Notes: generated by a model from the letters alone, not told the origin. Shown: positions 1-64,000, counted from the stretch's first letter. The stretch is 64,000 nt of DNA from a bacterium (GCA_963675755.2 CAXXMD010000002.1:1056001-1120000); one strand, 5' to 3'. A program made the numbers and translations.

Positions 1-1067
1 CCATCTTCATTTGTGGTTTTTACCTGACGGTCATTTAAAGTTACAGCTACAGAAAGGCGTTTAATGCTGCCAATATCTTCGATGATATGTTCAACAGATT
101 TTGCCAATTGATAATTGGTAACAATATGTTCAACATTGTTTTCACCATAATTGGCAGAATCCGAAGCGGTCTGAGTTTCAGTTTCTTCAGATAATACAAC
201 TGTATTTTCCGGATCATAGATCTCATTTGTTTTTTCTATACGACGGAAATCAAGCTCAGCGGTTGCCCTTACAATAGAATTACCCTGACCTAAAAACTGA
301 TCGAGCATGGTTTGAGCTTTATCTTCAAGGTATGATTCAAGTTGAGATTGCAGTTGCAACTGGCCTTCATTCAATGCTGCAATAGAATCAGACTTGCGGT
401 TTTTAGTAAGGATATTACCCTTATCATCAACTATTGTAACATTTTCATTTTCAAGGCCTTCAACACTACCGGCAACAAGTTGGGCAATACCTCTAATGTG
501 CTCTTCACTTAAACGGGCACGACCTTTTAAAAGTAAAAAGATAGATGCGGAAGGTTCTTCCTGATCTTCTTTGAAAACACGTTCTTTGGGGAAAACGAGG
601 TGTACGCGCGCTTTATCAACTTCTTCCATTGATTGGATGGTTCGGCACAATTCGCCTTCAATAGCGCGTCGATAGTTTAATTGCTGAACAAATTCAGATA
701 CACCAATATCGTTTTTATCGAAAAGTTCGTATCCAAATCCGGTTGAATTTGCAGGCAAACCATTTGAAGCCAACTTCATTCTGGCTTCATACAGTTCTTT
801 ACGGGGGACCATTAAACCCCGGCCACCCTGTGTAATTTTATAAGATATATTTTCTGATTCAAGTTGATCTATTACAGCCTGTGCATCAGAAGGCTCAAGT
901 TCAGTTATCAATATAGCATAATCTGGCTTAACAGCCCAATTGATCACTCCACCCAGCAACACAAAAGCCATAACAAATACAAGAATAATAGTAGCGCGCT
1001 GTGCCATTGTTAAATTAACAAACGGCTCCGCAAAGCGCTCCCGAAGAACACTCAATAATTCAGCCAT
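1..1067 (-). CDS. fliF: Flagellar M-ring protein FliF (N-terminal part; runs off the window edge)
   Basis: Translated by hand from ATG at 1067 (not in the ORF track): MAELLSVLRERF, a TM segment, then GYELFDKNDIGVSEFVQQLNYRRAIEGELCRTI...ARVHLVFPKE...PSASIFL...VAGSVEGL...VTIVDDKG. Lies directly after fliE. Confidence 0.95.
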   Translation of the reverse strand, partial: MAELLSVLRERFAEPFVNLTMAQRATIILVFVMAFVLLGGVINWAVKPDYAILITELEPSDAQAVIDQLESENISYKITQGGRGLMVPRKELYEARMKLASNGLPANSTGFGYELFDKNDIGVSEFVQQLNYRRAIEGELCRTIQSMEEVDKARVHLVFPKERVFKEDQEEPSASIFLLLKGRARLSEEHIRGIAQLVAGSVEGLENENVTIVDDKGNILTKNRKSDSIAALNEGQLQLQSQLESYLEDKAQTMLDQFLGQGNSIVRATAELDFRRIEKTNEIYDPENTVVLSEETETQTASDSANYGENNVEHIVTNYQLAKSVEHIIEDIGSIKRLSVAVTLNDRQVKTTNED

Positions 1068-1109
1068 GTTTCCCTTTTCAATATTAAACTACAAAAAACT
1101 CACTTATGC

Positions 1110-1415
1110 TTACATTTGCATTCGTGTGACCTCACGATATGCTTCTATCAATCTGTTTCGTACCTCCAGTACCAATTCCAATCCAACACCGGCTTTTTCA
1201 GCAGCAATCATTACATCATGTACGTCTTCAATTTCGCCAGAGGCAAACTGCTCAGCTATTTCTCCTGCCTCTAATTGAGAGTCGTTGATCTCACCCAAAA
1301 TTTGTTTAACCCGTGTACCAAAACTGCTCACATCCTGGTTCGGATTATTATTTCCCTTTTGGGGATTAATTTCGGGAAGTAATGAACTTCCTGTGATTGA
1401 ATTAATGGAACTCAT
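1110..1415 (-). CDS. fliE: Flagellar hook-basal body protein FliE
   Basis: 101 aa with DVHDVMIAAEKA...LEVRNRLIEAYREVTRMQM C-terminus; sits between flgC and fliF. Confidence 0.95.
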   Translation of the reverse strand: MSSINSITGSSLLPEINPQKGNNNPNQDVSSFGTRVKQILGEINDSQLEAGEIAEQFASGEIEDVHDVMIAAEKAGVGLELVLEVRNRLIEAYREVTRMQM

Positions 1416-1425
1416 ACATAAACTC

Positions 1426-1773
1426 TTATGTTGTTAAATCCAGTTTTGTGCCGATAGAGTAACTGTTAGAAACTGTATTGTTCATCTTGTATGCATCAAT
1501 CCCCCAGTTACTGGAATTTCCGGGGAAAAGTTCTTGAAGCATTGATTTTTCTTCAGGCTCTATCACTTCATCCAATGTCTTTGGTAAATTTTGTAAACTA
1601 ATATCAACATTTGCAGCTTTGGTAGTAGACTGTGCAGTCTGTGCTTTGGTTTGTGACTGCTGTGTCTGAACCTGATTCTGCTTTTGAACTTCAGCACCAG
1701 TTCCCTTTTGGGTCTGCTGCTGAGGCATGCTAGATATCATATTACGTGAATATGCACTGGATTCAATTCTCAT
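1426..1773 (-). CDS. Uncharacterised Gln/Thr-rich protein inside the flagellar operon
   Basis: GAGG RBS, tightly packed between flgC and fliE, low-complexity N-half, C-terminal GTKLDLTT. Confidence 0.75.
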   Translation of the reverse strand: MRIESSAYSRNMISSMPQQQTQKGTGAEVQKQNQVQTQQSQTKAQTAQSTTKAANVDISLQNLPKTLDEVIEPEEKSMLQELFPGNSSNWGIDAYKMNNTVSNSYSIGTKLDLTT

Positions 1774-1793
1774 TATTTACCTCAAATTTATAA

Positions 1794-2291
1794 TTAAATT
1801 TCGAGTGCCTTTTTAAACATATCTTTGGCTGCATTAATAACTGTGGCATTGGCCTCATAAGCTCTTGCCGCAGACATTAACTTTACCATTTCTTCAATAG
1901 AATTTATATCAGCAACTTCAACATAACCCTCTTCATTTGCATGAGGATGTTCAGGCGCATAAATCAATTTCGTATCACTATTTTCAAGTTCATATGCTTC
2001 TGCTCGTACACCTGTTTCTGCTTCGTTTGCAGTCAGTTTTTTTTGTATACCATTCATATGTTGAGCATATGAACGAACCAATCGGGTTTGAGATCGCTGC
2101 AAAGATCCTTTAAATGAATCCTCTTCCCTGGCAATAAATTCTAAATCTTTGGGTTTATAAGGTTCACCGGTCTTGCTGTCTATACTTTCGGCATTTGCAA
2201 TATTTTCAGCACGTACTTCTAGGTTTTTGCGCTGTGCGCTTAGACCACTTCCGCTTATTCCAAAAACACCAAATATTTTTCCGATTGCCAT
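1794..2291 (-). CDS. flgC: Flagellar basal-body rod protein FlgC
   Basis: SGSGLSAQR...AENIANAES; PEHPHANEEGYV; EMVKLMSAARAYEAN...ALEI. Confidence 0.95.
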   Translation of the reverse strand: MAIGKIFGVFGISGSGLSAQRKNLEVRAENIANAESIDSKTGEPYKPKDLEFIAREEDSFKGSLQRSQTRLVRSYAQHMNGIQKKLTANEAETGVRAEAYELENSDTKLIYAPEHPHANEEGYVEVADINSIEEMVKLMSAARAYEANATVINAAKDMFKKALEI

Positions 2292-2306
2292 AAAAAAACT
2301 CCCTGC

Positions 2307-2708
2307 TTATTTTCCGGTTATTGCTTTATGCAAAGATTTAAATTTTGCCGCAGTAATACGGGAAGTAGCAGAATAATACAACTGGTTCTCAGCTGTTTTA
2401 ACCATTTCTTTATCAATATCTACATTATTAACACCACTTTCCAAGATCTGGGAATTGTCTCGTTCAATCACAATATTCTCCGATGAGCTGGAACCACCAA
2501 TAGGAATATGTCTATAATCAGAACGAAGCGTTTCCAGCTTGCTTGTTTTGGCATTTAACAATTCTGTAAAATCAACATCTTTGGTTTGGTAACCAGGTGT
2601 ATTAATATTTGAAATATTTTCTGCAATTGTACGCTGTCTGGCTGCAGAACCATCAAGCATGCGGTCGAACAGGGGTACATTTACTTTGTCAAATATGGCT
2701 TTAAACAT
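2307..2708 (-). CDS. flgB: Flagellar basal-body rod protein FlgB
   Basis: RQRTIAENISNINTPGY..KD and NNVDIDKEM motifs. Start moved to ATG 2708 (AGGTG RBS) because the ORF-track extension runs through the promoter. Confidence 0.95.
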   Translation of the reverse strand: MFKAIFDKVNVPLFDRMLDGSAARQRTIAENISNINTPGYQTKDVDFTELLNAKTSKLETLRSDYRHIPIGGSSSSENIVIERDNSQILESGVNNVDIDKEMVKTAENQLYYSATSRITAAKFKSLHKAITGK

Positions 2709-2748
2709 GTTTACACCTAAAAAAATTTTATACCTACAGTGCAAAACT

Positions 2749-2765
2749 AGCAAGGCCTGTGCCAA
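2749..2765 (-). promoter_or_regulatory. Sigma54 (-24/-12) promoter of the flgB operon
   Basis: Minus strand TTGGCAC-AGGCC-TTGCT matches TGGCAC-N5-TTGC exactly, ~40 bp upstream of flgB and next to a GAFTGA activator gene. Confidence 0.9.
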
Positions 2766-2785
2766 ATTGTTTGACACAGGCCTTG
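2751..2785. repeat. 16-bp inverted repeat (1 mismatch, 3-nt loop) overlapping the sigma54 promoter
   Basis: CAAGGCCTGTGCCAAA-TTG-TTTGACACAGGCCTTG. Confidence 0.9.
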
Positions 2786-2874
2786 TGTTTAAATACATTG
2801 ATTTTATTTAACTTATAACTAAAAGGGTAAGATCAGAAGAAAAAACAAAAATTTGAAAGAGAAAAAAGTTACAG

Positions 2875-4245
2875 TTATTGGGAATTTTCTTCCCAAACTT
2901 GTTCACCATAACTTTTTAATTTATTGCGAAGAGTTTTAACAGTAATTCCTAAAGCATGGGCTGCTTTGGTTTTATTGTTACTAACCTTTTTAAGTGTTTT
3001 CAGAATCAATCGTCTTTCTGCTTCATAGATAGTCAAATCTTCATCTGCATTAAACAGATAATCAAAAAGATCACCATACTCGTCAATAAATTCAAGGTCT
3101 TCAGCAGTTATTGAATTGTCTTCTGCAATAACAGATACTTTTTCTATAGTGTTTTGTAATTCTCGAACATTTCCGGGCCAATCATAATCTGTCATTCGTT
3201 TCAAGGCATCTGAAGAGAATGATTTTTCAAGGCCGTGTTCTTCATTAACTCTATTAATAAAAAAGTCAACAAGCAATGGAATATCATCTTTGCGCTGTCT
3301 GAGGGATGGAACATTGATCTTGATAACATTTAACCGGAAATACAAATCTTTACGAAAGCGTCCCTCTTTAACTTCTTCTCGCAGATCTCGGTTTGTGGTT
3401 GCAATAACACGTGTATTGACTTTGATACTTTTAGCATCACCTAATCTTTCAAATTGCTTGGTTTGTAATACACGCAATAATTTGGCCTGCAAGGTAAGCG
3501 GCATTTCACCTATTTCATCTAATAAAATGGTTCCACCATCTGCCTGTTCAAAACGACCTTTACGTCGCATATGTGCGCCAGTAAATGCACCTTTTTCATG
3601 CCCAAACAATTCGCTTTCAATTAATGTTTCGGGTAGGGCTGCACAATTCACTTTAATATAAGGCTTATCTCTACAAGTGCTTGCTTTATGTATAGCATCA
3701 GCAATAACTTCTTTACCGGCACCTGTTTCGCCTTCAATCAATACACTGGCTTGGGTAGGAGCTACTCGTCGAATCAAAGCCATAATATTCATCATTGTCT
3801 CAGATTTGCCAATAACCAGATCACTAAAATCCTGGCTTGAAGGTTCCTGCTGTGCAGTAGCTCGGGTTGCGGTATTTCTTTGTTTTAATACTCGACGGAT
3901 GAGTTGTTGAATATCTTTTTTAGAATAAGGTTTGGTAAGATAATCAAAAGCCCCTTTTCGCATGGCTTCAACAGCATTTTCTATTGAACCATAAGCAGTT
4001 CCAATAACAACATCAATTTCTGGTTTTACTTTTTTGATATGTTCCAGTACTTTGATACCGCTTAATTCGGGGATTCGCAAATCCGTAAACACAATATCAA
4101 AATCTTTTTCTTCTATTGCATTAATTGCTGCTTTTCCATCACCTACACTGACTGTTGCACAATCAATATCTTTAATAACAACTTCTAAAAACTGTCGTAC
4201 TGTAGGATCATCTTCAACAACAAGGACATTTGGGATTCCCTGCAT
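2875..4245 (-). CDS. Sigma54-dependent response regulator (REC-AAA+-Fis HTH), FleR/FlrC-like
   Basis: REC (VEDD, TDLRIP, KP), Walker A GETGAGKE, ESELFGHEKGAFTGA, LLDEIGE, WPGNVREL, C-terminal HTH; directly upstream of flgB. Confidence 0.92.
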   Translation of the reverse strand: MQGIPNVLVVEDDPTVRQFLEVVIKDIDCATVSVGDGKAAINAIEEKDFDIVFTDLRIPELSGIKVLEHIKKVKPEIDVVIGTAYGSIENAVEAMRKGAFDYLTKPYSKKDIQQLIRRVLKQRNTATRATAQQEPSSQDFSDLVIGKSETMMNIMALIRRVAPTQASVLIEGETGAGKEVIADAIHKASTCRDKPYIKVNCAALPETLIESELFGHEKGAFTGAHMRRKGRFEQADGGTILLDEIGEMPLTLQAKLLRVLQTKQFERLGDAKSIKVNTRVIATTNRDLREEVKEGRFRKDLYFRLNVIKINVPSLRQRKDDIPLLVDFFINRVNEEHGLEKSFSSDALKRMTDYDWPGNVRELQNTIEKVSVIAEDNSITAEDLEFIDEYGDLFDYLFNADEDLTIYEAERRLILKTLKKVSNNKTKAAHALGITVKTLRNKLKSYGEQVWEENSQ

Positions 4246-4976
4246 TATTCTCTCCCAGGTAATTTAGGTATAATTATGCTCACTTTTGTTCCAATTTTAT
4301 CTTTACTTTCGATAGATATATCACCTTTATGTAACATAATATAATTTCTTGAAATAACCAAACCTAAACCTCGTCCATTATGCTTGGTGGTGAAAAAAGG
4401 AGTAAAAAGTTTACTAAAATTTTGTCTTTTGATTCCAGTACCAGTATCGTTAATTACAAGTGCAATCGATTCTCTGTTATCATGGTTTATAATTTTAGAA
4501 GAAATAATTATAGTACCTTGATTTTTAACCGCATCAACAGCATTATCAAGTATATTAACTATTGAACTTTGTAATAAAATCAAATCAGCCCAAATATAAA
4601 CATTATTATCTAAAAAATCTAATTTATATTCAATTTCTTTATCAATAAAATATTGTCGAACTACCTGTTCAACAAACGATGCAAAATTCAATTTGATAAA
4701 TGACGGATTAATGGGCCGCGTTAATAAATAAAGATCTTCAATAAAGCTGTCAATTCGCTGAATACATGTATCAATCGTTTCAACTTTGGCTTCATCTATA
4801 TGGTCTTTTAACTCTTCTTTCAGGATCGAAACAGTACCCGCGATTCCTGCAAGTGGATTTCTAATCTCATCGGCAATTGAATCAGCCATTTGAGATAAAA
4901 AATTATAAAATGCCGGATTTAGATGATTCACTTGATCTGAAACAATGATATCATCAAAAGTCTCAATTTTTTTCAT
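4245..4976 (-). CDS. Sensor-less histidine-kinase-like protein with H-box His replaced by Asp
   Basis: H-box reads IADEIRNPL. N (NILDNAVDA), G1 (DTGTGI), F (PFFTTK) and G2 (GRGLGL) boxes are intact. Stop overlaps the regulator start (TAATG). Confidence 0.85.
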   Translation of the reverse strand: MKKIETFDDIIVSDQVNHLNPAFYNFLSQMADSIADEIRNPLAGIAGTVSILKEELKDHIDEAKVETIDTCIQRIDSFIEDLYLLTRPINPSFIKLNFASFVEQVVRQYFIDKEIEYKLDFLDNNVYIWADLILLQSSIVNILDNAVDAVKNQGTIIISSKIINHDNRESIALVINDTGTGIKRQNFSKLFTPFFTTKHNGRGLGLVISRNYIMLHKGDISIESKDKIGTKVSIIIPKLPGRE

Positions 4977-5002
4977 AAATAATAGTCAGTTAATGTGTGA
5001 AT

Positions 5003-5335
5003 TTACTTATCAATAACCAATGATTGGGTGTCTTGGTGATAATCCAAGTCAATGTTAATGACTTGACCACATACACAGGTTATTTTAATAGCAGAAACAG
5101 AGTCTCCATCCTTAACCAATTCAATTTCTGGTTGAGCATCTCCATGCGACATATGATTCCCTTGAAATGTCGTAATGGGTGGAGTATTACCATTCTTTTT
5201 GCTACTGGCAGAAATGTCATCCTTTTTCACAATTTTATTACCACTTTTGGAAAAATCATTCCCATTGGAATTTTGATTCAACCAATCTGTTAAATCCTGA
5301 AAAGAGACTTTATCATTCTGTTTCTTCAAAATCAA
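5003..5335 (-). CDS. Small uncharacterised protein with a CxCG motif
   Basis: TTG start after AAGG; C-terminal PEIELVKDGD..AIKITCVCGQVINIDLDY; first gene after a sigma54-like promoter. Confidence 0.65.
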   Translation of the reverse strand: MILKKQNDKVSFQDLTDWLNQNSNGNDFSKSGNKIVKKDDISASSKKNGNTPPITTFQGNHMSHGDAQPEIELVKDGDSVSAIKITCVCGQVINIDLDYHQDTQSLVIDK

Positions 5336-5369
5336 CCTTGTACTTTAGACAATCTACTAGTCTTTTTCA

Positions 5370-5385
5370 CCAAAGAATGTGCCAA
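5370..5385 (-). promoter_or_regulatory. Probable sigma54 promoter of the orf-kinase-regulator operon
   Basis: Minus strand TTGGCAC-ATTCT-TTGG, one mismatch in the -12 box, 35 bp upstream of the TTG start. Confidence 0.65.
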
Positions 5386-5417
5386 AAAAAATGCCGCGCT
5401 GGCAATAATAACGCGGC
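5384..5417 (-). terminator. Intrinsic terminator
   Basis: GCCGCG-N13-CGCGGC followed by A and T8 on the minus strand. Confidence 0.7.
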
Positions 5418-5493
5418 GTATAAAAAAGGCCATCTTGATATTGTGTTGGATTAATCCAGCCAGTAAAAAATTCAACACATAAACTATTATTTA
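5384..5493 (-). ncRNA. Candidate ~110-nt small RNA
   Basis: Bounded by a sigma70-like promoter (5500-5528) and the terminator; internal stem TGTGTTGAATT/AATCCAACACA; no sizeable ORF. Confidence 0.4.
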
Positions 5494-5499
5494 CATTAC

Positions 5500-5528
5500 A
5501 ATATAGTCTATTTTAGTTTTATTTGCAA
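5500..5528 (-). promoter_or_regulatory. Sigma70-like promoter
   Basis: Minus strand TTGCAA-N17-TATATT. The context is AT-rich, so a chance match is possible. Confidence 0.45.
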
Positions 5529-5633
5529 ATAAAAACATAATTTTTAATTTAATGAATTTTATTTTAATTCATCAATATTTATTACATTAAAATTACCGGG
5601 TATATTTTACCCATTCCTATACAAAACGAATTT

Positions 5634-6896
5634 TTATAATGATGTAACGGGTTTGTGTTTTGATAGATAATCAGGATCAATAGTAATACCTAATCCCGGG
5701 CCTGTTGGAACTGTAACTTTACCATTCTCACTTTTGAGTGACGAGGTTTTGCATTCAAAACGTACATTCTCACTCAAGCCCTTAAACTCGTGAAAATCAC
5801 CCGCATTTTTAAGAGTAGAAACAAAATGTACCATGTACAAATATCCCAACCCAGAACCCGAAATATGGGGCACACACTTTTTACCCACGAGTTCTGCCAT
5901 TCTGGCGACACGTGTACAACGGATCATTCCACCAAAATAAAACAAATCCGGTTGTACAATATCCAACGCATCATTTGCTATAAGCCATCTGAATCGGTGC
6001 ATACTGGTTTCCTGCTCTCCACCCGATACAGGAATAGTCAATGCGTCTTTAATCATTTTGGTTTCTTCTAACCAGTCAAACGGACAAGGTTCTTCATAAA
6101 AGCTGTAATTGTATTTTTCTAACAAATGTCCTATCTCAATTCCCTTGTCTACGGTATAGGATCCATTTGAATCCGCATACAGTATCATATCATCTCCAAA
6201 TGTTTCCCGTACCAGTGGAATTAACTTTACAGTACGATCCGGAGGATAGTCTTTATTGTTACTCATGCGTCCACCAATTTTAACTTTTAAAGCTTTGGTT
6301 TGGCTTTTTTCAACATTTGCTTTAATAGTTTCAATTGATTTTTCAGCAGTTTCACCACGATAATTATTGGCACGATAAACATTGATACTATCCTGGTATT
6401 GTTTACCAATTAATTCAGTGACGGATTTATTTGCAATATTCCCAAGCATATCCAGAACAGCAAATTCCATAGATGCAAGCGATATCCACAAGGCAAGGCC
6501 CTGGAGTTTGTAATTACTATTAGAAATATAAACCTTGTGCAACAATGCTTCCAACTCTCTTGCATCCTGTCCCACAAACAGAGGTTTAATTTTAATCAAG
6601 AACAAAGGATATAAATATCTCATATGAGCATTATTACATACAGCATACCCTTCTGCCCCATCTTTTGAACGGACTTGTACAATAAAATTCTCATTATAAT
6701 GTAGTAAAGAAACAGACTCGATTATAACCGGAGATGTAAACAATTTTTTTTTCAATACCGGTTGATTCAAAATTTGATCAAATTCAGAATAATCAACAGA
6801 TTTTGATTGTGGAGCAGCACAACCAGTTGTACCCAGAGAAATTGCAGCACATCCGGTGCCCAGTGTCTTGAAAAATGTTCTTCTTTTTTGTTCCAT
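5634..6896 (-). CDS. Mandelate racemase/muconate-lactonising (enolase superfamily) enzyme with Tat lipoprotein signal
   Basis: RRTFFK...TTGC signal; KVK, YADSN, YEEP and GGEQ metal-ligand motifs, VQPD, VPH. Confidence 0.85.
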   Translation of the reverse strand: MEQKRRTFFKTLGTGCAAISLGTTGCAAPQSKSVDYSEFDQILNQPVLKKKLFTSPVIIESVSLLHYNENFIVQVRSKDGAEGYAVCNNAHMRYLYPLFLIKIKPLFVGQDARELEALLHKVYISNSNYKLQGLALWISLASMEFAVLDMLGNIANKSVTELIGKQYQDSINVYRANNYRGETAEKSIETIKANVEKSQTKALKVKIGGRMSNNKDYPPDRTVKLIPLVRETFGDDMILYADSNGSYTVDKGIEIGHLLEKYNYSFYEEPCPFDWLEETKMIKDALTIPVSGGEQETSMHRFRWLIANDALDIVQPDLFYFGGMIRCTRVARMAELVGKKCVPHISGSGLGYLYMVHFVSTLKNAGDFHEFKGLSENVRFECKTSSLKSENGKVTVPTGPGLGITIDPDYLSKHKPVTSL

Positions 6897-6917
6897 TATA
6901 TACCTCCAAATGGATAA

Positions 6918-7931
6918 CTAATTAACAGCTAGTCTGAATAAACGAATTTCATGAGAATGGTTTTCCCGAGCAGCTTCGGCATATACCCACAATTCATTAT
7001 TAACCCACATCCAATGAGAATAACGTAAAGTATAAAACTTGTTCGCCGTAGTGCTCATTACCAAAGGTGAATCAATAGTTAAATCTTGAACATTATTTAA
7101 ATCAAAAGTAAAACCCAATCCTGTTACAACATTATAAACCGGATCATACCAGGTTGAATTTGAACCTTCATATATAAAAAGATAACCTACCCCCAAGGGG
7201 AGTACGCTGGCTGGGCGGATAAAAAAGTCGTGCCAACCTGCAAGCTTAATCACTGGATTATTAGGATGTCCAACCGGTGACCAGTTTTCACCATCTTTAC
7301 TGGTATAATGATATATGCGTTCCAATCTGCGTAAATATCCGATAACATAACAATGGTACATTCCATCAGCAAAAATTATTACAGGGTCCTTATAACCGTC
7401 TATAGTAATATCACGTTCCCAAGTCTTTTGGGGAGGAGAAATAACCGCATGGGCTGTTGATGGAATAAATTTGGTAGGATCTTGTGCGTCATCAAATTTA
7501 ATAATTGACCAGATTCCGTCTTTGAATGCACCACAAGCATATAGTTTAAACATTCCTGTCTCGGGATCAATTAACAGTGCAGGTCTTTCAAAACCGGGGA
7601 TGGGTACATCAGTTCGATGAATACTTTTTCTTTTTTCGAAATGAATTCCGTCTTTACTACTCAAGATACGTAATTCATATCCCCGGTTTCCTCTGGGTGC
7701 TTCAGGTGATCGCATTCTACATGCCATCCAGAATGTTCCATCCTTATCAATTACAACAGAGGGAGCACCTGCCCACCATTCAGCGGCATTTTTATCCGGT
7801 TCAAGTACAACATCATAGTTGTTAAAACGATCGGAAATATTTTGAAAATCAGGTGCAACTTGAGGGATTAAGTTTTGAGCCGATACATAACAAGCAGAAA
7901 TTAACGTTAATACTATAGTGAGTACTTTCAT
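6918..7931 (-). CDS. Secreted five-bladed beta-propeller glycoside-hydrolase-like protein
   Basis: Signal peptide; GAPSVV, FERPAL, YKDPVI and IRPASV blade starts; SKDG Asp-box-like turns. Confidence 0.6.
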   Translation of the reverse strand: MKVLTIVLTLISACYVSAQNLIPQVAPDFQNISDRFNNYDVVLEPDKNAAEWWAGAPSVVIDKDGTFWMACRMRSPEAPRGNRGYELRILSSKDGIHFEKRKSIHRTDVPIPGFERPALLIDPETGMFKLYACGAFKDGIWSIIKFDDAQDPTKFIPSTAHAVISPPQKTWERDITIDGYKDPVIIFADGMYHCYVIGYLRRLERIYHYTSKDGENWSPVGHPNNPVIKLAGWHDFFIRPASVLPLGVGYLFIYEGSNSTWYDPVYNVVTGLGFTFDLNNVQDLTIDSPLVMSTTANKFYTLRYSHWMWVNNELWVYAEAARENHSHEIRLFRLAVN

Positions 7932-7957
7932 CTAAAGCCTCTCATAATAAATAAATA

Positions 7958-8803
7958 TTAAAATTCATGCCATTTTAAATTGGGTTGCAGGCCCCCAACA
8001 ATTTGTTTACTGTCCTGTTTATTTTCATCAGTTAAAAAAAATTGATCAACCGGTAAACGATCACGGTAACTGCTTAACTCCTCTATTTCCAGATTGTAAG
8101 CATTTTCAACTGCCTCATAAAAAGGAATTCCAGTTACCCATTCTTTTATATAAAACACAGGTGAAAACAAGGCAAAGCTGTTAATGGATACAGCACCATT
8201 AACAGCCTGAATCCCATATTCTTGCCAATCGTCAACCATTCCGGAACCATTACAGCAGGTTTGATATAATGAACGGATTTGAATATCTCTGTCATTTAAA
8301 TCTTGAATAAATTTATCAATAAGACAATAATTTGTATAAAAGGAAATCCCGGAACTACTGCCATGTAGATTAAAAATCATATCAATAGAATATCCCTGTT
8401 CTGATAACAAGGACAATGAATCAATTAAAACAAAATACGAAGCCGTTTCATCAGTCAGAGAAATAAATTTATCATAATATTCAGATGAAATGTCCTCAAT
8501 CTCTTTAATTTGCCATGCTTCACCATAAACATCAATAATTTGGTTCAATGTCATGTTTTTCATGGAATCTTTGGGAACATTGAAAAAATCTGAAAATACA
8601 GGTAAAATTGAATTTTTAAATATTTGAAATGCAGTTTCAATACTTTGTCCCCCTACTGAATTGTTATTTTCAATAACACAAACCAATGCTTTGGGAGATT
8701 CCAAATTACCAGGTTCTTTTTCAGGTTCATTGGGATTTTTCTGACAAGCAATAAAAAGTACGAGAATAAATGTAAAACTGTATTGTAAAATATTACGCAT
8801 CAT
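7958..8803 (-). CDS. Lipoprotein, possibly a clan CD (caspase-like) cysteine peptidase
   Basis: FIAC lipobox; IFNLHGS and LYQTCCNG motifs. Confidence 0.55.
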   Translation of the reverse strand: MMRNILQYSFTFILVLFIACQKNPNEPEKEPGNLESPKALVCVIENNNSVGGQSIETAFQIFKNSILPVFSDFFNVPKDSMKNMTLNQIIDVYGEAWQIKEIEDISSEYYDKFISLTDETASYFVLIDSLSLLSEQGYSIDMIFNLHGSSSGISFYTNYCLIDKFIQDLNDRDIQIRSLYQTCCNGSGMVDDWQEYGIQAVNGAVSINSFALFSPVFYIKEWVTGIPFYEAVENAYNLEIEELSSYRDRLPVDQFFLTDENKQDSKQIVGGLQPNLKWHEF

Positions 8804-8815
8804 TTGTCCAGGTAT

Positions 8816-9469
8816 CTATTTCATCATAGTTGTGGCTGAGAAATACAAACGTGAAAGTTTTTTCATTTTATTAACAATATTTAAATTATTTTTTTTGAAC
8901 ACAAATTCAAGGTAAGAAATAGTAATATTATTCGAACCAATTTCCCAAAAATGATGATCAGTAGAGAGCTTCTTTTTAGGCAAAGAGAGTTTTAATTCAC
9001 GATTACCCAACTTGGGTATTCGGGCTTCTAATCTTAATAATACATATTCAGAAATAGGTACGCTACAAAAAAAGTAACCTGTACAAATTTGATTAAACAA
9101 TGCAAGAAATTTTTCAAATTCAGTAAATGGAATATGTTCAAAAACCTCAAAAGCCAGAATATGGTCAAAGGAATAACTACTCCAATCAAATGTTACAACA
9201 TTTGCAACAATATCAGGATTTTTATCTTTATCTATATCAATTGTTGTTACTTTAACACCCTTAGATCTTAGATAATTTGCAGTAAAGCCGCTACCTACAC
9301 CTATTTCTAATATATGTTGACCTGCACTGATATGGTTTTGCATCAATCTTTGCTGCTGCCAATACAAACGCCAATGGTTCTCAGTTTCCAGGGTATGAAT
9401 CCAATCAGATGAGTAACGGTATACAATTTCCCCTACTTTTTCAGTCTTTTCAGTATCGGATTTTCGCAT
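8816..9469 (-). CDS. Class I SAM-dependent methyltransferase
   Basis: ILEIGVGSG motif I, TIDID, FDHILAFEVFEH. Confidence 0.85.
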   Translation of the reverse strand: MRKSDTEKTEKVGEIVYRYSSDWIHTLETENHWRLYWQQQRLMQNHISAGQHILEIGVGSGFTANYLRSKGVKVTTIDIDKDKNPDIVANVVTFDWSSYSFDHILAFEVFEHIPFTEFEKFLALFNQICTGYFFCSVPISEYVLLRLEARIPKLGNRELKLSLPKKKLSTDHHFWEIGSNNITISYLEFVFKKNNLNIVNKMKKLSRLYFSATTMMK

Positions 9470-9553
9470 AATTTATAGGTCCTTGATTAAATAACAGTAT
9501 AACCATACTAGATAAATAAATCAAGAACAATAAATTTGGTTTTGGAGGGAGAT

Positions 9554-9581
9554 AAAAAAAAAGGCGGTTCAAAACCGCCTT
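9554..9581 (-). terminator. Intrinsic terminator after doxX
   Basis: AAGGCGGTT-CAA-AACCGCCTT with a T run on the minus strand. Confidence 0.85.
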
Positions 9582-9588
9582 GAAGAAA

Positions 9589-9954
9589 TTAACTTTCACT
9601 TTTTCCAGAGAAAAATAAAGCAGCTCCGGATAATGCCAGGTCTTTAAGGAAACTTGGCATAGACATTTGCATAGTTTCCGGATTCAACACACCCGGGAAA
9701 TGCACAAGAAACGCAAATAAAGCAAGCATGATTCCAAGCAATAATGCAGCAAGCTTATCATATTTTTTTGCAATAATACTTACAGCTGCTGCAATTAAAG
9801 CAAGACCAGTTAAATATACCCAAAAGACTTTAAAAGGCAAAAAAGCAGGTACAATACCACTCATTGCACTACCATTCATTAAATGCAATAAACCAAATAC
9901 GGCTAATGGTACAGCATATACCAAACGTGCTACAATTCCAGTTACTAGTTTCAT
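9589..9954 (-). CDS. DoxX-family membrane protein
   Basis: 121 aa, four hydrophobic segments, FGLLH, VPAFLP, FLVH, KDLALSGAAL. Confidence 0.8.
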   Translation of the reverse strand: MKLVTGIVARLVYAVPLAVFGLLHLMNGSAMSGIVPAFLPFKVFWVYLTGLALIAAAVSIIAKKYDKLAALLLGIMLALFAFLVHFPGVLNPETMQMSMPSFLKDLALSGAALFFSGKSES

Positions 9955-9978
9955 GATGTTCTCCTTTTTATTATTTTT

Positions 9979-10431
9979 TTAATCCCTCAAGCGATCTAAA
10001 AGTTCATTCATGATTTTAGCATCACTTTCAGAGATGTTTTGAATTTTACTTTCCCATTTTATTGCAACGTCATCCAATTCAGCTAACAGGTCCATGCCTT
10101 TATCTGTGATATATACATCAACAGCTCGACGATTATCATCACAAATTTCACGCCTGACCAATCCTTTAATTCTCAAACGTTCGACAATTCTTGACGCATC
10201 AGACATTTTGTCCAACATTCTTTCCCGTATCAATTTAACTGTTACTGGTTCAGGGTTCTGCCCTCTTAGAATTCTCAAAACATTATATTGTTTTGGTGTA
10301 AGACCATAAGGTTTTAATCCCTCAACTGTAAGTTCAACAATCCAATTACTTGTGTACATGATGTTGATCAATAATTTTTGATACTCGGTTCTAAATACCG
10401 GTTGACTGATTTCCTTTTCAATTTGTACCAT
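9979..10431 (-). CDS. MarR-family transcriptional regulator
   Basis: LTPKQYNVLRIL...ASRIVERL..KGLVRR....NRR...VYITDKG winged helix. Confidence 0.92.
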   Translation of the reverse strand: MVQIEKEISQPVFRTEYQKLLINIMYTSNWIVELTVEGLKPYGLTPKQYNVLRILRGQNPEPVTVKLIRERMLDKMSDASRIVERLRIKGLVRREICDDNRRAVDVYITDKGMDLLAELDDVAIKWESKIQNISESDAKIMNELLDRLRD

Positions 10432-10465
10432 TTATAGCTCCCTCAATTTTAACAGATACAACAAC

Positions 10466-10481
10466 TAATGTTTAAACATTA
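10466..10481. promoter_or_regulatory. Probable MarR operator
   Basis: Perfect 16-bp palindrome TAATGTTTAAACATTA 35 bp upstream of marR. Confidence 0.65.
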
Positions 10482-10516
10482 TTCCAGAAAAAGAATTAAT
10501 TTAATTATTAAACAAT

Positions 10517-10546
10517 AAAAAACCCTGTTATTATTAATAACAGGGT
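10517..10546 (-). terminator. Intrinsic terminator
   Basis: ACCCTGTTATT/AATAACAGGGT hairpin plus T tract on the minus strand. Confidence 0.8.
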
Positions 10547-10560
10547 ATAATTTTCAAGTA

Positions 10561-11688
10561 TTATTTAAGCAGTGTCATCTTTTTAACTTTATTAAACTCC
10601 ATTCCATTTTGATCGTGCGCTTTAAATTGCAGAAAATATAATCCCGATGGTTGCTTATTTCCATATAAATCATCTCCATACCATGACCAACTGTACTGAC
10701 CTTCTTGCTGGTTGATAAAATGGATTTGTGTTACCATTTGTCCAAGTTGGTTGAAAATAGTCATCGTTACATCAGATTGATTGGGTAACGAATAGGTAAA
10801 AACTGTTGATGGATTGAATGGATTTGGATAATTGTCTGATAGCTGATAATGATCAACATTTTTACTATTATTTCTTACTAGCGTATTCAACTCTACATCA
10901 CGGGTTAACACACCATATTCATGTGCATCAAATGCACCTGTCATATGATAATATACAATAAATTGATCGGGGCCATAATTACCCTTCACTTCAGCAGTTA
11001 TACCAATGGATTGATAAGCTATTGTTCCGTTAATTTCACCATTAGAAACAATTATACTCCCCTGCCAGGGATCTGATGCGGTAAAAACAACAGAATCGCC
11101 TGCATCATTCACACTACCCGTAAGCGTATAACTTACCGGATTAGGATCACCAAATATTCCCCAGGCAGTCAGTGTTAATACTGCGGTTTTATTATTATCC
11201 TGCATTTCAACCATAGCAGTTGCAGAACCATTTACATCATAGGTAGGATTATCCCAAACTCCTTCCCACTCGTCAACCAGATCTAACAAAGGTACAACAT
11301 CAGGAAATTCAATTTCAACAAAATTTATATTATGAGTAAAATCCAATTGTACATCATCCTGAACATTGGAAACCATCAATTCCCAAGCATGATCGACAGG
11401 CGGTACATCATATGACTTGTTATTATTAAAATCAGCATAAAAACTTATTTTATAATCATGAGATTTTACGAGCACCCAAAGATCAATGCTGAAAGAAGCC
11501 TCGGGAATAGCATCAAGTGTTTTCCTTCCAACTTCAAGGCCATTATCAAGATCTACCACTCGTAATTGAAGCATCTGTCCAATATGTGGTGACATTGAAC
11601 TAAAATTAACGGTCAACTTGTAATTTGCAAAAGAGACAGATGTCAAGAGTAAAAGCAAATATACAATCATGTTCTTAATATTTTTCAT
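10561..11688 (-). CDS. Secreted protein with T9SS-type/FlgD-Ig CTD
   Basis: Start at ATG 11688 after GGAGG; signal peptide; NYPNPFNP...SGLYF...KMTLLK. Confidence 0.8.
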   Translation of the reverse strand: MKNIKNMIVYLLLLLTSVSFANYKLTVNFSSMSPHIGQMLQLRVVDLDNGLEVGRKTLDAIPEASFSIDLWVLVKSHDYKISFYADFNNNKSYDVPPVDHAWELMVSNVQDDVQLDFTHNINFVEIEFPDVVPLLDLVDEWEGVWDNPTYDVNGSATAMVEMQDNNKTAVLTLTAWGIFGDPNPVSYTLTGSVNDAGDSVVFTASDPWQGSIIVSNGEINGTIAYQSIGITAEVKGNYGPDQFIVYYHMTGAFDAHEYGVLTRDVELNTLVRNNSKNVDHYQLSDNYPNPFNPSTVFTYSLPNQSDVTMTIFNQLGQMVTQIHFINQQEGQYSWSWYGDDLYGNKQPSGLYFLQFKAHDQNGMEFNKVKKMTLLK

Positions 11689-11935
11689 ATTAACCTCCAA
11701 ATGAATTTAATTCATATAACTATTAAAAACAGGGCTGAAAAATGTATTATTCCTTAAAATAAATGTTGCAACATATATTTTATTAAATAAATATTGTGAA
11801 TAAAATTCATTCTACATATATTGTCTAGTCCATTTAATACCAGAAATATGAATTTAATAATTAGTTAACAATTGCTACATGGACTAATTATTTAATTTTC
11901 ATAAAATATGGAAAAAGTTAATTAAAGGAGTGTGT

Positions 11936-13291
11936 ATGAAACTTGAAAAAATGGCGGGACTGTTTCTAAGTGTATTATTAATTTTCACCTTTGCTTGTGA
12001 AAAAGATAAAGAGCCCACAAAGCCGGAAATAGTCCAAAAATCCGCATCAATTGCAGTACTTTCCGATCTCCATTATTACGATCCCACTCTGGGAACATCC
12101 AGTGATGCTTTTGAGGAATATCTTGCTCATGATCGGAAACTCATCAAAGAGAGTGAAGCTATAATGGAAGCCGTAGTCGATTTGATTTCTGATGAGAATG
12201 TAGAGATTGTACTCGTTCCTGGTGACTTGACTAAAGATGGTGTTAAACAATGCCATGAAAATGTTGCGCAATATCTTGCAATGTTGGAAGGCGCTGGTAA
12301 AAAAGTTTATGTTGTTCCGGGTAATCATGATATAGGTAATACCGATTCATATAGCTATCCTGATAATAGTGACCCTGTACTAGAGTCATCAATTACTGCA
12401 GATGAATTCAGCAGTATTTATAATGATTTTGGTTTTTCAGAAGCAATTTACAAGGATGCTTCTTCCCTTTCTTATATTGCAGAACCCAAAGATGGAATTT
12501 GGATTTTAGGTATTGATGGATGTAATTACAACTCAAAGTATCCTGAAATTTCATGGGTTGGTGGTAAATTAACCACTGAAACATTAAACTGGATTTCAGA
12601 AAAAATGCAATTCGCAAAAGAAAATGATATTACAGTTTTTACTTTTGCACACCATGGTGTAGTTGAGCATTTCCCGGAAATGGATATGTTATTTGCTGAC
12701 TATTTGTTTGTGGACTGGGAAAATGTAGCTGCTCAATTAGCCAACATGGGTATAAATCTTGTTTTTACAGGACACCATCATGCAACTGATATAAACAATT
12801 TACCGGTTGATGATACATATATAATTGATATTCAAACAGGGTCTACAGTTACCTGGCAATGTCCATATCGTTTGGTTAATTATGATGGTGAAAACAACCT
12901 GGTAACCATTAACACCAAAGTCATTACCAGTATTAATTATGATCTGGGTGGACAGGATTTCCAAACCTATGCCAAAGATTATCTGGATAATGGTATGCAA
13001 GATCTCATTGTAACAGAATTGGGGAAAATGGGAATTCCTGCTGGAATAGCAGGTCTATTGGTACCCAATATTGCTCCCACTCTGATGGCCTATTATCATG
13101 GGGATGAACCAAACATGCAAAGTGAATATCAGGATGTAATTACCAGGATCAATCAGATGACAACCAACTCAGATGAATTGATTGCCGGTTTAGGTGCTAT
13201 TCTATTGGGTGTTTGGAATGATACTACTCCGGATAATAATGTTATTATTGATTTAAATACAGGAACAATCAGCTACAATTCAGGTTCCTGA
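11936..13291 (+). CDS. Calcineurin-like metallophosphoesterase lipoprotein
   Basis: AAGGAG RBS; TFAC lipobox; SDLH, GDLT, GNHD, HH and GHHH motifs. Confidence 0.88.
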   Translation: MKLEKMAGLFLSVLLIFTFACEKDKEPTKPEIVQKSASIAVLSDLHYYDPTLGTSSDAFEEYLAHDRKLIKESEAIMEAVVDLISDENVEIVLVPGDLTKDGVKQCHENVAQYLAMLEGAGKKVYVVPGNHDIGNTDSYSYPDNSDPVLESSITADEFSSIYNDFGFSEAIYKDASSLSYIAEPKDGIWILGIDGCNYNSKYPEISWVGGKLTTETLNWISEKMQFAKENDITVFTFAHHGVVEHFPEMDMLFADYLFVDWENVAAQLANMGINLVFTGHHHATDINNLPVDDTYIIDIQTGSTVTWQCPYRLVNYDGENNLVTINTKVITSINYDLGGQDFQTYAKDYLDNGMQDLIVTELGKMGIPAGIAGLLVPNIAPTLMAYYHGDEPNMQSEYQDVITRINQMTTNSDELIAGLGAILLGVWNDTTPDNNVIIDLNTGTISYNSGS

Positions 13292-13301
13292 GTTTATTAT
13301 A

Positions 13302-13332
13302 TTCCTGCCCTTTTACAAGTCAAGGGCAGGAA
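13302..13332. other. Intergenic hairpin (mRNA stabiliser or weak terminator)
   Basis: TTCCTGCCCTT-N9-AAGGGCAGGAA; no U tract on the + strand. Confidence 0.6.
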
Positions 13333-13394
13333 ATAAATGAACTTTTTCATGATAAAAAAGTAAAATTAAAATACGATAAAACAAGGGGTTTATC

Positions 13395-14912
13395 ATGAAA
13401 AATTCAATTTTGTTTGCTTTTCTGATTTTAATATCCTTTTCAAATTGTGCAGTAAAAGAGTTAAACTCTGCAAAAGTCTATTATGCAATGGAAATGGAAG
13501 ATAATTTATACAATACAGAGGAATACAGCAAAATTGATGAAAGTGGATTTATAAATGCACTTTCTAATCCTCTCTCAACATTTGCGGCTGATGTAGATGC
13601 AGCTTCTTATTCTAATGCGAGACGCTTTTTTATGCAGGACAAAATTCCATACAAGGATGTGGTTCGTAGTGAAGAATTTATCAACTATTTCAATTATGAT
13701 TATCCAATACCCAATGATGATCATCCCCTATCCATTTGTATGGAATATTCGGATTGTCCGTGGAATGCAAACAACAAACTGGTTCATATAGGTATTCAGG
13801 GTAAACAATTACAGAACGATAAAAGACCTGCGAGCAATCTGGTTTTCTTGTTGGATAAATCAGGATCAATGAAAGATGCCAATAAATTACCACTGTTGAA
13901 AAAATCATTTCATTTTTTGATCGATCAATTGGATGAAAATGATATAATTTCAATTGTAACCTATGCCGGAAATGCAACTATTGTTTTGGGACCCACACCT
14001 GGAAGCGATAAAGCAAAAATTATTAAAGCCATAAACAGACTTGAGGCCGGGGGTTCTACAGCAGGCGGTAAAGGAATTCAACTGGCTTATAATGTAGCAA
14101 AAGAAAACTATATTGATGGTGGTAACAATCGTGTTATTCTGGGCACTGATGGTGATTTTAATGTTGGTATTTCCAGCACGGCAGAGCTCACAAGATATAT
14201 TGAAGAAAGAAAAAAAGATGGCATCTATCTTACTATATTGGGATTTGGGATGGGAAATTACAGAGATTATCGATTGCAGGAGCTCGCGGATCGGGGGAAT
14301 GGTAATCACGCCTATATTGATAATATTATGGAAGCCAATAAAGTTTTTGGAAATGACCTTAACGGCACACTGTATACAATAGCAAAGGATGTTAAAATTC
14401 AGGTCGAGTTTAATCCTGCTTTGGTTGAATCTTATCGTTTAATTGGATACGAGAACCGTGAATTGGCAACAAAAGATTTTAAAGATGACTCAAAAGATGC
14501 AGGCGAAATTGGCGCCGGGCACACGGTAACAGCGTTGTATGAAATTATACCTTCTAACAATAAACCAGAGAGCCAAGATTTAAAATACACACAAACCACC
14601 ATTAAAGATGATGCTACAGCATCAAATGAATTGCTCACGGTTCGGATTCGATATAAAGAACCTGATGGTGAATCGAGTCAGGAACTATCTGCGGTCCTCA
14701 ATGAATTTACCCAGTTAACCAGTACATCAGATAACTTTAGGTTTTCTGCTTCTGTTGCACAATTTGCAATGTTGATCAGAGATTCAGAATTCAAGGGCGA
14801 TTCTAATATTAAAAATACTAAAGATTTGGCAAATTCTGCAATAGGTGAAGATCCATTTGGGTATAGAAAAGAATACCTCACCCTACTGGACCGTTTTGAG
14901 CTATTACAATGA
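13395..14912 (+). CDS. YfbK-like von Willebrand factor A domain protein
   Basis: STFAADVDAASY, RSEEFINYF, MIDAS DKSGS, TDGDFNVG, YRLIGYENR, DAGEIGAGHTVTALYEI. Confidence 0.9.
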   Translation: MKNSILFAFLILISFSNCAVKELNSAKVYYAMEMEDNLYNTEEYSKIDESGFINALSNPLSTFAADVDAASYSNARRFFMQDKIPYKDVVRSEEFINYFNYDYPIPNDDHPLSICMEYSDCPWNANNKLVHIGIQGKQLQNDKRPASNLVFLLDKSGSMKDANKLPLLKKSFHFLIDQLDENDIISIVTYAGNATIVLGPTPGSDKAKIIKAINRLEAGGSTAGGKGIQLAYNVAKENYIDGGNNRVILGTDGDFNVGISSTAELTRYIEERKKDGIYLTILGFGMGNYRDYRLQELADRGNGNHAYIDNIMEANKVFGNDLNGTLYTIAKDVKIQVEFNPALVESYRLIGYENRELATKDFKDDSKDAGEIGAGHTVTALYEIIPSNNKPESQDLKYTQTTIKDDATASNELLTVRIRYKEPDGESSQELSAVLNEFTQLTSTSDNFRFSASVAQFAMLIRDSEFKGDSNIKNTKDLANSAIGEDPFGYRKEYLTLLDRFELLQ

Positions 14913-15024
14913 TAAATGCACTGTAAAATTTTTTAAAAAATCGATTGAATACAGTTCATATTTTACAAACTGTTCAACTTTGTAAAATTGTAAAATTTTT
15001 AACAAATTAGAAAATATTTATTGG

Positions 15025-15053
15025 TTGACACGTGTCATGTTATTCATTATCAT
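15025..15053 (+). promoter_or_regulatory. Near-consensus sigma70 promoter with an overlapping palindromic operator
   Basis: TTGACA-N17-TATCAT; perfect palindrome TGACACGTGTCA at 15026-15037. Confidence 0.75.
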
Positions 15054-15142
15054 TGAATACAGGGCGCAAAACGTGTACCCTGGGGAAAGATGTTACATAA
15101 CTCTGTTATGTAAAGTAGTATTAAAACATCATGGGAGGTACT

Positions 15143-15862
15143 ATGAAACAATTAACCATTGTTTCCGTGTGTGTATTAACATGTGCTTTACTGTTTTTTA
15201 GTTGTCAAAAACAGCCCTCACCTATGGATCCCCTAACTCAGAATACGGACAATACGACAATTGCCAAAAAAACAGATGGATGCGTTTCAATTCAAGATGG
15301 AGTCTTGACCTATTCAGCAGGACATTATCTTGCCGGCCAACCCCTTGTAGTTGGTTTTGATGATTATGGGTACAACTACCAAGGCAAAATGTTCAAAGGA
15401 TCTTATGCAAATGTTTATTTAGGTGGCGCTGGCTTTCCACCTTATACAGGAGATGATGAAAGTTACCTTGCAGACAATCCTGCTGCAGCAAATCACTGGG
15501 CATGGCCATACCGTGACATACAATTACTCATGAAATGGAACGATGCCTGGCTTTCCAATACCGATTGTGATGGTGATGGAAAACTTGACCGTCATTATGG
15601 CTATCCGTCTTATATAGGTTCTGGGGCATGGGAAACAAACCATATGGTCGGAGGTGAACAATCAGAACACTGGACCTATTTTACAAAAATAGTAGCAGCA
15701 CCTGAAGATGCAGTAATAGATGGCGGTTTGTGGTATACTGCTGATGGTGTTGAAATTGGACCTGTTATTTGGGGAGAATTTGCTACAATACAAGAAGTTG
15801 AAAGTGGTTCTGGTGCTTTTTACATCAGTCCTGCTGGACCTGGTTTTGGAAAATGGAAATAA
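15143..15862 (+). CDS. Uncharacterised Gly/aromatic-rich lipoprotein
   Basis: GGAGG RBS before ATG 15143; FFSC lipobox; DCDGDGKLD Ca-binding-like loop; has its own promoter and terminator. Confidence 0.8.
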   Translation: MKQLTIVSVCVLTCALLFFSCQKQPSPMDPLTQNTDNTTIAKKTDGCVSIQDGVLTYSAGHYLAGQPLVVGFDDYGYNYQGKMFKGSYANVYLGGAGFPPYTGDDESYLADNPAAANHWAWPYRDIQLLMKWNDAWLSNTDCDGDGKLDRHYGYPSYIGSGAWETNHMVGGEQSEHWTYFTKIVAAPEDAVIDGGLWYTADGVEIGPVIWGEFATIQEVESGSGAFYISPAGPGFGKWK

Positions 15863-15874
15863 TGGATTACAATT

Positions 15875-15897
15875 ACCCCGGTACTGCCGGGGTTTTT
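15875..15897 (+). terminator. Intrinsic terminator
   Basis: ACCCCGGT-ACT-GCCGGGGT-TTTT. Confidence 0.85.
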
Positions 15898-15974
15898 CAT
15901 TTAAAATAAAAATAGGCTTTGAAATTTGCTCTTGTTTCTGTATGTTTAGGATTCAGAAACAGGAGCTTTTATTT

Positions 15975-16712
15975 ATGTATCGCAAATTGTTTTACAATAT
16001 TTGTATCATTCTTATTATATACAGTACTATTTTACCTGCTCAAAAACGTTTTGTAGACAATGATCTTTCAGGACTTGCATTTGTTTCGCTGGGAACGCAC
16101 AATATAAATCTAGAAGAATTTGATACTGCACTTGCTAATAGTTCACTACCCTATCCCCCGCTAGCAACATCAATGTACACATTTGGGGCTGGTGGAGTTA
16201 TTATAATCAAAGACTGGATCATTTCCGCAGAAGGATCAGGATTACTTGCCAATAGTAATACTTTTGGAGACTATAACTCTAAACTCAGCGGCGGTTATGT
16301 GACACTGAACACTGGTTTTTTGTTAGCAAAAAGCAGATCATTCATGGTCTACCCACTTGTGGGAATTGGTGGTGGTTCCATAAATTATAAAATATATCAA
16401 GAACCCGATGATATGCTTTTTGCAGATATATTGGAAAATCCAAGTACAGAAATAACTTTGGATAATAAATCTATTTACATGAACCTTGCAATGTCTGTTC
16501 ATTATAATATCCATACTTTTCGGGATGACCAGGATAGCGGAAACTTTTTTATCGGTGCTAAAGCCGGTTATAAAGCAACTATAAAATCTTTTGATTGGTA
16601 TATCCAGGGCACCAGTACAAAGCTTGCAGAAGGTCCAATTACCGGTCTTGATGGTTATTATATTGAATTTGTTTTCGGCATTGGAGGATTCAACTTTTCT
16701 GATGTTGATTGA
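15975..16712 (+). CDS. Putative outer-membrane beta-barrel protein
   Basis: AGGAG RBS before ATG 15975; signal peptide; alternating Gly/aromatic strands. The ORF-track start at 15720 crosses a terminator. Confidence 0.6.
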   Translation: MYRKLFYNICIILIIYSTILPAQKRFVDNDLSGLAFVSLGTHNINLEEFDTALANSSLPYPPLATSMYTFGAGGVIIIKDWIISAEGSGLLANSNTFGDYNSKLSGGYVTLNTGFLLAKSRSFMVYPLVGIGGGSINYKIYQEPDDMLFADILENPSTEITLDNKSIYMNLAMSVHYNIHTFRDDQDSGNFFIGAKAGYKATIKSFDWYIQGTSTKLAEGPITGLDGYYIEFVFGIGGFNFSDVD

Positions 16713-16810
16713 TTCATACCTTAAATATTTCCATTCATGATTATATTCATATTCCAGTACTAGAAAATAATTTTATCCAACGAGTTTAACTGACCGACAG
16801 GAAGGTATTA

Positions 16811-17698
16811 ATGAGATTATTATTGCTGGTAAATCCATTAGCGGGTAAAAAACAGGGGAAATCTGTAGCTGAAACTGCATTGGATAGATTGAAAAACAGT
16901 AATCTGGACGTAGAGTGCATTTTTTCAGAAAAACCAACACATTTAATTGATGTTGCGCGTGAACAGGTAAATGAAAAATGGGATGGTATAGTAGCTGTTG
17001 GTGGTGATGGTACCCTGTTCGAAGTCATAAATGGAATGATGAAGGGAAATCCCGCTCTCCCTATTCCACTGGGCGTTATACCGGTTGGTACCGGTAATTC
17101 ATTTTCCAAGGATCTCAACATTAATTCTCTGGATGACGCCATAGATAAAATTATAAACGGTCAGACAAGAAATATTGATCTCGGTAAAATTTCAACCCAA
17201 AATGATATCTATTACTTTATAAATATTGTAGGTTTTGGATTTGTATCTGATGTTGTAAAGCGAGCATCTTTGTATAAAAAATGGGGTGATCTCAGCTATA
17301 TCATTGGAGTTATGCAGGTAACAGCTAAACTGAAATCATATGAAATGGAATTTGAAATAGATGGGCATGAATTCAAACGGGACAATATCTTTGTAGAAAT
17401 TTGCAATTCCACAAAAACAGGTGGTGATATGATAATGGCCCCGGAAGCTGAAATAGATGACGGTTTGCTGGATGTTGTGATCTTGAATAAACTATCAAAA
17501 AGAAAACTGCTTGCAACCTTTCCCAAAATATTCAAAGGGACGCACATACATATTCCGGAAATTGAAACCTTTAAAGCCAAAGAAATGACATTTAAACCCG
17601 CAATTTCTAAAATTTTGACTCCTGATGGGGAAATTGTAGGAAACACTCCAATTTCGGTAACTGTATTACCAGGTAAAATCAAGGTATTTGATTCATGA
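16811..17698 (+). CDS. Diacylglycerol/lipid kinase (YegS/DagK family)
   Basis: NPLAG, GGDGT, PVGTGNSF, DDGLLDV, DGE. Confidence 0.92.
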   Translation: MRLLLLVNPLAGKKQGKSVAETALDRLKNSNLDVECIFSEKPTHLIDVAREQVNEKWDGIVAVGGDGTLFEVINGMMKGNPALPIPLGVIPVGTGNSFSKDLNINSLDDAIDKIINGQTRNIDLGKISTQNDIYYFINIVGFGFVSDVVKRASLYKKWGDLSYIIGVMQVTAKLKSYEMEFEIDGHEFKRDNIFVEICNSTKTGGDMIMAPEAEIDDGLLDVVILNKLSKRKLLATFPKIFKGTHIHIPEIETFKAKEMTFKPAISKILTPDGEIVGNTPISVTVLPGKIKVFDS

Positions 17699-18411
17699 AA
17701 AAAATATTCGAAATTCTGATCTCGGCTCTCTCCTGGACCATTGGCATTGTTTTGTTTATACCCTTTGGATTGTCAATTATATTAACCAGTTTTGTGATGA
17801 ATCCAAAATATATTGATGGAAATATCAAAGCCGGATGTCGGTTTATCATGTGGATGATGGGCATTCACATCTCCACTGAAGGTAAATCTCTGATTGATAA
17901 AAATAAAACATATATCTTTATGGCCAATCATGTTAATCTTTTTGATGGTTTGGTGCTTTATGGACACATCCCTAATTATGCCAGAGGTGTTGAACTGGAC
18001 AAACATTTTAGCTGGCCATTTTGGGGTTACCTGATACGTAGAATGGGAATGATCCCCATCAGCCGTACCCAGGGCAAAAGCGCACTTGCAAGTCTTGAAA
18101 AAGCGAGAAAGAGCATTGAACAGGGAACGTCAATCATCATCCTGCCGGAAGGTACACGTACTCTTGATGGAAACCTGAAACCTTTTAAAAGAGGTCCATT
18201 TTATTTGGCGTTAAAGGCACAGGCAGACATTGTTCCTGTTGCCATGCTGGATGCATTTCGTATTAAGCGCAAAGGGAGCTGGCTCATTAAACCCGGCAAA
18301 ATGAAAATTAGATTTGATAAGCCCATACCTTTTGATCAAATAAAGGATATGGAAATCGCTGACATTCACACCCTGGTAAAAACAAAAATATCACAATTAA
18401 TTGAGTCCTGA
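17695..18411 (+). CDS. 1-acyl-sn-glycerol-3-phosphate acyltransferase (PlsC family)
   Basis: NHVNLFD and PEGTR, FKRGPF; ATGA overlap with the lipid kinase. Confidence 0.9.
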   Translation: MKKIFEILISALSWTIGIVLFIPFGLSIILTSFVMNPKYIDGNIKAGCRFIMWMMGIHISTEGKSLIDKNKTYIFMANHVNLFDGLVLYGHIPNYARGVELDKHFSWPFWGYLIRRMGMIPISRTQGKSALASLEKARKSIEQGTSIIILPEGTRTLDGNLKPFKRGPFYLALKAQADIVPVAMLDAFRIKRKGSWLIKPGKMKIRFDKPIPFDQIKDMEIADIHTLVKTKISQLIES

Positions 18412-18417
18412 TGTTAT

Positions 18418-18456
18418 AAAAAAAAAGGCAGCTGGAAATAATCCTGCTGCCTTTTT
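18418..18456. terminator. Bidirectional intrinsic terminator
   Basis: A9-GGCAGC...GCTGCC-T5 between convergent genes. Confidence 0.8.
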
Positions 18457-18481
18457 AGCTTGGGTAAAGAAAACAAACGTA

Positions 18482-20140
18482 TTAATCTATAACGACAACA
18501 TCTTTATCAACATTCTCACCACATTGAATTACCGGCTTTTTATCCATAAACATATCCCCTTGCAGTTTAATATTTTTACTTTTTTCTCCATCAACATGAA
18601 TTTCAAAATTTTCCGGTAAAGGTACATACAATTGTGAGAATGAAATATTTTCACCCTGCATAATTTCTATTATTGGATTTTCTTTTACATTCAAAATTGT
18701 GTTTTCAAATTTAATATTATCTGTGAAAATACATTTGACACCTTTTTCAGAACTCATTTTCATATTATTAAAATGAATATCTTTGATATATAACTCGGGT
18801 AGTCCGCGTATAAAAACCGAAGTTTCAGCATTTAAACTGGTAATGGTATCAAAATCAATATTGCGAAATATTGGCGTACCTTCATCAACTTTTGGTATAT
18901 CATCAACTAGACCAATATTTTCATAAAACAAATCAAACAAGATGGCCTCAAAAAGAACATCAATCATTTGAATATTTTGAAAATACATATTTTCTACAAC
19001 GCCACCCCGGCCTCTTATGCTTTTAAATCTCAAACCAACATCCGTGCCGATAAAAGTACAATCGGAAACCCAAACATTATTTACGCCACCAGACATTTCG
19101 CTGCCGGTGGTTACCCCTCCATGTCCATGATAGACTGTGCAATTGTAGATAATAATATTTTCGCTGGCGACACCGCGTTTACGGCCAAATTCATCTCTTC
19201 CCGATTTAATACAAATTGCGTCATCTCCCACATCAAAGCTGCAATCATAAAGCAGAACATTTTTAGAGGATTCCAGATCAATTCCATCACCATTTTGTGA
19301 AAACCAGGGGTTCCTTACAGTAATATTGCGAATAATTATATTTTCGCACAACAAGGGATGAATATTCCATGCCGGAGAGTTTTGAAAAGTAGGCCCATCA
19401 ATAAGAATATTTTTACTATTTACCAGTCTTAACAATACAGGTCTTAGAAAATCTCTGGCTGGGAGATAATCTTCAATCTTGACATCAGGTTTATTCTCAA
19501 GAGAACGAATATATTCAGCACCCTGCATGGCACCTGGTGAAGGCCACCAAATATCACCATCCTCCTGAACTACGCCGCCAGATTCTTTTAATGCATTCCA
19601 TTGCTTAAAAGTCATTTTAAATCTTTTAACAGGGCGCCATGCACCACCAGAACCATCAATAATACCGGAACCGGTTATGGCAACATTTTCCGCATCTACG
19701 ATATTTATTGGGCTTGTACTACGCACTTGTTCCAGGCCTTCAAAGGAACTGTGAACCAGAGGATAATCACTTAAATCCTTACTAAATAAAAGCACAGCAC
19801 CTTTTTCCAAAAACAATTCCATATTACTTTTTAAATTGATAGGTCCAGTCAACCAGATTCCTTCCGGAACCAATATCCTGCCCCCTCCTGCTTTTTCACA
19901 ATCATCAATAGCTTTTTCAAATGCTTTTGTATTCTTTTCCAATCCGTTTCCGGTTGCATTGTAATCTAAAATATTGAATTCTTTTTCCGGAATGGAAGGT
20001 TCATAAATATCTCCCATTTCAAATGGAACCGGACCGGTTTCAGCTAATATCCATTCGGTTAAATTTTCAGTAAAACCAGCTGAACTGAAAAATATAAAAA
20101 TCAATACTACAAAATTTATTATGACATGTTCTTTTCTCAT
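18482..20140 (-). CDS. GH28 polygalacturonase-family glycoside hydrolase
   Basis: NGDGID, GDDAICIKSG, GHGG..GSE, RFKS motifs; signal peptide, no CTD. Confidence 0.93.
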   Translation of the reverse strand: MRKEHVIINFVVLIFIFFSSAGFTENLTEWILAETGPVPFEMGDIYEPSIPEKEFNILDYNATGNGLEKNTKAFEKAIDDCEKAGGGRILVPEGIWLTGPINLKSNMELFLEKGAVLLFSKDLSDYPLVHSSFEGLEQVRSTSPINIVDAENVAITGSGIIDGSGGAWRPVKRFKMTFKQWNALKESGGVVQEDGDIWWPSPGAMQGAEYIRSLENKPDVKIEDYLPARDFLRPVLLRLVNSKNILIDGPTFQNSPAWNIHPLLCENIIIRNITVRNPWFSQNGDGIDLESSKNVLLYDCSFDVGDDAICIKSGRDEFGRKRGVASENIIIYNCTVYHGHGGVTTGSEMSGGVNNVWVSDCTFIGTDVGLRFKSIRGRGGVVENMYFQNIQMIDVLFEAILFDLFYENIGLVDDIPKVDEGTPIFRNIDFDTITSLNAETSVFIRGLPELYIKDIHFNNMKMSSEKGVKCIFTDNIKFENTILNVKENPIIEIMQGENISFSQLYVPLPENFEIHVDGEKSKNIKLQGDMFMDKKPVIQCGENVDKDVVVID

Positions 20141-20147
20141 AAGTTCC

Positions 20148-21299
20148 TCAATAAACGTCCGAATCTAAAACATCATGCTCAATTGAATTTTTCTCCAACC
20201 AGTGTGGGTAATCATTGTTTAACAATGAAGCGGGCCAATAACCTAACCAGCCATATTCATTTCTACGCTCACTAGAAATTTCGGACAACTCTGTATAAAT
20301 TTTACCATCCCTGTCACTAAAAAAAGGACGGTTATCATTGATATTATAAAATCTGGCCCAAAGTGGAGGTGCATAATCATCATGGATCACTATCCTGTCA
20401 AATCCTGTTGGGCTTTCAGAGTCAGGTTGTTCAATAATCCGTTTCTGTTCTATCCTGACTTTGTGTAACCAGGTAATACCTGATTGAATAGATGTAACAA
20501 TTTCTTTTGAAGGATTCTCAATAGTCATTAAAAACCGCAAAATCCCGACAGTTGCCTTGCCGCTTATAGATACAAGCTCATAACTTCTTGCCTGTCTGGG
20601 TTCCAGCGTTCTTTCATCATATTGAGCGCACCAACCTGTTAATTCCCCATTAACCTTGATTTGACTTTCCAGTATACAATCTATTCCTTTGTCGATAGCC
20701 TTTTTAGCCTTGCTTTTTCTGCTTTGATCAACAAAAGAAAATTGCTCATTATGAACCGTTTCATTCAGTAAAAAAAGAATACCGGTCATTGCATCATCAT
20801 TAAAAGTGATATGTGAATAATATCCCCTTCTCAATGGATAATATTGCGGCCAGCCCCCATTATCATATTGAGCTGCTAAAATATAATCCAGGCCTTTTAA
20901 AAAGGCCAAAACATAACGATGATCACCGGTATAACGATATATTTGGGCAAGAAAAAAAAGCTGGGTATAGGTTGCACCATTATCAAAAGTTGCCAGCATT
21001 TCATTGGGATATTCAGCAAATCGATTCATAACCTCACTGCTCAATTCAACTGAATAATCCACATTCTTGGGCCATCCCCCCGAATCACGTTGATAAACAA
21101 GAACCCGTTCTGCAATTTGTTTTGCATCATTTGAACGGAACCATTCTGTATCATGGTCCATAAAAAATGCCCATAAATTTGATTGAACTGTCTTGTCAGC
21201 GTATACCAATTGATTGATTTCATTCGTACTATTGGCAAACGAAAAAATTGGTAATATCAAAAAAATCAAAACAATTATTTTTTTTATCAACGAATCCAT
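20148..21299 (-). CDS. PL10 pectate lyase (PelA-type)
   Basis: GGWPKN, TFDNGAT, GGWPQYYP, TFNDDAM, WCAQYD, ARSYE, WARFY. Confidence 0.92.
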   Translation of the reverse strand: MDSLIKKIIVLIFLILPIFSFANSTNEINQLVYADKTVQSNLWAFFMDHDTEWFRSNDAKQIAERVLVYQRDSGGWPKNVDYSVELSSEVMNRFAEYPNEMLATFDNGATYTQLFFLAQIYRYTGDHRYVLAFLKGLDYILAAQYDNGGWPQYYPLRRGYYSHITFNDDAMTGILFLLNETVHNEQFSFVDQSRKSKAKKAIDKGIDCILESQIKVNGELTGWCAQYDERTLEPRQARSYELVSISGKATVGILRFLMTIENPSKEIVTSIQSGITWLHKVRIEQKRIIEQPDSESPTGFDRIVIHDDYAPPLWARFYNINDNRPFFSDRDGKIYTELSEISSERRNEYGWLGYWPASLLNNDYPHWLEKNSIEHDVLDSDVY

Positions 21300-21334
21300 T
21301 AAAAAAGCAGACCTTGTCTAAATCATTCAAAACA

Positions 21335-21370
21335 AAATAAACAGGGGCAAAAGCAAAACTTTTGCCCCTG
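21335..21370 (-). terminator. Intrinsic terminator inside the pectin locus
   Basis: 12-bp stem CAGGGGCAAAAG/CTTTTGCCCCTG, then TTTATTTT on the minus strand. Confidence 0.8.
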
Positions 21371-21377
21371 AACTCGA

Positions 21378-24300
21378 TTATTTCAACAACATCATTTTAT
21401 TAACTTTGGTAAAGTTATTGACTTCCATCCGGAAAAAGTAAAGACCGGATGAATAGTTTGCAGCGTTAAAAGATACCTGATATCGGCCGGCACCATACTG
21501 ACGATCAGCAAGCACTGCTACCTGCTGTCCCAGTGTGTTATAGATGGTAATCTTGACACGACCAGCTTCAGGCAACTGGAATGGAATCACTGTAACAGGA
21601 TTAAACGGATTCGGATAATTCTGTTTCAGATCATATGTTTGAGGTACGGTAGATTCAGTATCATAAGTGATAGCAGTATTAATTTTATCCACATACAATT
21701 CTTCAGGAATAGGTTCACCTTCATCCGGGCCATATGCGCCAGATAGATCAAGAATACACCAATCCATATATCCACCAATAGCATCTCCGGATCCATCACC
21801 AACTTTGATATAATTATCACTGTTAGACTCGCCGGATACACCTACCATAAAAGGCACAGGATTTTCATCGATATAGATTGTCGAAGTATCACCACTTATT
21901 GCAACACGGATGGTGTGCCATTCATACAGACTGAAATCACCTTGTACTTCAACACTGGATTTTTCCAGTTCAAGAGTGCTGTCTGCACCCCATATACGCA
22001 ACTCGTCACGTGAGCCAACATTTGCATTACGCCATTGCAGATCAAAGATACGGTCATAGGTAGAATCTGCCTCACCTTTGATTCTGGCAATCATGGTATA
22101 TGCTTTTTCACCATAACCTTCGGGGAAACTGTAACGGTACATACGTGTTCCGTTTGGCTGCAGATATTTGAATATCTTGTTGCCTTCAATATCGGGATCA
22201 TCAATAATCTCTTCAACCATATCCGCACCTGGTGCATCCTGACTCAGATCAGAAAGATCAAGGGTACAGATACTGGTATCAGAATCCGTTGGTAATACAC
22301 TTGCATCATATACCATCCAGCCGGGTTCAATAGGTGCAATATAAGGATCTACATAGATGCCTTCAGGAATTGCAAGGCCATCATTTGCACCATGTGCACC
22401 ATAAAAATCTACCATAATCCAGTCCAGATAACCACCAATGGCATCACCTGAACCATCACCAATTTTAATATAGGTATCGCTAGAAGTTTCAGTAGAACGT
22501 CCGGCAATATAAGGTGTTGAACGTTCATCAACAAAGACTGTTGCAGAATCACCACGTACTTCAATACGATAAGAGTGCCAACTGTACAAATTCAAATCAA
22601 CTTTAACTTGTACATCCGCTTTTTCAAGTTCAAGTGTGCTGTCTGCAGGCCAAATACGCAGTTCTTCACGGCTGTTGGCATTACCATTTCGCCATTGAAT
22701 ATCAAACACACGGTCATAAGCTACATGGTTTATGCCTTTCAGACGTACGAAAATGGTAAAAGATGAATCGGTAAATGTTTCAGCAAAACTGTGACGGTAC
22801 ATTTTGGTACCATCGGGCTGCAGATATTTCAAGACTTTATTACCTTCAATTTCTGCATCATCCGAAATTTGTTCAACAAAAGTTGTTCCGGGGGCATCCT
22901 GGCTCACTTCAGAGAGATCCAGGGTATCACCATTGCTGGTTGTTTCAGATGGTAAAATACTGGCATCATATACCAGCCAATGTGGAATTTCAGGTTCAGG
23001 GCCTGTATCAACCTGAAGATAACCGGGAACCGGTAGTCCCGCACCTGGAGCATAAGCACCGGAAACATCCATAATAAACCAATCAACATAACCACCGATT
23101 GCTTCACCAGAACCATCACCAATTTTTACATACTTGTCAGTACTTGCGGATTCAGAAACACCCGAAAGAACGGGTTGATCATTTTCATCAAGGTATATAT
23201 CTGCCTTGTCGCCGGTTACAACAATTCTGAATGTATGCCATTCATAAAAATCAACATCCAGTTTAATGCTAATATCTGCTTTTTCAAGCTCAATAGTACT
23301 GTCTACAGGCGAAACGCGAAGTTCTTCACGGGTACCTGCATTACCGTTTCTCCATTGAACATCAAAGACGCGGTCGTAGGTTTCCGGATCATTTTCGCCT
23401 TTCATACGGATCAGCATGGTCAAAGTAGAATCCGTGTAGCTTTCATCCAAATAATGACGATACATGGTTTTACCATCGGGATGCAGATATTTCAAAAGTT
23501 TATTCTCGGCAATATCAGGATCATCAACAATTTCCTGGATAAAACCTGCACCGGGAGAATTATCACTTACACTTGTAAGATCAAGGGTATCTCCTCCACC
23601 ATCAGTAAACTCGGGAAGTACACTTGCATCATATACCAACCAACTAGGTACATTGTTTTCCTGACCGTCTACAAAAAGAGTTTCAGGAATTTCCAAACCT
23701 TCTCCAGGAGCAAAAGCACCCGCTTTATCAAAAATAACCCAATCAACATAACCACCAATAGCATCACCGGAACCATCACCAATCTTGATGTAATTATCAC
23801 CACTGGTTGAACCGGAAATACCAGTTAGCACAGTAATGGGATTTTCATCAATGTACAAAGTTGCTTCATCGCCATTAACAGCAATACGATAGGTATGCCA
23901 TTCGTAGAGGTTCATATCAACTTTAATCTCTACATCAGCTTTTTCCAATTCAATGGTGCTGTCAGCAGGCCAGATACGTAATTCATCACGGCTGTTGGCA
24001 TTTCCATTGCGCCATTGTAAATCAAATGCTCTGTCATAAACCGAGCCAGTATCTGCTTTAACACGTGCAATCAATGTAAATGCAGAATCAGTATAACTTT
24101 CTTCAAAATAATGACGATACATGGTTTTACCATCAGGGTGCAAATATTTCAGTAATTTGTTACCGGAAATATCAACATCATCAATAATTTCCTGAATAAA
24201 ACCGGCACCTGGGGAATTATCACTCACACTGGTAAGATCAAGTACATCTCCACCTACTCCTGTTTCAGAAGGTAGAACACTGGCATCATAAACCAGCCAT

Positions 24301-25028
24301 TTTTGTACATCATCCATTAAACCATCAACATAATAGTCTTCAGGAAAAGCAGTTCCTTCACCGGGGGCATAAGCACCACTGTTGTCAAAAACAACCCAGT
24401 CAACATAACCGCCAATAGCATCACCAGAGCCATCACCAATTTTGATGTAATTGTCACCACTTGTTGATGTAGAAGCACCGCTAACAACAGCAATAGGAGC
24501 TTCATCAACGTAAACAGTAGCTTCATCACCATTTACAGCAATTCGGTAGGTATGCCATTCATAGAGATCCATATCAACTTTGATCTCAACATCTGCTTTT
24601 TCCAACTCGATAGTACTATCAGCAGGCCAGATACGTAATTCATCACGGCTATTGGCATTACCATTACGCCATTGCAGGTCAAACGCGCGGTCATAAACCG
24701 AACCCGTATCCGCTTTTACGCGTGCAACCAGGGTAAAAGCAGAATCCGTATATGCTTCATCAAAATAATGACGGTACATGGTTTTACCATCGGGATGAAG
24801 ATACTTTAAAATTTTATTACCCGTGATTGCAGGATCATCAATAATTTCCTGGATAAATCCTTCACCGGGTGAATCGTCACTGACACTTGTCAGATCGAGT
24901 ACATCACCGCCAGTTCCCGTTTCAGACGGCAACACACTTGCATCGTAGGTTAACCATTGTGCCTGTAACTGCGTTACGGCAAACAGCATCATTACGACAG
25001 CTAGTAGTACCAACCCTTTACTTTTCAT
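21378..25028 (-). CDS. Secreted 1216-aa protein: five tandem ~220-aa lectin/ConA-like domains plus CTD
   Basis: Signal peptide; five copies of WxxYDASVLP...WRNGN...WHTYRI...IKIGDGSGDAIGG; NYPNPFNP...KMMLLK. Confidence 0.85.
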   Translation of the reverse strand: MKSKGLVLLAVVMMLFAVTQLQAQWLTYDASVLPSETGTGGDVLDLTSVSDDSPGEGFIQEIIDDPAITGNKILKYLHPDGKTMYRHYFDEAYTDSAFTLVARVKADTGSVYDRAFDLQWRNGNANSRDELRIWPADSTIELEKADVEIKVDMDLYEWHTYRIAVNGDEATVYVDEAPIAVVSGASTSTSGDNYIKIGDGSGDAIGGYVDWVVFDNSGAYAPGEGTAFPEDYYVDGLMDDVQKWLVYDASVLPSETGVGGDVLDLTSVSDNSPGAGFIQEIIDDVDISGNKLLKYLHPDGKTMYRHYFEESYTDSAFTLIARVKADTGSVYDRAFDLQWRNGNANSRDELRIWPADSTIELEKADVEIKVDMNLYEWHTYRIAVNGDEATLYIDENPITVLTGISGSTSGDNYIKIGDGSGDAIGGYVDWVIFDKAGAFAPGEGLEIPETLFVDGQENNVPSWLVYDASVLPEFTDGGGDTLDLTSVSDNSPGAGFIQEIVDDPDIAENKLLKYLHPDGKTMYRHYLDESYTDSTLTMLIRMKGENDPETYDRVFDVQWRNGNAGTREELRVSPVDSTIELEKADISIKLDVDFYEWHTFRIVVTGDKADIYLDENDQPVLSGVSESASTDKYVKIGDGSGEAIGGYVDWFIMDVSGAYAPGAGLPVPGYLQVDTGPEPEIPHWLVYDASILPSETTSNGDTLDLSEVSQDAPGTTFVEQISDDAEIEGNKVLKYLQPDGTKMYRHSFAETFTDSSFTIFVRLKGINHVAYDRVFDIQWRNGNANSREELRIWPADSTLELEKADVQVKVDLNLYSWHSYRIEVRGDSATVFVDERSTPYIAGRSTETSSDTYIKIGDGSGDAIGGYLDWIMVDFYGAHGANDGLAIPEGIYVDPYIAPIEPGWMVYDASVLPTDSDTSICTLDLSDLSQDAPGADMVEEIIDDPDIEGNKIFKYLQPNGTRMYRYSFPEGYGEKAYTMIARIKGEADSTYDRIFDLQWRNANVGSRDELRIWGADSTLELEKSSVEVQGDFSLYEWHTIRVAISGDTSTIYIDENPVPFMVGVSGESNSDNYIKVGDGSGDAIGGYMDWCILDLSGAYGPDEGEPIPEELYVDKINTAITYDTESTVPQTYDLKQNYPNPFNPVTVIPFQLPEAGRVKITIYNTLGQQVAVLADRQYGAGRYQVSFNAANYSSGLYFFRMEVNNFTKVNKMMLLK
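21688..24956 (-). repeat. Five tandem intragenic repeats of 657-663 bp
   Basis: The first Trp codon of each unit starts at 24956, 24299, 23642, 22979 and 22319. Confidence 0.92.
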
Positions 25029-25102
25029 TACTCCTCCTTTTTAGAAATTAAATTTGTCTACCCATTTTATTTAATTCTATTATTATCTTTTCCGGCAGGA
25101 TG

Positions 25103-26122
25103 TCAAAAAGCAACACCTATTGAAAAACGGTTCACATTTTGGAACACCTCAAACTCCGAATAAGAGTAATCAAATGAAATCTTGTAACCACTGAAACCGG
25201 TTGCCAAACCCAAACCACATGACCAGGAAGCAATATCCTGGTTGGTCTGATAACCTCCGCGAAACGAAATACTTTTCATAAAAACATATTCAAGACCAAA
25301 ATTGGCCCGTTCTGTATAGTTATTGGGATGCAGAAAATCAACTGCAAGCATCAATTCATTTTTATCATTTCTCAACGCGGGAAATACCTGAAAAATATCC
25401 ATTGCAGCACCCATGGTAAATAACAAGGGTAAGGGTTCATATACTTTTTCGCGTTTGAGATTTGAAGAAAAATTGCGAATAGCCATTCCAAAGCGCAGGC
25501 TCTTTAAACCAGTGTAATATTTTACACCGGCATCAAAAACCAGCTTTACCGCTTTATTTTCTATCGTTTCACCGGTAGAAAAAGTATTGCTGCCCAAATT
25601 GTGCTCAACATAACGCAGATTTCCACCAATAAGGAAACGATCACTGATAGCGCGTCCATATGTCAAACCGATTGCTATTGCACCAACATCATCCAGGGCT
25701 CCGTCATCTCTGTACCCCAGAGGATACATGCTGCTCTCTGCCTCTGTAATTAAGCTGGTTCCGTTGATTGTACCGTAATCAACCCAAAGCACACTCAGAC
25801 CAAAAGAACCCATATTGCCTGCATTCCAGACAATGGCATCTGCCATGTAATTAATATCCGCAATCCAACGAGTATCACACATTTTAAAATCAAAGCGGGA
25901 CGGAGATTCAACAATACCCGCAGGATTAAAAAATATACTTTCTGCACCTTCGCCAACTGCAATAAATGTTTCACCCAAAGCTGCCGCCCGGGGAGAAACA
26001 TTGACCAGCAAAAAGTTCATGGTGCTCTGACCAACCTTTTTCAACCCCACTTGCGCCGTAGCAACCGTACTGACTGCAAGCATGATGACCAGGTTTAGCA
26101 GGATTAATTTATATAGTTTCAT
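25103..26122 (-). CDS. PorV/PorQ-family (FadL-like) outer-membrane beta-barrel
   Basis: FLLVNVSPRAAALGE...SIFFNPAG N-terminal motif; amphipathic strands; terminal Phe. Confidence 0.85.
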   Translation of the reverse strand: MKLYKLILLNLVIMLAVSTVATAQVGLKKVGQSTMNFLLVNVSPRAAALGETFIAVGEGAESIFFNPAGIVESPSRFDFKMCDTRWIADINYMADAIVWNAGNMGSFGLSVLWVDYGTINGTSLITEAESSMYPLGYRDDGALDDVGAIAIGLTYGRAISDRFLIGGNLRYVEHNLGSNTFSTGETIENKAVKLVFDAGVKYYTGLKSLRFGMAIRNFSSNLKREKVYEPLPLLFTMGAAMDIFQVFPALRNDKNELMLAVDFLHPNNYTERANFGLEYVFMKSISFRGGYQTNQDIASWSCGLGLATGFSGYKISFDYSYSEFEVFQNVNRFSIGVAF

Positions 26123-26143
26123 TAATGTCTCCTTGCTTCCGAA

Positions 26144-28306
26144 TTATCTAACGACAACGAGTTTTTGGTAAGAAACCTGTCCATCAGGGGTTTCAAAAAC
26201 CGCGATATAAACACCACTGTGAATCACCTGTTGGCTGGATGTTAACATGTCCCACTCGGTATGGCCCGATTTTACAGGACTGTCATGCTCCAGTGTTTGT
26301 ACAAGGTCACCATTTTCAGTAAAAATCTTTATTGTTACTTTGGCCGGCAGATTAAAAAACTGCACTGCACGCTGATCGGTAAATCCATATTCTATCAACA
26401 AGGGATCACTGATATTATAGGGATTGGGAACAATTCGAATTTTACTGAGATCATCTTGAGTAAAATGTGGGGGCTTAACCCAGGTAATATTGGGATCTAG
26501 AACGCGTGCACTGTAAATCACATTACCACGGGAAGTGGGATACGCGTTTATATCATCATTATCTATAGTGGCTTTGGCTTGAACGTAATAATAGTAATGC
26601 GCGCCAATTAAAACTTCTTTATCCACATATAAATGCTCGGCAGCAACATCATCAGGACCGGATGAATAGATTTCCTGGAATAATACTGTGTCCATATTAG
26701 AAATACGACGCATGATTCGGTAGCCGGCAAAATTTTCCATTGTTTCCGCTTCTTCATCTACCCACTTGATTTCTACGCCTGTACCCAGGCCGGTAATCTC
26801 TACACTTGATGGTGGTGGAGGTGCCTGTGGGACTTTATAACCATGATCAAAATTCCATTTAGCCCGGCTTGCACTCTGCATTACAGAATCAACACCGGTA
26901 CTAACCCAGCGATTTTTAATCTTGTCGCGTTCAGTTGCACCGGAGGGATATACAAAATTATCGGGGAAATATCCGGTAACCGCATTGGGAATACCTGGTG
27001 GTTCTTCCAGATTATTTTTTGACCATTTGTAACCAATTTCTTTGGATTTACTGATACTTAACCCAGAGTAACCACTGGCATAAACCACATGAAGCTTTGT
27101 TCCGGGTAAAAATGTATATGGACCAAAACTGCTCCACATTTTTGAATCATTATTCTGATGCGTTCCTGCGGGGTGACTTGCAAAATCGGCACTGCCCTGC
27201 TCGTCACTGTTACCACCATGATATGTATCCGGCCAGGTATTTCCACTCATTGGGAAATATTCTGAATACCCGCCACGTATAGCCCAAAAGTTTTTACTGC
27301 CGAATTCATCACCCTGTTCGTTATAAGGTATCAGGTTATCTTTACCTATATAAGTTACTTTCGGTTGTAAAAAATCATCCTGATCATTAACATCCGATGT
27401 ATAGGGTTCTTCTGAGGCATGCAAAATGGAATACCAAACAAATTTTGAATTCAGCAATCTACCGTTTTGTGAAACAGCAGGTGCGCCCATATCGTCACCT
27501 GTAGTTTCAGGGTCATCTGCACTGTATTCATAAAAAACACGCAGAGAATCACCTACACGGCCGCCATAATAATGCTGCCAGGTAATTGAAGGATCATAAC
27601 GTTCACCGGATGCAGGTGCCGGATTATTTCCATATGAACGTAAAGTATTGCTGCCATTGAGCTGCATATTGATAAAAAAGTCCGTCAATGTGTCATCTGA
27701 AACATTGGTAAACGTTACGTCTGTAATGATATAATCATTATGAAAATTCTGGGACCAGGCCATAACTGTGCGATCTATTTGAACTCCCAGAATATTTTCA
27801 GTTGTAACTTTAATAATTTGATCACAAGTCATGTCACCAAATTGAGAAGGATCAATTTCTCCGAATGGATCAATAGTAGATTCTTCAAAATCAACTACCC
27901 TGTCCGCATATGTATATCGGACATAATTGGTCATGGGCTCAACAACTTTACCTACAGGTTGAAAGTCATTTGTTGGACCATACACAGCAACAGTATGCAA
28001 TGTATCAATAGGATCTACCCAATCAGTAGTAGCTAACAGCAATCCACCACCAACCCAGGCATCGCGATATTGTCCACGGGCACCCAATATATCAAAATCA
28101 TTGGGAAAGAATCCTGCCCGAAAATCAAAGCTGCCTTTATCTCCATTGGCAGTAACACCGCTCCACACAGTTCCCATACGGATCTGTGCTTTTTCCAGTT
28201 CTGCCTGCGTTTGTGAAAAAGCATTCACAAACATGAACAACAGCAGGAACAGGATTACAGAGATTGTAATAATTCTGTTATGATAACAGGGTTTTGGAAA
28301 ATTCAT
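26144..28306 (-). CDS. 720-aa secreted protein with an Fn3-like domain and a variant CTD (TBDR partner)
   Basis: Sec signal without lipobox; PQAPPPP...IKW...GYRI...YYYVQA; IRIVPNPY...FFNLP...SGVY...KLVVVR. Confidence 0.75.
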   Translation of the reverse strand: MNFPKPCYHNRIITISVILFLLLFMFVNAFSQTQAELEKAQIRMGTVWSGVTANGDKGSFDFRAGFFPNDFDILGARGQYRDAWVGGGLLLATTDWVDPIDTLHTVAVYGPTNDFQPVGKVVEPMTNYVRYTYADRVVDFEESTIDPFGEIDPSQFGDMTCDQIIKVTTENILGVQIDRTVMAWSQNFHNDYIITDVTFTNVSDDTLTDFFINMQLNGSNTLRSYGNNPAPASGERYDPSITWQHYYGGRVGDSLRVFYEYSADDPETTGDDMGAPAVSQNGRLLNSKFVWYSILHASEEPYTSDVNDQDDFLQPKVTYIGKDNLIPYNEQGDEFGSKNFWAIRGGYSEYFPMSGNTWPDTYHGGNSDEQGSADFASHPAGTHQNNDSKMWSSFGPYTFLPGTKLHVVYASGYSGLSISKSKEIGYKWSKNNLEEPPGIPNAVTGYFPDNFVYPSGATERDKIKNRWVSTGVDSVMQSASRAKWNFDHGYKVPQAPPPPSSVEITGLGTGVEIKWVDEEAETMENFAGYRIMRRISNMDTVLFQEIYSSGPDDVAAEHLYVDKEVLIGAHYYYYVQAKATIDNDDINAYPTSRGNVIYSARVLDPNITWVKPPHFTQDDLSKIRIVPNPYNISDPLLIEYGFTDQRAVQFFNLPAKVTIKIFTENGDLVQTLEHDSPVKSGHTEWDMLTSSQQVIHSGVYIAVFETPDGQVSYQKLVVVR

Positions 28307-28344
28307 ATAAACTCCATCCCATTTTAATATCGAACTCGATTAAA

Positions 28345-31300
28345 TTAAAAGTTGAAACGTAAACCAAACCAGATATCACGAGGTTGCCCATATAGCCAAT
28401 ATGTATTGATGGGATCGTTGATATAGGGTTTATCATCTGATCGAAGATCGCCAATCTTGTCATCACCGGGCAGATAATAACCTTCATGCTGTTCACGGAG
28501 ATTGTCATATTTGGGTGAATCATATTCGGGCAATCTCAAAGATGCCATATAGTTTATAAAATCAGAACGCTCATCCAGATCCTGACCAGAGACATATTCA
28601 AACGCGTATCCGCGGTGCATGATACTGTTCTTTATATTGAAAACGTTACTGACATCCACATAAAAAGTAGTATTAATATTGGCAACCTTGAAAGTTTTGG
28701 CAATTTTCAAATCAACCATATAAAATGAAGGCCAGCGCATATTATCGTTTACATAAGGTTCATCAAGCGGATTCCAGGTAAAATAATCACCTGCTTCCCA
28801 TTCAGCAAAAAAGGTTATGTTCCATCCACCCAGAGGACTACTGCCCATTATTTCAGGACCAAAACTGAAAGGTGAACGAAAAGTAACATTCGCATTTAAC
28901 TGAGGAATGGGTAATGAACGGGTTTCCTGTCCTTCGTATAAACCTTCACGGTCATCCAAAACATCTTCTTCAGTATACTCTTCACGTCCGGTCAGACCGG
29001 ATTTTTTCAGCATATAATTGAAATTCAACCAGCCATTAATCCAACTGTTATCCTGTTTCGAGATATTAAGCTCAAATCCCTGAATGTCTTCATATTGGTT
29101 ATTCATCCAGAAATCATAATCAATACCTTCGCTATTCTTATAATTCACATCTCCATTCTCACCGGTCACATCTTTAGAGTATCCGGAAAGTTTTACAACA
29201 TAGCTATCCAAAACATTCAAAGCCGCTCCCAACTCGTACGATATAGTTCGCGGTGGTGCAAGGTTTGGATTCGCCATATCATACAATCCATTCTTTGTAT
29301 AACGGTAGCGATACAGATACATTGTGGAATAAGGAGGATTAGAACGAAAATGTCCGTAATTGAAATAAAATTTAGAGTTGACTGTAATGGGAAAAGATAC
29401 ACCAATACGGGGACTGACAGTAAAATGGTTTTCAATAGGCTGCAGAAATCCCGGATGTTCCTTATCATAAGCTTCCCACAAATCCCAGATATAAGATCTG
29501 CCCTGTTCCAGATAATCAAACAATACTGAATCTTCAGCAAAATTCTGGGGAGTAAACATTTCAACATTATAGGCATCACCAGAGGGCCACTTGCCACCTC
29601 CGCCATAATAATAATCAAAACGCAGACCTACATTCGCAACGATTTGAGAATAACTCATCTGGTCCTGAATAAAAAAGCCAGTCTGGCTCGGAGTACGGTG
29701 ATAATTGAATTCGTAAACGTTATAATAATTTTCATTCCATTTCTGCCAGTGCTGATGATCAAGATCCATATAATTGTATTCAAAACCCGCCTTGGCATAA
29801 TGATTCGAACCAAATTGTGAGGTCAGCTCAAACTTGGCACGATATTGGGATGTACTGGTATTGTCGTACAAGTCACCTTCTTTACGTCTAAAACGTCTTG
29901 AAAGTCCAGGCAGAGCATCATAACTGGGATACTCGTATCCATCCAGCTCGTTGGTACCATACTGCATTTTTCCATATGGCATTTCAGATACGGGAAACGG
30001 GCCAAAATACGTTAGAATGGTATTATCACGTGTATTGCCGGTTGGTGTATCATTCTTTATATTTAAAGCGCTTAGAGTCAATTCCCAAAACATGGTAGGA
30101 TTGAGTATATGGTTTACTGTTAAACCACCCATCATTGTCTTTTGCTTCAGGATGGGGAAAAACGGTTGGTCATACCAATAATCGGGATTTTTGTACACAT
30201 ATTTAACATTATTGATGGGCATAAAACCACCTTCACGGCTTGCATCCGGGAAATCACCCCATGCCGGGCGAATCGGGCTAATACCTTCCTGATATTTCAT
30301 CAAACCGTTAAAGGTTAATGAAAGATTTTCAGAGGGTTGGGCTTTCATCGTTGCCAGGGTGGTGTAGGTTTTCTCGCTACGAAGCGTAACCGGCATTACA
30401 TAATGACGCTCACGGGAATTGTTGGAAATATAAAATGTAGCATTACCCAGCATCTTGCCTATAAGAGGTACCGGACCGCCAAAACCACCATCAAAATTCC
30501 AGTCACTGCCGTCTTCCTGCATTTTATGTTCTGCAAATAGCTTCTTATGCTCATCTGAAACCGTATAGCCTAATTCAGCAAGGCCTTCATAATCGGGTTC
30601 TGCCATGTGCATCCAGGCGGCTAATAAATAATAATCTAAAGGAGTGGCCTGGTCTTCCGGCTCTTTACCCATATTATAGATTTGGGCTGCGGTATTCCAT
30701 CCCATAAAACTGAGATGCTGTTCACGCAGATAATCATTATCTTTCCATGCTTCTTCTGTTCCTACAAAAGCCACCTTAGGATCAAGTAACGGGCGTAATG
30801 CAGGACTATTGGGATCATAAAACGAAGGTCCAAAACGACGAATATGAGAATTATCCATTGAAAACTGGACTGTTCCATGATAGCCGTCATGTGTTCCGCT
30901 TTTGGTTGTTACATTGATCAAACCTGAACGGAAATTACCATATTCAGCATTATAACCACCGGAAAGCAGAGACACCTGTTCTACCGCACTGAGTGGAATG
31001 CTGGTTTCGGCATTACCCACAGCAGCATTCATATATGACAATCCGTTAACCATCATACCCGTTTGATCAGCAGAACCGCCGCGAATGGTCAGGTAGCCGT
31101 TATTTTCAGAAACACCAGGTAACTTTGATAGAAAGGAATTAATTTCGCGGATACCGGTAGCATCCTGTAATTGCACATCCGAGACCACCAATTGCGTGTT
31201 AGAGACTTCAACATGCAGCTGGTCTTTTTCAGCCAGCACAACAACTTCGGAACCCTGAAGCACCTGTGAACTGAGTGAAAAATTAACCTCGGCTCTGCGA

Positions 31301-31596
31301 TCAAGCGAAACCATAAGGTCTTTTTTTACCTGGGTTTCGTATCCCATCATGGTTGCTCTGACAGTATATTTTCCTACCGGAACGTTAATAATGATAAAAC
31401 GTCCATTCAGGTCTGTCGCGGCACCCAAATTGGTCCCTTCAATCATCACATTGGCACCAGCCAATGGATCACCGGTGCCCGCTTCTTTAACGGTACCGGC
31501 AATTCGACTTCGGGTTTGAGCAAAACCAACACTGCTTATAAAAAGTATAAGCAGCAAAATTACCGGGACCCGTTTAATGAAATGATTTTTTAACAT
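28345..31596 (-). CDS. TonB-dependent receptor with N-terminal carboxypeptidase-regulatory-like domain
   Basis: IAGTV..PLAGANV...GAATDLNGRF; plug IRGG...GGYNAEYG...SGLINVTTKSG; SPRIG; NPNL.P; C-terminal PRDIWFGLRFNF. Confidence 0.92.
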   Translation of the reverse strand: MLKNHFIKRVPVILLLILFISSVGFAQTRSRIAGTVKEAGTGDPLAGANVMIEGTNLGAATDLNGRFIIINVPVGKYTVRATMMGYETQVKKDLMVSLDRRAEVNFSLSSQVLQGSEVVVLAEKDQLHVEVSNTQLVVSDVQLQDATGIREINSFLSKLPGVSENNGYLTIRGGSADQTGMMVNGLSYMNAAVGNAETSIPLSAVEQVSLLSGGYNAEYGNFRSGLINVTTKSGTHDGYHGTVQFSMDNSHIRRFGPSFYDPNSPALRPLLDPKVAFVGTEEAWKDNDYLREQHLSFMGWNTAAQIYNMGKEPEDQATPLDYYLLAAWMHMAEPDYEGLAELGYTVSDEHKKLFAEHKMQEDGSDWNFDGGFGGPVPLIGKMLGNATFYISNNSRERHYVMPVTLRSEKTYTTLATMKAQPSENLSLTFNGLMKYQEGISPIRPAWGDFPDASREGGFMPINNVKYVYKNPDYWYDQPFFPILKQKTMMGGLTVNHILNPTMFWELTLSALNIKNDTPTGNTRDNTILTYFGPFPVSEMPYGKMQYGTNELDGYEYPSYDALPGLSRRFRRKEGDLYDNTSTSQYRAKFELTSQFGSNHYAKAGFEYNYMDLDHQHWQKWNENYYNVYEFNYHRTPSQTGFFIQDQMSYSQIVANVGLRFDYYYGGGGKWPSGDAYNVEMFTPQNFAEDSVLFDYLEQGRSYIWDLWEAYDKEHPGFLQPIENHFTVSPRIGVSFPITVNSKFYFNYGHFRSNPPYSTMYLYRYRYTKNGLYDMANPNLAPPRTISYELGAALNVLDSYVVKLSGYSKDVTGENGDVNYKNSEGIDYDFWMNNQYEDIQGFELNISKQDNSWINGWLNFNYMLKKSGLTGREEYTEEDVLDDREGLYEGQETRSLPIPQLNANVTFRSPFSFGPEIMGSSPLGGWNITFFAEWEAGDYFTWNPLDEPYVNDNMRWPSFYMVDLKIAKTFKVANINTTFYVDVSNVFNIKNSIMHRGYAFEYVSGQDLDERSDFINYMASLRLPEYDSPKYDNLREQHEGYYLPGDDKIGDLRSDDKPYINDPINTYWLYGQPRDIWFGLRFNF

Positions 31597-31641
31597 TTAT
31601 CTCTCCCTTGAACAAGTACAACTTACCTGTTCTGACAACCA

Positions 31642-33312
31642 TCATCGAATTAATTGCATTTTTATAATTTTAGAGCTTTTTCCGTAACGTAAATATGCAA
31701 AATATAATCCCGAGCTCACCTGTACATTATTTTCATTTGTACCGTTCCAATTCAGCTCATAAGCACCATTATTATGAAAACCTTCAGATAGTTTCTTAAC
31801 CAGTCGTCCTCTTACATCATAGATGCCCAGTGAGATATAATCCGGGGTTGGTATGCTAAAGGAAATAGTTGTAACAGGATTAAATGGATTGGGATAGTTT
31901 CTCAACAGTACAAGACTTGTTGGCACAGTTGCTTCTCTAATATCTGTAGTTGAATTGGGAACCAGGCTATTGATATAATTTTCCAACATGGTATAACCAT
32001 TATCATCAACTATGTTGCGATCGGTATCATCATTAGGATTCAGGTTATTTTTCAATTCCCAATCATCCGGTATGCCATCGTGATCAGAATCAACCGGTGC
32101 GGCAAGACTGGATAAAACCGGCCATCCACCAACATCATTCTGGCTGTCAATTATACCACGAATAATTGATGTATCTGACAAGTTTTGAATTTCTTCATAT
32201 CCCGGACCTTCAAAAGTTGCTGTTCCGGATTCAACTTCTGAGATAATTCGAGCATCTATAGGGTCTCGTGCAGGCAAAGTTGCGCCAACATCCGCCAATA
32301 CACTGAGGAACGCCTCTTCTGCTGTTTGAGTGGTAACTGTAGTAAATGGAAAAGGTTCATCAACACCTATGATGGATTTAACGGCAGAACTTCCTTGAAC
32401 TCCGCCAGCCCAATTGTCGTTTGTGATATTAGGTGAACCAACAACATAATTATCTTTAATATACCATCTTCCTGCAGTACCTGAAGGTTCACAAATTCTG
32501 TATTTAACACTACTTTTGGTAGCCGGACCGGATTTATAATAGTTGGCTATCATGTTAATTGTACCGGCTTCACCGCCATAAGCACTGTTAAATCCCCAAT
32601 TATAGATCACATTGTTGCGATAGTCTACATTCTTGCAGGTTGAAGTCTGACCGCCGGCAAATCTTGGATTTCTGCTGGAATGATGCGCAAACAAGTTGTG
32701 ATGAAAAGAAGCATCTTCTCCACCCCAAATGCCTCCGTAACCATGTGCACCTTTGGAATGATTAGAGTTGTACAAGCTTTCAGAGATTAAACACCACTGA
32801 ACGGTAAGACTGTCAATTCCGTAATAGGACAATCCTTCATCCACACTCCAGCTTGCAGAACAATGATCAAGGATTACACTCTTGCAATAACGCCCCCAAG
32901 TAGCATCAGACTCTACTCCGGATTCATCACCCAGACGAAACCGTATATAACGAATGATTACTTCATTATGGTTTACATACAAGGTATGGTCTTTGATGCA
33001 AATTCCATCACCCGGTGCAGTTTGGCCGGCAATGGTAATATAGGGGCTTTTAATTTTAAGATCAGATTCCAATGCAATGGTGCCTGATACGCGAAACACT
33101 ACCGTTCTGGGTCCACTGGCTTCAATAGCTTCCCGTAAACTGCCGGGACCACTATCATTCAGATTGGTTACTTCATAGACATCTCCACCACGACCACCTA
33201 TTGTATACATGCCCGCGCCTTCAGCGCCCGGGAAAGCAGTTACCCGGGCGTATATGAAGGAAGAAAAAATCAACAAAAATGATATTATATATTTAGTCAA
33301 ATTGAATTTCAC
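31642..33312 (-). CDS. PL1-family pectate lyase with CTD
   Basis: AFPGAEGAG..GGRGG, TIAGQTAPG, DHCSASWSVDE, RNPR, DSDHDGIPDDWE; NYPNPFNP CTD. Confidence 0.9.
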   Translation of the reverse strand: MKFNLTKYIISFLLIFSSFIYARVTAFPGAEGAGMYTIGGRGGDVYEVTNLNDSGPGSLREAIEASGPRTVVFRVSGTIALESDLKIKSPYITIAGQTAPGDGICIKDHTLYVNHNEVIIRYIRFRLGDESGVESDATWGRYCKSVILDHCSASWSVDEGLSYYGIDSLTVQWCLISESLYNSNHSKGAHGYGGIWGGEDASFHHNLFAHHSSRNPRFAGGQTSTCKNVDYRNNVIYNWGFNSAYGGEAGTINMIANYYKSGPATKSSVKYRICEPSGTAGRWYIKDNYVVGSPNITNDNWAGGVQGSSAVKSIIGVDEPFPFTTVTTQTAEEAFLSVLADVGATLPARDPIDARIISEVESGTATFEGPGYEEIQNLSDTSIIRGIIDSQNDVGGWPVLSSLAAPVDSDHDGIPDDWELKNNLNPNDDTDRNIVDDNGYTMLENYINSLVPNSTTDIREATVPTSLVLLRNYPNPFNPVTTISFSIPTPDYISLGIYDVRGRLVKKLSEGFHNNGAYELNWNGTNENNVQVSSGLYFAYLRYGKSSKIIKMQLIR

Positions 33313-33350
33313 AATATTCCTCTCAGCATCTCTTAATCGATATCAAACTA

Positions 33351-34718
33351 CTATTCAAGCAGAGTCATTTTCTTGGTCATTACACCATTTGGGGTTTCAA
33401 GACGATAGAAGTAAATGCCAGATGGCAATTCTTTGGCTTCAAAAGTAACCTTGTGTTCGCCTGCTGCCATTCTGCCGTTAACCAACTGTGCCACACGGTG
33501 TCCCAGCAAATTGTAAACATTCAATATAGTTTGTCCATCTTTAGCAAGTGAGAATTGAATGCTGGTTTCAGGATTAAAGGGATTGGGGTAATTTTGTTTC
33601 AATGCCATGGTTTGAGGCAGTGTTTCTGCATTATCATCTTCAATTGCGGTTGCATTTGTTGCCCAACGAGGATCACCGATGGCTCCACCGTCTGAGGCAT
33701 ATGTTAACAATGCTGAACCGGCAGGTAATGTAAAATCACCATTATCGGGATCAGCAAATTCAGGATCAACAGCCAAAGTATCAGATACAGGATGATCACG
33801 CCAGTTGCGCGCACCTACATCCCACAAACAAATATTATTGATAACTGCCTGTTCCGGAGTTACGGTTTCTTTGATATTGATAACAACCTTGTCTTTATTG
33901 AGCTGTTTTACACAAATAGAGTTACTTACCTGCCATTGGCCCAGGTGTGGACCTTTTTCGCATAGAATAACTTCACGACCATCTTCAGTACCAATGTTAT
34001 ACCAGGTGGTGTGGTCAATAACAACCGATGGTGTATTCAAGGGGAAATTGCTCTCAACAGGGCCAGCTACGCGAAAACCATAACTATTAATCGTATTAAA
34101 AGTAGAATTAGTTAAAGAAATAAAATTGGCACCACAGTATTTATAGTATATAGAAGTACCCGTGTTTTCCATAATTACATTATCTACAAAAGTAGAATCT
34201 ACAATAACATTACCGCGCATATCTGAACCACCTGCGGCAATAACGTCACTGATAAAATCATGAATGTAACAATTTTCTACTCTGATTTTATTAATAGTAG
34301 CTTCGGCTGGGGTTTCACCCATGTAAAAGGTAATCAGATAATCTGCACTGGGAGCACTACTGAAAGAACCATCAATTTCAAGATTCCTTAATGTTAAAGA
34401 GGCATTATCACCCACTTCAAAAAAACGAATGGTACTTTCACCATCGGGGGGAGTTTGAATTTTCAATATTGCTTTAGAAGCTGCGGCATCACCACCTTCA
34501 ACATCAATCGTAATATTTTTGTCTACAATGGTACCAAAAATATACCCTGTTGATTCGGTGTATTCACCTTCAGGTACCAGTTCAAGCACATCTCCATCCT
34601 GAGCATCTGTAAGGGCCTGGGTTAAGGTACCTTCACCTGGAAATACGGTAACAACATTTTGTGAAAAACCAACTGCAGTGAATGCAATCAAACATACAAT
34701 AACTAACCAATTCTTCAT
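33351..34718 (-). CDS. Secreted beta-helix protein (DUF5123-like C-terminus) with CTD
   Basis: Beta-helix periodicity; DPEFADPDNGDFTL...IGDPRW; NYPNPFNP...KMTLLE. Confidence 0.7.
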   Translation of the reverse strand: MKNWLVIVCLIAFTAVGFSQNVVTVFPGEGTLTQALTDAQDGDVLELVPEGEYTESTGYIFGTIVDKNITIDVEGGDAAASKAILKIQTPPDGESTIRFFEVGDNASLTLRNLEIDGSFSSAPSADYLITFYMGETPAEATINKIRVENCYIHDFISDVIAAGGSDMRGNVIVDSTFVDNVIMENTGTSIYYKYCGANFISLTNSTFNTINSYGFRVAGPVESNFPLNTPSVVIDHTTWYNIGTEDGREVILCEKGPHLGQWQVSNSICVKQLNKDKVVINIKETVTPEQAVINNICLWDVGARNWRDHPVSDTLAVDPEFADPDNGDFTLPAGSALLTYASDGGAIGDPRWATNATAIEDDNAETLPQTMALKQNYPNPFNPETSIQFSLAKDGQTILNVYNLLGHRVAQLVNGRMAAGEHKVTFEAKELPSGIYFYRLETPNGVMTKKMTLLE

Positions 34719-34810
34719 TTCTCATTCCTCCGTAATATTTATGATTATTGATATTTAATTCAGGTATCATAAAATCCTGACAAACATTACAGTGGAATAT
34801 AATATGAAAA

Positions 34811-34830
34811 GCAGGATTTGTAAATCCTGC
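34811..34830. terminator. Palindrome: terminator of the HTCS gene or an operator
   Basis: GCAGGATTT-GT-AAATCCTGC, followed by TTTT on the minus strand. Confidence 0.55.
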
Positions 34831-34833
34831 TCA

Positions 34834-34871
34834 GTTCAGAAAAGGTTCAATATTGTTCAAACGGGGTATAA
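34834..34871 (-). promoter_or_regulatory. Candidate HTCS (AraC-type) binding site
   Basis: Direct repeats 21 bp apart (minus strand TTATACCCCGTTTGAAC / TTGAACCTTTTCTGAAC, 11/17 identical), ~30 bp upstream of a TATTAT/TATATT -10-like box at 34796-34804. Confidence 0.6.
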
Positions 34872-34899
34872 ATGCGTATTTTGTGGTATTTTGAGGGTT

Positions 34900-37800
34900 C
34901 TATTCTTGAATCTCTGTTTCAGACTCTCGATATTCAGAGGGGGTTTTGCTGTATTCCTGCTGAAAGCAGGTACTAAAATATTTGGGATATTTGAATCCAA
35001 CCCGGTATGCAATTTCACTAACTGTAAAATCGGTTTTGTGCAGCATCTGCGCAGCCTTTTTAAGACGAACAGCTTTAATGAATTCCTGTGGAGAATACCC
35101 AATCAATTCCTTTAATTTCATAAACATCATGGTTCGGCTTACACCAACATGATAAGCAAGATGATTCACACCCAATTCCGGATCAGATAAATGTTCTTCA
35201 ATATAATCCCGTATCTGTACAAGCATTTTTTCATCATGAGAAAACGGTGTAACCTGAGAAGGTTCAATAATGAGTTCTTTGCGATAACGTTCCTGTAACA
35301 TTTTTCGGGATTTTAACATGTTGGTTACACGGGCATCAAGAAACCGAAAATGAAAAGGTTTCTCAATATAATCATCTGCGCCAAACTCCATACCCTGGAT
35401 TTTATCTTCGACCTCACTTTTAGCAGAAAGCAATATTATAGGTATATGACTTGTAGAAATTTCACCTTTTAATCTTTTACACAATTCAATACCATCTATT
35501 CCCGGCATAACTACATCGCTTATAATAAGGCTAGGCATACGGGATTCTGCAAGTTCAAGGCCCATGTTACCATCGGGGGCATCAATAACATCATACTTTT
35601 TGGACAACTGTTTTTTTAAATACGCCCGCATTTCCGGATCATCTTCTACAAGCAGTAATAAAGTTCGTTTATCATTTTCATCATTAGAATCAAACTCTTG
35701 TTCTCTAATATCCCAAATTTCTTCGATATCAGATACATTTAAATTTGTCAAATGGTTAGCACCATTCCCAACATGATGCATTTCCAATTCCGCCAAATGG
35801 TCCGTACCAAATGGAAGTTTAACTGTGAATTCACTACCTGATTCTTCCGAGCTTTGAACGAGCAATGTTCCGGAATGCAGCTCTACAAACTTTTTGGATA
35901 AAGCAAGCCCTAATCCTGAACTTGCCTGTCCCTGTCTATACCCACCCTTGGCATTGTAAAAACGCTCAAAAATGTGAGGCAAATCCTCTTCACTAATCCC
36001 TTTTCCAGTATCACTCACTTTGATCATAATAAAAGATTTTTCATTCTCGGTCTGATTTTCAATGCTGACTTTGATATAACCATAATCAGGTGTATATTTA
36101 AAGGCATTATCAATCAGGTTCACCAAGACTTCTTCCAACTTGGACCAGTCAAACCATCCTTCAATTGTATCCTGATCTATATTCAATTCATAATCAATAT
36201 GGTGCTTTTTAGCGGTTTCGGAAAACAATTCATATATACGGCGTACAAATTGAATCAGATCCCCTTTTGTAGTTTCAAGGGGCATTTTGCCATGTTCAAC
36301 ACGTCTGAAACAGAGTAATTGTTGTACAAGACGCATAAGATAACGTACATTTCGATACATTAAACCCATCTCATCTTTATGCTGATCACCTTTATTAGCA
36401 GCAAGCATCTCTTCAAGGGGAGCCTGTATCAATGTGAGTGGGGTTTTAAACTCGTGTGCAATATCAGTAAAAAACTGGAGTTTAAACTGGTTCATTTCTT
36501 TAGCCTTTTTACGCTCCAGTCTTTCCAACTTTAATTCATGTTTAACGTTGATCAAAGCAAAAATATAAGCGTTGATACCATAAATCAAACCAATGCCAAC
36601 AATACCATAAATTAAATAAGCCCATATGGTTCGGCTAAATGGCCGGGGTATATAAATATTCAAAGAAGCTCCGGTTTCATTCCATACGCCGTCGCTGTTT
36701 GAACCTTTAACTTTAAAAGTATAATGGCCGGGATCAAGGTTGGTATAATTGGCAAACCGTCTGGTCCCGGTATAGTTCCATTCCTGCTCAAAACCCTCCA
36801 GAATATAGGCAAATTGGTTCTTTTCAGGAGAAATATAATCCAGCGCTGCAAATTCAAGAGATATCTGATTTTTATCAAAATCGAGACGTAACGTATCATT
36901 TCCCTGTACATAGGGGAATACACTTTTATTCAAAGGTTTATTTAAAACATTGATATTTGTAATAACAATGGGCGGTATAAGAGGATTGGCCATTTTCTCT
37001 ACATAATCCGGAAAAAAAGCGTTAAATCCGTTATTGCCGCCAAAGAACAACTCGCCGGTTTTGCTCTGAAAGCAGGAACGGTTCCAAAACTGGTTTCCCT
37101 GCAAACCATCCTGTACATCATAATTTGTAAATTTTTGTTCATTACTTTCAAATTTGGATATTCCATTGGTTGTACTCAGCCACAAATTTCCATTTGTATC
37201 TTCTACTATACCGGCAATTACATTACTGGGCATGCCATCTGATTTATCAAAACGGATAAAATCATCATTTTCTGAATTATATTGATTCAATCCCTTACGC
37301 GTTGCAATCCATAAACGGTCTTGAGAATCCTGAAAAATGTACTGGATAAAGTTACTGCTGAGACTGTTTGAAAAATTAGCATCAGCGCGATAATGGGTAT
37401 AACTATTATCAACTGGATTAAATGCTACCAGACCGGATCGCAAGTACCCGATCCAGAGTATTCCTTGTTTGTCAAAACAGATAGATACTACAGATTCATC
37501 ATCAAGTACACCGGTTGAATCAAATTCCACTGGTTTAAAGATACCCGTACTTTTTTCAAAATAAATCACCCCTCCATTTGTTCCCAGCCATAATCCCTCC
37601 TCATCTTGCTGCAAAATCGCATTGATAAAATTATTTCCGGTAATAGGAGTAATTGTTACATAATATCTATGGAACATGCCATTTTCGATATTAAATTTAT
37701 TGAGACCTTCTTTTGTACCCGCCCAAATTGTACCGGTATTGTCTTCCAATATACAGGTAACCTGATTACTGCTAATGGTAAATGAATTGTTAACATTATA

Positions 37801-39000
37801 AACATAATGCGAGACAGTTTGGGTAGCCCGGGAAAAGCTTACCAAACCTTCACCCTCTGTTCCTAACCACAAAGTACCTTTAGAGTCTTCTGCAATGGAG
37901 AGTACCGTACTGTTTATAAATTCAGTACCATCATTTAAAAGAGTGCCATAAAATTCAAACTTTTTTGTATTACGGTAAAAGCTGTCAATGCCGCTGCCAT
38001 CCATTCCCAGCCAGATTACACCACTGCCATCCTGATAAATGATTCTGGCACTGTTGCTGCTAAGACTGGAAGGATCATTGGCATCTGCTAAATAAGCATG
38101 AAAACTTTTAGTTTTGCGGTCATATTGATTCAGACCACCATGCATGGTTGCAATCCAAAGATTTTCTGATTCATCTTCAAAAATATCTTTAATTTCATTA
38201 CTGACAATACTGGAAGGATTACTGGGATCATTGGTATAGGGAACAAAACTCCCGGTATAAGGATTATGAACCTGAATTCCATCATAACGGCTGCCAATCC
38301 AAATATCACCAAAGCTGTCCTGAAAAATTGAGGTTATTCTCTTTTCATCACCTTCACTTGCATAATGTGTGAGTTTATTGCGTTGATTGTTTATCTTGTA
38401 AACATCATTAGAAGTGCCCAACCAGAGGTTACCGTCACGATCTTCAAGGATTTCAGTTATATTTTCATTAAAAACCGGGCTGTTTGTATCCAATGGATTT
38501 GTATGAAAAGCAGTAAAACTTTCTTTATCTTTATTAAATATTACCAATCCACTTCGGGTACCTACCCAAAAAATACCATTATGATCGATCAAAAGCGCAC
38601 GAACAAAATTATCATTCAGACTGGTAGGGTCATCATTATCCTGAAGCCATTGATCAAAAGACTCGGTTTCATAATTGAATCGATTTAATCCCCCACCTTC
38701 AGTACCAATCCACAACTGTCCCTCATCATCCTGCATGATACAGCGAATCCAATCTGAAGAAATTGAAGTCGAATCAAAAATATCATGACCATATACAGCA
38801 AAATTATAACCATCAAACCGATTCAAACCATCCTGTGTACCAAACCATAAAAACCCGTAACTGTCCTGAAGTATACAATCCACCCTGCCATCAGACAATC
38901 CGTTATTTATAGTCAGATGATCAAATGTCATTCTTTCATTCTGAGAAAAAGCTGTAATATTCAGAAATAATAAGAGTATGAAAATGGAAAATTTATTCAT
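34900..39000 (-). CDS. Hybrid two-component system sensor-regulator
   Basis: Repeated DxxGxLWIGT propeller blades, Y_Y_Y (YTNLDPGHY), TM, HEFKTPL, NAFKYT, SSGLGL, REC (SDVVMP), AraC HTH. Confidence 0.95.
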   Translation of the reverse strand: MNKFSIFILLLFLNITAFSQNERMTFDHLTINNGLSDGRVDCILQDSYGFLWFGTQDGLNRFDGYNFAVYGHDIFDSTSISSDWIRCIMQDDEGQLWIGTEGGGLNRFNYETESFDQWLQDNDDPTSLNDNFVRALLIDHNGIFWVGTRSGLVIFNKDKESFTAFHTNPLDTNSPVFNENITEILEDRDGNLWLGTSNDVYKINNQRNKLTHYASEGDEKRITSIFQDSFGDIWIGSRYDGIQVHNPYTGSFVPYTNDPSNPSSIVSNEIKDIFEDESENLWIATMHGGLNQYDRKTKSFHAYLADANDPSSLSSNSARIIYQDGSGVIWLGMDGSGIDSFYRNTKKFEFYGTLLNDGTEFINSTVLSIAEDSKGTLWLGTEGEGLVSFSRATQTVSHYVYNVNNSFTISSNQVTCILEDNTGTIWAGTKEGLNKFNIENGMFHRYYVTITPITGNNFINAILQQDEEGLWLGTNGGVIYFEKSTGIFKPVEFDSTGVLDDESVVSICFDKQGILWIGYLRSGLVAFNPVDNSYTHYRADANFSNSLSSNFIQYIFQDSQDRLWIATRKGLNQYNSENDDFIRFDKSDGMPSNVIAGIVEDTNGNLWLSTTNGISKFESNEQKFTNYDVQDGLQGNQFWNRSCFQSKTGELFFGGNNGFNAFFPDYVEKMANPLIPPIVITNINVLNKPLNKSVFPYVQGNDTLRLDFDKNQISLEFAALDYISPEKNQFAYILEGFEQEWNYTGTRRFANYTNLDPGHYTFKVKGSNSDGVWNETGASLNIYIPRPFSRTIWAYLIYGIVGIGLIYGINAYIFALINVKHELKLERLERKKAKEMNQFKLQFFTDIAHEFKTPLTLIQAPLEEMLAANKGDQHKDEMGLMYRNVRYLMRLVQQLLCFRRVEHGKMPLETTKGDLIQFVRRIYELFSETAKKHHIDYELNIDQDTIEGWFDWSKLEEVLVNLIDNAFKYTPDYGYIKVSIENQTENEKSFIMIKVSDTGKGISEEDLPHIFERFYNAKGGYRQGQASSGLGLALSKKFVELHSGTLLVQSSEESGSEFTVKLPFGTDHLAELEMHHVGNGANHLTNLNVSDIEEIWDIREQEFDSNDENDKRTLLLLVEDDPEMRAYLKKQLSKKYDVIDAPDGNMGLELAESRMPSLIISDVVMPGIDGIELCKRLKGEISTSHIPIILLSAKSEVEDKIQGMEFGADDYIEKPFHFRFLDARVTNMLKSRKMLQERYRKELIIEPSQVTPFSHDEKMLVQIRDYIEEHLSDPELGVNHLAYHVGVSRTMMFMKLKELIGYSPQEFIKAVRLKKAAQMLHKTDFTVSEIAYRVGFKYPKYFSTCFQQEYSKTPSEYRESETEIQE

Positions 39001-39058
39001 GATATATAACCATATATTATAAACATTAAAAAGGAGTATTTTGCTTATCTCAAATGGA

Positions 39059-41098
39059 TTATTTAACCCATTTGTTATGTAACGGACCCATTTTTTCTAT
39101 AGGGATGGTTTCCAAACCATAAAGTTTCATTACATCCGGACCACATAACTGCTCAACAGTTTTCCCTCCTGATGGGAAAACGTTATTATCTTTAATGACA
39201 TTTACATTATTTTTGTTTCTTAAAAACAATTCCTTACAATCTACAATCAAATTATTCTTTACAATATTTCTATCGTGGTTTGATCTTAAATCGCGCAAAA
39301 CCGGATATTTTTCCTGATACAAAGACGAACTTGTATCAACATCCTTATAGAGTTTGTTTTGCACTACATCCTTGTCCAGAAATTCAAGCCAGCGTTTTTC
39401 GCCCCAGGGTGAAAAACTGACAGCAGCGTGACATTGATAAAAAAGATTATTTTCTACAACATTCTCCTTGCCACCATGTATCTGAACAGCACCAAAAATA
39501 ACACTGCCACATCGTTCAAAAACATTACCATAAATCTGCACTCCGGAAATCATATCATCAAGACGAACACCTGCCGCGCCATTGTGGCCTGTTCTGCCTG
39601 ACATATCTGACCACTGATTATATCTGATAACAATTCCCTGATATGATGGATTGAACCACATATCCAATCCACCCTGGTCATCAGATTCAGTAACAACATG
39701 ACTGATCTGGTTATACTCTACAATATAATCATTTCCTTCAAGACGCATAGCCGATGAAGATGAATATCTAAAACGATTATGTGCAATATAGTGTCCGCAT
39801 CCCTCGGTATGAATTGCCGGCTGATAAGTACGATTGAGCAGAGAAAAATGCTCAACAACGGTTTCCGTTACAGAATGCCCGGAAGGAGTTAATGTTTTAC
39901 GATCTCCCCCTTCAAGATAGATACCCATTCCACCCAGATGATGAATATAGCACCCTGCAATTTGATGATTAAAACCATTTTCAACACGAATGGCATCTAC
40001 TCCCAAACGCTCAATTCTGCAATCTTTGATTTCACAACTTTCACCCTCTTTTATCAATATTCCACTTCCCCGGCTCTCACGAAAAGTCAATCCTTCGAGA
40101 GTAATAAATTTACAGTTGTCCATTTCAACCATATAAGGTTCATTGAATTCGGTCAATGTTACGGTAGCAGAATTGGGGTCAATCTCTTTTTGTGGATACC
40201 AAAATAGCAATCCGCTGTCTTTATCCAAATACCATTCTGTTACAGAGTCAATTTCGCACAGCATGTTGTATCCATAGTAACGTAAACTGTCACGATATCC
40301 ATAATGATGATAGGGTTGTGATAAAGTAAAAATATTGTCTGCTATATTAATATTTTCAACCTTTTGATGTTCGTCTTTCCAGTCCCAATACCAGTAACCA
40401 TGCAGCCATGCGTTTTTTTCATTTATCCACCGGTCCTGATACTCGTCCAGATATTCAAAGACACCTTGCTCTGTACCATGCTTTTTGGTATATCTGGGTG
40501 GTATTTCCGTTTCACCCAAGGTCAAACCAGCATGTACAAATCCGGAATTGGGCCAACGGGCAAGTGTTTGCAATTGACCATTACAAATCAAAGAAGGACG
40601 ATTATTAGGATTGGTTAAATCGCCATAATCCTGAATTCCATTAGCTTTTAAATCTGCCACATAAACAAGAGGTCTGACAAATGCGGGTAATCTGTGTGTT
40701 AATGCATTATCATCCACCTTTTTCCAGTTTTTGATTTCCTTACTTCCTGTAAAAATGGGAACCGCGTCTTGAAATGCTTTGTAAATTACCGGTGCGGATT
40801 GGGTTCCTGAATCTTTATTAGAAAAAAGTATGGGGGAATTTAAATAATAGGTACCATGCTTGATATATACGGTTACAGTCCCATCAGAATCAGCAATGGA
40901 TTGTCTTGCAACTTTTTGAGCATGTTCAATTGACGCAAACGGATGTTCAAAAGAACCATCATCATTATCATTACCATAGGTTGAAACATAAAACGAGTTA
41001 TCAGCATACAACATCACTACGGGAAACAATACTACAAAAAAATACAACACTATCCTTGAAAGCTGACGGCATTCTAACAGTAGTTTCATCTTTAGCAC
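39059..41098 (-). CDS. Secreted right-handed beta-helix protein (GH141-like/pectin lyase fold)
   Basis: FYVSTYGNDNDDGS..HPFASI, LARWPN, EWYLD, DQGG, LDD. Start may be the ATG at 41089. Confidence 0.7.
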   Translation of the reverse strand: MLKMKLLLECRQLSRIVLYFFVVLFPVVMLYADNSFYVSTYGNDNDDGSFEHPFASIEHAQKVARQSIADSDGTVTVYIKHGTYYLNSPILFSNKDSGTQSAPVIYKAFQDAVPIFTGSKEIKNWKKVDDNALTHRLPAFVRPLVYVADLKANGIQDYGDLTNPNNRPSLICNGQLQTLARWPNSGFVHAGLTLGETEIPPRYTKKHGTEQGVFEYLDEYQDRWINEKNAWLHGYWYWDWKDEHQKVENINIADNIFTLSQPYHHYGYRDSLRYYGYNMLCEIDSVTEWYLDKDSGLLFWYPQKEIDPNSATVTLTEFNEPYMVEMDNCKFITLEGLTFRESRGSGILIKEGESCEIKDCRIERLGVDAIRVENGFNHQIAGCYIHHLGGMGIYLEGGDRKTLTPSGHSVTETVVEHFSLLNRTYQPAIHTEGCGHYIAHNRFRYSSSSAMRLEGNDYIVEYNQISHVVTESDDQGGLDMWFNPSYQGIVIRYNQWSDMSGRTGHNGAAGVRLDDMISGVQIYGNVFERCGSVIFGAVQIHGGKENVVENNLFYQCHAAVSFSPWGEKRWLEFLDKDVVQNKLYKDVDTSSSLYQEKYPVLRDLRSNHDRNIVKNNLIVDCKELFLRNKNNVNVIKDNNVFPSGGKTVEQLCGPDVMKLYGLETIPIEKMGPLHNKWVK

Positions 41099-41224
41099 CT
41101 GGAAAAAATTAATATTATTTTTTTAGAATTAAACTTAATAAATAGAAGGGGAACACGCAACCAGAAAATTGAAAGGAAAATAAAACAGCCCAATAAAGAC
41201 TTTAAACAGAAAAGAATTTAAAAT

Positions 41225-41259
41225 ATAAATGCTCCCACCCACCCGATGGGAGCATTTAT
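41225..41259 (-). terminator. Hairpin/terminator after the TPR gene
   Basis: ATAAATGCTCCCA-N9-TGGGAGCATTTAT. Confidence 0.65.
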
Positions 41260-41268
41260 GTAAACTAT

Positions 41269-42714
41269 TTAGAGTGTAGCTAAAGCAGTAAGTTGATTTT
41301 TAGCTGCTTTTTTATAAAGAACAGAGTAAAAATTTGATGATTTTTGATCGAGAATCTGCTGATAACATTTTTGAGCATGAGTAAAATTGTTCATTTTTTC
41401 TACAACTCTTGCTTTCCACATTACAATTTCACAGCTCTGTTCCGCTTGTTCAAAAAGTTCAAGAGCTTTTGAATATTCATGGTTGTGAAAAGCCAGCATC
41501 CCTCTTAACAGCTCACATGCAGAAAACAAATTTGAATTTTTAGCTTGTAATTCGTTGTAATCTTTTAACAGGGATTCAACTTTGGTATCATCATCCTGTA
41601 ACACAGCAATCTGAATTAAATTACAATAGTAATTTGCATACTGTCTGGTTTTAAATTGTTGATTCAAATCAGAATTGTTAATAAATGCCATCCAATCATT
41701 ATATCCCTGAGCTGCCTTTTCATAATCCTGATGCAGAAAATAAAAATCTGCAATTTTGTTATAAACCGTAGCAGTCATTACCTGATTATCACGATGTTTG
41801 CATTTATCAAGAAAAGAATTTAAAACCAGTGAAGCATTTTCTTTATCACCCATCAATGTATAGCATGTAGCAATATTCCAATAACATTTCCATCCCAGAG
41901 TTTCTTTATCAAGGGATTTCATGATAAATTTAAAATGGTCAATTGCTTTTTCAGGTTGATCATTAAATAAATGATTTTTCCCATAACAGCAATGGAAATT
42001 TAAATTTTCGGGCTGTTCTTTTAACAATTTCTCATATATCTCTACAGACGCGGCATATTGACCCGTGTTGAGATATGCTTGACCTAACATATGATCAAGT
42101 GCTACATTATCAGATGATTGACTTGCAAACTTTTGGGCATAATCAATTACATGCTTATAATCACCTGTAGAATAATAACTTGATACTAACCAGTACTTGT
42201 ACTCGAAACAATTATTCTTGTCTGCATAAGGTAAAAGCAAATCAATGGCTTGAGCATATTGGTGTTTTGCATATTTATTGAGTGCATTAACAAGAACAAT
42301 TTCATTGCCATCAGTTAATTGTTTTTTTAAATCATTATACAACTTGATTTGTACTGGTAAATCGTTATTCCAAACCGATTGAACAAATTTAACATAATTT
42401 GATTCAAGTGTTCCATCAGTTGATGCATTAACAGCTTTTTCAATCGAATTATCACGTAATTGATCACGACCATTATATAAATGCAAAACAGCCATGTGAT
42501 AATTTGCAAAAACATCAAGGGGATAATTTGCAAGTATTCGTTTGGTCACTTTTTCAGCGGTAACAATGTCACCTTTTTGTAACGACTCTAAAACCATGTT
42601 TTTATCAGCATAAGAAGTTGTGGATTGCCAAAGAGAAGATGCGCTAGAGAAAATCGGAGTCACAAACACGGAAAAGAGGACGAGTACGAAAATCGTTTTT
42701 AGAAGAGTTTTCAT
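41269..42714 (-). CDS. Exported tetratricopeptide-repeat protein
   Basis: ATG 42714 after AGGT; signal peptide; LGQAY...GQYAAS..YEKLL...P and similar helical repeats. Confidence 0.75.
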   Translation of the reverse strand: MKTLLKTIFVLVLFSVFVTPIFSSASSLWQSTTSYADKNMVLESLQKGDIVTAEKVTKRILANYPLDVFANYHMAVLHLYNGRDQLRDNSIEKAVNASTDGTLESNYVKFVQSVWNNDLPVQIKLYNDLKKQLTDGNEIVLVNALNKYAKHQYAQAIDLLLPYADKNNCFEYKYWLVSSYYSTGDYKHVIDYAQKFASQSSDNVALDHMLGQAYLNTGQYAASVEIYEKLLKEQPENLNFHCCYGKNHLFNDQPEKAIDHFKFIMKSLDKETLGWKCYWNIATCYTLMGDKENASLVLNSFLDKCKHRDNQVMTATVYNKIADFYFLHQDYEKAAQGYNDWMAFINNSDLNQQFKTRQYANYYCNLIQIAVLQDDDTKVESLLKDYNELQAKNSNLFSACELLRGMLAFHNHEYSKALELFEQAEQSCEIVMWKARVVEKMNNFTHAQKCYQQILDQKSSNFYSVLYKKAAKNQLTALATL

Positions 42715-42975
42715 ATTCCAACCTACCTTTACTACAAGTCTTGACAATTTGTCAAGTAAAAAATGAATTTATTAGCAAAAAAATTGTATTTTGCTACACA
42801 ATATTACGAAATTTAAACGTTCAAGTCAATAAAAAAATTGAACAATCGTTCATATTCTAAACTCATTCCGGGATGGAATTTACATTAAAAAATTTGGGTT
42901 AATAAAAAATATCAATTGAGCCGCAATAAACAATTCCCTATATTTATAAAGTTTAAAAAGAAAGGACCTTGACTA

Positions 42976-43521
42976 ATGTTAGTTTTTCTCGTTGCAATAC
43001 CCGTCTTGATTGCGCTCTGGGGAATTACAATTTATAACCGACTGGTTAAAAACAGAAATCTTGCTGAAGAAGGTTGGAGCGGTATAGACGTACAACTCAA
43101 AAGGCGAACTGATCTGCTCCCTAATCTTATAGAGACAGTCAAAGGTTATATGACCCATGAAAAAGAACTGCTCAGCAAAGTTACTGAACTGCGAAGCCAA
43201 AGCATGAAAGAAGTAAATCCGGCTGAAAAAGGAAAACTTGAAAATGCACTTTCAAAATCTTTGGTTAATTTATTCGCTGTTGCAGAAAACTATCCGGATT
43301 TAAAAGCCAATCAGAATTTTCTGGACTTGCAAAACCAGTTATCTGAAATCGAAGATCAAATCCAGTTGGCCCGCCGATATTACAATGGTACCGTTCGGAA
43401 TTTAAACATTATGATAGAATCATTTCCCAACAATATCATTGCCGGATATTTTAAATTTGAGAAAAAAGAATATTTTGAAATGGAAGAATCTGAAGGCGCT
43501 GTACCCAATGTATCCTTTTAA
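42976..43521 (+). CDS. lemA: LemA family protein
   Basis: YNRLV...WSGIDVQLKRR.DL.PNL...ENYPDLKA..F..LQ...ARRYYN...FP. Confidence 0.95.
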   Translation: MLVFLVAIPVLIALWGITIYNRLVKNRNLAEEGWSGIDVQLKRRTDLLPNLIETVKGYMTHEKELLSKVTELRSQSMKEVNPAEKGKLENALSKSLVNLFAVAENYPDLKANQNFLDLQNQLSEIEDQIQLARRYYNGTVRNLNIMIESFPNNIIAGYFKFEKKEYFEMEESEGAVPNVSF

Positions 43522-43535
43522 ACAAGAGTCGTATT

Positions 43536-45443
43536 ATGAAAAAAATCTCACATATCATTTTATGGATACTGTGCATCCTCTCTCCTCTTTTTGCCAGGTC
43601 TGAACTGGAAAGAATCATCAGCTTTGACAGCGATATCCAAATTCAGTCTGATGGTTCCATGACCGTTACGGAAACGATCAAGGTTTACAGCAATGGTAAC
43701 CAGATTAAACGCGGCATTTACCGAACATTTTTAACAAAATATAAAGATCGAATAGGCAACACGGTTCGTATTACTTTTGACATACTTGATGTTATGAAGG
43801 ATGGTCAAACAGAACCCTATCATACCGAAACAATGTCAGACGGAATCAAGATCTATTTTGGCAGCAGCGATGTCTTTCTTGAACCGGGTGAATACACCTA
43901 TACTCTTGTATATAATACCCAAAATCAACTTGGGTTTTTCAAAGACTATGATGAACTCTATTGGAACGTTACCGGAAATGATTGGGGTTTCATGATAGAA
44001 AACGCAAGTGCCACCATTCAGCTTCCCCCGGGAGCAGATATAATACAAAGTGCTGCATATACTGGCGCATATGGATCTAATGAACAAAGTTTTAAAAGTA
44101 AAATCAATGCGGATGGCAGCATTTATTTCACAACCACTCGATACCTGAGTCCATGGGAAGGCCTTACCGTTGCTGCGGGCTTTACAAAAGGTATCATTCC
44201 CGAGCCAACAATGATGGACAAGGGCCGCTTAATCATTCAACAAAACCCAACAACCCTGGTTGCCTTTGCAGGATTCATTTTGCTTTTATTCTATTACTCA
44301 CTAGCCTGGACGATGGTAGGCAAAGATCCTGAGAAAGAGACAATTATACCACAATTTGTACCCCCGGATGGATATTCACCAGCCGCCACTCGATTTGTTT
44401 TGAAAATGGGCTATAGTGACAAGGTGTTTGCAGCCGCTATTGTCAACATGGCAGTCAAGGGCTATATCACTATCAAAGAAAGCAAGAAAAAATTTACACT
44501 TGTTAAAACAGGTACTAACGATTCCAAATTGGAAGCTGGTGAAAAACAGATTGCAAATAAATTATTTTCATCTTCCAATTCTATTGTTATCACTCAGAGC
44601 AATCATGCTCGCATTCAATCAGCTATCAAAGCACTGAAAAACAGTCTTAAACTAAATTTTGAAGCGTTGAATTTTAAAACAAACAGCAGGTTTATTACTC
44701 CCGGTATCATCATAACAATCATTACCTTTGCTTTAATTATTCTAACGGCACCGGATAAAGCTGTAGCTGCATTTATGGCATTGTGGTTGTCGGGTTGGAC
44801 GGCAGGCACATTTTTTCTCATGTCCGGAGTTGTAAAAAGCTGGTATGCCTTACTTACCGGGAAAGCCAGGGGCGTGATAGAAAAAGCAGGTATTTTTGGA
44901 ATCACCTTGTTTGCCTTGCCGTTTTTTATTGGTGAACTGGTTGGGCTGGGTGTTTTCGCGTATGCAACTTCACCCGGTGCAGCACTATTTCTACTATTGA
45001 TCGTAATTGCTCATGTCGTATTTAAAGATCTTTTAAAAGCGCCAACTATTTTGGGTAGACGAGTTATGGATCATATTGAAGGCTTGAAAATGTATTTAAA
45101 AATAGCCGAAGAAGAACGTTTACAGTTCATGTCCCCTCCCCAAACTCCTGAGCAATTTGAGAGATATTTGCCCTATGCCATAGCGCTGGATGTTGAAACC
45201 GAATGGAGTAAAAAATTTGAAACAAGTCTTTCTCAATCCAGCCAATACAAGGATTATACTCCAACCTGGTATTCAGGATATCATTTCAGCACTTCAAATA
45301 TAACAACACTTACGTCAACGCTGGGCTCTTCATTTTCATCTGCAATCACTTCATCATCAAGAGCGCCCAGTTCCAGCTCGGGAAGCAGCGGTGGCGGTTT
45401 CTCCGGTGGTGGCGGAGGAGGAGGCGGTGGCGGCGGCTGGTAA
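43536..45443 (+). CDS. DUF2207 membrane protein
   Basis: ERIISF..I....DGS..VTE, GIYR, ELYWNVTGNDW, LPYAIAL, C-terminal SGGGGGGGGGGGW; follows lemA. Confidence 0.9.
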   Translation: MKKISHIILWILCILSPLFARSELERIISFDSDIQIQSDGSMTVTETIKVYSNGNQIKRGIYRTFLTKYKDRIGNTVRITFDILDVMKDGQTEPYHTETMSDGIKIYFGSSDVFLEPGEYTYTLVYNTQNQLGFFKDYDELYWNVTGNDWGFMIENASATIQLPPGADIIQSAAYTGAYGSNEQSFKSKINADGSIYFTTTRYLSPWEGLTVAAGFTKGIIPEPTMMDKGRLIIQQNPTTLVAFAGFILLLFYYSLAWTMVGKDPEKETIIPQFVPPDGYSPAATRFVLKMGYSDKVFAAAIVNMAVKGYITIKESKKKFTLVKTGTNDSKLEAGEKQIANKLFSSSNSIVITQSNHARIQSAIKALKNSLKLNFEALNFKTNSRFITPGIIITIITFALIILTAPDKAVAAFMALWLSGWTAGTFFLMSGVVKSWYALLTGKARGVIEKAGIFGITLFALPFFIGELVGLGVFAYATSPGAALFLLLIVIAHVVFKDLLKAPTILGRRVMDHIEGLKMYLKIAEEERLQFMSPPQTPEQFERYLPYAIALDVETEWSKKFETSLSQSSQYKDYTPTWYSGYHFSTSNITTLTSTLGSSFSSAITSSSRAPSSSSGSSGGGFSGGGGGGGGGGGW

Positions 45444-45451
45444 TGCCACAC

Positions 45452-48400
45452 TTACTTGATCAATAAACATTTTCGGGTTTGGGTAAACGTACCGGCATTC
45501 AAACGTATCCAATACAATCCGGATGAAATTGAATGTGCATCCCATGTCAATGTATGGTAGCCGGCCTGCATTTTGCCCATCTCATAATGCATGACCCTAA
45601 CGCCCTGTATGTTATAAATGGATATGGTAACATCTGAGGATTTTGGCAGTGCATAACGAATGGTAGTAACGGGATTAAAAGGATTGGGATAATTCTGGTA
45701 TAGTTGAAAATCGTCAGGTATTGGATTTTCTTCACCATCAACGATTGATGTTGGAAAATTTGTTTTTATATAATAGGGGTAGGTGATGGAATCTTCTCCC
45801 CCCGGTCCCTTAACTGTCAAACTGACATCAAAAGAATCAACACGATCGTAAACATGTACAGGATGCTGCTGCTCACTAAAAGTACCGTCTCCAAAATTCC
45901 AAAGCCAATGTTCAATAATACCTTTAGAACTGTCAGTAAACGTAACCATCAAAGGCACCAAACCACTGGTTACATTGCTGCCAAAGTTTGCAACCGGGGG
46001 TGTATCCTGAACATGAATAACCTGCTCCTGCGTCAATGTATCCACACCACCGGGACCTGTAACAATCAGCGTTACATCATAATCTCCTGATAATTCATAA
46101 ACATACTCCGGATTTTGAACATTGCTCGAATCTCCATCCCCAAACAGCCATTTCCAGTTATCAATCTCACCTGTTGAACTGTCAGAAAATTGAACTGTGA
46201 GAGGCACAAAACCATTGGCAGGAGTGAACCCAAAATTGGCTGCAGGTGGTGCAGCTTGGACGGTTATCAGGTTCGTCATTAATAAAGAGTCAGCACCAGA
46301 TGGTCCCGACACCTTTAATGAAACATCATATTGACCCGCCTGATTATAAACATGAATGGGATTATTTTCATTGGATAAACTTGCATCACCAAAGTCCCAG
46401 GTTACAGAATCAAACTCGCCAGTGGACTGGTTCGTAAACTGAACCGACAATGGCGCGATCCCCTGCCTGGGATCAGCATTCAAGGCCGCAACCGGCTTAT
46501 TGTCTCCCACTTTGATATAATCCGACTTGAAAATCTCATCAGCAGCAATTTTATTTTCAACACGCAAAGAGACTGTATAAACACCTGTCTGTTCATAGGT
46601 ATGCTCTGGATTATAATCGTTGCTGGTGACTCCATCACCAAAATCCCAGACAGAGGTATTAACAGTTCCTATTGACTGGTTGGTAAATCGTACTTTTAGT
46701 GGAGTATTGCCATTTTGTTTATCACTCGTAAATGATGCTGATATTTGTTTAATTCTCAAATCACAAGGCTGCCCCTCCTGGCTGAATTTAATCCAAAGAT
46801 AATCATTAGATGTCTGATAAAACCAACCGGATGTTGCGTTTTGAAAATCATCATAGTCAGAAATTTGAGACAATTCCGCACCATTTAACGTTATGATATT
46901 TACATCATCTTTGTATTTAATTCTAAAGAGCAAGTTTTCATTTCCTGCACCTGTTTTTATCTGTTGCCCAAAATCTTTTTGGGCAGAGGTGATTGTAAAC
47001 GCTTCGTCTTCATCGTAATAGTTGAAAAAAGAAGAATCAGAAGGATAATGAATCAAGGTCAGGTATCCGGAGGAATATTCGCTGCCATGGCCTGTAACAC
47101 CATCTACAACATTCATGGGAATGATTGCACCTTCTCTTATATACACCGGGTATTGCTCATAAGAAAATTCTTTATCATTCAGGACTTTCCCACCCTCATA
47201 GATTATATCATCATCCCAAAAGTCTATCCAGTTTGATTCTATTGGAAATTCAACAGTTCTTCTTTTAGAAGAAAACAATCCATAAATAATAGATACAAAC
47301 AATTCATTTCCCAGAGTATATTGTCTGTCACCAATTGATGGCCGTACGATACTGTTACCCGTAATGACTCCATCAACTGTACAAGAGTATATATACGGAA
47401 CCAGTTCACTGTGCAGTTTTGCAAAGTATCTATATATGTCCAAAGTTGTATCATCAAACATCCATGGACGGTGTTCATCCTGACCGCCATTGATCATTAA
47501 TGGGCAGAGAGCGCCGAATTGCGCCCAACGAATAAACAATTTATTGTTTACCTCCATATCCCCCATATAACCGCCAATATCAGAACCAACGACATGGTAT
47601 CCACTATCAGAAGACATGAATATATTATCAACAGCATTGGGTAAACCCATATCGCTCCAGTCATGTAATTGATCACCAACAAAAAAAGTATGGGCGTAAT
47701 TGTGAGGGACAAATATAGAATCGCTTTGCTGCTCATCCATAGATTTAGCATAAATCACAAAATCATTCTCTGTTTTTTCGCGGGTATATTCATAAAAATC
47801 CATGTAATACAGTTGACTGTATTCTTTGTAGGTTATGGTATCATTAAAACAGGATGCGCCATGAGGAAAAACACGATTTCCTGAATCCGTTTTCCAACCA
47901 TCAATGCCCATGTCCATCACATTGTCCAGTTGCCCATGCCACCAATCAAGCGCATAAGGATTGGTAAAATCTATAAAGCTTCCCTTACCTTTCCACCAGG
48001 TATAGGTTTCTCCCTCTGCCGTAAAAAAGTTGTTTTCAAAAGCATAATCATAATTTGTAGATTTGCCCCAATAAGCGGCATCAACAGACTCGGTATTGAT
48101 GAGCGGAGTGATCCACATGATGACTTTGTATTGCATATTATGCAGCTCGTTGATCATTCCCAGGGGATCTTCATATCGGGTACTGTCAAAGATCAATGTA
48201 TTATATGATGTTTCCCAGGGACTGTCAATTATGACTACACTCGCAGGGATATCCAATGCCCGATATTGATTTGCAATCCCAAGTGTACGCAGTTGCGTAT
48301 TATCATTATCCTCCCACACCCACGGTTCAAATGCCCACTTGGGCGGTATAGGCAGGGTTTCACGCTCACGAGTCTCTATAAATGCATTGCGGGTGATTAC

Positions 48401-48655
48401 AACCGTATCAGCCCCCATTACCGTCAAGGTAACTGTATAGTATCCGGATTTGGTATAAACATGCTTGGGATTTTTCAAACTGGACGTTACAGTATTGTCA
48501 CCAAAATCCCACATATATTGCAAACTGTCATCAGCTTGAACAGTAAATTGTACATTCAAAGGGATAAATCCACTATATGGATACGCTGTAAAATCCACTT
48601 GAGAATAAAGAAGATTGAATCCCATCAAGAGTAATATAAATATTCTAGTTTTCAT
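45452..48655 (-). CDS. Secreted GH31 glycosidase with five PKD domains and CTD
   Basis: IDSPW, IDFTNP.A..WW, GIDGWKTD, FVGD, GSDIGGY, RWAQFG; five W(D/L/N)FGD PKD units; NYPNPFNP. Start set at ATG 48655. Confidence 0.88.
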   Translation of the reverse strand: MKTRIFILLLMGFNLLYSQVDFTAYPYSGFIPLNVQFTVQADDSLQYMWDFGDNTVTSSLKNPKHVYTKSGYYTVTLTVMGADTVVITRNAFIETRERETLPIPPKWAFEPWVWEDNDNTQLRTLGIANQYRALDIPASVVIIDSPWETSYNTLIFDSTRYEDPLGMINELHNMQYKVIMWITPLINTESVDAAYWGKSTNYDYAFENNFFTAEGETYTWWKGKGSFIDFTNPYALDWWHGQLDNVMDMGIDGWKTDSGNRVFPHGASCFNDTITYKEYSQLYYMDFYEYTREKTENDFVIYAKSMDEQQSDSIFVPHNYAHTFFVGDQLHDWSDMGLPNAVDNIFMSSDSGYHVVGSDIGGYMGDMEVNNKLFIRWAQFGALCPLMINGGQDEHRPWMFDDTTLDIYRYFAKLHSELVPYIYSCTVDGVITGNSIVRPSIGDRQYTLGNELFVSIIYGLFSSKRRTVEFPIESNWIDFWDDDIIYEGGKVLNDKEFSYEQYPVYIREGAIIPMNVVDGVTGHGSEYSSGYLTLIHYPSDSSFFNYYDEDEAFTITSAQKDFGQQIKTGAGNENLLFRIKYKDDVNIITLNGAELSQISDYDDFQNATSGWFYQTSNDYLWIKFSQEGQPCDLRIKQISASFTSDKQNGNTPLKVRFTNQSIGTVNTSVWDFGDGVTSNDYNPEHTYEQTGVYTVSLRVENKIAADEIFKSDYIKVGDNKPVAALNADPRQGIAPLSVQFTNQSTGEFDSVTWDFGDASLSNENNPIHVYNQAGQYDVSLKVSGPSGADSLLMTNLITVQAAPPAANFGFTPANGFVPLTVQFSDSSTGEIDNWKWLFGDGDSSNVQNPEYVYELSGDYDVTLIVTGPGGVDTLTQEQVIHVQDTPPVANFGSNVTSGLVPLMVTFTDSSKGIIEHWLWNFGDGTFSEQQHPVHVYDRVDSFDVSLTVKGPGGEDSITYPYYIKTNFPTSIVDGEENPIPDDFQLYQNYPNPFNPVTTIRYALPKSSDVTISIYNIQGVRVMHYEMGKMQAGYHTLTWDAHSISSGLYWIRLNAGTFTQTRKCLLIK

Positions 48656-49006
48656 CACGTATGCTGTTTTCATTATCAGTACCGGTAATTTTTCCACCCA
48701 ATTTATCAATTTTACAGCAGTATTACAAAACAATTGACAATAAATTATTATATTTAATAGGTACTTTTTTCTAATTTTGCAGAACCAATTCTAATCTTTC
48801 ATAATAAAGACCACCCGAGTTTGCTCACATGAAAGTTTCTAAAGTATACTATCTTTTAAAATCAGTCAAAAGCCAGTAAATTATCAGATTTATTAAAAGC
48901 ACTAATAACTATACAAAAAAACAATTGAATTTGAAATTACCATTATGTATTGTATAATATCAAATATATAGGGAAAAAATGTTACAACCGAAATAAGAGG
49001 TGTAAT

Positions 49007-50263
49007 ATGAAACCGTATTCACGCAGAGATTTTCAAAAAAAAGCAATTCTGTCAGCTAGCGCAGCGTTTTTTATGAATTCATTCAGAGGATTTGCAGCCG
49101 ATACCAATAAAATTGTGGATATGCGTTCCTTTCTGGAATCTATTCTGTATACCCGGGATGAAGTAAAACAATGGCTTGCCGGAAAAGCCTTTCCTTTTGC
49201 AAAATATCACAGTGAATTCGGATGGCTGCTGAACAATGACCGATATACGGACGGTATGAACGGGTCCGAATGCGTTTACACCTATGCGGGTACTGATGGC
49301 GAACGGATTATGATCCAATACAGGGACAAGCCCTGCCGCATAAACACCTATGGCAACAGCTTTACCCAGTGCCACCAGGTAAGCGATGGAGAAACCTGGC
49401 AGGAAGTGCTGGCCGCACACATTCAGGAGCCGGTACGGAATTTTGGTATTGGCGGATGGTCGGTTTATCAGGCTTATTTGCGCATGCTAAAGGAAGAAAA
49501 ACGCACACCTTCAGAATATATCATATTCAACATATACGACGATGACCACCGCCGCAATCTCGACTCCTGGCGCAACATCAGACGACGGAAACATCCCCGG
49601 TTTATCGAGCCTACACTGCCCTTTGTTACCGTAGACCTGAAATCCGGACAGATCACCGAGCACGCCAACCCCTGTCCTACTCCTGAATCGGTTTATGATC
49701 TGTGCGATTTGGATAAAACCTATGCAATATTCAAAGATGATTTTGTAGCCAAAATCATGATAGCGCACCTCAATTCAAAACAGGAAAATCCCAACAAGAC
49801 CTATAAAGAAATAACCGATCTGGCAACCACGCATGGTATCAATACCTCGATTGAGGACAATGGCACCCTGGCGACAGTTGCGGAAGAGCTGCACCAGAAA
49901 GCGGCACTGACTGCGTCCATGCGGATTGTGGAAAAGGCCGAAGCGTTTGCCAGACAGAACAATAAAAAGATCCTTTGGGTGCTGTCGTTTCCTCCGGGAT
50001 CAGTGGCAAAATACCTGACCGAGGGCAAGCGCTGGGACCAGCCTTTTGTGGATTACATGAAATCGAAAAATCTGCCCATGATCGACCTGATGGACGCGCA
50101 TGAACAGGATTATAAACAGTTCAACATCAGCGTAAAGGACTATCTTGCCCGCTATTACATCGGCCATTACAATCCTACCGGCAACATGTTTTGCGCGTTC
50201 TCGCTCAAAGACAAACTTGTGAATATGCTTGAGCCCAAACCGCTGCCGTATAAGATGAAATAG
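49007..50263 (+). CDS. Tat-exported SGNH/GDSL-like hydrolase
   Basis: GAGG RBS; SRRDF signal; YGNSFT, NFGIGGWS, GHYN blocks. Confidence 0.65.
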   Translation: MKPYSRRDFQKKAILSASAAFFMNSFRGFAADTNKIVDMRSFLESILYTRDEVKQWLAGKAFPFAKYHSEFGWLLNNDRYTDGMNGSECVYTYAGTDGERIMIQYRDKPCRINTYGNSFTQCHQVSDGETWQEVLAAHIQEPVRNFGIGGWSVYQAYLRMLKEEKRTPSEYIIFNIYDDDHRRNLDSWRNIRRRKHPRFIEPTLPFVTVDLKSGQITEHANPCPTPESVYDLCDLDKTYAIFKDDFVAKIMIAHLNSKQENPNKTYKEITDLATTHGINTSIEDNGTLATVAEELHQKAALTASMRIVEKAEAFARQNNKKILWVLSFPPGSVAKYLTEGKRWDQPFVDYMKSKNLPMIDLMDAHEQDYKQFNISVKDYLARYYIGHYNPTGNMFCAFSLKDKLVNMLEPKPLPYKMK

Positions 50264-50397
50264 TTGTAAGCATTTAAAAGAATAATATAAATTTGAATTT
50301 TGGCTAATATACATACTGCCAACTTTAAGTTTTTCTAAAATCACAACCAGGATAATTATTCTTGTCAATTTTTTAACATGCTTTATGGAGTTAGTTT

Positions 50398-52935
50398 ATG
50401 AAACCAATGAGAAGAATTATTTCAGCCTTGATAATTTTGTCTAGTGTGTTGATTATCTTGGAAAAGGCAGAAGCACAAAGCAATATCAAAGTTGGTCCTC
50501 AACCAGACGGGAGTATTTTGGTCCCGACTAATCAACTGTTACGCCCTGCCGGATTTCAGGTAACATTTCCGGGAAGACCTGTTGATCTTGCATTGATTCC
50601 CGGGAAAAACCTGGTCGCTGTAAAAAACAGAAAATCCCTGGATATTATTCGCATAAAAGATCGGACCATCCTACAATCCTTGAATTATAAAAAAAGCGGG
50701 AGTTCATTTACTGGCTTGTGCGTCTCTGCAAATGGCAAAAAGGTATTTGTTACCGAGGCTGAAGATCAAATTCTCATTGCTGAATTGGATAAAGATCTTG
50801 TATTACGATGGGAAAACGCAATCAAATTACCATCTCCTCTTATCGGTGGAAACCCTGTTCCCGGAGGACTGGTACTAGATGAAGAACAAGACAAAATTTA
50901 TGTTACGCTGAGTCGAAACAATACACTGGGAGTAGTTGATCTGGCAGACACGACAGTGAAAGAAATTCCGGTGGGTATTGCCCCCTACGAGGTTGTTCTT
51001 GGCGCTGATTCAAAGGCTTATGTGAGCAATTGGGGCGGTCGGGTACCACATGAGGGGGAATCCACCTATAACACATCCGGCAGCCAGGTACTGGTCGATC
51101 CTGAAACCGGTATCGCAAATAATGGTTCTGTATCCGTTATTGATTTAACAAAAAATGTTCAGACAAAAAGTATTGATGTAGGATTGCATCCAAGCGGGAT
51201 GGCGCTGAATCCAGATCGAACACGGCTATTTGTGGCCTGCGCGAATAGTGATATTATTTCTGTAATCGATACCCGTACAGACAAAGTAATTGAAGAAATC
51301 TCTGTACACACGCAAAAGGATCTGCCTTTTGGTAGTGCTCCAAACGCATTAACAGTTTCTCCGGATGGGAAATATCTTTATATAGCAAACGGAACAGACA
51401 ATGCAATTTGTATAGTGGAAATTGGTACACCTAGTAAAATCACGGGATTCATTCCAACAGGCTGGTACCCCGCTTCTGTAATCCTGGATAAAGAATCAAA
51501 TTTTTTATATGTAGCAAATGTTAAAGGAATCGGCTCAAGAAATCAACGTACAGACAGAGGCGGATTCAATTCCCATGATCATATGGGTAGCGTTTCTATT
51601 ATACCAATTCCAGATGAAAAACATTTAGTTGAAATGACAAAAACCGTTCAGAAAAACAATACTTTTGTTCAAAATCTGGTGGCAGTCAAGTCAGATAATA
51701 AATTAAAAAGCAAAGTACCGGTTCCACAGATACCTTCTCAGGTCTCTCATTTCAAACATGTTGTATATATCATTAAAGAGAATCGAACTTATGACCAGGT
51801 ATTTGGTGATATGCCGCAAGGCAATGGCGATATAAATCTTGTTCATTTCGGACGAGATGTAACTCCGAATCATCATAAATTAGCAGAAACATTTGTTTTG
51901 CTGGATAATTTTTATTGCAGTGGTATTCTAAGTGCAGACGGACATCAATGGACTGATGAAGCCTATGTAACGGATTACCTTGAAAAGTTTTTCGGGGATT
52001 TCACCCGCAGTTATCCATATGATGGTGATGATGCCCTGGCCTATGCAAGCTCTGGTTTTATATGGGACAATGTACTAAGCCATGGATTGACATTTCGGGA
52101 TTATGGCGAATTTATGGATACAATAGTGGAACCCAAAGACGCGACTTTTGCAGAAATTTATCAGGATTACATGGCTGAAACCGGCAAAATAAAAATCCGT
52201 GCCAAAGCCAATCTTGAACAACTTGAACCTTATATGTGCCCCACATTTATAGGTTTCACCAACAATATACCCGATGTGTACCGGGCGGATGAATTCATTA
52301 AAGAATTTAAAACTTTTGAAAAGAACAACAATTTCCCCAATTTCATTATTATGTTATTACCCAATGATCATACATCCGGGACCCGGCCCGGACGACCAAC
52401 ACCACGCGCTGCCGTAGCAGATAATGATCTGGCACTGGGAAGAATTGTGGATGCAATATCCCATAGCAAGTTCTGGAATGAAACCTGTATTATGGTAACC
52501 GAAGATGATCCTCAGGCAGGCCTGGATCATGTGGATGGTCACCGCACGGTTGGATTGGTTATAAGCCCGTATACAAAACGCGGCCAGGTCATTTCAACCT
52601 ATTACTCTCAAATCAATATGGTCCGAACCATGGAAAATATTCTCGGTATTCCTCCCATGAACCAATTTGATATAGCAGCCGAGCCCATGACAGATTGCTT
52701 TACCGATGAACCGGATTTTACACCCTATAAGGTTTTGCCAAGCAACATAAAACTCGATGAATTGAATCCGCCACTTGAAACGTTGAACGGGGACGCACTC
52801 TATTGGGCCCGGAAATCACTTGAACAGGATCTGGATGAGGTTGATCAGATCGATGAAGATACCTTTAACCGAATCATCTGGCATTCAGTGAAGGGTTATG
52901 ATGTGCAATATCCCGTACTAACACAAAAATACTAA
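50398..52935 (+). CDS. YVTN/YncE beta-propeller fused to a phosphoesterase (phospholipase C/alkaline phosphatase-like) domain
   Basis: IPVG..P, SVSVID, TGWYP blades; IIKENRTYDQVFGD, SADGH, NDHT, EDDPQ.G.DHVD.HR. Confidence 0.88.
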   Translation: MKPMRRIISALIILSSVLIILEKAEAQSNIKVGPQPDGSILVPTNQLLRPAGFQVTFPGRPVDLALIPGKNLVAVKNRKSLDIIRIKDRTILQSLNYKKSGSSFTGLCVSANGKKVFVTEAEDQILIAELDKDLVLRWENAIKLPSPLIGGNPVPGGLVLDEEQDKIYVTLSRNNTLGVVDLADTTVKEIPVGIAPYEVVLGADSKAYVSNWGGRVPHEGESTYNTSGSQVLVDPETGIANNGSVSVIDLTKNVQTKSIDVGLHPSGMALNPDRTRLFVACANSDIISVIDTRTDKVIEEISVHTQKDLPFGSAPNALTVSPDGKYLYIANGTDNAICIVEIGTPSKITGFIPTGWYPASVILDKESNFLYVANVKGIGSRNQRTDRGGFNSHDHMGSVSIIPIPDEKHLVEMTKTVQKNNTFVQNLVAVKSDNKLKSKVPVPQIPSQVSHFKHVVYIIKENRTYDQVFGDMPQGNGDINLVHFGRDVTPNHHKLAETFVLLDNFYCSGILSADGHQWTDEAYVTDYLEKFFGDFTRSYPYDGDDALAYASSGFIWDNVLSHGLTFRDYGEFMDTIVEPKDATFAEIYQDYMAETGKIKIRAKANLEQLEPYMCPTFIGFTNNIPDVYRADEFIKEFKTFEKNNNFPNFIIMLLPNDHTSGTRPGRPTPRAAVADNDLALGRIVDAISHSKFWNETCIMVTEDDPQAGLDHVDGHRTVGLVISPYTKRGQVISTYYSQINMVRTMENILGIPPMNQFDIAAEPMTDCFTDEPDFTPYKVLPSNIKLDELNPPLETLNGDALYWARKSLEQDLDEVDQIDEDTFNRIIWHSVKGYDVQYPVLTQKY

Positions 52936-52975
52936 TCTTTATTTGATTATAAAAATCAGAATAACTCAGTCAAAA

Positions 52976-53030
52976 ACCCGCAGGATGCGGTTGCTGATCG
53001 TGACAGAAATGATCTCTGTCACGATCGGGT
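52976..53030. other. GC-rich structured intergenic element
   Basis: CCGCA-GGA-TGCGG hairpin; perfect 12-bp stem GATCGTGACAGA/TCTGTCACGATC; possible closing pair ACCCG/CGGGT; no U tract. Confidence 0.6.
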
Positions 53031-53348
53031 ATAGATGTTCAAAGTACCGGAAGTCATTCAATTGGAAGCGGCCTTAATGGAAATAATATATCATAATGCT
53101 TGACAATTTCATGAAAATTTCTTATTAATATATATATCCGACACGGGGTACAGGGACGGATATAAATCATATTTGCATATCAATACAATACATTATTAAT
53201 TAATTCATACAAAATGTTTCAATTTGAAAGCAGTGGTATAATTCATTATGTTTTTTTTATTTTTCTAAATGTATTCCAATATTTGGGGACCCTTTCTCAA
53301 ATTTCAAGATAATCATTGCATGAATTTCTAACAAAATCGAGTGAGAAT

Positions 53349-54221
53349 ATGGAATATTTGATCAAAGTTGAAAACTTGAAGAAAAAGTATCATGTAAAAT
53401 ATGCAGTAAATGATATTTCTTTCAATGTTGAAAAAGGTAGTATTGTTGGTATTTTTGGAAAAAATGGTGCAGGCAAAACTACATTGATAAAAAACCTGCT
53501 GGGATTAACAACTCCAACGTCAGGAGCAGTTAATGTGTTGGGAGTTGATCCCCAAAAGAAACGTATTTGGTTAAGAGAAAATATTGGTTATGTACCTGAA
53601 CAAATTTTCTTTCATAAAAACATGAAAACAAAATCTATTATCTCCCTCGCTTCTTCCATGTATCCCAATTGGGATAAGGAATATGAGGAAAAACTGGTTG
53701 ATCTTTTTGAACTGGATATTGAAAAAAAAGTTGGAGATTTTTCAATGGGAATGGTTAGGCAATTATCCATAATACTTGCCTTTGCGCACAAACCTAAACT
53801 CGTATTTCTGGATGAACCAACCGCCAATCTGGACCCGGTTGCAAGTTCAATCGTTCATTCACAAATCAGATATTTGGCAAAAGAATTCTCTACTGCTTTT
53901 TTTATTGCAACTCATTTGATACCCAGTATTCAAGATGTAATCAACATTTTTTTCTTTATTGATAAAGGTAAAATTATTTTAAATGATTCAATACACAACG
54001 TTACTGAAAATTACGCCAAGATATTTGTAGATAATCATTCAGAAAAGACAAACAGATTCGATGATTACACATTAAAAATAAACAATCAATCGAACAAAAA
54101 TTATGTTATTACCAATAATCTGACAAACTGGAACCAGGCTTATAATACATATGATAAATATAAAATTGAAAAATTGGATTTATTGAATTTATTTCTGGAC
54201 GCTGTTCAGGTTACGAGATAA
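53349..54221 (+). CDS. ABC-2-type exporter ATP-binding protein
   Basis: GKNGAGKT, FSMGM signature variant, FLDEP, ATH. Confidence 0.9.
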   Translation: MEYLIKVENLKKKYHVKYAVNDISFNVEKGSIVGIFGKNGAGKTTLIKNLLGLTTPTSGAVNVLGVDPQKKRIWLRENIGYVPEQIFFHKNMKTKSIISLASSMYPNWDKEYEEKLVDLFELDIEKKVGDFSMGMVRQLSIILAFAHKPKLVFLDEPTANLDPVASSIVHSQIRYLAKEFSTAFFIATHLIPSIQDVINIFFFIDKGKIILNDSIHNVTENYAKIFVDNHSEKTNRFDDYTLKINNQSNKNYVITNNLTNWNQAYNTYDKYKIEKLDLLNLFLDAVQVTR

Positions 54222-54227
54222 GGGGAT

Positions 54228-54665
54228 ATGATGAAAAAATTTATAAATTTAACACTTTATAATTTACAATATTTATACAGGTTACCGACATATTATACCG
54301 TAATCATAGGGTATTTTGGTTTATTCCTAATGATTGATATATTTATCCATCCTTTAGATCCAATCAATGGAATGCAATCTATCCTGGCATTTGTAACAAT
54401 TTATTTTATTCTATTAAAAGACAACGCTTCAAATGAAGTATTTTGGTTAACTTTGTTACCTACTTCATTATTTTTGATTAATTTATCTAAATTTTTAGCC
54501 GGATACATATCAATTTTAATAATTACTTTGTTAATAATTGTTAGCGATCATTTTGTTGTAAATTATTCAATTAATAATTGGGATTTAATTTTATCCACAC
54601 TCGTAACTTATTGTATGGCTTTTGGTATATATAGTGTTTGGTTTTTATTAAAGGGGAAAAAATAA
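54228..54665 (+). CDS. ABC-2 permease-like membrane protein, probably truncated
   Basis: Four TM segments, LTLLPTS...SKFL motif; only 145 aa; very AT-rich. Confidence 0.55.
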   Translation: MMKKFINLTLYNLQYLYRLPTYYTVIIGYFGLFLMIDIFIHPLDPINGMQSILAFVTIYFILLKDNASNEVFWLTLLPTSLFLINLSKFLAGYISILIITLLIIVSDHFVVNYSINNWDLILSTLVTYCMAFGIYSVWFLLKGKK

Positions 54666-54737
54666 AAATTGAACTCAAAATATTATGCATACAAATGACA
54701 GTTAACCGTATCTAATTGTTGTTATAATTTGTAATAA

Positions 54738-55694
54738 TTATTTTACAGCAGCAGACACTACAAATTCAACAATCTCGATAATGAGGTCTTTAGAAACGGG
54801 CGCATCCGGAGTTCCATTGGAAGCCAACTGGTCAAATAGAGTCCCGGATATAATTTTGAGATGATGGTCCATTCCCTCAATTATTTTCAGCTTGACCTTG
54901 CTGTTTGATTTGAACAGCGCTTCCCCATTATCTGTATATACCTGAAGGTCCCTTGTGCCTTGCAGTATGAGAACCGGGATCTTAAGCTTTGCAAGTTCAA
55001 AGGCAGGATCGTATTTGAACCATGATATCATATAGGGTTGTACACTTTGACGGAACAAAGTTTTCAATCCCGGCGGTATTGAATCTATTTGAGTACCATG
55101 ATTCAACTGGTCAATAATGCTTTCAGCATCAATATACAGGTTTTGGGGCAACTGTGATTTCAATTGCGTCAAAAGAATATCAGACACAGGAACGCCGGGT
55201 CCCGCAATAGATATAAAAGCATCTGCCTCAAATTCCTGACATGCAATCATGCCAATCAAAGAACCTTCACTGTGTCCAATAACTGACAGGCTGGAAAAAC
55301 GGCTATCGGATTGGAGCTTCATTATCCATTGGACTGCATCATCAATATAGGTTTCAAATCGCAGGTCTTGTTCTTTGGTCATTGATTTTGCGCTTGCCCC
55401 AATGCCACGTTTGTCATAACGAACCGAAGCTATACCATTAACAGCAAGAGATTCAGCAAGCAGTTTTAAGCTATTGTTCTTGCCCTTTGCAATGGGATTG
55501 TTACCGTCACGATCTGTAGGTCCGGATCCTGCAATGATCAATACAACAGGACAAGGAGTTTGTTCGGAGGGCAGCTCCAGGGTCCCAAACAGTTCTCCCC
55601 CGTTAACATTAATTTCAATATTCTCACCTGCAATAGACAACATGGCCGATAAAAGAATAGCTAACAAGATATATATTAAAATATTTTTTTTCAT
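54738..55694 (-). CDS. Secreted alpha/beta hydrolase
   Basis: AGSGPTDRDGN, RYDKRG, GHSEG, QGTRD, MDH. Confidence 0.9.
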   Translation of the reverse strand: MKKNILIYILLAILLSAMLSIAGENIEINVNGGELFGTLELPSEQTPCPVVLIIAGSGPTDRDGNNPIAKGKNNSLKLLAESLAVNGIASVRYDKRGIGASAKSMTKEQDLRFETYIDDAVQWIMKLQSDSRFSSLSVIGHSEGSLIGMIACQEFEADAFISIAGPGVPVSDILLTQLKSQLPQNLYIDAESIIDQLNHGTQIDSIPPGLKTLFRQSVQPYMISWFKYDPAFELAKLKIPVLILQGTRDLQVYTDNGEALFKSNSKVKLKIIEGMDHHLKIISGTLFDQLASNGTPDAPVSKDLIIEIVEFVVSAAVK

Positions 55695-56012
55695 TTGATT
55701 TTTCTCCCCTTTGCTCTATTGGGCTCGTATGAAAATATAGTAAAAATATATCTGATTATCAGTATAAAAAGTAAAATCAAAACCATTAAATACATATCGA
55801 ATAATTGATGTATCTTGCGGTATTTTCAAGCCAGTTTACAGGTTTTGACCAGTTTGATCTTGACAATGACATAAATATTCCGCTTTATATGTTATAGACT
55901 CTAACAATATTTTTTTACTTTCAAGAAACAGAGTAAAAACATATTCTTTATCAATAATCGTTCCGAATATTAAAAGAAAAAGAAAAATACAATACAACAA
56001 AAGGAGAATTAA

Positions 56013-58199
<2,187 letters not shown>

Positions 58200-58219
58200 G
58201 CATAAATAGTATTCATTTC

Positions 58220-58257
58220 AAAGCCGTTGAAACAATGTATTTCAACGGCTTTTTTTT
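58220..58257 (+). terminator. Intrinsic terminator after katG
   Basis: AAAGCCGTTGAAA-N7-TTTCAACGGCT followed by T7. Confidence 0.9.
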
Positions 58258-58301
58258 ATTGAAAGAAAATAATTTTTCCATCTCTTTAATTAACCTTGTT
58301 A

Positions 58302-58931
58302 TTACAATTCCATCCCAAATAGTAATTCAATCCTTGATAATTTCCAGGGCTCTCTCATACCTTCTTTTGGCAAAAAGGTATTATCATTGATTCCTTTCAA
58401 GAACCTTAAATCCAATCTGTAATTATTGTGTAAAACATCAAATTCTTTTCCCAACCCTATACAGAAGAAATTATCATTCTTGCGCATTTTGGATGTTATA
58501 TTTCCTTTCGCTTTATATTCCGTCTCTGGAAAAAGACTAGCATATTCCATTCCGACAAGATTATAAATCGCTTGTATACCCAATTGTAGATCGAGTTTCT
58601 GTATCAAGTTCATTTTGAATAAAATGGGTAAAGAAAGATATTGTTTAGTATATGTACTTTGAACATACATTTCATCGGTTGAATAATAAACATACTCATT
58701 TCGAGAATAATTATATGCAAGTTCAAGGGTTAAGGAAAAGAGTGATGCAATATGTTTCTCACCAAACATACCCATAATAAAACCTGGTAGATAATGATAT
58801 TCTTTGGGTTCAAAATTTTTGTAATCCATTTTTTCAACATTCGTCCCTACTACAATTCCATATTTTGGGAATGCAAAACTATTATTTGTAAATATTAAAA
58901 TAAAAATAAATAGTAATAGATACTTTTTCAA
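58302..58931 (-). CDS. Outer-membrane beta-barrel (PorT/OMP_b-brl_2-like) protein
   Basis: Signal peptide; YGIVVG.N, LELAY, YLSLPILFK, LDLRF..G. Confidence 0.7.
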   Translation of the reverse strand: MKKYLLLFIFILIFTNNSFAFPKYGIVVGTNVEKMDYKNFEPKEYHYLPGFIMGMFGEKHIASLFSLTLELAYNYSRNEYVYYSTDEMYVQSTYTKQYLSLPILFKMNLIQKLDLQLGIQAIYNLVGMEYASLFPETEYKAKGNITSKMRKNDNFFCIGLGKEFDVLHNNYRLDLRFLKGINDNTFLPKEGMREPWKLSRIELLFGMEL

Positions 58932-59074
58932 AATTAACTCCTAATTATTAAACTGATGCCTTCCTTTTGGCTGCCAGAAATACGTCAAAAATCCTTAAAT
59001 AACTGTTTTTATCGAACACTAGTTTTTGATTTTCAAATAAACTATGCAGTTTCACCCCATTTGAATACTAACTA

Positions 59075-59101
59075 TTTGACCACTGTCATTTTGTGGTCAA
59101 A
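59075..59101. promoter_or_regulatory. Candidate operator (9-9-9 inverted repeat)
   Basis: TTTGACCAC-N9-GTGGTCAAA, ~145 bp upstream of the barrel gene. Confidence 0.45.
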
Positions 59102-59184
59102 ACATTCTCAAAAAGTAACAAATATATTGTAGTTCTCTATAGATACTAAAGGCTTTGAAACCTGTTTTCCAGGGCTTTTGTAAA

Positions 59185-60852
59185 TTACTTTAAATAAGAT
59201 GCCTTTAATATCTGAACATTATTTGGGGTTTGAATCCTGATAAAGTATAATCCGGATGCCACGGTATTGCCATAGACATCTTTGCCATCCCATATCACCT
59301 TATGAGAACCAGACTGCCTTTTGCTGTTCACCAGAGTTCTAACTTTTTTACCCAGGATATCATAAATATCAATCGTTACAAATTCATTAAATTTGACATT
59401 ATATGATATTGTAGCCGAACCATTGAATGGATTCGGGAACAAGCCAATTGGGAGTTCATGGGATTTTACATCCTTATCTTTAGTAATTCCAGTTACAATC
59501 TGTCCGTTTTCCAAATCCAATTCGGCAAGATGTATACCTTCATGAAATTCAATAAATAAAAAGCCTTTATCAGATTCATCAGATACTTTTATAATTGAGG
59601 TGCTTCCATTTAATATTTCAGAAGTATTACAGATCATAATCCCTTCATTACCCCATGGTAAACTGCCGTCTACTGCCAAATTCTGTAAAAACAAAATACT
59701 GTTATTATCTTCTGATGCATAATACAAAATAAAAAATCCATATTGATTTGAATATGCTACAGATATTGGACGAAGAACATATGAATCGTTTTTTATTAAT
59801 CTTAGAGGAATAGTGTTTTCAAATGATCCATCCTGTTCAAGTATTATATAATACTGTGATGAAAACAAAAAATACTTGTTATTCTCCGTTTCGGAAACCA
59901 ATAACCTGGAAAAAGCAGAATCCGGCCATGTATAGCTTATTCCATCTTCTCCCCATAACACTTCTCCATCATTATTAAACTTTTGAGCAACTACAGTTTT
60001 TGTATTATCCATTAGCCCAATTAATATATTTTTATTATTTGCAAAATTGAAAAAATATTGATTTATTATATTATTCAAACCGGTATTAACCCAGGGAAGC
60101 GGTAACAAAAATTCTCCGTTTGAATCAATTTTTTGTAAAAAATTGTTGGAACCAATTAAAAAACAACCAGAATCCGGTTTTGCGGCTATACGTCCTACAC
60201 CAACAGTATCACATTTAGAAACAATAATTCCCGGGTTTAAAAATAACAGATTTCCCGAGTTATCAATATGTTGTAGATATCTTGTTCCCCATGGACAAGT
60301 GGATTCTCCTCCATATAGTGCATAGACACCGCCGTTTCCATCTGTTATCATATCTTTGGGATACTCTGTGGTAACAGTTTCATTCGCTAGAACGGGTATG
60401 CCCTTATCTCCAAATAATAAATTACCATCTGTATCTATGTGTTGTAGATATACATCATAATCATACCACCATGCACCACCTTGTTCAATAAAGGTTGAAT
60501 ATGCATATAGTATAAAAACGCCACCATTTTCGTCACTCGTCAATTTTGGAGCAAAACCTGCATCTCCGTATTCCATTCCAGGTGAAACATTTAAACCTTC
60601 ATCCGGGCTTCCCCAAAGTATTTCACCCTCAGGATTTACTTTTTGAATTACAAGGTTGATAGATCCTAATAGTTGGCTAATAATAAACATATTACCTAAG
60701 GTATCAATGGTTACTGCACTTTGAGGTTTATCTACTGAATAGTCACTCCATTGACTTCTTGGTAAAATTTTTACGAACAAATTTTCATTTTGTGGTATTA
60801 ATACATTTGAATAAACTAAAAGTAGTAAAAATATTTGTAAACTTTTTTTCAT
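59185..60852 (-). CDS. Secreted beta-propeller-like protein with CTD
   Basis: Repeated DxxGG and (Q)xxxxxG..LWG units; FPNPFN...ASGLYF...KASYLK. Start at ATG 60852 after AGGGG. Confidence 0.8.
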   Translation of the reverse strand: MKKSLQIFLLLLVYSNVLIPQNENLFVKILPRSQWSDYSVDKPQSAVTIDTLGNMFIISQLLGSINLVIQKVNPEGEILWGSPDEGLNVSPGMEYGDAGFAPKLTSDENGGVFILYAYSTFIEQGGAWWYDYDVYLQHIDTDGNLLFGDKGIPVLANETVTTEYPKDMITDGNGGVYALYGGESTCPWGTRYLQHIDNSGNLLFLNPGIIVSKCDTVGVGRIAAKPDSGCFLIGSNNFLQKIDSNGEFLLPLPWVNTGLNNIINQYFFNFANNKNILIGLMDNTKTVVAQKFNNDGEVLWGEDGISYTWPDSAFSRLLVSETENNKYFLFSSQYYIILEQDGSFENTIPLRLIKNDSYVLRPISVAYSNQYGFFILYYASEDNNSILFLQNLAVDGSLPWGNEGIMICNTSEILNGSTSIIKVSDESDKGFLFIEFHEGIHLAELDLENGQIVTGITKDKDVKSHELPIGLFPNPFNGSATISYNVKFNEFVTIDIYDILGKKVRTLVNSKRQSGSHKVIWDGKDVYGNTVASGLYFIRIQTPNNVQILKASYLK

Positions 60853-61133
60853 GATTATGAATCCCCTTAAAATAGTTCCCAACTATTATTTTTTAATTTA
60901 CCAATCCTTTTCACAATATCAAGGAAAAATACATTTTTATAAAAAAAGATACTATTTTACCTGAAATTTGATTAATATTTCTAAAAGTACCGGCTATAAA
61001 AACCATAACAGGGTATAGTATATGTTTATACTAATCTTCCAAATGACTAAAGGCCATTCAAAAAATTTTTAAATAATTATGATAATAATATTGATTAGAA
61101 AATTAGAATTGGGGAAAAGTGCAGTATTGAAAT

Positions 61134-61163
61134 AAAAACGCCGCGGGACATCACCCCCGCGGC
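61134..61163 (-). terminator. Intrinsic terminator after tRNA-Ala
   Basis: GCCGCGGG-N8-CCCGCGGC-G-TTTTTATTT. Confidence 0.85.
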
Positions 61164-61197
61164 ACTAACATAAAGGAGAACATCATGAAATGGAACG

Positions 61198-61270
61198 TGG
61201 AGCTAGGGAGGATCGAACTCCCGACCTTTTGACTGCCAGTCAAACGCTCTCCCAGCTGAGCTATAGCCCC
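61198..61270 (-). tRNA. tRNA-Ala (GGC); CCA not encoded
   Basis: GGGGCTATAGCTCAGCTGGGAGAGCG-TTTGA-CTGGCAG-TCAAA-AGGTCGGGAGTTCGATCCTCCC-TAGCTCC-A; G3:U70 identity pair. Confidence 0.98.
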
Positions 61271-61287
61271 AGAATTTCATGAACAAT

Positions 61288-61316
61288 ATAATACTGAATT
61301 TTCTAAAAAATGTCAA
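61288..61316 (-). promoter_or_regulatory. Sigma70 promoter of tRNA-Ala
   Basis: TTGACA-N17-TATTAT on the minus strand. Confidence 0.75.
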
Positions 61317-61341
61317 GGTTTTATTTTTACATTACTTTACA

Positions 61342-62520
61342 TTAACTCACTTTTAATTGGGATTTTGCATACTGCAATGCATCGTTTATCTTTGCAGAAT
61401 CCGGGCCGCCGCCTTGAACAAAATCTGCCGGGCCTCCCCCCTTGCCGTTGATCATGGCAATGGATTCACGAAAAACCGGACGCAGATCCAGATCTTTACG
61501 GCTGGTAGCAAACACAAGAGCAGGATTCTCACCGGTTGTTCCCAACAACAACATACCCTGAGCTTGTTTGATCACTGCACTGGCTATGCGTCTCAATACA
61601 TCAATTCTTACATCCGGGTAAATATAATCCACCAGGGATTGATTATTCAATTTATCACATAATTCTTGAATAACCGATTCTTCTTTTTCCTTGTCAATCT
61701 GTTGAATGCGTTTAAAATAGAGTTTATTCTCGTCTGTAATTTTTTCAATCTTGGCAGGTATATCTGCAAATCCGGTTGTTAACAGTTTGCCGCTTTCAGC
61801 GAGAATGGTATGATATTCCTGAAACAGCCTTACCGCCCTTCCGCCTGCGGCAAAGGTAAAGCGAAAGGTACCTCTCACCCGCTCTCTGCTCATCAACTTG
61901 ATAACGCCAACCTCTCCGGTGGTTTTTACATGCGTCCCCCCACAGGGGTCCAGATCAAAGTCATCTATTTCAACCAGACGTACATTTTCATGCATACCCG
62001 GGACTTTGCGTAAATCCGGATTATCCAGATCTTTTTCTGTAGCAATAAACGCTTTAACAGATCGATTCTGCCAAATAATCTGGTTAGCTAACAATTCTAC
62101 TGCATTGATTTGCTCATCGGTAATGTCTTGCGCATCGGTTTCGATTGTAGAAAAATCCTCACCCAAATGCGATGCAAGCGTCTCAACACCCAACTGGTGT
62201 TTAAAGCTGCCGGCAAGAATATGGAATCCTGTGTGCTGCTGCATAAAATCAAATCGTCTCGACCAGTCGAGAACACCTGTAACCGTTCCCTCGGATTTCC
62301 CCGAGTCCAGAATATGCCAGATCGTATCATCCTGTATAATTACATCAGAGACTGTCAATTCACCCAACTTGCCCGTATCATGCATTTGTCCACCGGAAGT
62401 AGGATAAAACAGGGTTTTGTCCAGTTGTACCGCGTTTTTCCCCTCAATCTCTTTAACATCCAAAACCTGTGCTTGAAATTCAGTTTGATAGCTGTCATTG
62501 TAATAGAGTTGTTCAGTCAC
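61342..62520 (-). CDS. alaX: AlaX-type alanyl-tRNA editing protein with C-terminal DHHA1/C-Ala domain
   Basis: TLFYPTSGGQ.HD.G, QQHTGFH, CGGTH, GKGGG. GTG start at 62520 after AAGGA, overlapping the upstream stop. Confidence 0.88.
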   Translation of the reverse strand: MTEQLYYNDSYQTEFQAQVLDVKEIEGKNAVQLDKTLFYPTSGGQMHDTGKLGELTVSDVIIQDDTIWHILDSGKSEGTVTGVLDWSRRFDFMQQHTGFHILAGSFKHQLGVETLASHLGEDFSTIETDAQDITDEQINAVELLANQIIWQNRSVKAFIATEKDLDNPDLRKVPGMHENVRLVEIDDFDLDPCGGTHVKTTGEVGVIKLMSRERVRGTFRFTFAAGGRAVRLFQEYHTILAESGKLLTTGFADIPAKIEKITDENKLYFKRIQQIDKEKEESVIQELCDKLNNQSLVDYIYPDVRIDVLRRIASAVIKQAQGMLLLGTTGENPALVFATSRKDLDLRPVFRESIAMINGKGGGPADFVQGGGPDSAKINDALQYAKSQLKVS

Positions 62521-63745
62521 GGTCGGTTCCTTTCTCTTTTTTGCCAAGCAATCTCTGCCTGCGGTGTTCCAACTCCGGGGTGCATTCATGTATCAATCCA
62601 CGTAATTCTTCCAGTACGCGTACACGTTCCATGGCGCGCTCAACAATCTCCAGCGCTTTGATATAATCCTTTACCTGATGCTCATAATATTTGGCCAATT
62701 CAATATAGGCAAAGGGTAAAAATCGGGATGAGCGATCAATAATCTCTAGCCACAGGGTTTCTGTTTTATCGAAATTTTTTAACCGTTTCAAAAGATAGGA
62801 CTGCTTGATCAGTATATCAATCGCATTATTTACTTGAGGCAAAGTATTTTGTTCGCAAATGGATATAGCAAGATCATACAGTTCCAGATCTTCAAACGTT
62901 CGCACAACTCCCAATATATCATAACTGTCCACAGCCGTGGGGGTCTTAAACGCTTTTGAAATAGCAACGGTAATAGTCACCATGGAGAGTATGTCCATCA
63001 CATTATGCTTGAACACGGGAATGAGCGGCTCGTATTCTCCCTGCCGCAGATAATCAAAATAAATCATGGGGATCTCGTATCCCGGTACATCACCGTGGCG
63101 TTTGAAACCCAGCAAGTGCTGCTCAAGATTTTGCAATGTACAGGGGACCACCCGGTCTTTCCACAATCTCCGGGATGTGTGAAGAATATCCAGATGCAGA
63201 TGGTTTTCCCAGGGCACAGGCAGGCGGTTTAAAATATAACGGGTAGTGAGGGTGGGCAAATCGTACGATTTACCATTAAAACTGATAATTGCATTTCTAT
63301 CCTGAAACAATTGAGCAAGACCTTGTAGCATGGCAGGCTCTTCGTGATAATCACGCATAAAATATTGCTGCACCACATATTCATTATTGTCAAAAAATCC
63401 CGCGCCAATCATAAAGGGATAGGTGCCGGTCCCTCCTGCGAGTCCAGTGGTTTCGGTATCTAAGAATATAATATTTTCCGGGGACATATCCCGCAAGTCA
63501 TGGGTTTTGCCGGCATAAATGAAATCCATTGATTCAAGCTTTAGAAAATCTCCCAAAGCGCTGCCGTGCATAAAATCCAACGGATAGCGTTTCTCTCGCA
63601 GAACAAATTCGCCCAATTCATTTTGAATAATGCTCGCACCCAACTCGGCAACAAGAGCATCCTTTTTCTCTGAACGGTCCGGCAACGGCGGTGTGGCTGA
63701 CACCGATTTCTGAATACCGCGTAATTTATCCTTGATCGAAACCAC
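62513..63745 (-). CDS. RNase H-like (DnaQ-type) exonuclease with C-terminal TPR, YprB/MrfB-like
   Basis: FLDTETTGL, SFNGKSYD, HLDILH, HNVMD; ELAKYYEH TPR. Confidence 0.88.
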   Translation of the reverse strand: MVSIKDKLRGIQKSVSATPPLPDRSEKKDALVAELGASIIQNELGEFVLREKRYPLDFMHGSALGDFLKLESMDFIYAGKTHDLRDMSPENIIFLDTETTGLAGGTGTYPFMIGAGFFDNNEYVVQQYFMRDYHEEPAMLQGLAQLFQDRNAIISFNGKSYDLPTLTTRYILNRLPVPWENHLHLDILHTSRRLWKDRVVPCTLQNLEQHLLGFKRHGDVPGYEIPMIYFDYLRQGEYEPLIPVFKHNVMDILSMVTITVAISKAFKTPTAVDSYDILGVVRTFEDLELYDLAISICEQNTLPQVNNAIDILIKQSYLLKRLKNFDKTETLWLEIIDRSSRFLPFAYIELAKYYEHQVKDYIKALEIVERAMERVRVLEELRGLIHECTPELEHRRQRLLGKKEKGTDRD

Positions 63746-63757
63746 GTGTTCTGCCGC

Positions 63758-64000
63758 CTATTTCCCGGTTGTGCTCATGTATTCAAACAATTGGATGGAC
63801 ACAGCTTTTCCCTGGTCTCCCACTTCAAGCACTGGCCCAACACAGGCAGGACAACCATTCTCGCATCCACAATCATTAACCAGACCGATACAGGCTTTGG
63901 CAATTTCAGGATAAATGCTAAACAGCTTTTTGCTGAATCCAACTCCACCGGGATACTGGTCCCAGATAAACAGTGTGGGCTTTTGCCACAAGGGTGCTCT
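63758..64000 (-). CDS. C-terminus of a DUF1998 DEAD/DEAH helicase, YprA/MrfA-like (partial)
   Basis: FIWDQYPGGVG and CGCENGCPACV Zn motif; the frame is open to the window edge; upstream of the MrfB-like gene. Confidence 0.88.
   Translation of the reverse strand, partial: RAPLWQKPTLFIWDQYPGGVGFSKKLFSIYPEIAKACIGLVNDCGCENGCPACVGPVLEVGDQGKAVSIQLFEYMSTTGK

Follow-up and report, generated by a model that had tools for sequence, protein, structure and literature searches.

A candidate pectin utilisation locus in a SusD-free bacterium, with a TonB-dependent receptor, a partner with a predicted PorZ-like tail and a PorV/PorQ-family barrel

Introduction

How might a bacterium devoid of SusD capture a polysaccharide at its surface and pass it to a large TonB-dependent receptor (TBDR)? 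To our knowledge, nearly all that is understood of glycan capture in the FCB group comes from SusC/SusD, and we know of no partner for the large TBDRs of several abundant environmental phyla that include polysaccharide degraders without SusD. The question is raised by a pectin-related locus within the window analysed here, a stretch of 64,000 nucleotides of bacterial DNA, in which the receptor gene is followed by a gene for a 720-aa protein without a Pfam family (P720) and by a gene for a small outer-membrane barrel. The preliminary description of this DNA proposed that the partner is held beside the transporter by a PorV paralogue, a mechanism that is plausible and only partly supported by the analysis reported below. 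The interpretation favoured here, with moderate confidence, sees in these genes a homogalacturonan (pectin) utilisation locus whose TBDR is served by P720, docked through an uncleaved C-terminal domain (CTD) on a cognate barrel and performing SusD-like capture.

Organization of the locus

Nine genes, all on the minus strand, occupy positions 18482-39000, which confirms the coordinates and common orientation previously given for the block running from the regulator gene to the GH28 gene. The block begins with a hybrid two-component sensor/regulator (HTCS) of 1366 aa (34900-39000), in which Reg_prop (205.8 bits), Y_Y_Y, HisKA, HATPase_c, Response_reg and HTH_18/AraC all exceed their cut-offs. 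Two surface proteins follow, a 455-aa protein with DUF4957 and DUF5123 (33351-34718; PF16318, PF17161, PF18962) and a 556-aa pectate lyase (31642-33312), and then the TBDR of 1083 aa (28345-31596), P720 (26144-28306) and a 339-aa PorV/PorQ-family outer-membrane barrel (25103-26122). The remaining genes encode a 1216-aa five-repeat protein (21378-25028), a 383-aa PL10 pectate lyase (20148-21299) and a 552-aa GH28 enzyme (18482-20140).

The earlier view of a single block holds with respect to co-orientation and is less secure with respect to transcription, as two terminator-like hairpins, one behind the HTCS gene (34832-34809) and one between the gene for the 1216-aa repeat protein and the PL10 gene (21342-21370, minus strand, with a 13-bp stem containing 7 G-C pairs), suggest up to three transcription units instead of one. 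Terminator-like sites numbered 14 against 13.9 expected in shuffled sequences, with no excess, and the promoter scan likewise did not rise above shuffles; the hairpin at 21342-21370 is therefore regarded as a lead only. Just upstream of the HTCS gene and in the same orientation lies a gene for a 679-aa right-handed beta-helix protein (39059-41098; PF13229, 76.2 bits; NosD, 36.4 bits), which is possibly part of the locus and would extend the block as first drawn; no counterpart was seen in related loci, whose flanks mostly stop short of that position. No genes for an inner-membrane transporter or a cytoplasmic uronate pathway were found at the locus within the window.

Pectin-active enzymes and surface proteins

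The enzymes of the locus constitute a pectin-active CAZyme set. The PL10 and GH28 assignments already made are borne out by PF09492 (338.5 bits) together with TIGR02474 (318.1 bits, cut-off 189.8) for the former and by PF00295 (121.4 bits) for the latter, a galacturonidase/polygalacturonase-like protein whose nearest NCBIfam models are alpha-D-galacturonidase BT4155 (E 8.6e-86) and PglA (E 1.2e-67), both scoring below their equivalog cut-offs. The 556-aa protein matches a solved structure titled 'Pectate lyase' (9buj_A, E 6.4e-69) and the PelZ-like model NF041900 (E 1.4e-45), and we take this PelZ-like enzyme to belong to PL1; the CTD given to it in the earlier description agrees with its type-A T9SS tail. 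Three surface proteins pass the type-A CTD cut-off of 23 bits in TIGR04183, namely the 455-aa protein (43.1 bits), the lyase (27.9 bits) and the 1216-aa protein (36.9 bits). The beta-helix label given to the 455-aa protein finds a weak match to a PL6 lyase (E 5e-4) and is otherwise unsupported. The 1216-aa protein contains, as had been proposed, five repeats, each of approximately 220 aa (24-220, 243-439, 463-659, 684-879 and 897-1114; pairwise identity 53-87%), resembling concanavalin and 3-keto-disaccharide-hydrolase domains (PF06439, PF13385) and followed by a type-A CTD (PF18962), and judging from this repeat sequence it is a probable multivalent surface glycan binder.

Host background and the TonB-dependent receptor

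The host, an uncultured relative of Bacteroidota, appears from its sequence to be a member of the FCB group that has a T9SS and no SusD, and it is KSB1-like according to the names of the nearest hits. The T9SS is represented in the genome by SprA and two PorU copies above cut-off. The expected lack of a SusD match was found at both levels searched: no SusD Pfam family matched any of 11 locus proteins at E <= 0.01, and PF07980 and PF14322 gave 0 matches across the genome, which is 98% complete. Inspection by eye also revealed no lipobox cysteine at the end of a signal peptide among the locus proteins.

The TBDR is composed of an N-terminal CarboxypepD_reg-like domain (PF13715, 75.7 bits), a plug (PF07715, 36.5 bits, cut-off 23.9) and a 22-strand-type barrel. 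Against the SusC/RagA model TIGR04056 it scores 50.8 bits, far below the cut-off of 368.25, with a match confined to positions 3-220 of the 981 in the model, corresponding to the N-terminal extension and plug. Its AF2 model (pLDDT 77.6) retrieves PhuR (E 5e-22), FusA, FhuA and others in Foldseek at E 5e-22 to 1e-18, with solved SusC chains at ranks 11-50 (8aa4_A, E 6.7e-20); by Foldseek the predicted fold is no nearer SusC than siderophore-type transporters.

The P720 partner protein

P720 was modelled by AF2 (pLDDT 83, pTM 0.83) as a signal peptide, a galactose-mutarotase-like beta-supersandwich at approximately 34-455, a conserved long helix at 459-487, an FN3 domain at approximately 500-580 and a PorZ-like CTD at 617-720. 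Residues 34-455 are nearly all beta in this model, in agreement with the claim that the partner is not of the SusD type. When compared by VIA-align, residues 34-492 resemble the N-domains of GH94, GH116, GH15 and GH65 enzymes (Z 16.6, with an rmsd of 3.3-4.2 over 246-283 residues), and residues 617-720 resemble the CTD of PorZ (5m11; Z 11.1, rmsd 2.7, 86 residues aligned, 23% identity). In sequence models this tail is less conspicuous, with a weak 24.1 bits for the PorZ tail, 18.4 bits for TIGR04183 and no match to PF18962 or to the type-B model CHU_C. Because it falls below the TIGR04183 cut-off of 23, export of P720 by the T9SS is deduced from fold and context; as modelled, the partner combines a PorZ-like CTD of T9SS type with a non-SusD, all-beta body, in line with that part of the earlier view.

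The conservation of this CTD is unusual. Mean pairwise identity is 0.67 in the CTD of P720 against 0.51 in its body, whereas the neighbouring lyase exhibits 0.41 in its cleavable type-A CTD against 0.58 in its catalytic domain. The contrast is not uniform over the locus, since the CTD of the 455-aa DUF4957/DUF5123 protein (0.51) is approximately as conserved as its body (0.49).

The supersandwich also occurs in enzymes, which introduces the alternative that P720 is not a binding lid but a novel lyase or hydrolase acting on pectin, with this fold as its scaffold and displayed beside the transporter. No clear catalytic site, one of the features named in the preliminary description as refuting it, was found in P720, where one may nevertheless exist. 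Fold neighbours carrying the domain within a catalytic architecture include the PL26 lyase 5xq3 (Z 12.0), GH174 fucanases (Z 12.6 for 9k1g, and 10.5) and the alginate lyases 3a0o and 9irq (Z 11.0 and 10.5), and many D, H, Y, R and W residues are invariant among P720 orthologues, of which five polar or aromatic residues of the N-domain (D209, Y247, R256, D264 and D311) are kept in all 8 paralogues. However, the best fold matches are to non-catalytic N-domains, no catalytic family of Pfam or NCBIfam matches P720, and its profile found no match among PDB sequences, the best E value being 0.26, so that no sequence relation to solved enzymes is apparent. The paralogues stand beside quite different CAZymes with only the scaffold retained, and all 30 of 30 feature matches in an Atlas lookup are clusters of 'hypothetical protein' without a common Pfam family. 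An enzymatic role is accordingly considered improbable, and a binding role for P720 is preferred.

The PorV/PorQ-family barrel and its predicted complex with P720

The barrel belongs to the NF033709 family (172.9 bits, or 172.7 in the genome search; cut-off 90), and its profile matches PorV of Flavobacterium johnsoniae (6h3i_F) at E 1e-7. Its identity as PorV or PorQ proper was rejected, as it scores 57.8 bits against a cut-off of 250 for PorV (NF033710) and 88.9 against 220 for PorQ (NF033711), somewhat nearer PorQ by HMM score. The genome contains 21 NF033709 members above cut-off, of which 12 sit in TBDR modules, and the description of the barrel as a locus-specific paralogue of the PorV family is supported. 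The best PorV candidate of the genome (C2:903673-904749, 240.2 bits) lies away from the locus, and the best PorQ-like match, at C2:2135750-2136403, reaches 143 bits.

An interface between partner and barrel, anticipated in the preliminary description, was predicted for barrel residues 24-339 with P720 residues 495-720, with scores of 0.92, 0.92 and 0.91 against 0.00 for the best of 3 controls, a partner pLDDT of 79-80 and at least 95% of contacts common between runs. In calibration, the mark set for the complex tool was reached by 116 of 157 solved complexes and by 2 of 215 mismatched pairs. The high score may partly reflect model memory or likeness to known PorV complexes, since PorV structures have been solved. 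The predicted interface coincides with conserved surfaces on both proteins: columns conserved at 90% or above include 33 of 62 interface residues of the barrel against 66 of 254 elsewhere (p 5e-5), and 26 of 51 interface residues of P720 against 53 of 175 elsewhere (p 0.006).

As modelled, this interface would fit transient shuttling as well as permanent tethering. In a rival explanation, the barrel shuttles P720 as its specific cargo or serves as an adaptor in its export, and P720 would subsequently be released or attached elsewhere and act as an independent surface glycan binder without any link to the receptor. This reading has a precedent in a review which assigns PorV the role of a shuttle and treats PorP/SprF as barrels resembling PorV that are used for specific substrates (PMC10202324). 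On the other hand, the general PorV candidate of the genome could shuttle ordinary cargo, and the genomic arrangement described below further reduces the appeal of the shuttle, which is viewed as rather unlikely compared with the docking of P720 on its barrel.

Recurrence and conservation of the module

The TBDR, P720 and barrel genes recur as a trio in 12 copies in the genome, 8 canonical and 4 variant. Several copies adjoin other CAZymes, including a second pectin/rhamnogalacturonan set (two GH28 and one GH43) and a GH2 with a GH5; further neighbours are GH13 with LacI and SSF, and a sulfatase. The divergence of the three genes among paralogous modules is correlated (Spearman rho 0.69-0.73 over 55 pairs, which are non-independent).

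The synteny anticipated for relatives proved strict. Of the 70 related loci whose flanks are long enough, 68 have the identical trio order. In the full set of 80, the gene immediately upstream of P720 encodes the TBDR in 70 of the 71 loci with room, and the gene immediately downstream encodes the barrel in 78 of 79. A split HSP in L028 and a flank of only 520 nt in L071 account for both misses, which are technical. The loci derive from six or more lineages of phylum rank (KSB1, Calditrichia, Fidelibacterota, Marinimicrobia, Ignavibacteria and Kryptoniota) at 43-65% identity, and orthologous loci occur in the genomes of the cultured carriers Melioribacter and Rosettibacter. A pectinase gene is present in 46 of 58 related loci of at least 15 kb, and orthologues aligned over at least 300 aa were found in 43 of 80 related loci for the pectate lyase, whose gene immediately precedes that of the TBDR in many relatives, and in 14 of 80 for the 455-aa protein.

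These observations bear on two alternatives. If the function were confined to P720 and its barrel, it would be difficult to account for a receptor gene linked as strictly as the barrel gene and for the joint divergence of the three genes in the paralogous modules. It could also be argued that the trio is a loose neighbourhood rather than a functional unit, with the barrel a FadL-type channel or general T9SS component present by chance; the FadL-like PorV family has varied roles, and BamG, which belongs to the BAM complex of Bacteroidota, is homologous to FadL and acts outside the T9SS (PMC12578637). The 12 recurrences within a single genome and the shared order in 68 of 70 loci exceed chance, and together with the spread over at least six lineages and a specific predicted CTD-barrel interface with controls at zero they make a fortuitous neighbourhood extremely improbable. 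The trio is thus treated below as a functional module.

Proposed mechanism and implications

In the favoured scheme, the locus would be switched on by the HTCS. For the PL1-like lyase and the lectin-like proteins, ordinary type-A CTDs would direct export by the T9SS, and these proteins would cut and hold pectin at the surface; oligogalacturonides would enter via the large TBDR, and PL10 and GH28 would complete the breakdown. P720 would likewise be exported by the T9SS, with its unusually conserved PorZ-like CTD left uncleaved and docked non-covalently on the cognate 14-strand-type barrel, as PorZ is on PorQ and PorU on PorV. Through the docked CTD, P720 would be attached to the outer membrane with no need of a lipid anchor, and there it may capture substrate for the neighbouring receptor in the role of SusD or of a surface glycan-binding protein. 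The export of P720, the retention of its CTD, its binding of sugar and any contact with the receptor are steps that we infer.

A broader and more tentative proposal, which is considered possible and distinctly less probable than the local one, is that receptor, CTD-partner and PorV-like barrel form a stable three-protein outer-membrane complex, a general SusD-independent 'utilisome' of FCB phyla outside Bacteroidia (KSB1, Calditrichota, Fidelibacterota, Marinimicrobia, Ignavibacteriota and Kryptoniota). The uncleaved CTD would pin a T9SS-exported binder to the small barrel, the barrel would pack on the transporter as BamG does on BamA, and the variable supersandwich domain would set substrate specificity, with one module per glycan. 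If this were true, the T9SS would be an assembly route for nutrient-import machines, and the lipoprotein SusD lid would be one of two solutions.

A conserved module of partner and anchor would explain how SusD-less phyla build surface capture machines and would provide a metagenomic marker for polysaccharide loci, consisting of a transporter, an unannotated CTD protein and a PorV-like barrel. Additionally, it would assign a function to many multiplied 'PorV/PorQ family' genes (12 of 21 in this genome being in modules) and would widen the role of the T9SS CTD from a secretion signal to a permanent, sequence-specific membrane anchor. The idea is directly testable in the cultured carriers Melioribacter and Rosettibacter.

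Comparison with known systems

A literature search for such a trio of TBDR, partner and barrel found no description, and the module is a genuine and conserved variant of PUL design that is probably undescribed. It shares with the SusC/SusD (RagA/RagB) PULs, or 'utilisomes', a CAZyme cluster that is controlled by an HTCS and centred on a large TBDR with a CarboxypepD_reg-like extension, a partner gene immediately 3' of the transporter, extra proteins of the surface glycan-binding type, a combination of CAZymes for one glycan with a dedicated regulator (PL1-like, PL10, GH28 and HTCS), and solved SusC chains among the fold matches of the receptor. It differs from them in that the genome is without SusD, the TBDR fails the SusC model (50.8 against 368), the partner is an all-beta protein (supersandwich, FN3 and CTD) with no lipobox rather than an alpha-helical TPR lipoprotein, and the module has a third, obligatory barrel gene.

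The closest parallels for the partner and barrel are the PorZ-PorQ and PorU-PorV pairs of Porphyromonas gingivalis, in which, according to a review, PorZ keeps its CTD for binding to PorQ and that of PorU remains bound to PorV, and cognate PorV-like barrels are suggested to shield CTDs from cleavage (PMC10202324). Here too, a T9SS-type Ig-like CTD is predicted on a PorV/PorQ-family barrel, the CTD of P720 is structurally closest to that of PorZ, and the PorQ model gives the barrel a higher score than the PorV model does. In contrast, the barrel fails both equivalog cut-offs, the body of P720 is unrelated to PorZ or PorU, and the pair occurs 12 times per genome, always linked to a TBDR in nutrient loci and not to the secretion machinery.

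Type-B CTD cargo with PorP/SprF-like barrels, as in SprB-SprF of Flavobacterium johnsoniae, similarly assigns to a single cargo its own PorV-like barrel, encoded by a neighbouring gene (PMC9143113, PMC10202324), whereas the tail of P720 is type-A/PorZ-like and not type B, the barrel is a PorV/PorQ-family member, and the pair is linked to a transporter. Finally, BamG-BamH offers a structural precedent for a small barrel, a large barrel and a surface protein, as a 14-stranded FadL-homologous barrel packs on BamA, a larger barrel, and grips an extracellular protein with its loops (PMC12578637); that machine and its proteins differ from those considered here, for which barrel-receptor packing is a conjecture.

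Organization of the Pectin Locus

The co-oriented block that the preliminary description had reported as a pectin locus is confirmed by ORF listing and by Pfam and NCBIfam searches, comprising nine genes on the minus strand at 18482-39000. It is headed by a hybrid two-component regulator (HTCS; 34900-39000) with Reg_prop, Y_Y_Y, HisKA, HATPase_c, receiver, and AraC HTH domains, followed by a DUF4957/DUF5123 protein with a type-A CTD (33351-34718; Pfam and NCBIfam) and a PelZ-like pectate lyase, also with a type-A CTD (31642-33312; solved lyase 9buj_A, E 6.4e-69). Next are a TonB-dependent receptor of 1083 aa (28345-31596), with a CarboxypepD_reg-like extension and a plug, a 720-aa protein without any Pfam family, referred to here as P720 (26144-28306), and a PorV/PorQ-family barrel of 339 aa (25103-26122; NF033709, 172.9 bits, cut-off 90). 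The block is completed by a 1216-aa protein with a type-A CTD and five lectin-like repeats of ~220 aa sharing 53-87% mutual identity (21378-25028), a PL10 enzyme (20148-21299; 338.5 bits), and a GH28 enzyme (18482-20140; 121.4 bits). Gaps between these genes measure 7-78 nt, with the exception of 181 nt located 3' of the HTCS gene, and the flanking genes are unrelated, apart from a co-oriented beta-helix gene (39059-41098). Terminator-like hairpins are located 3' of the HTCS gene and 3' of the repeat protein gene, in a scan that as a whole did not exceed shuffled sequence (14 sites versus 13.9 expected), and the promoter scan, of the sigma-70 type only, returned 48 sites versus 57.4 expected from shuffles. 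For 25000-33400, a search of sequencing runs listed no RNA data set and located the DNA in two runs of a single study.

The absence of SusD from the block, as originally claimed, holds: inspection by eye revealed no lipobox cysteine terminating the signal peptide of any of the nine proteins, and the SusD families in Pfam are unmatched among the locus proteins. At the level of the whole source genome (6.48 Mb, 98% complete), PF07980 and PF14322 likewise gave no match, with a positive control in B. thetaiotaomicron. A co-oriented TPR-repeat protein of 492 aa (41269-42747), two genes upstream of the HTCS gene, was considered as a hidden SusD and rejected, because it matches generic TPR families only, has no SusD match, and displays no lipobox by eye.

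The signal peptides of six of the nine locus proteins end in ...(F/A)(S/A)Q or ...AQ (AFSQ, GFSQ, GFAQ, AFSQ, ATAQ, and LQAQ), so that cleavage would be predicted to expose an N-terminal glutamine in a KSB1-like genome; this signal-peptide "Q-rule" is described in one account as Bacteroidetes-specific (PMC5837995). Outside the pectin block, the window encodes a further T9SS-displayed CAZyme, a GH31 protein of 1093 aa with five PKD domains and a type-A CTD (45452-48733, minus strand). A catalase-peroxidase-type gene (56016-58199; PF00141 in two stretches) lies in a 2-kb bin with a GC content of 0.495, versus 0.32-0.45 across the window's remaining bins, and may have been horizontally acquired. 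The only domains of the 415-aa ORF at 61342-62589 are tRNA_SAD and DHHA1, and the end of the alanyl-tRNA synthetase core is matched below cut-off. This ORF may encode an AlaX-like editing protein that stands alone, or alaS in truncated form; 77 nt of it are shared with the following ORF (62513-63745, RNase_H_2).

Receptor, P720, and Barrel as a Conserved Module

In its size and its extension the receptor resembles SusC, but by sequence it falls outside the SusC family, the model of which scores 50.8 bits (cut-off 368) in a match limited to the N-terminal 220 positions. Its predicted structure (pLDDT 77.6, 37-row alignment) retrieved TonB-dependent transporters generally in Foldseek, with PhuR ranked first (E 5e-22), followed by FusA, FhuA, and Cir, and SusC chains at ranks 11-50; kinship with SusC was not distinguishable by fold from kinship with other such transporters.

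Within the source genome, tblastn and ORF calling identified eight canonical copies of the trio, in the order receptor, 685-766-aa protein, and 337-392-aa barrel, as well as four variant modules with a 1194-1279-aa middle protein or an altered order, and such modules account for 12 of the 21 genes that exceed the PorV-family cut-off. The neighbors of individual modules include a second pectin/rhamnogalacturonan set (two GH28, one GH43, and an AraC-type regulator), GH2 together with GH5 (module at G000:C2:372244-378398), a starch-type set (LacI, two GH13, and SSF symporters), a sulfatase, and sugar-type regulators; some copies are without an obvious CAZyme neighbor. At one starch-type locus (L020, G000:C2:432755-440681), the trio design occurs in place of SusC/SusD, among genes for a LacI regulator, GH13, a TonB receptor, a 1279-aa CTD protein, a PorV-family barrel, a CTD protein, GH13 with DUF4961, and two SSF symporters. 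The CTD of the middle proteins is recognizable in most pairs at 0.3-0.7 bits/residue, also where the other parts of these proteins can no longer be aligned (0.05-0.1 bits/residue). Pairwise similarities of the three trio proteins correlate with one another (Spearman 0.69-0.73; 11 modules, 55 non-independent pairs), making it evident that the three genes were duplicated together and then diverged jointly.

A cross-genome scan, using one genome per species, detected 310 stretches encoding relatives, of which the best 80 loci were used for synteny. These 80 are distributed over KSB1, Calditrichia/Caldithrix, Fidelibacterota, Neomarinimicrobiota, Melioribacteraceae/Ignavibacteria, and Kryptoniota, including the cultured Melioribacter and Rosettibacter primus; Melioribacter roseus, a Melioribacter sp., and R. 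primus account for loci L046 and L048-L050. A receptor lies directly upstream of the P720 relative on the same strand in 70 of the 71 loci with at least 300 nt of room, a barrel directly downstream in 78 of the 79 with at least 400 nt, and the full trio is present in 68 of 70, in agreement with the synteny that had been anticipated in relatives. Both misses are technical: at L028 a split HSP masks the junction (receptor end 9876, P720 match start 10001), and at L071 the downstream flank measures only 520 nt. Beside these counts, the notion that the adjacency reflects a loose gene neighborhood is very improbable, and the trio as a conserved module is well supported. Among the same best 80 loci, a PL1-like lyase occurs in 43, GH28 in 33, and PL10 in 17, and any pectinase in 46 of the 58 loci of at least 15 kb; HTCS orthologues occur in 6 of the 80, a scarcity that may stem from the 10-kb flank limit. 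In the bacterium's own phylum, a P720 relative (E <= 1e-30) is present in 84 of 121 sampled genomes and in 71 of 100 high-quality ones, a tally that includes an unpublished genome (G083).

Fold and Relatives of P720

The AlphaFold2 model of P720 (pLDDT 83.0, pTM 0.83, 33-row alignment) is almost entirely beta at residues 34-455, continuing with a long helix (459-487), an FN3-like domain (~500-580), and an Ig-like C-terminal domain (617-720). Structural search against representatives with VIA-align indicated that residues 34-492 resemble the galactose-mutarotase-like supersandwich that forms the N-terminal part of enzymes from families GH94 (4zle_A; Z 16.6, rmsd 3.3 Å, 246 residues aligned), GH116 (7w2t_A; Z 16.6, 4.2 Å, 283 residues), GH15 (1lf6_A; Z 15.5, 3.5 Å, 234 residues), and GH65 (7fe3_A; Z 14.7, 3.6 Å, 237 residues), and that residues 617-720 resemble the CTD of PorZ (5m11_A; Z 11.1, rmsd 2.7, 86 aligned, 23% identity). 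The domain assignment follows VIA-align, as Foldseek with the whole model returned mostly tandem FN3 matches with low TM-scores. As modeled, P720 is not of the alpha-helical SusD type, in line with the non-SusD partner first proposed.

Searching the PDB with the family profile yielded no related sequence (best E 0.26). The closest named relatives, from candidate division KSB1, share 71% identity, a copy with 97% identity resides on a 6.5-Mb MAG chromosome, and all named homologues are annotated as "hypothetical protein". With the N-domain alone, phmmer against 1.84 billion cluster representatives matched 208 proteins at E <= 1e-3, 88 at E <= 1e-10, and 15 at E <= 1e-30, most being 690-760 aa with the domain N-terminal and some 1200-1600 aa; as weak evidence on fused forms, no P720-related protein of 1261-3600 aa appeared at E <= 1e-10. 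All 30 feature matches of the N-domain in the ESM Atlas are unannotated "hypothetical protein" clusters. Three of them, scoring 0.93-0.94, occur most often in Zixiibacteriota, Fidelibacterota, and Gemmatimonadota; as products of a feature search, these matches are leads only.

The possibility that P720 is a new enzyme draws on several fold neighbors being lyases or hydrolases that use the supersandwich domain, and on five polar or aromatic N-domain residues that are invariant in all paralogues. An enzymatic role is considered improbable.

Secretion Machinery and Predicted Pairing of P720 with the Barrel

The genome encodes T9SS components above cut-off, namely SprA and two copies of PorU. The SprA match (G000:C3:1879556-1885587) runs across two neighboring open frames, one of 654 aa (model positions 8-612) and the other of 1456 aa (model positions 614-2315), with their junction at 1881244/1881247. 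The cause is a gene split in two, a stop codon in frame, or a fault in the assembly. The PorU sortase genes are full-length and form a tandem pair (G000:C3:1311408-1318919; 884.4 and 877.3 bits, cut-off 420), and several partial PorU-like matches occur elsewhere. The best candidate for PorV proper (C2:903673-904749) scores 240.2 bits, just under the cut-off of 250, and the window barrel lies below the cut-offs of both PorV (57.8 versus 250 bits) and PorQ (88.9 versus 220 bits). As the best candidate is located elsewhere, the window barrel is an extra paralogue, which bears out the earlier suggestion of a locus-specific PorV-family member (NF033709).

Among 51 P720 sequences, the CTD and helix 459-487 are the most conserved parts, with mean pairwise identities of 0.67 and 0.69, respectively, versus 0.51 for the N-domain. 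In the neighboring lyase, the type-A CTD evolves faster than the catalytic domain (identity 0.41 versus 0.58; 32 sequences), and in the DUF4957 protein the CTD and body are similarly conserved (0.51 versus 0.49; 14 sequences). From the assembly of receptor, partner, and barrel initially put forward, an interface is predicted for the P720 CTD with the barrel: complex prediction with barrel residues 24-339 and P720 residues 495-720 (a 51-row alignment each) scored 0.92, 0.92, and 0.91, versus 0.00 for the best of three controls, with a partner pLDDT of 79-80; the runs agreed in at least 95% of contacts. In calibration, which is rough with user alignments, the mark was attained by 116 out of 157 solved complexes, compared with 2 out of 215 mismatched pairs. 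The predicted interface involves P720 residues 624-640 (including the invariant IVPNPYNI.D motif), 660-669, 689-703, and the last strand 711-720, and barrel residues 27-40, 116-127, 174-191, 222-232, and further segments ~45-50 residues apart, a spacing that would fit alternate loops on one barrel face. Interface residues are enriched in columns at least 90% conserved (barrel p 5e-5; P720 p 0.006).

Seven entries contain a solved PorV structure (6h3i and six of the 8gl series), some of them reported to show translocon and cargo as well, so the high score may in part reproduce a contact type that is already known. The score cannot separate tethering from shuttling, and the barrel as solely a cargo-specific export adaptor is an unlikely reading. 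P720 as a tethered partner is moderately supported. In the best-supported reading, P720 would be exported by the T9SS as a surface protein, its PorZ-like CTD would be retained and dock on the cognate barrel, and this docking would anchor P720 in the membrane beside the receptor without a lipid. The supersandwich is a fold widely used for holding carbohydrate chains, and in P720 it may bind pectic oligosaccharides and, through contact with the receptor, present them to it. Among eight paralogues 35 columns of this domain are invariant, the scaffold being preserved and the loops variable.

Comparison with Known Systems

A full-text search of openly accessible articles found no description of the trio, and the consulted portion of the Caldithrix abyssi genome paper mentions TonB-dependent receptors only for B12 and thiamine (PMC5317091). 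The locus would work in the manner of a SusC/SusD PUL, but it differs in both defining components, the receptor falling outside the SusC family model and the partner not being SusD. The predicted pair of partner and anchor would also work like PorZ-PorQ, with the differences that the barrel here scores below the equivalog cut-offs and that the pair is wired to nutrient uptake. The CTD is described as retained in PorZ-PorQ and PorU-PorV (PMC10202324), which the proposed docking of the P720 CTD would mirror by analogy. BamG, a FadL-type barrel, is reported to pack against BamA and hold the extracellular BamH (PMC12578637), and offers a conceptual precedent for a surface protein held by a barrel at a larger barrel.
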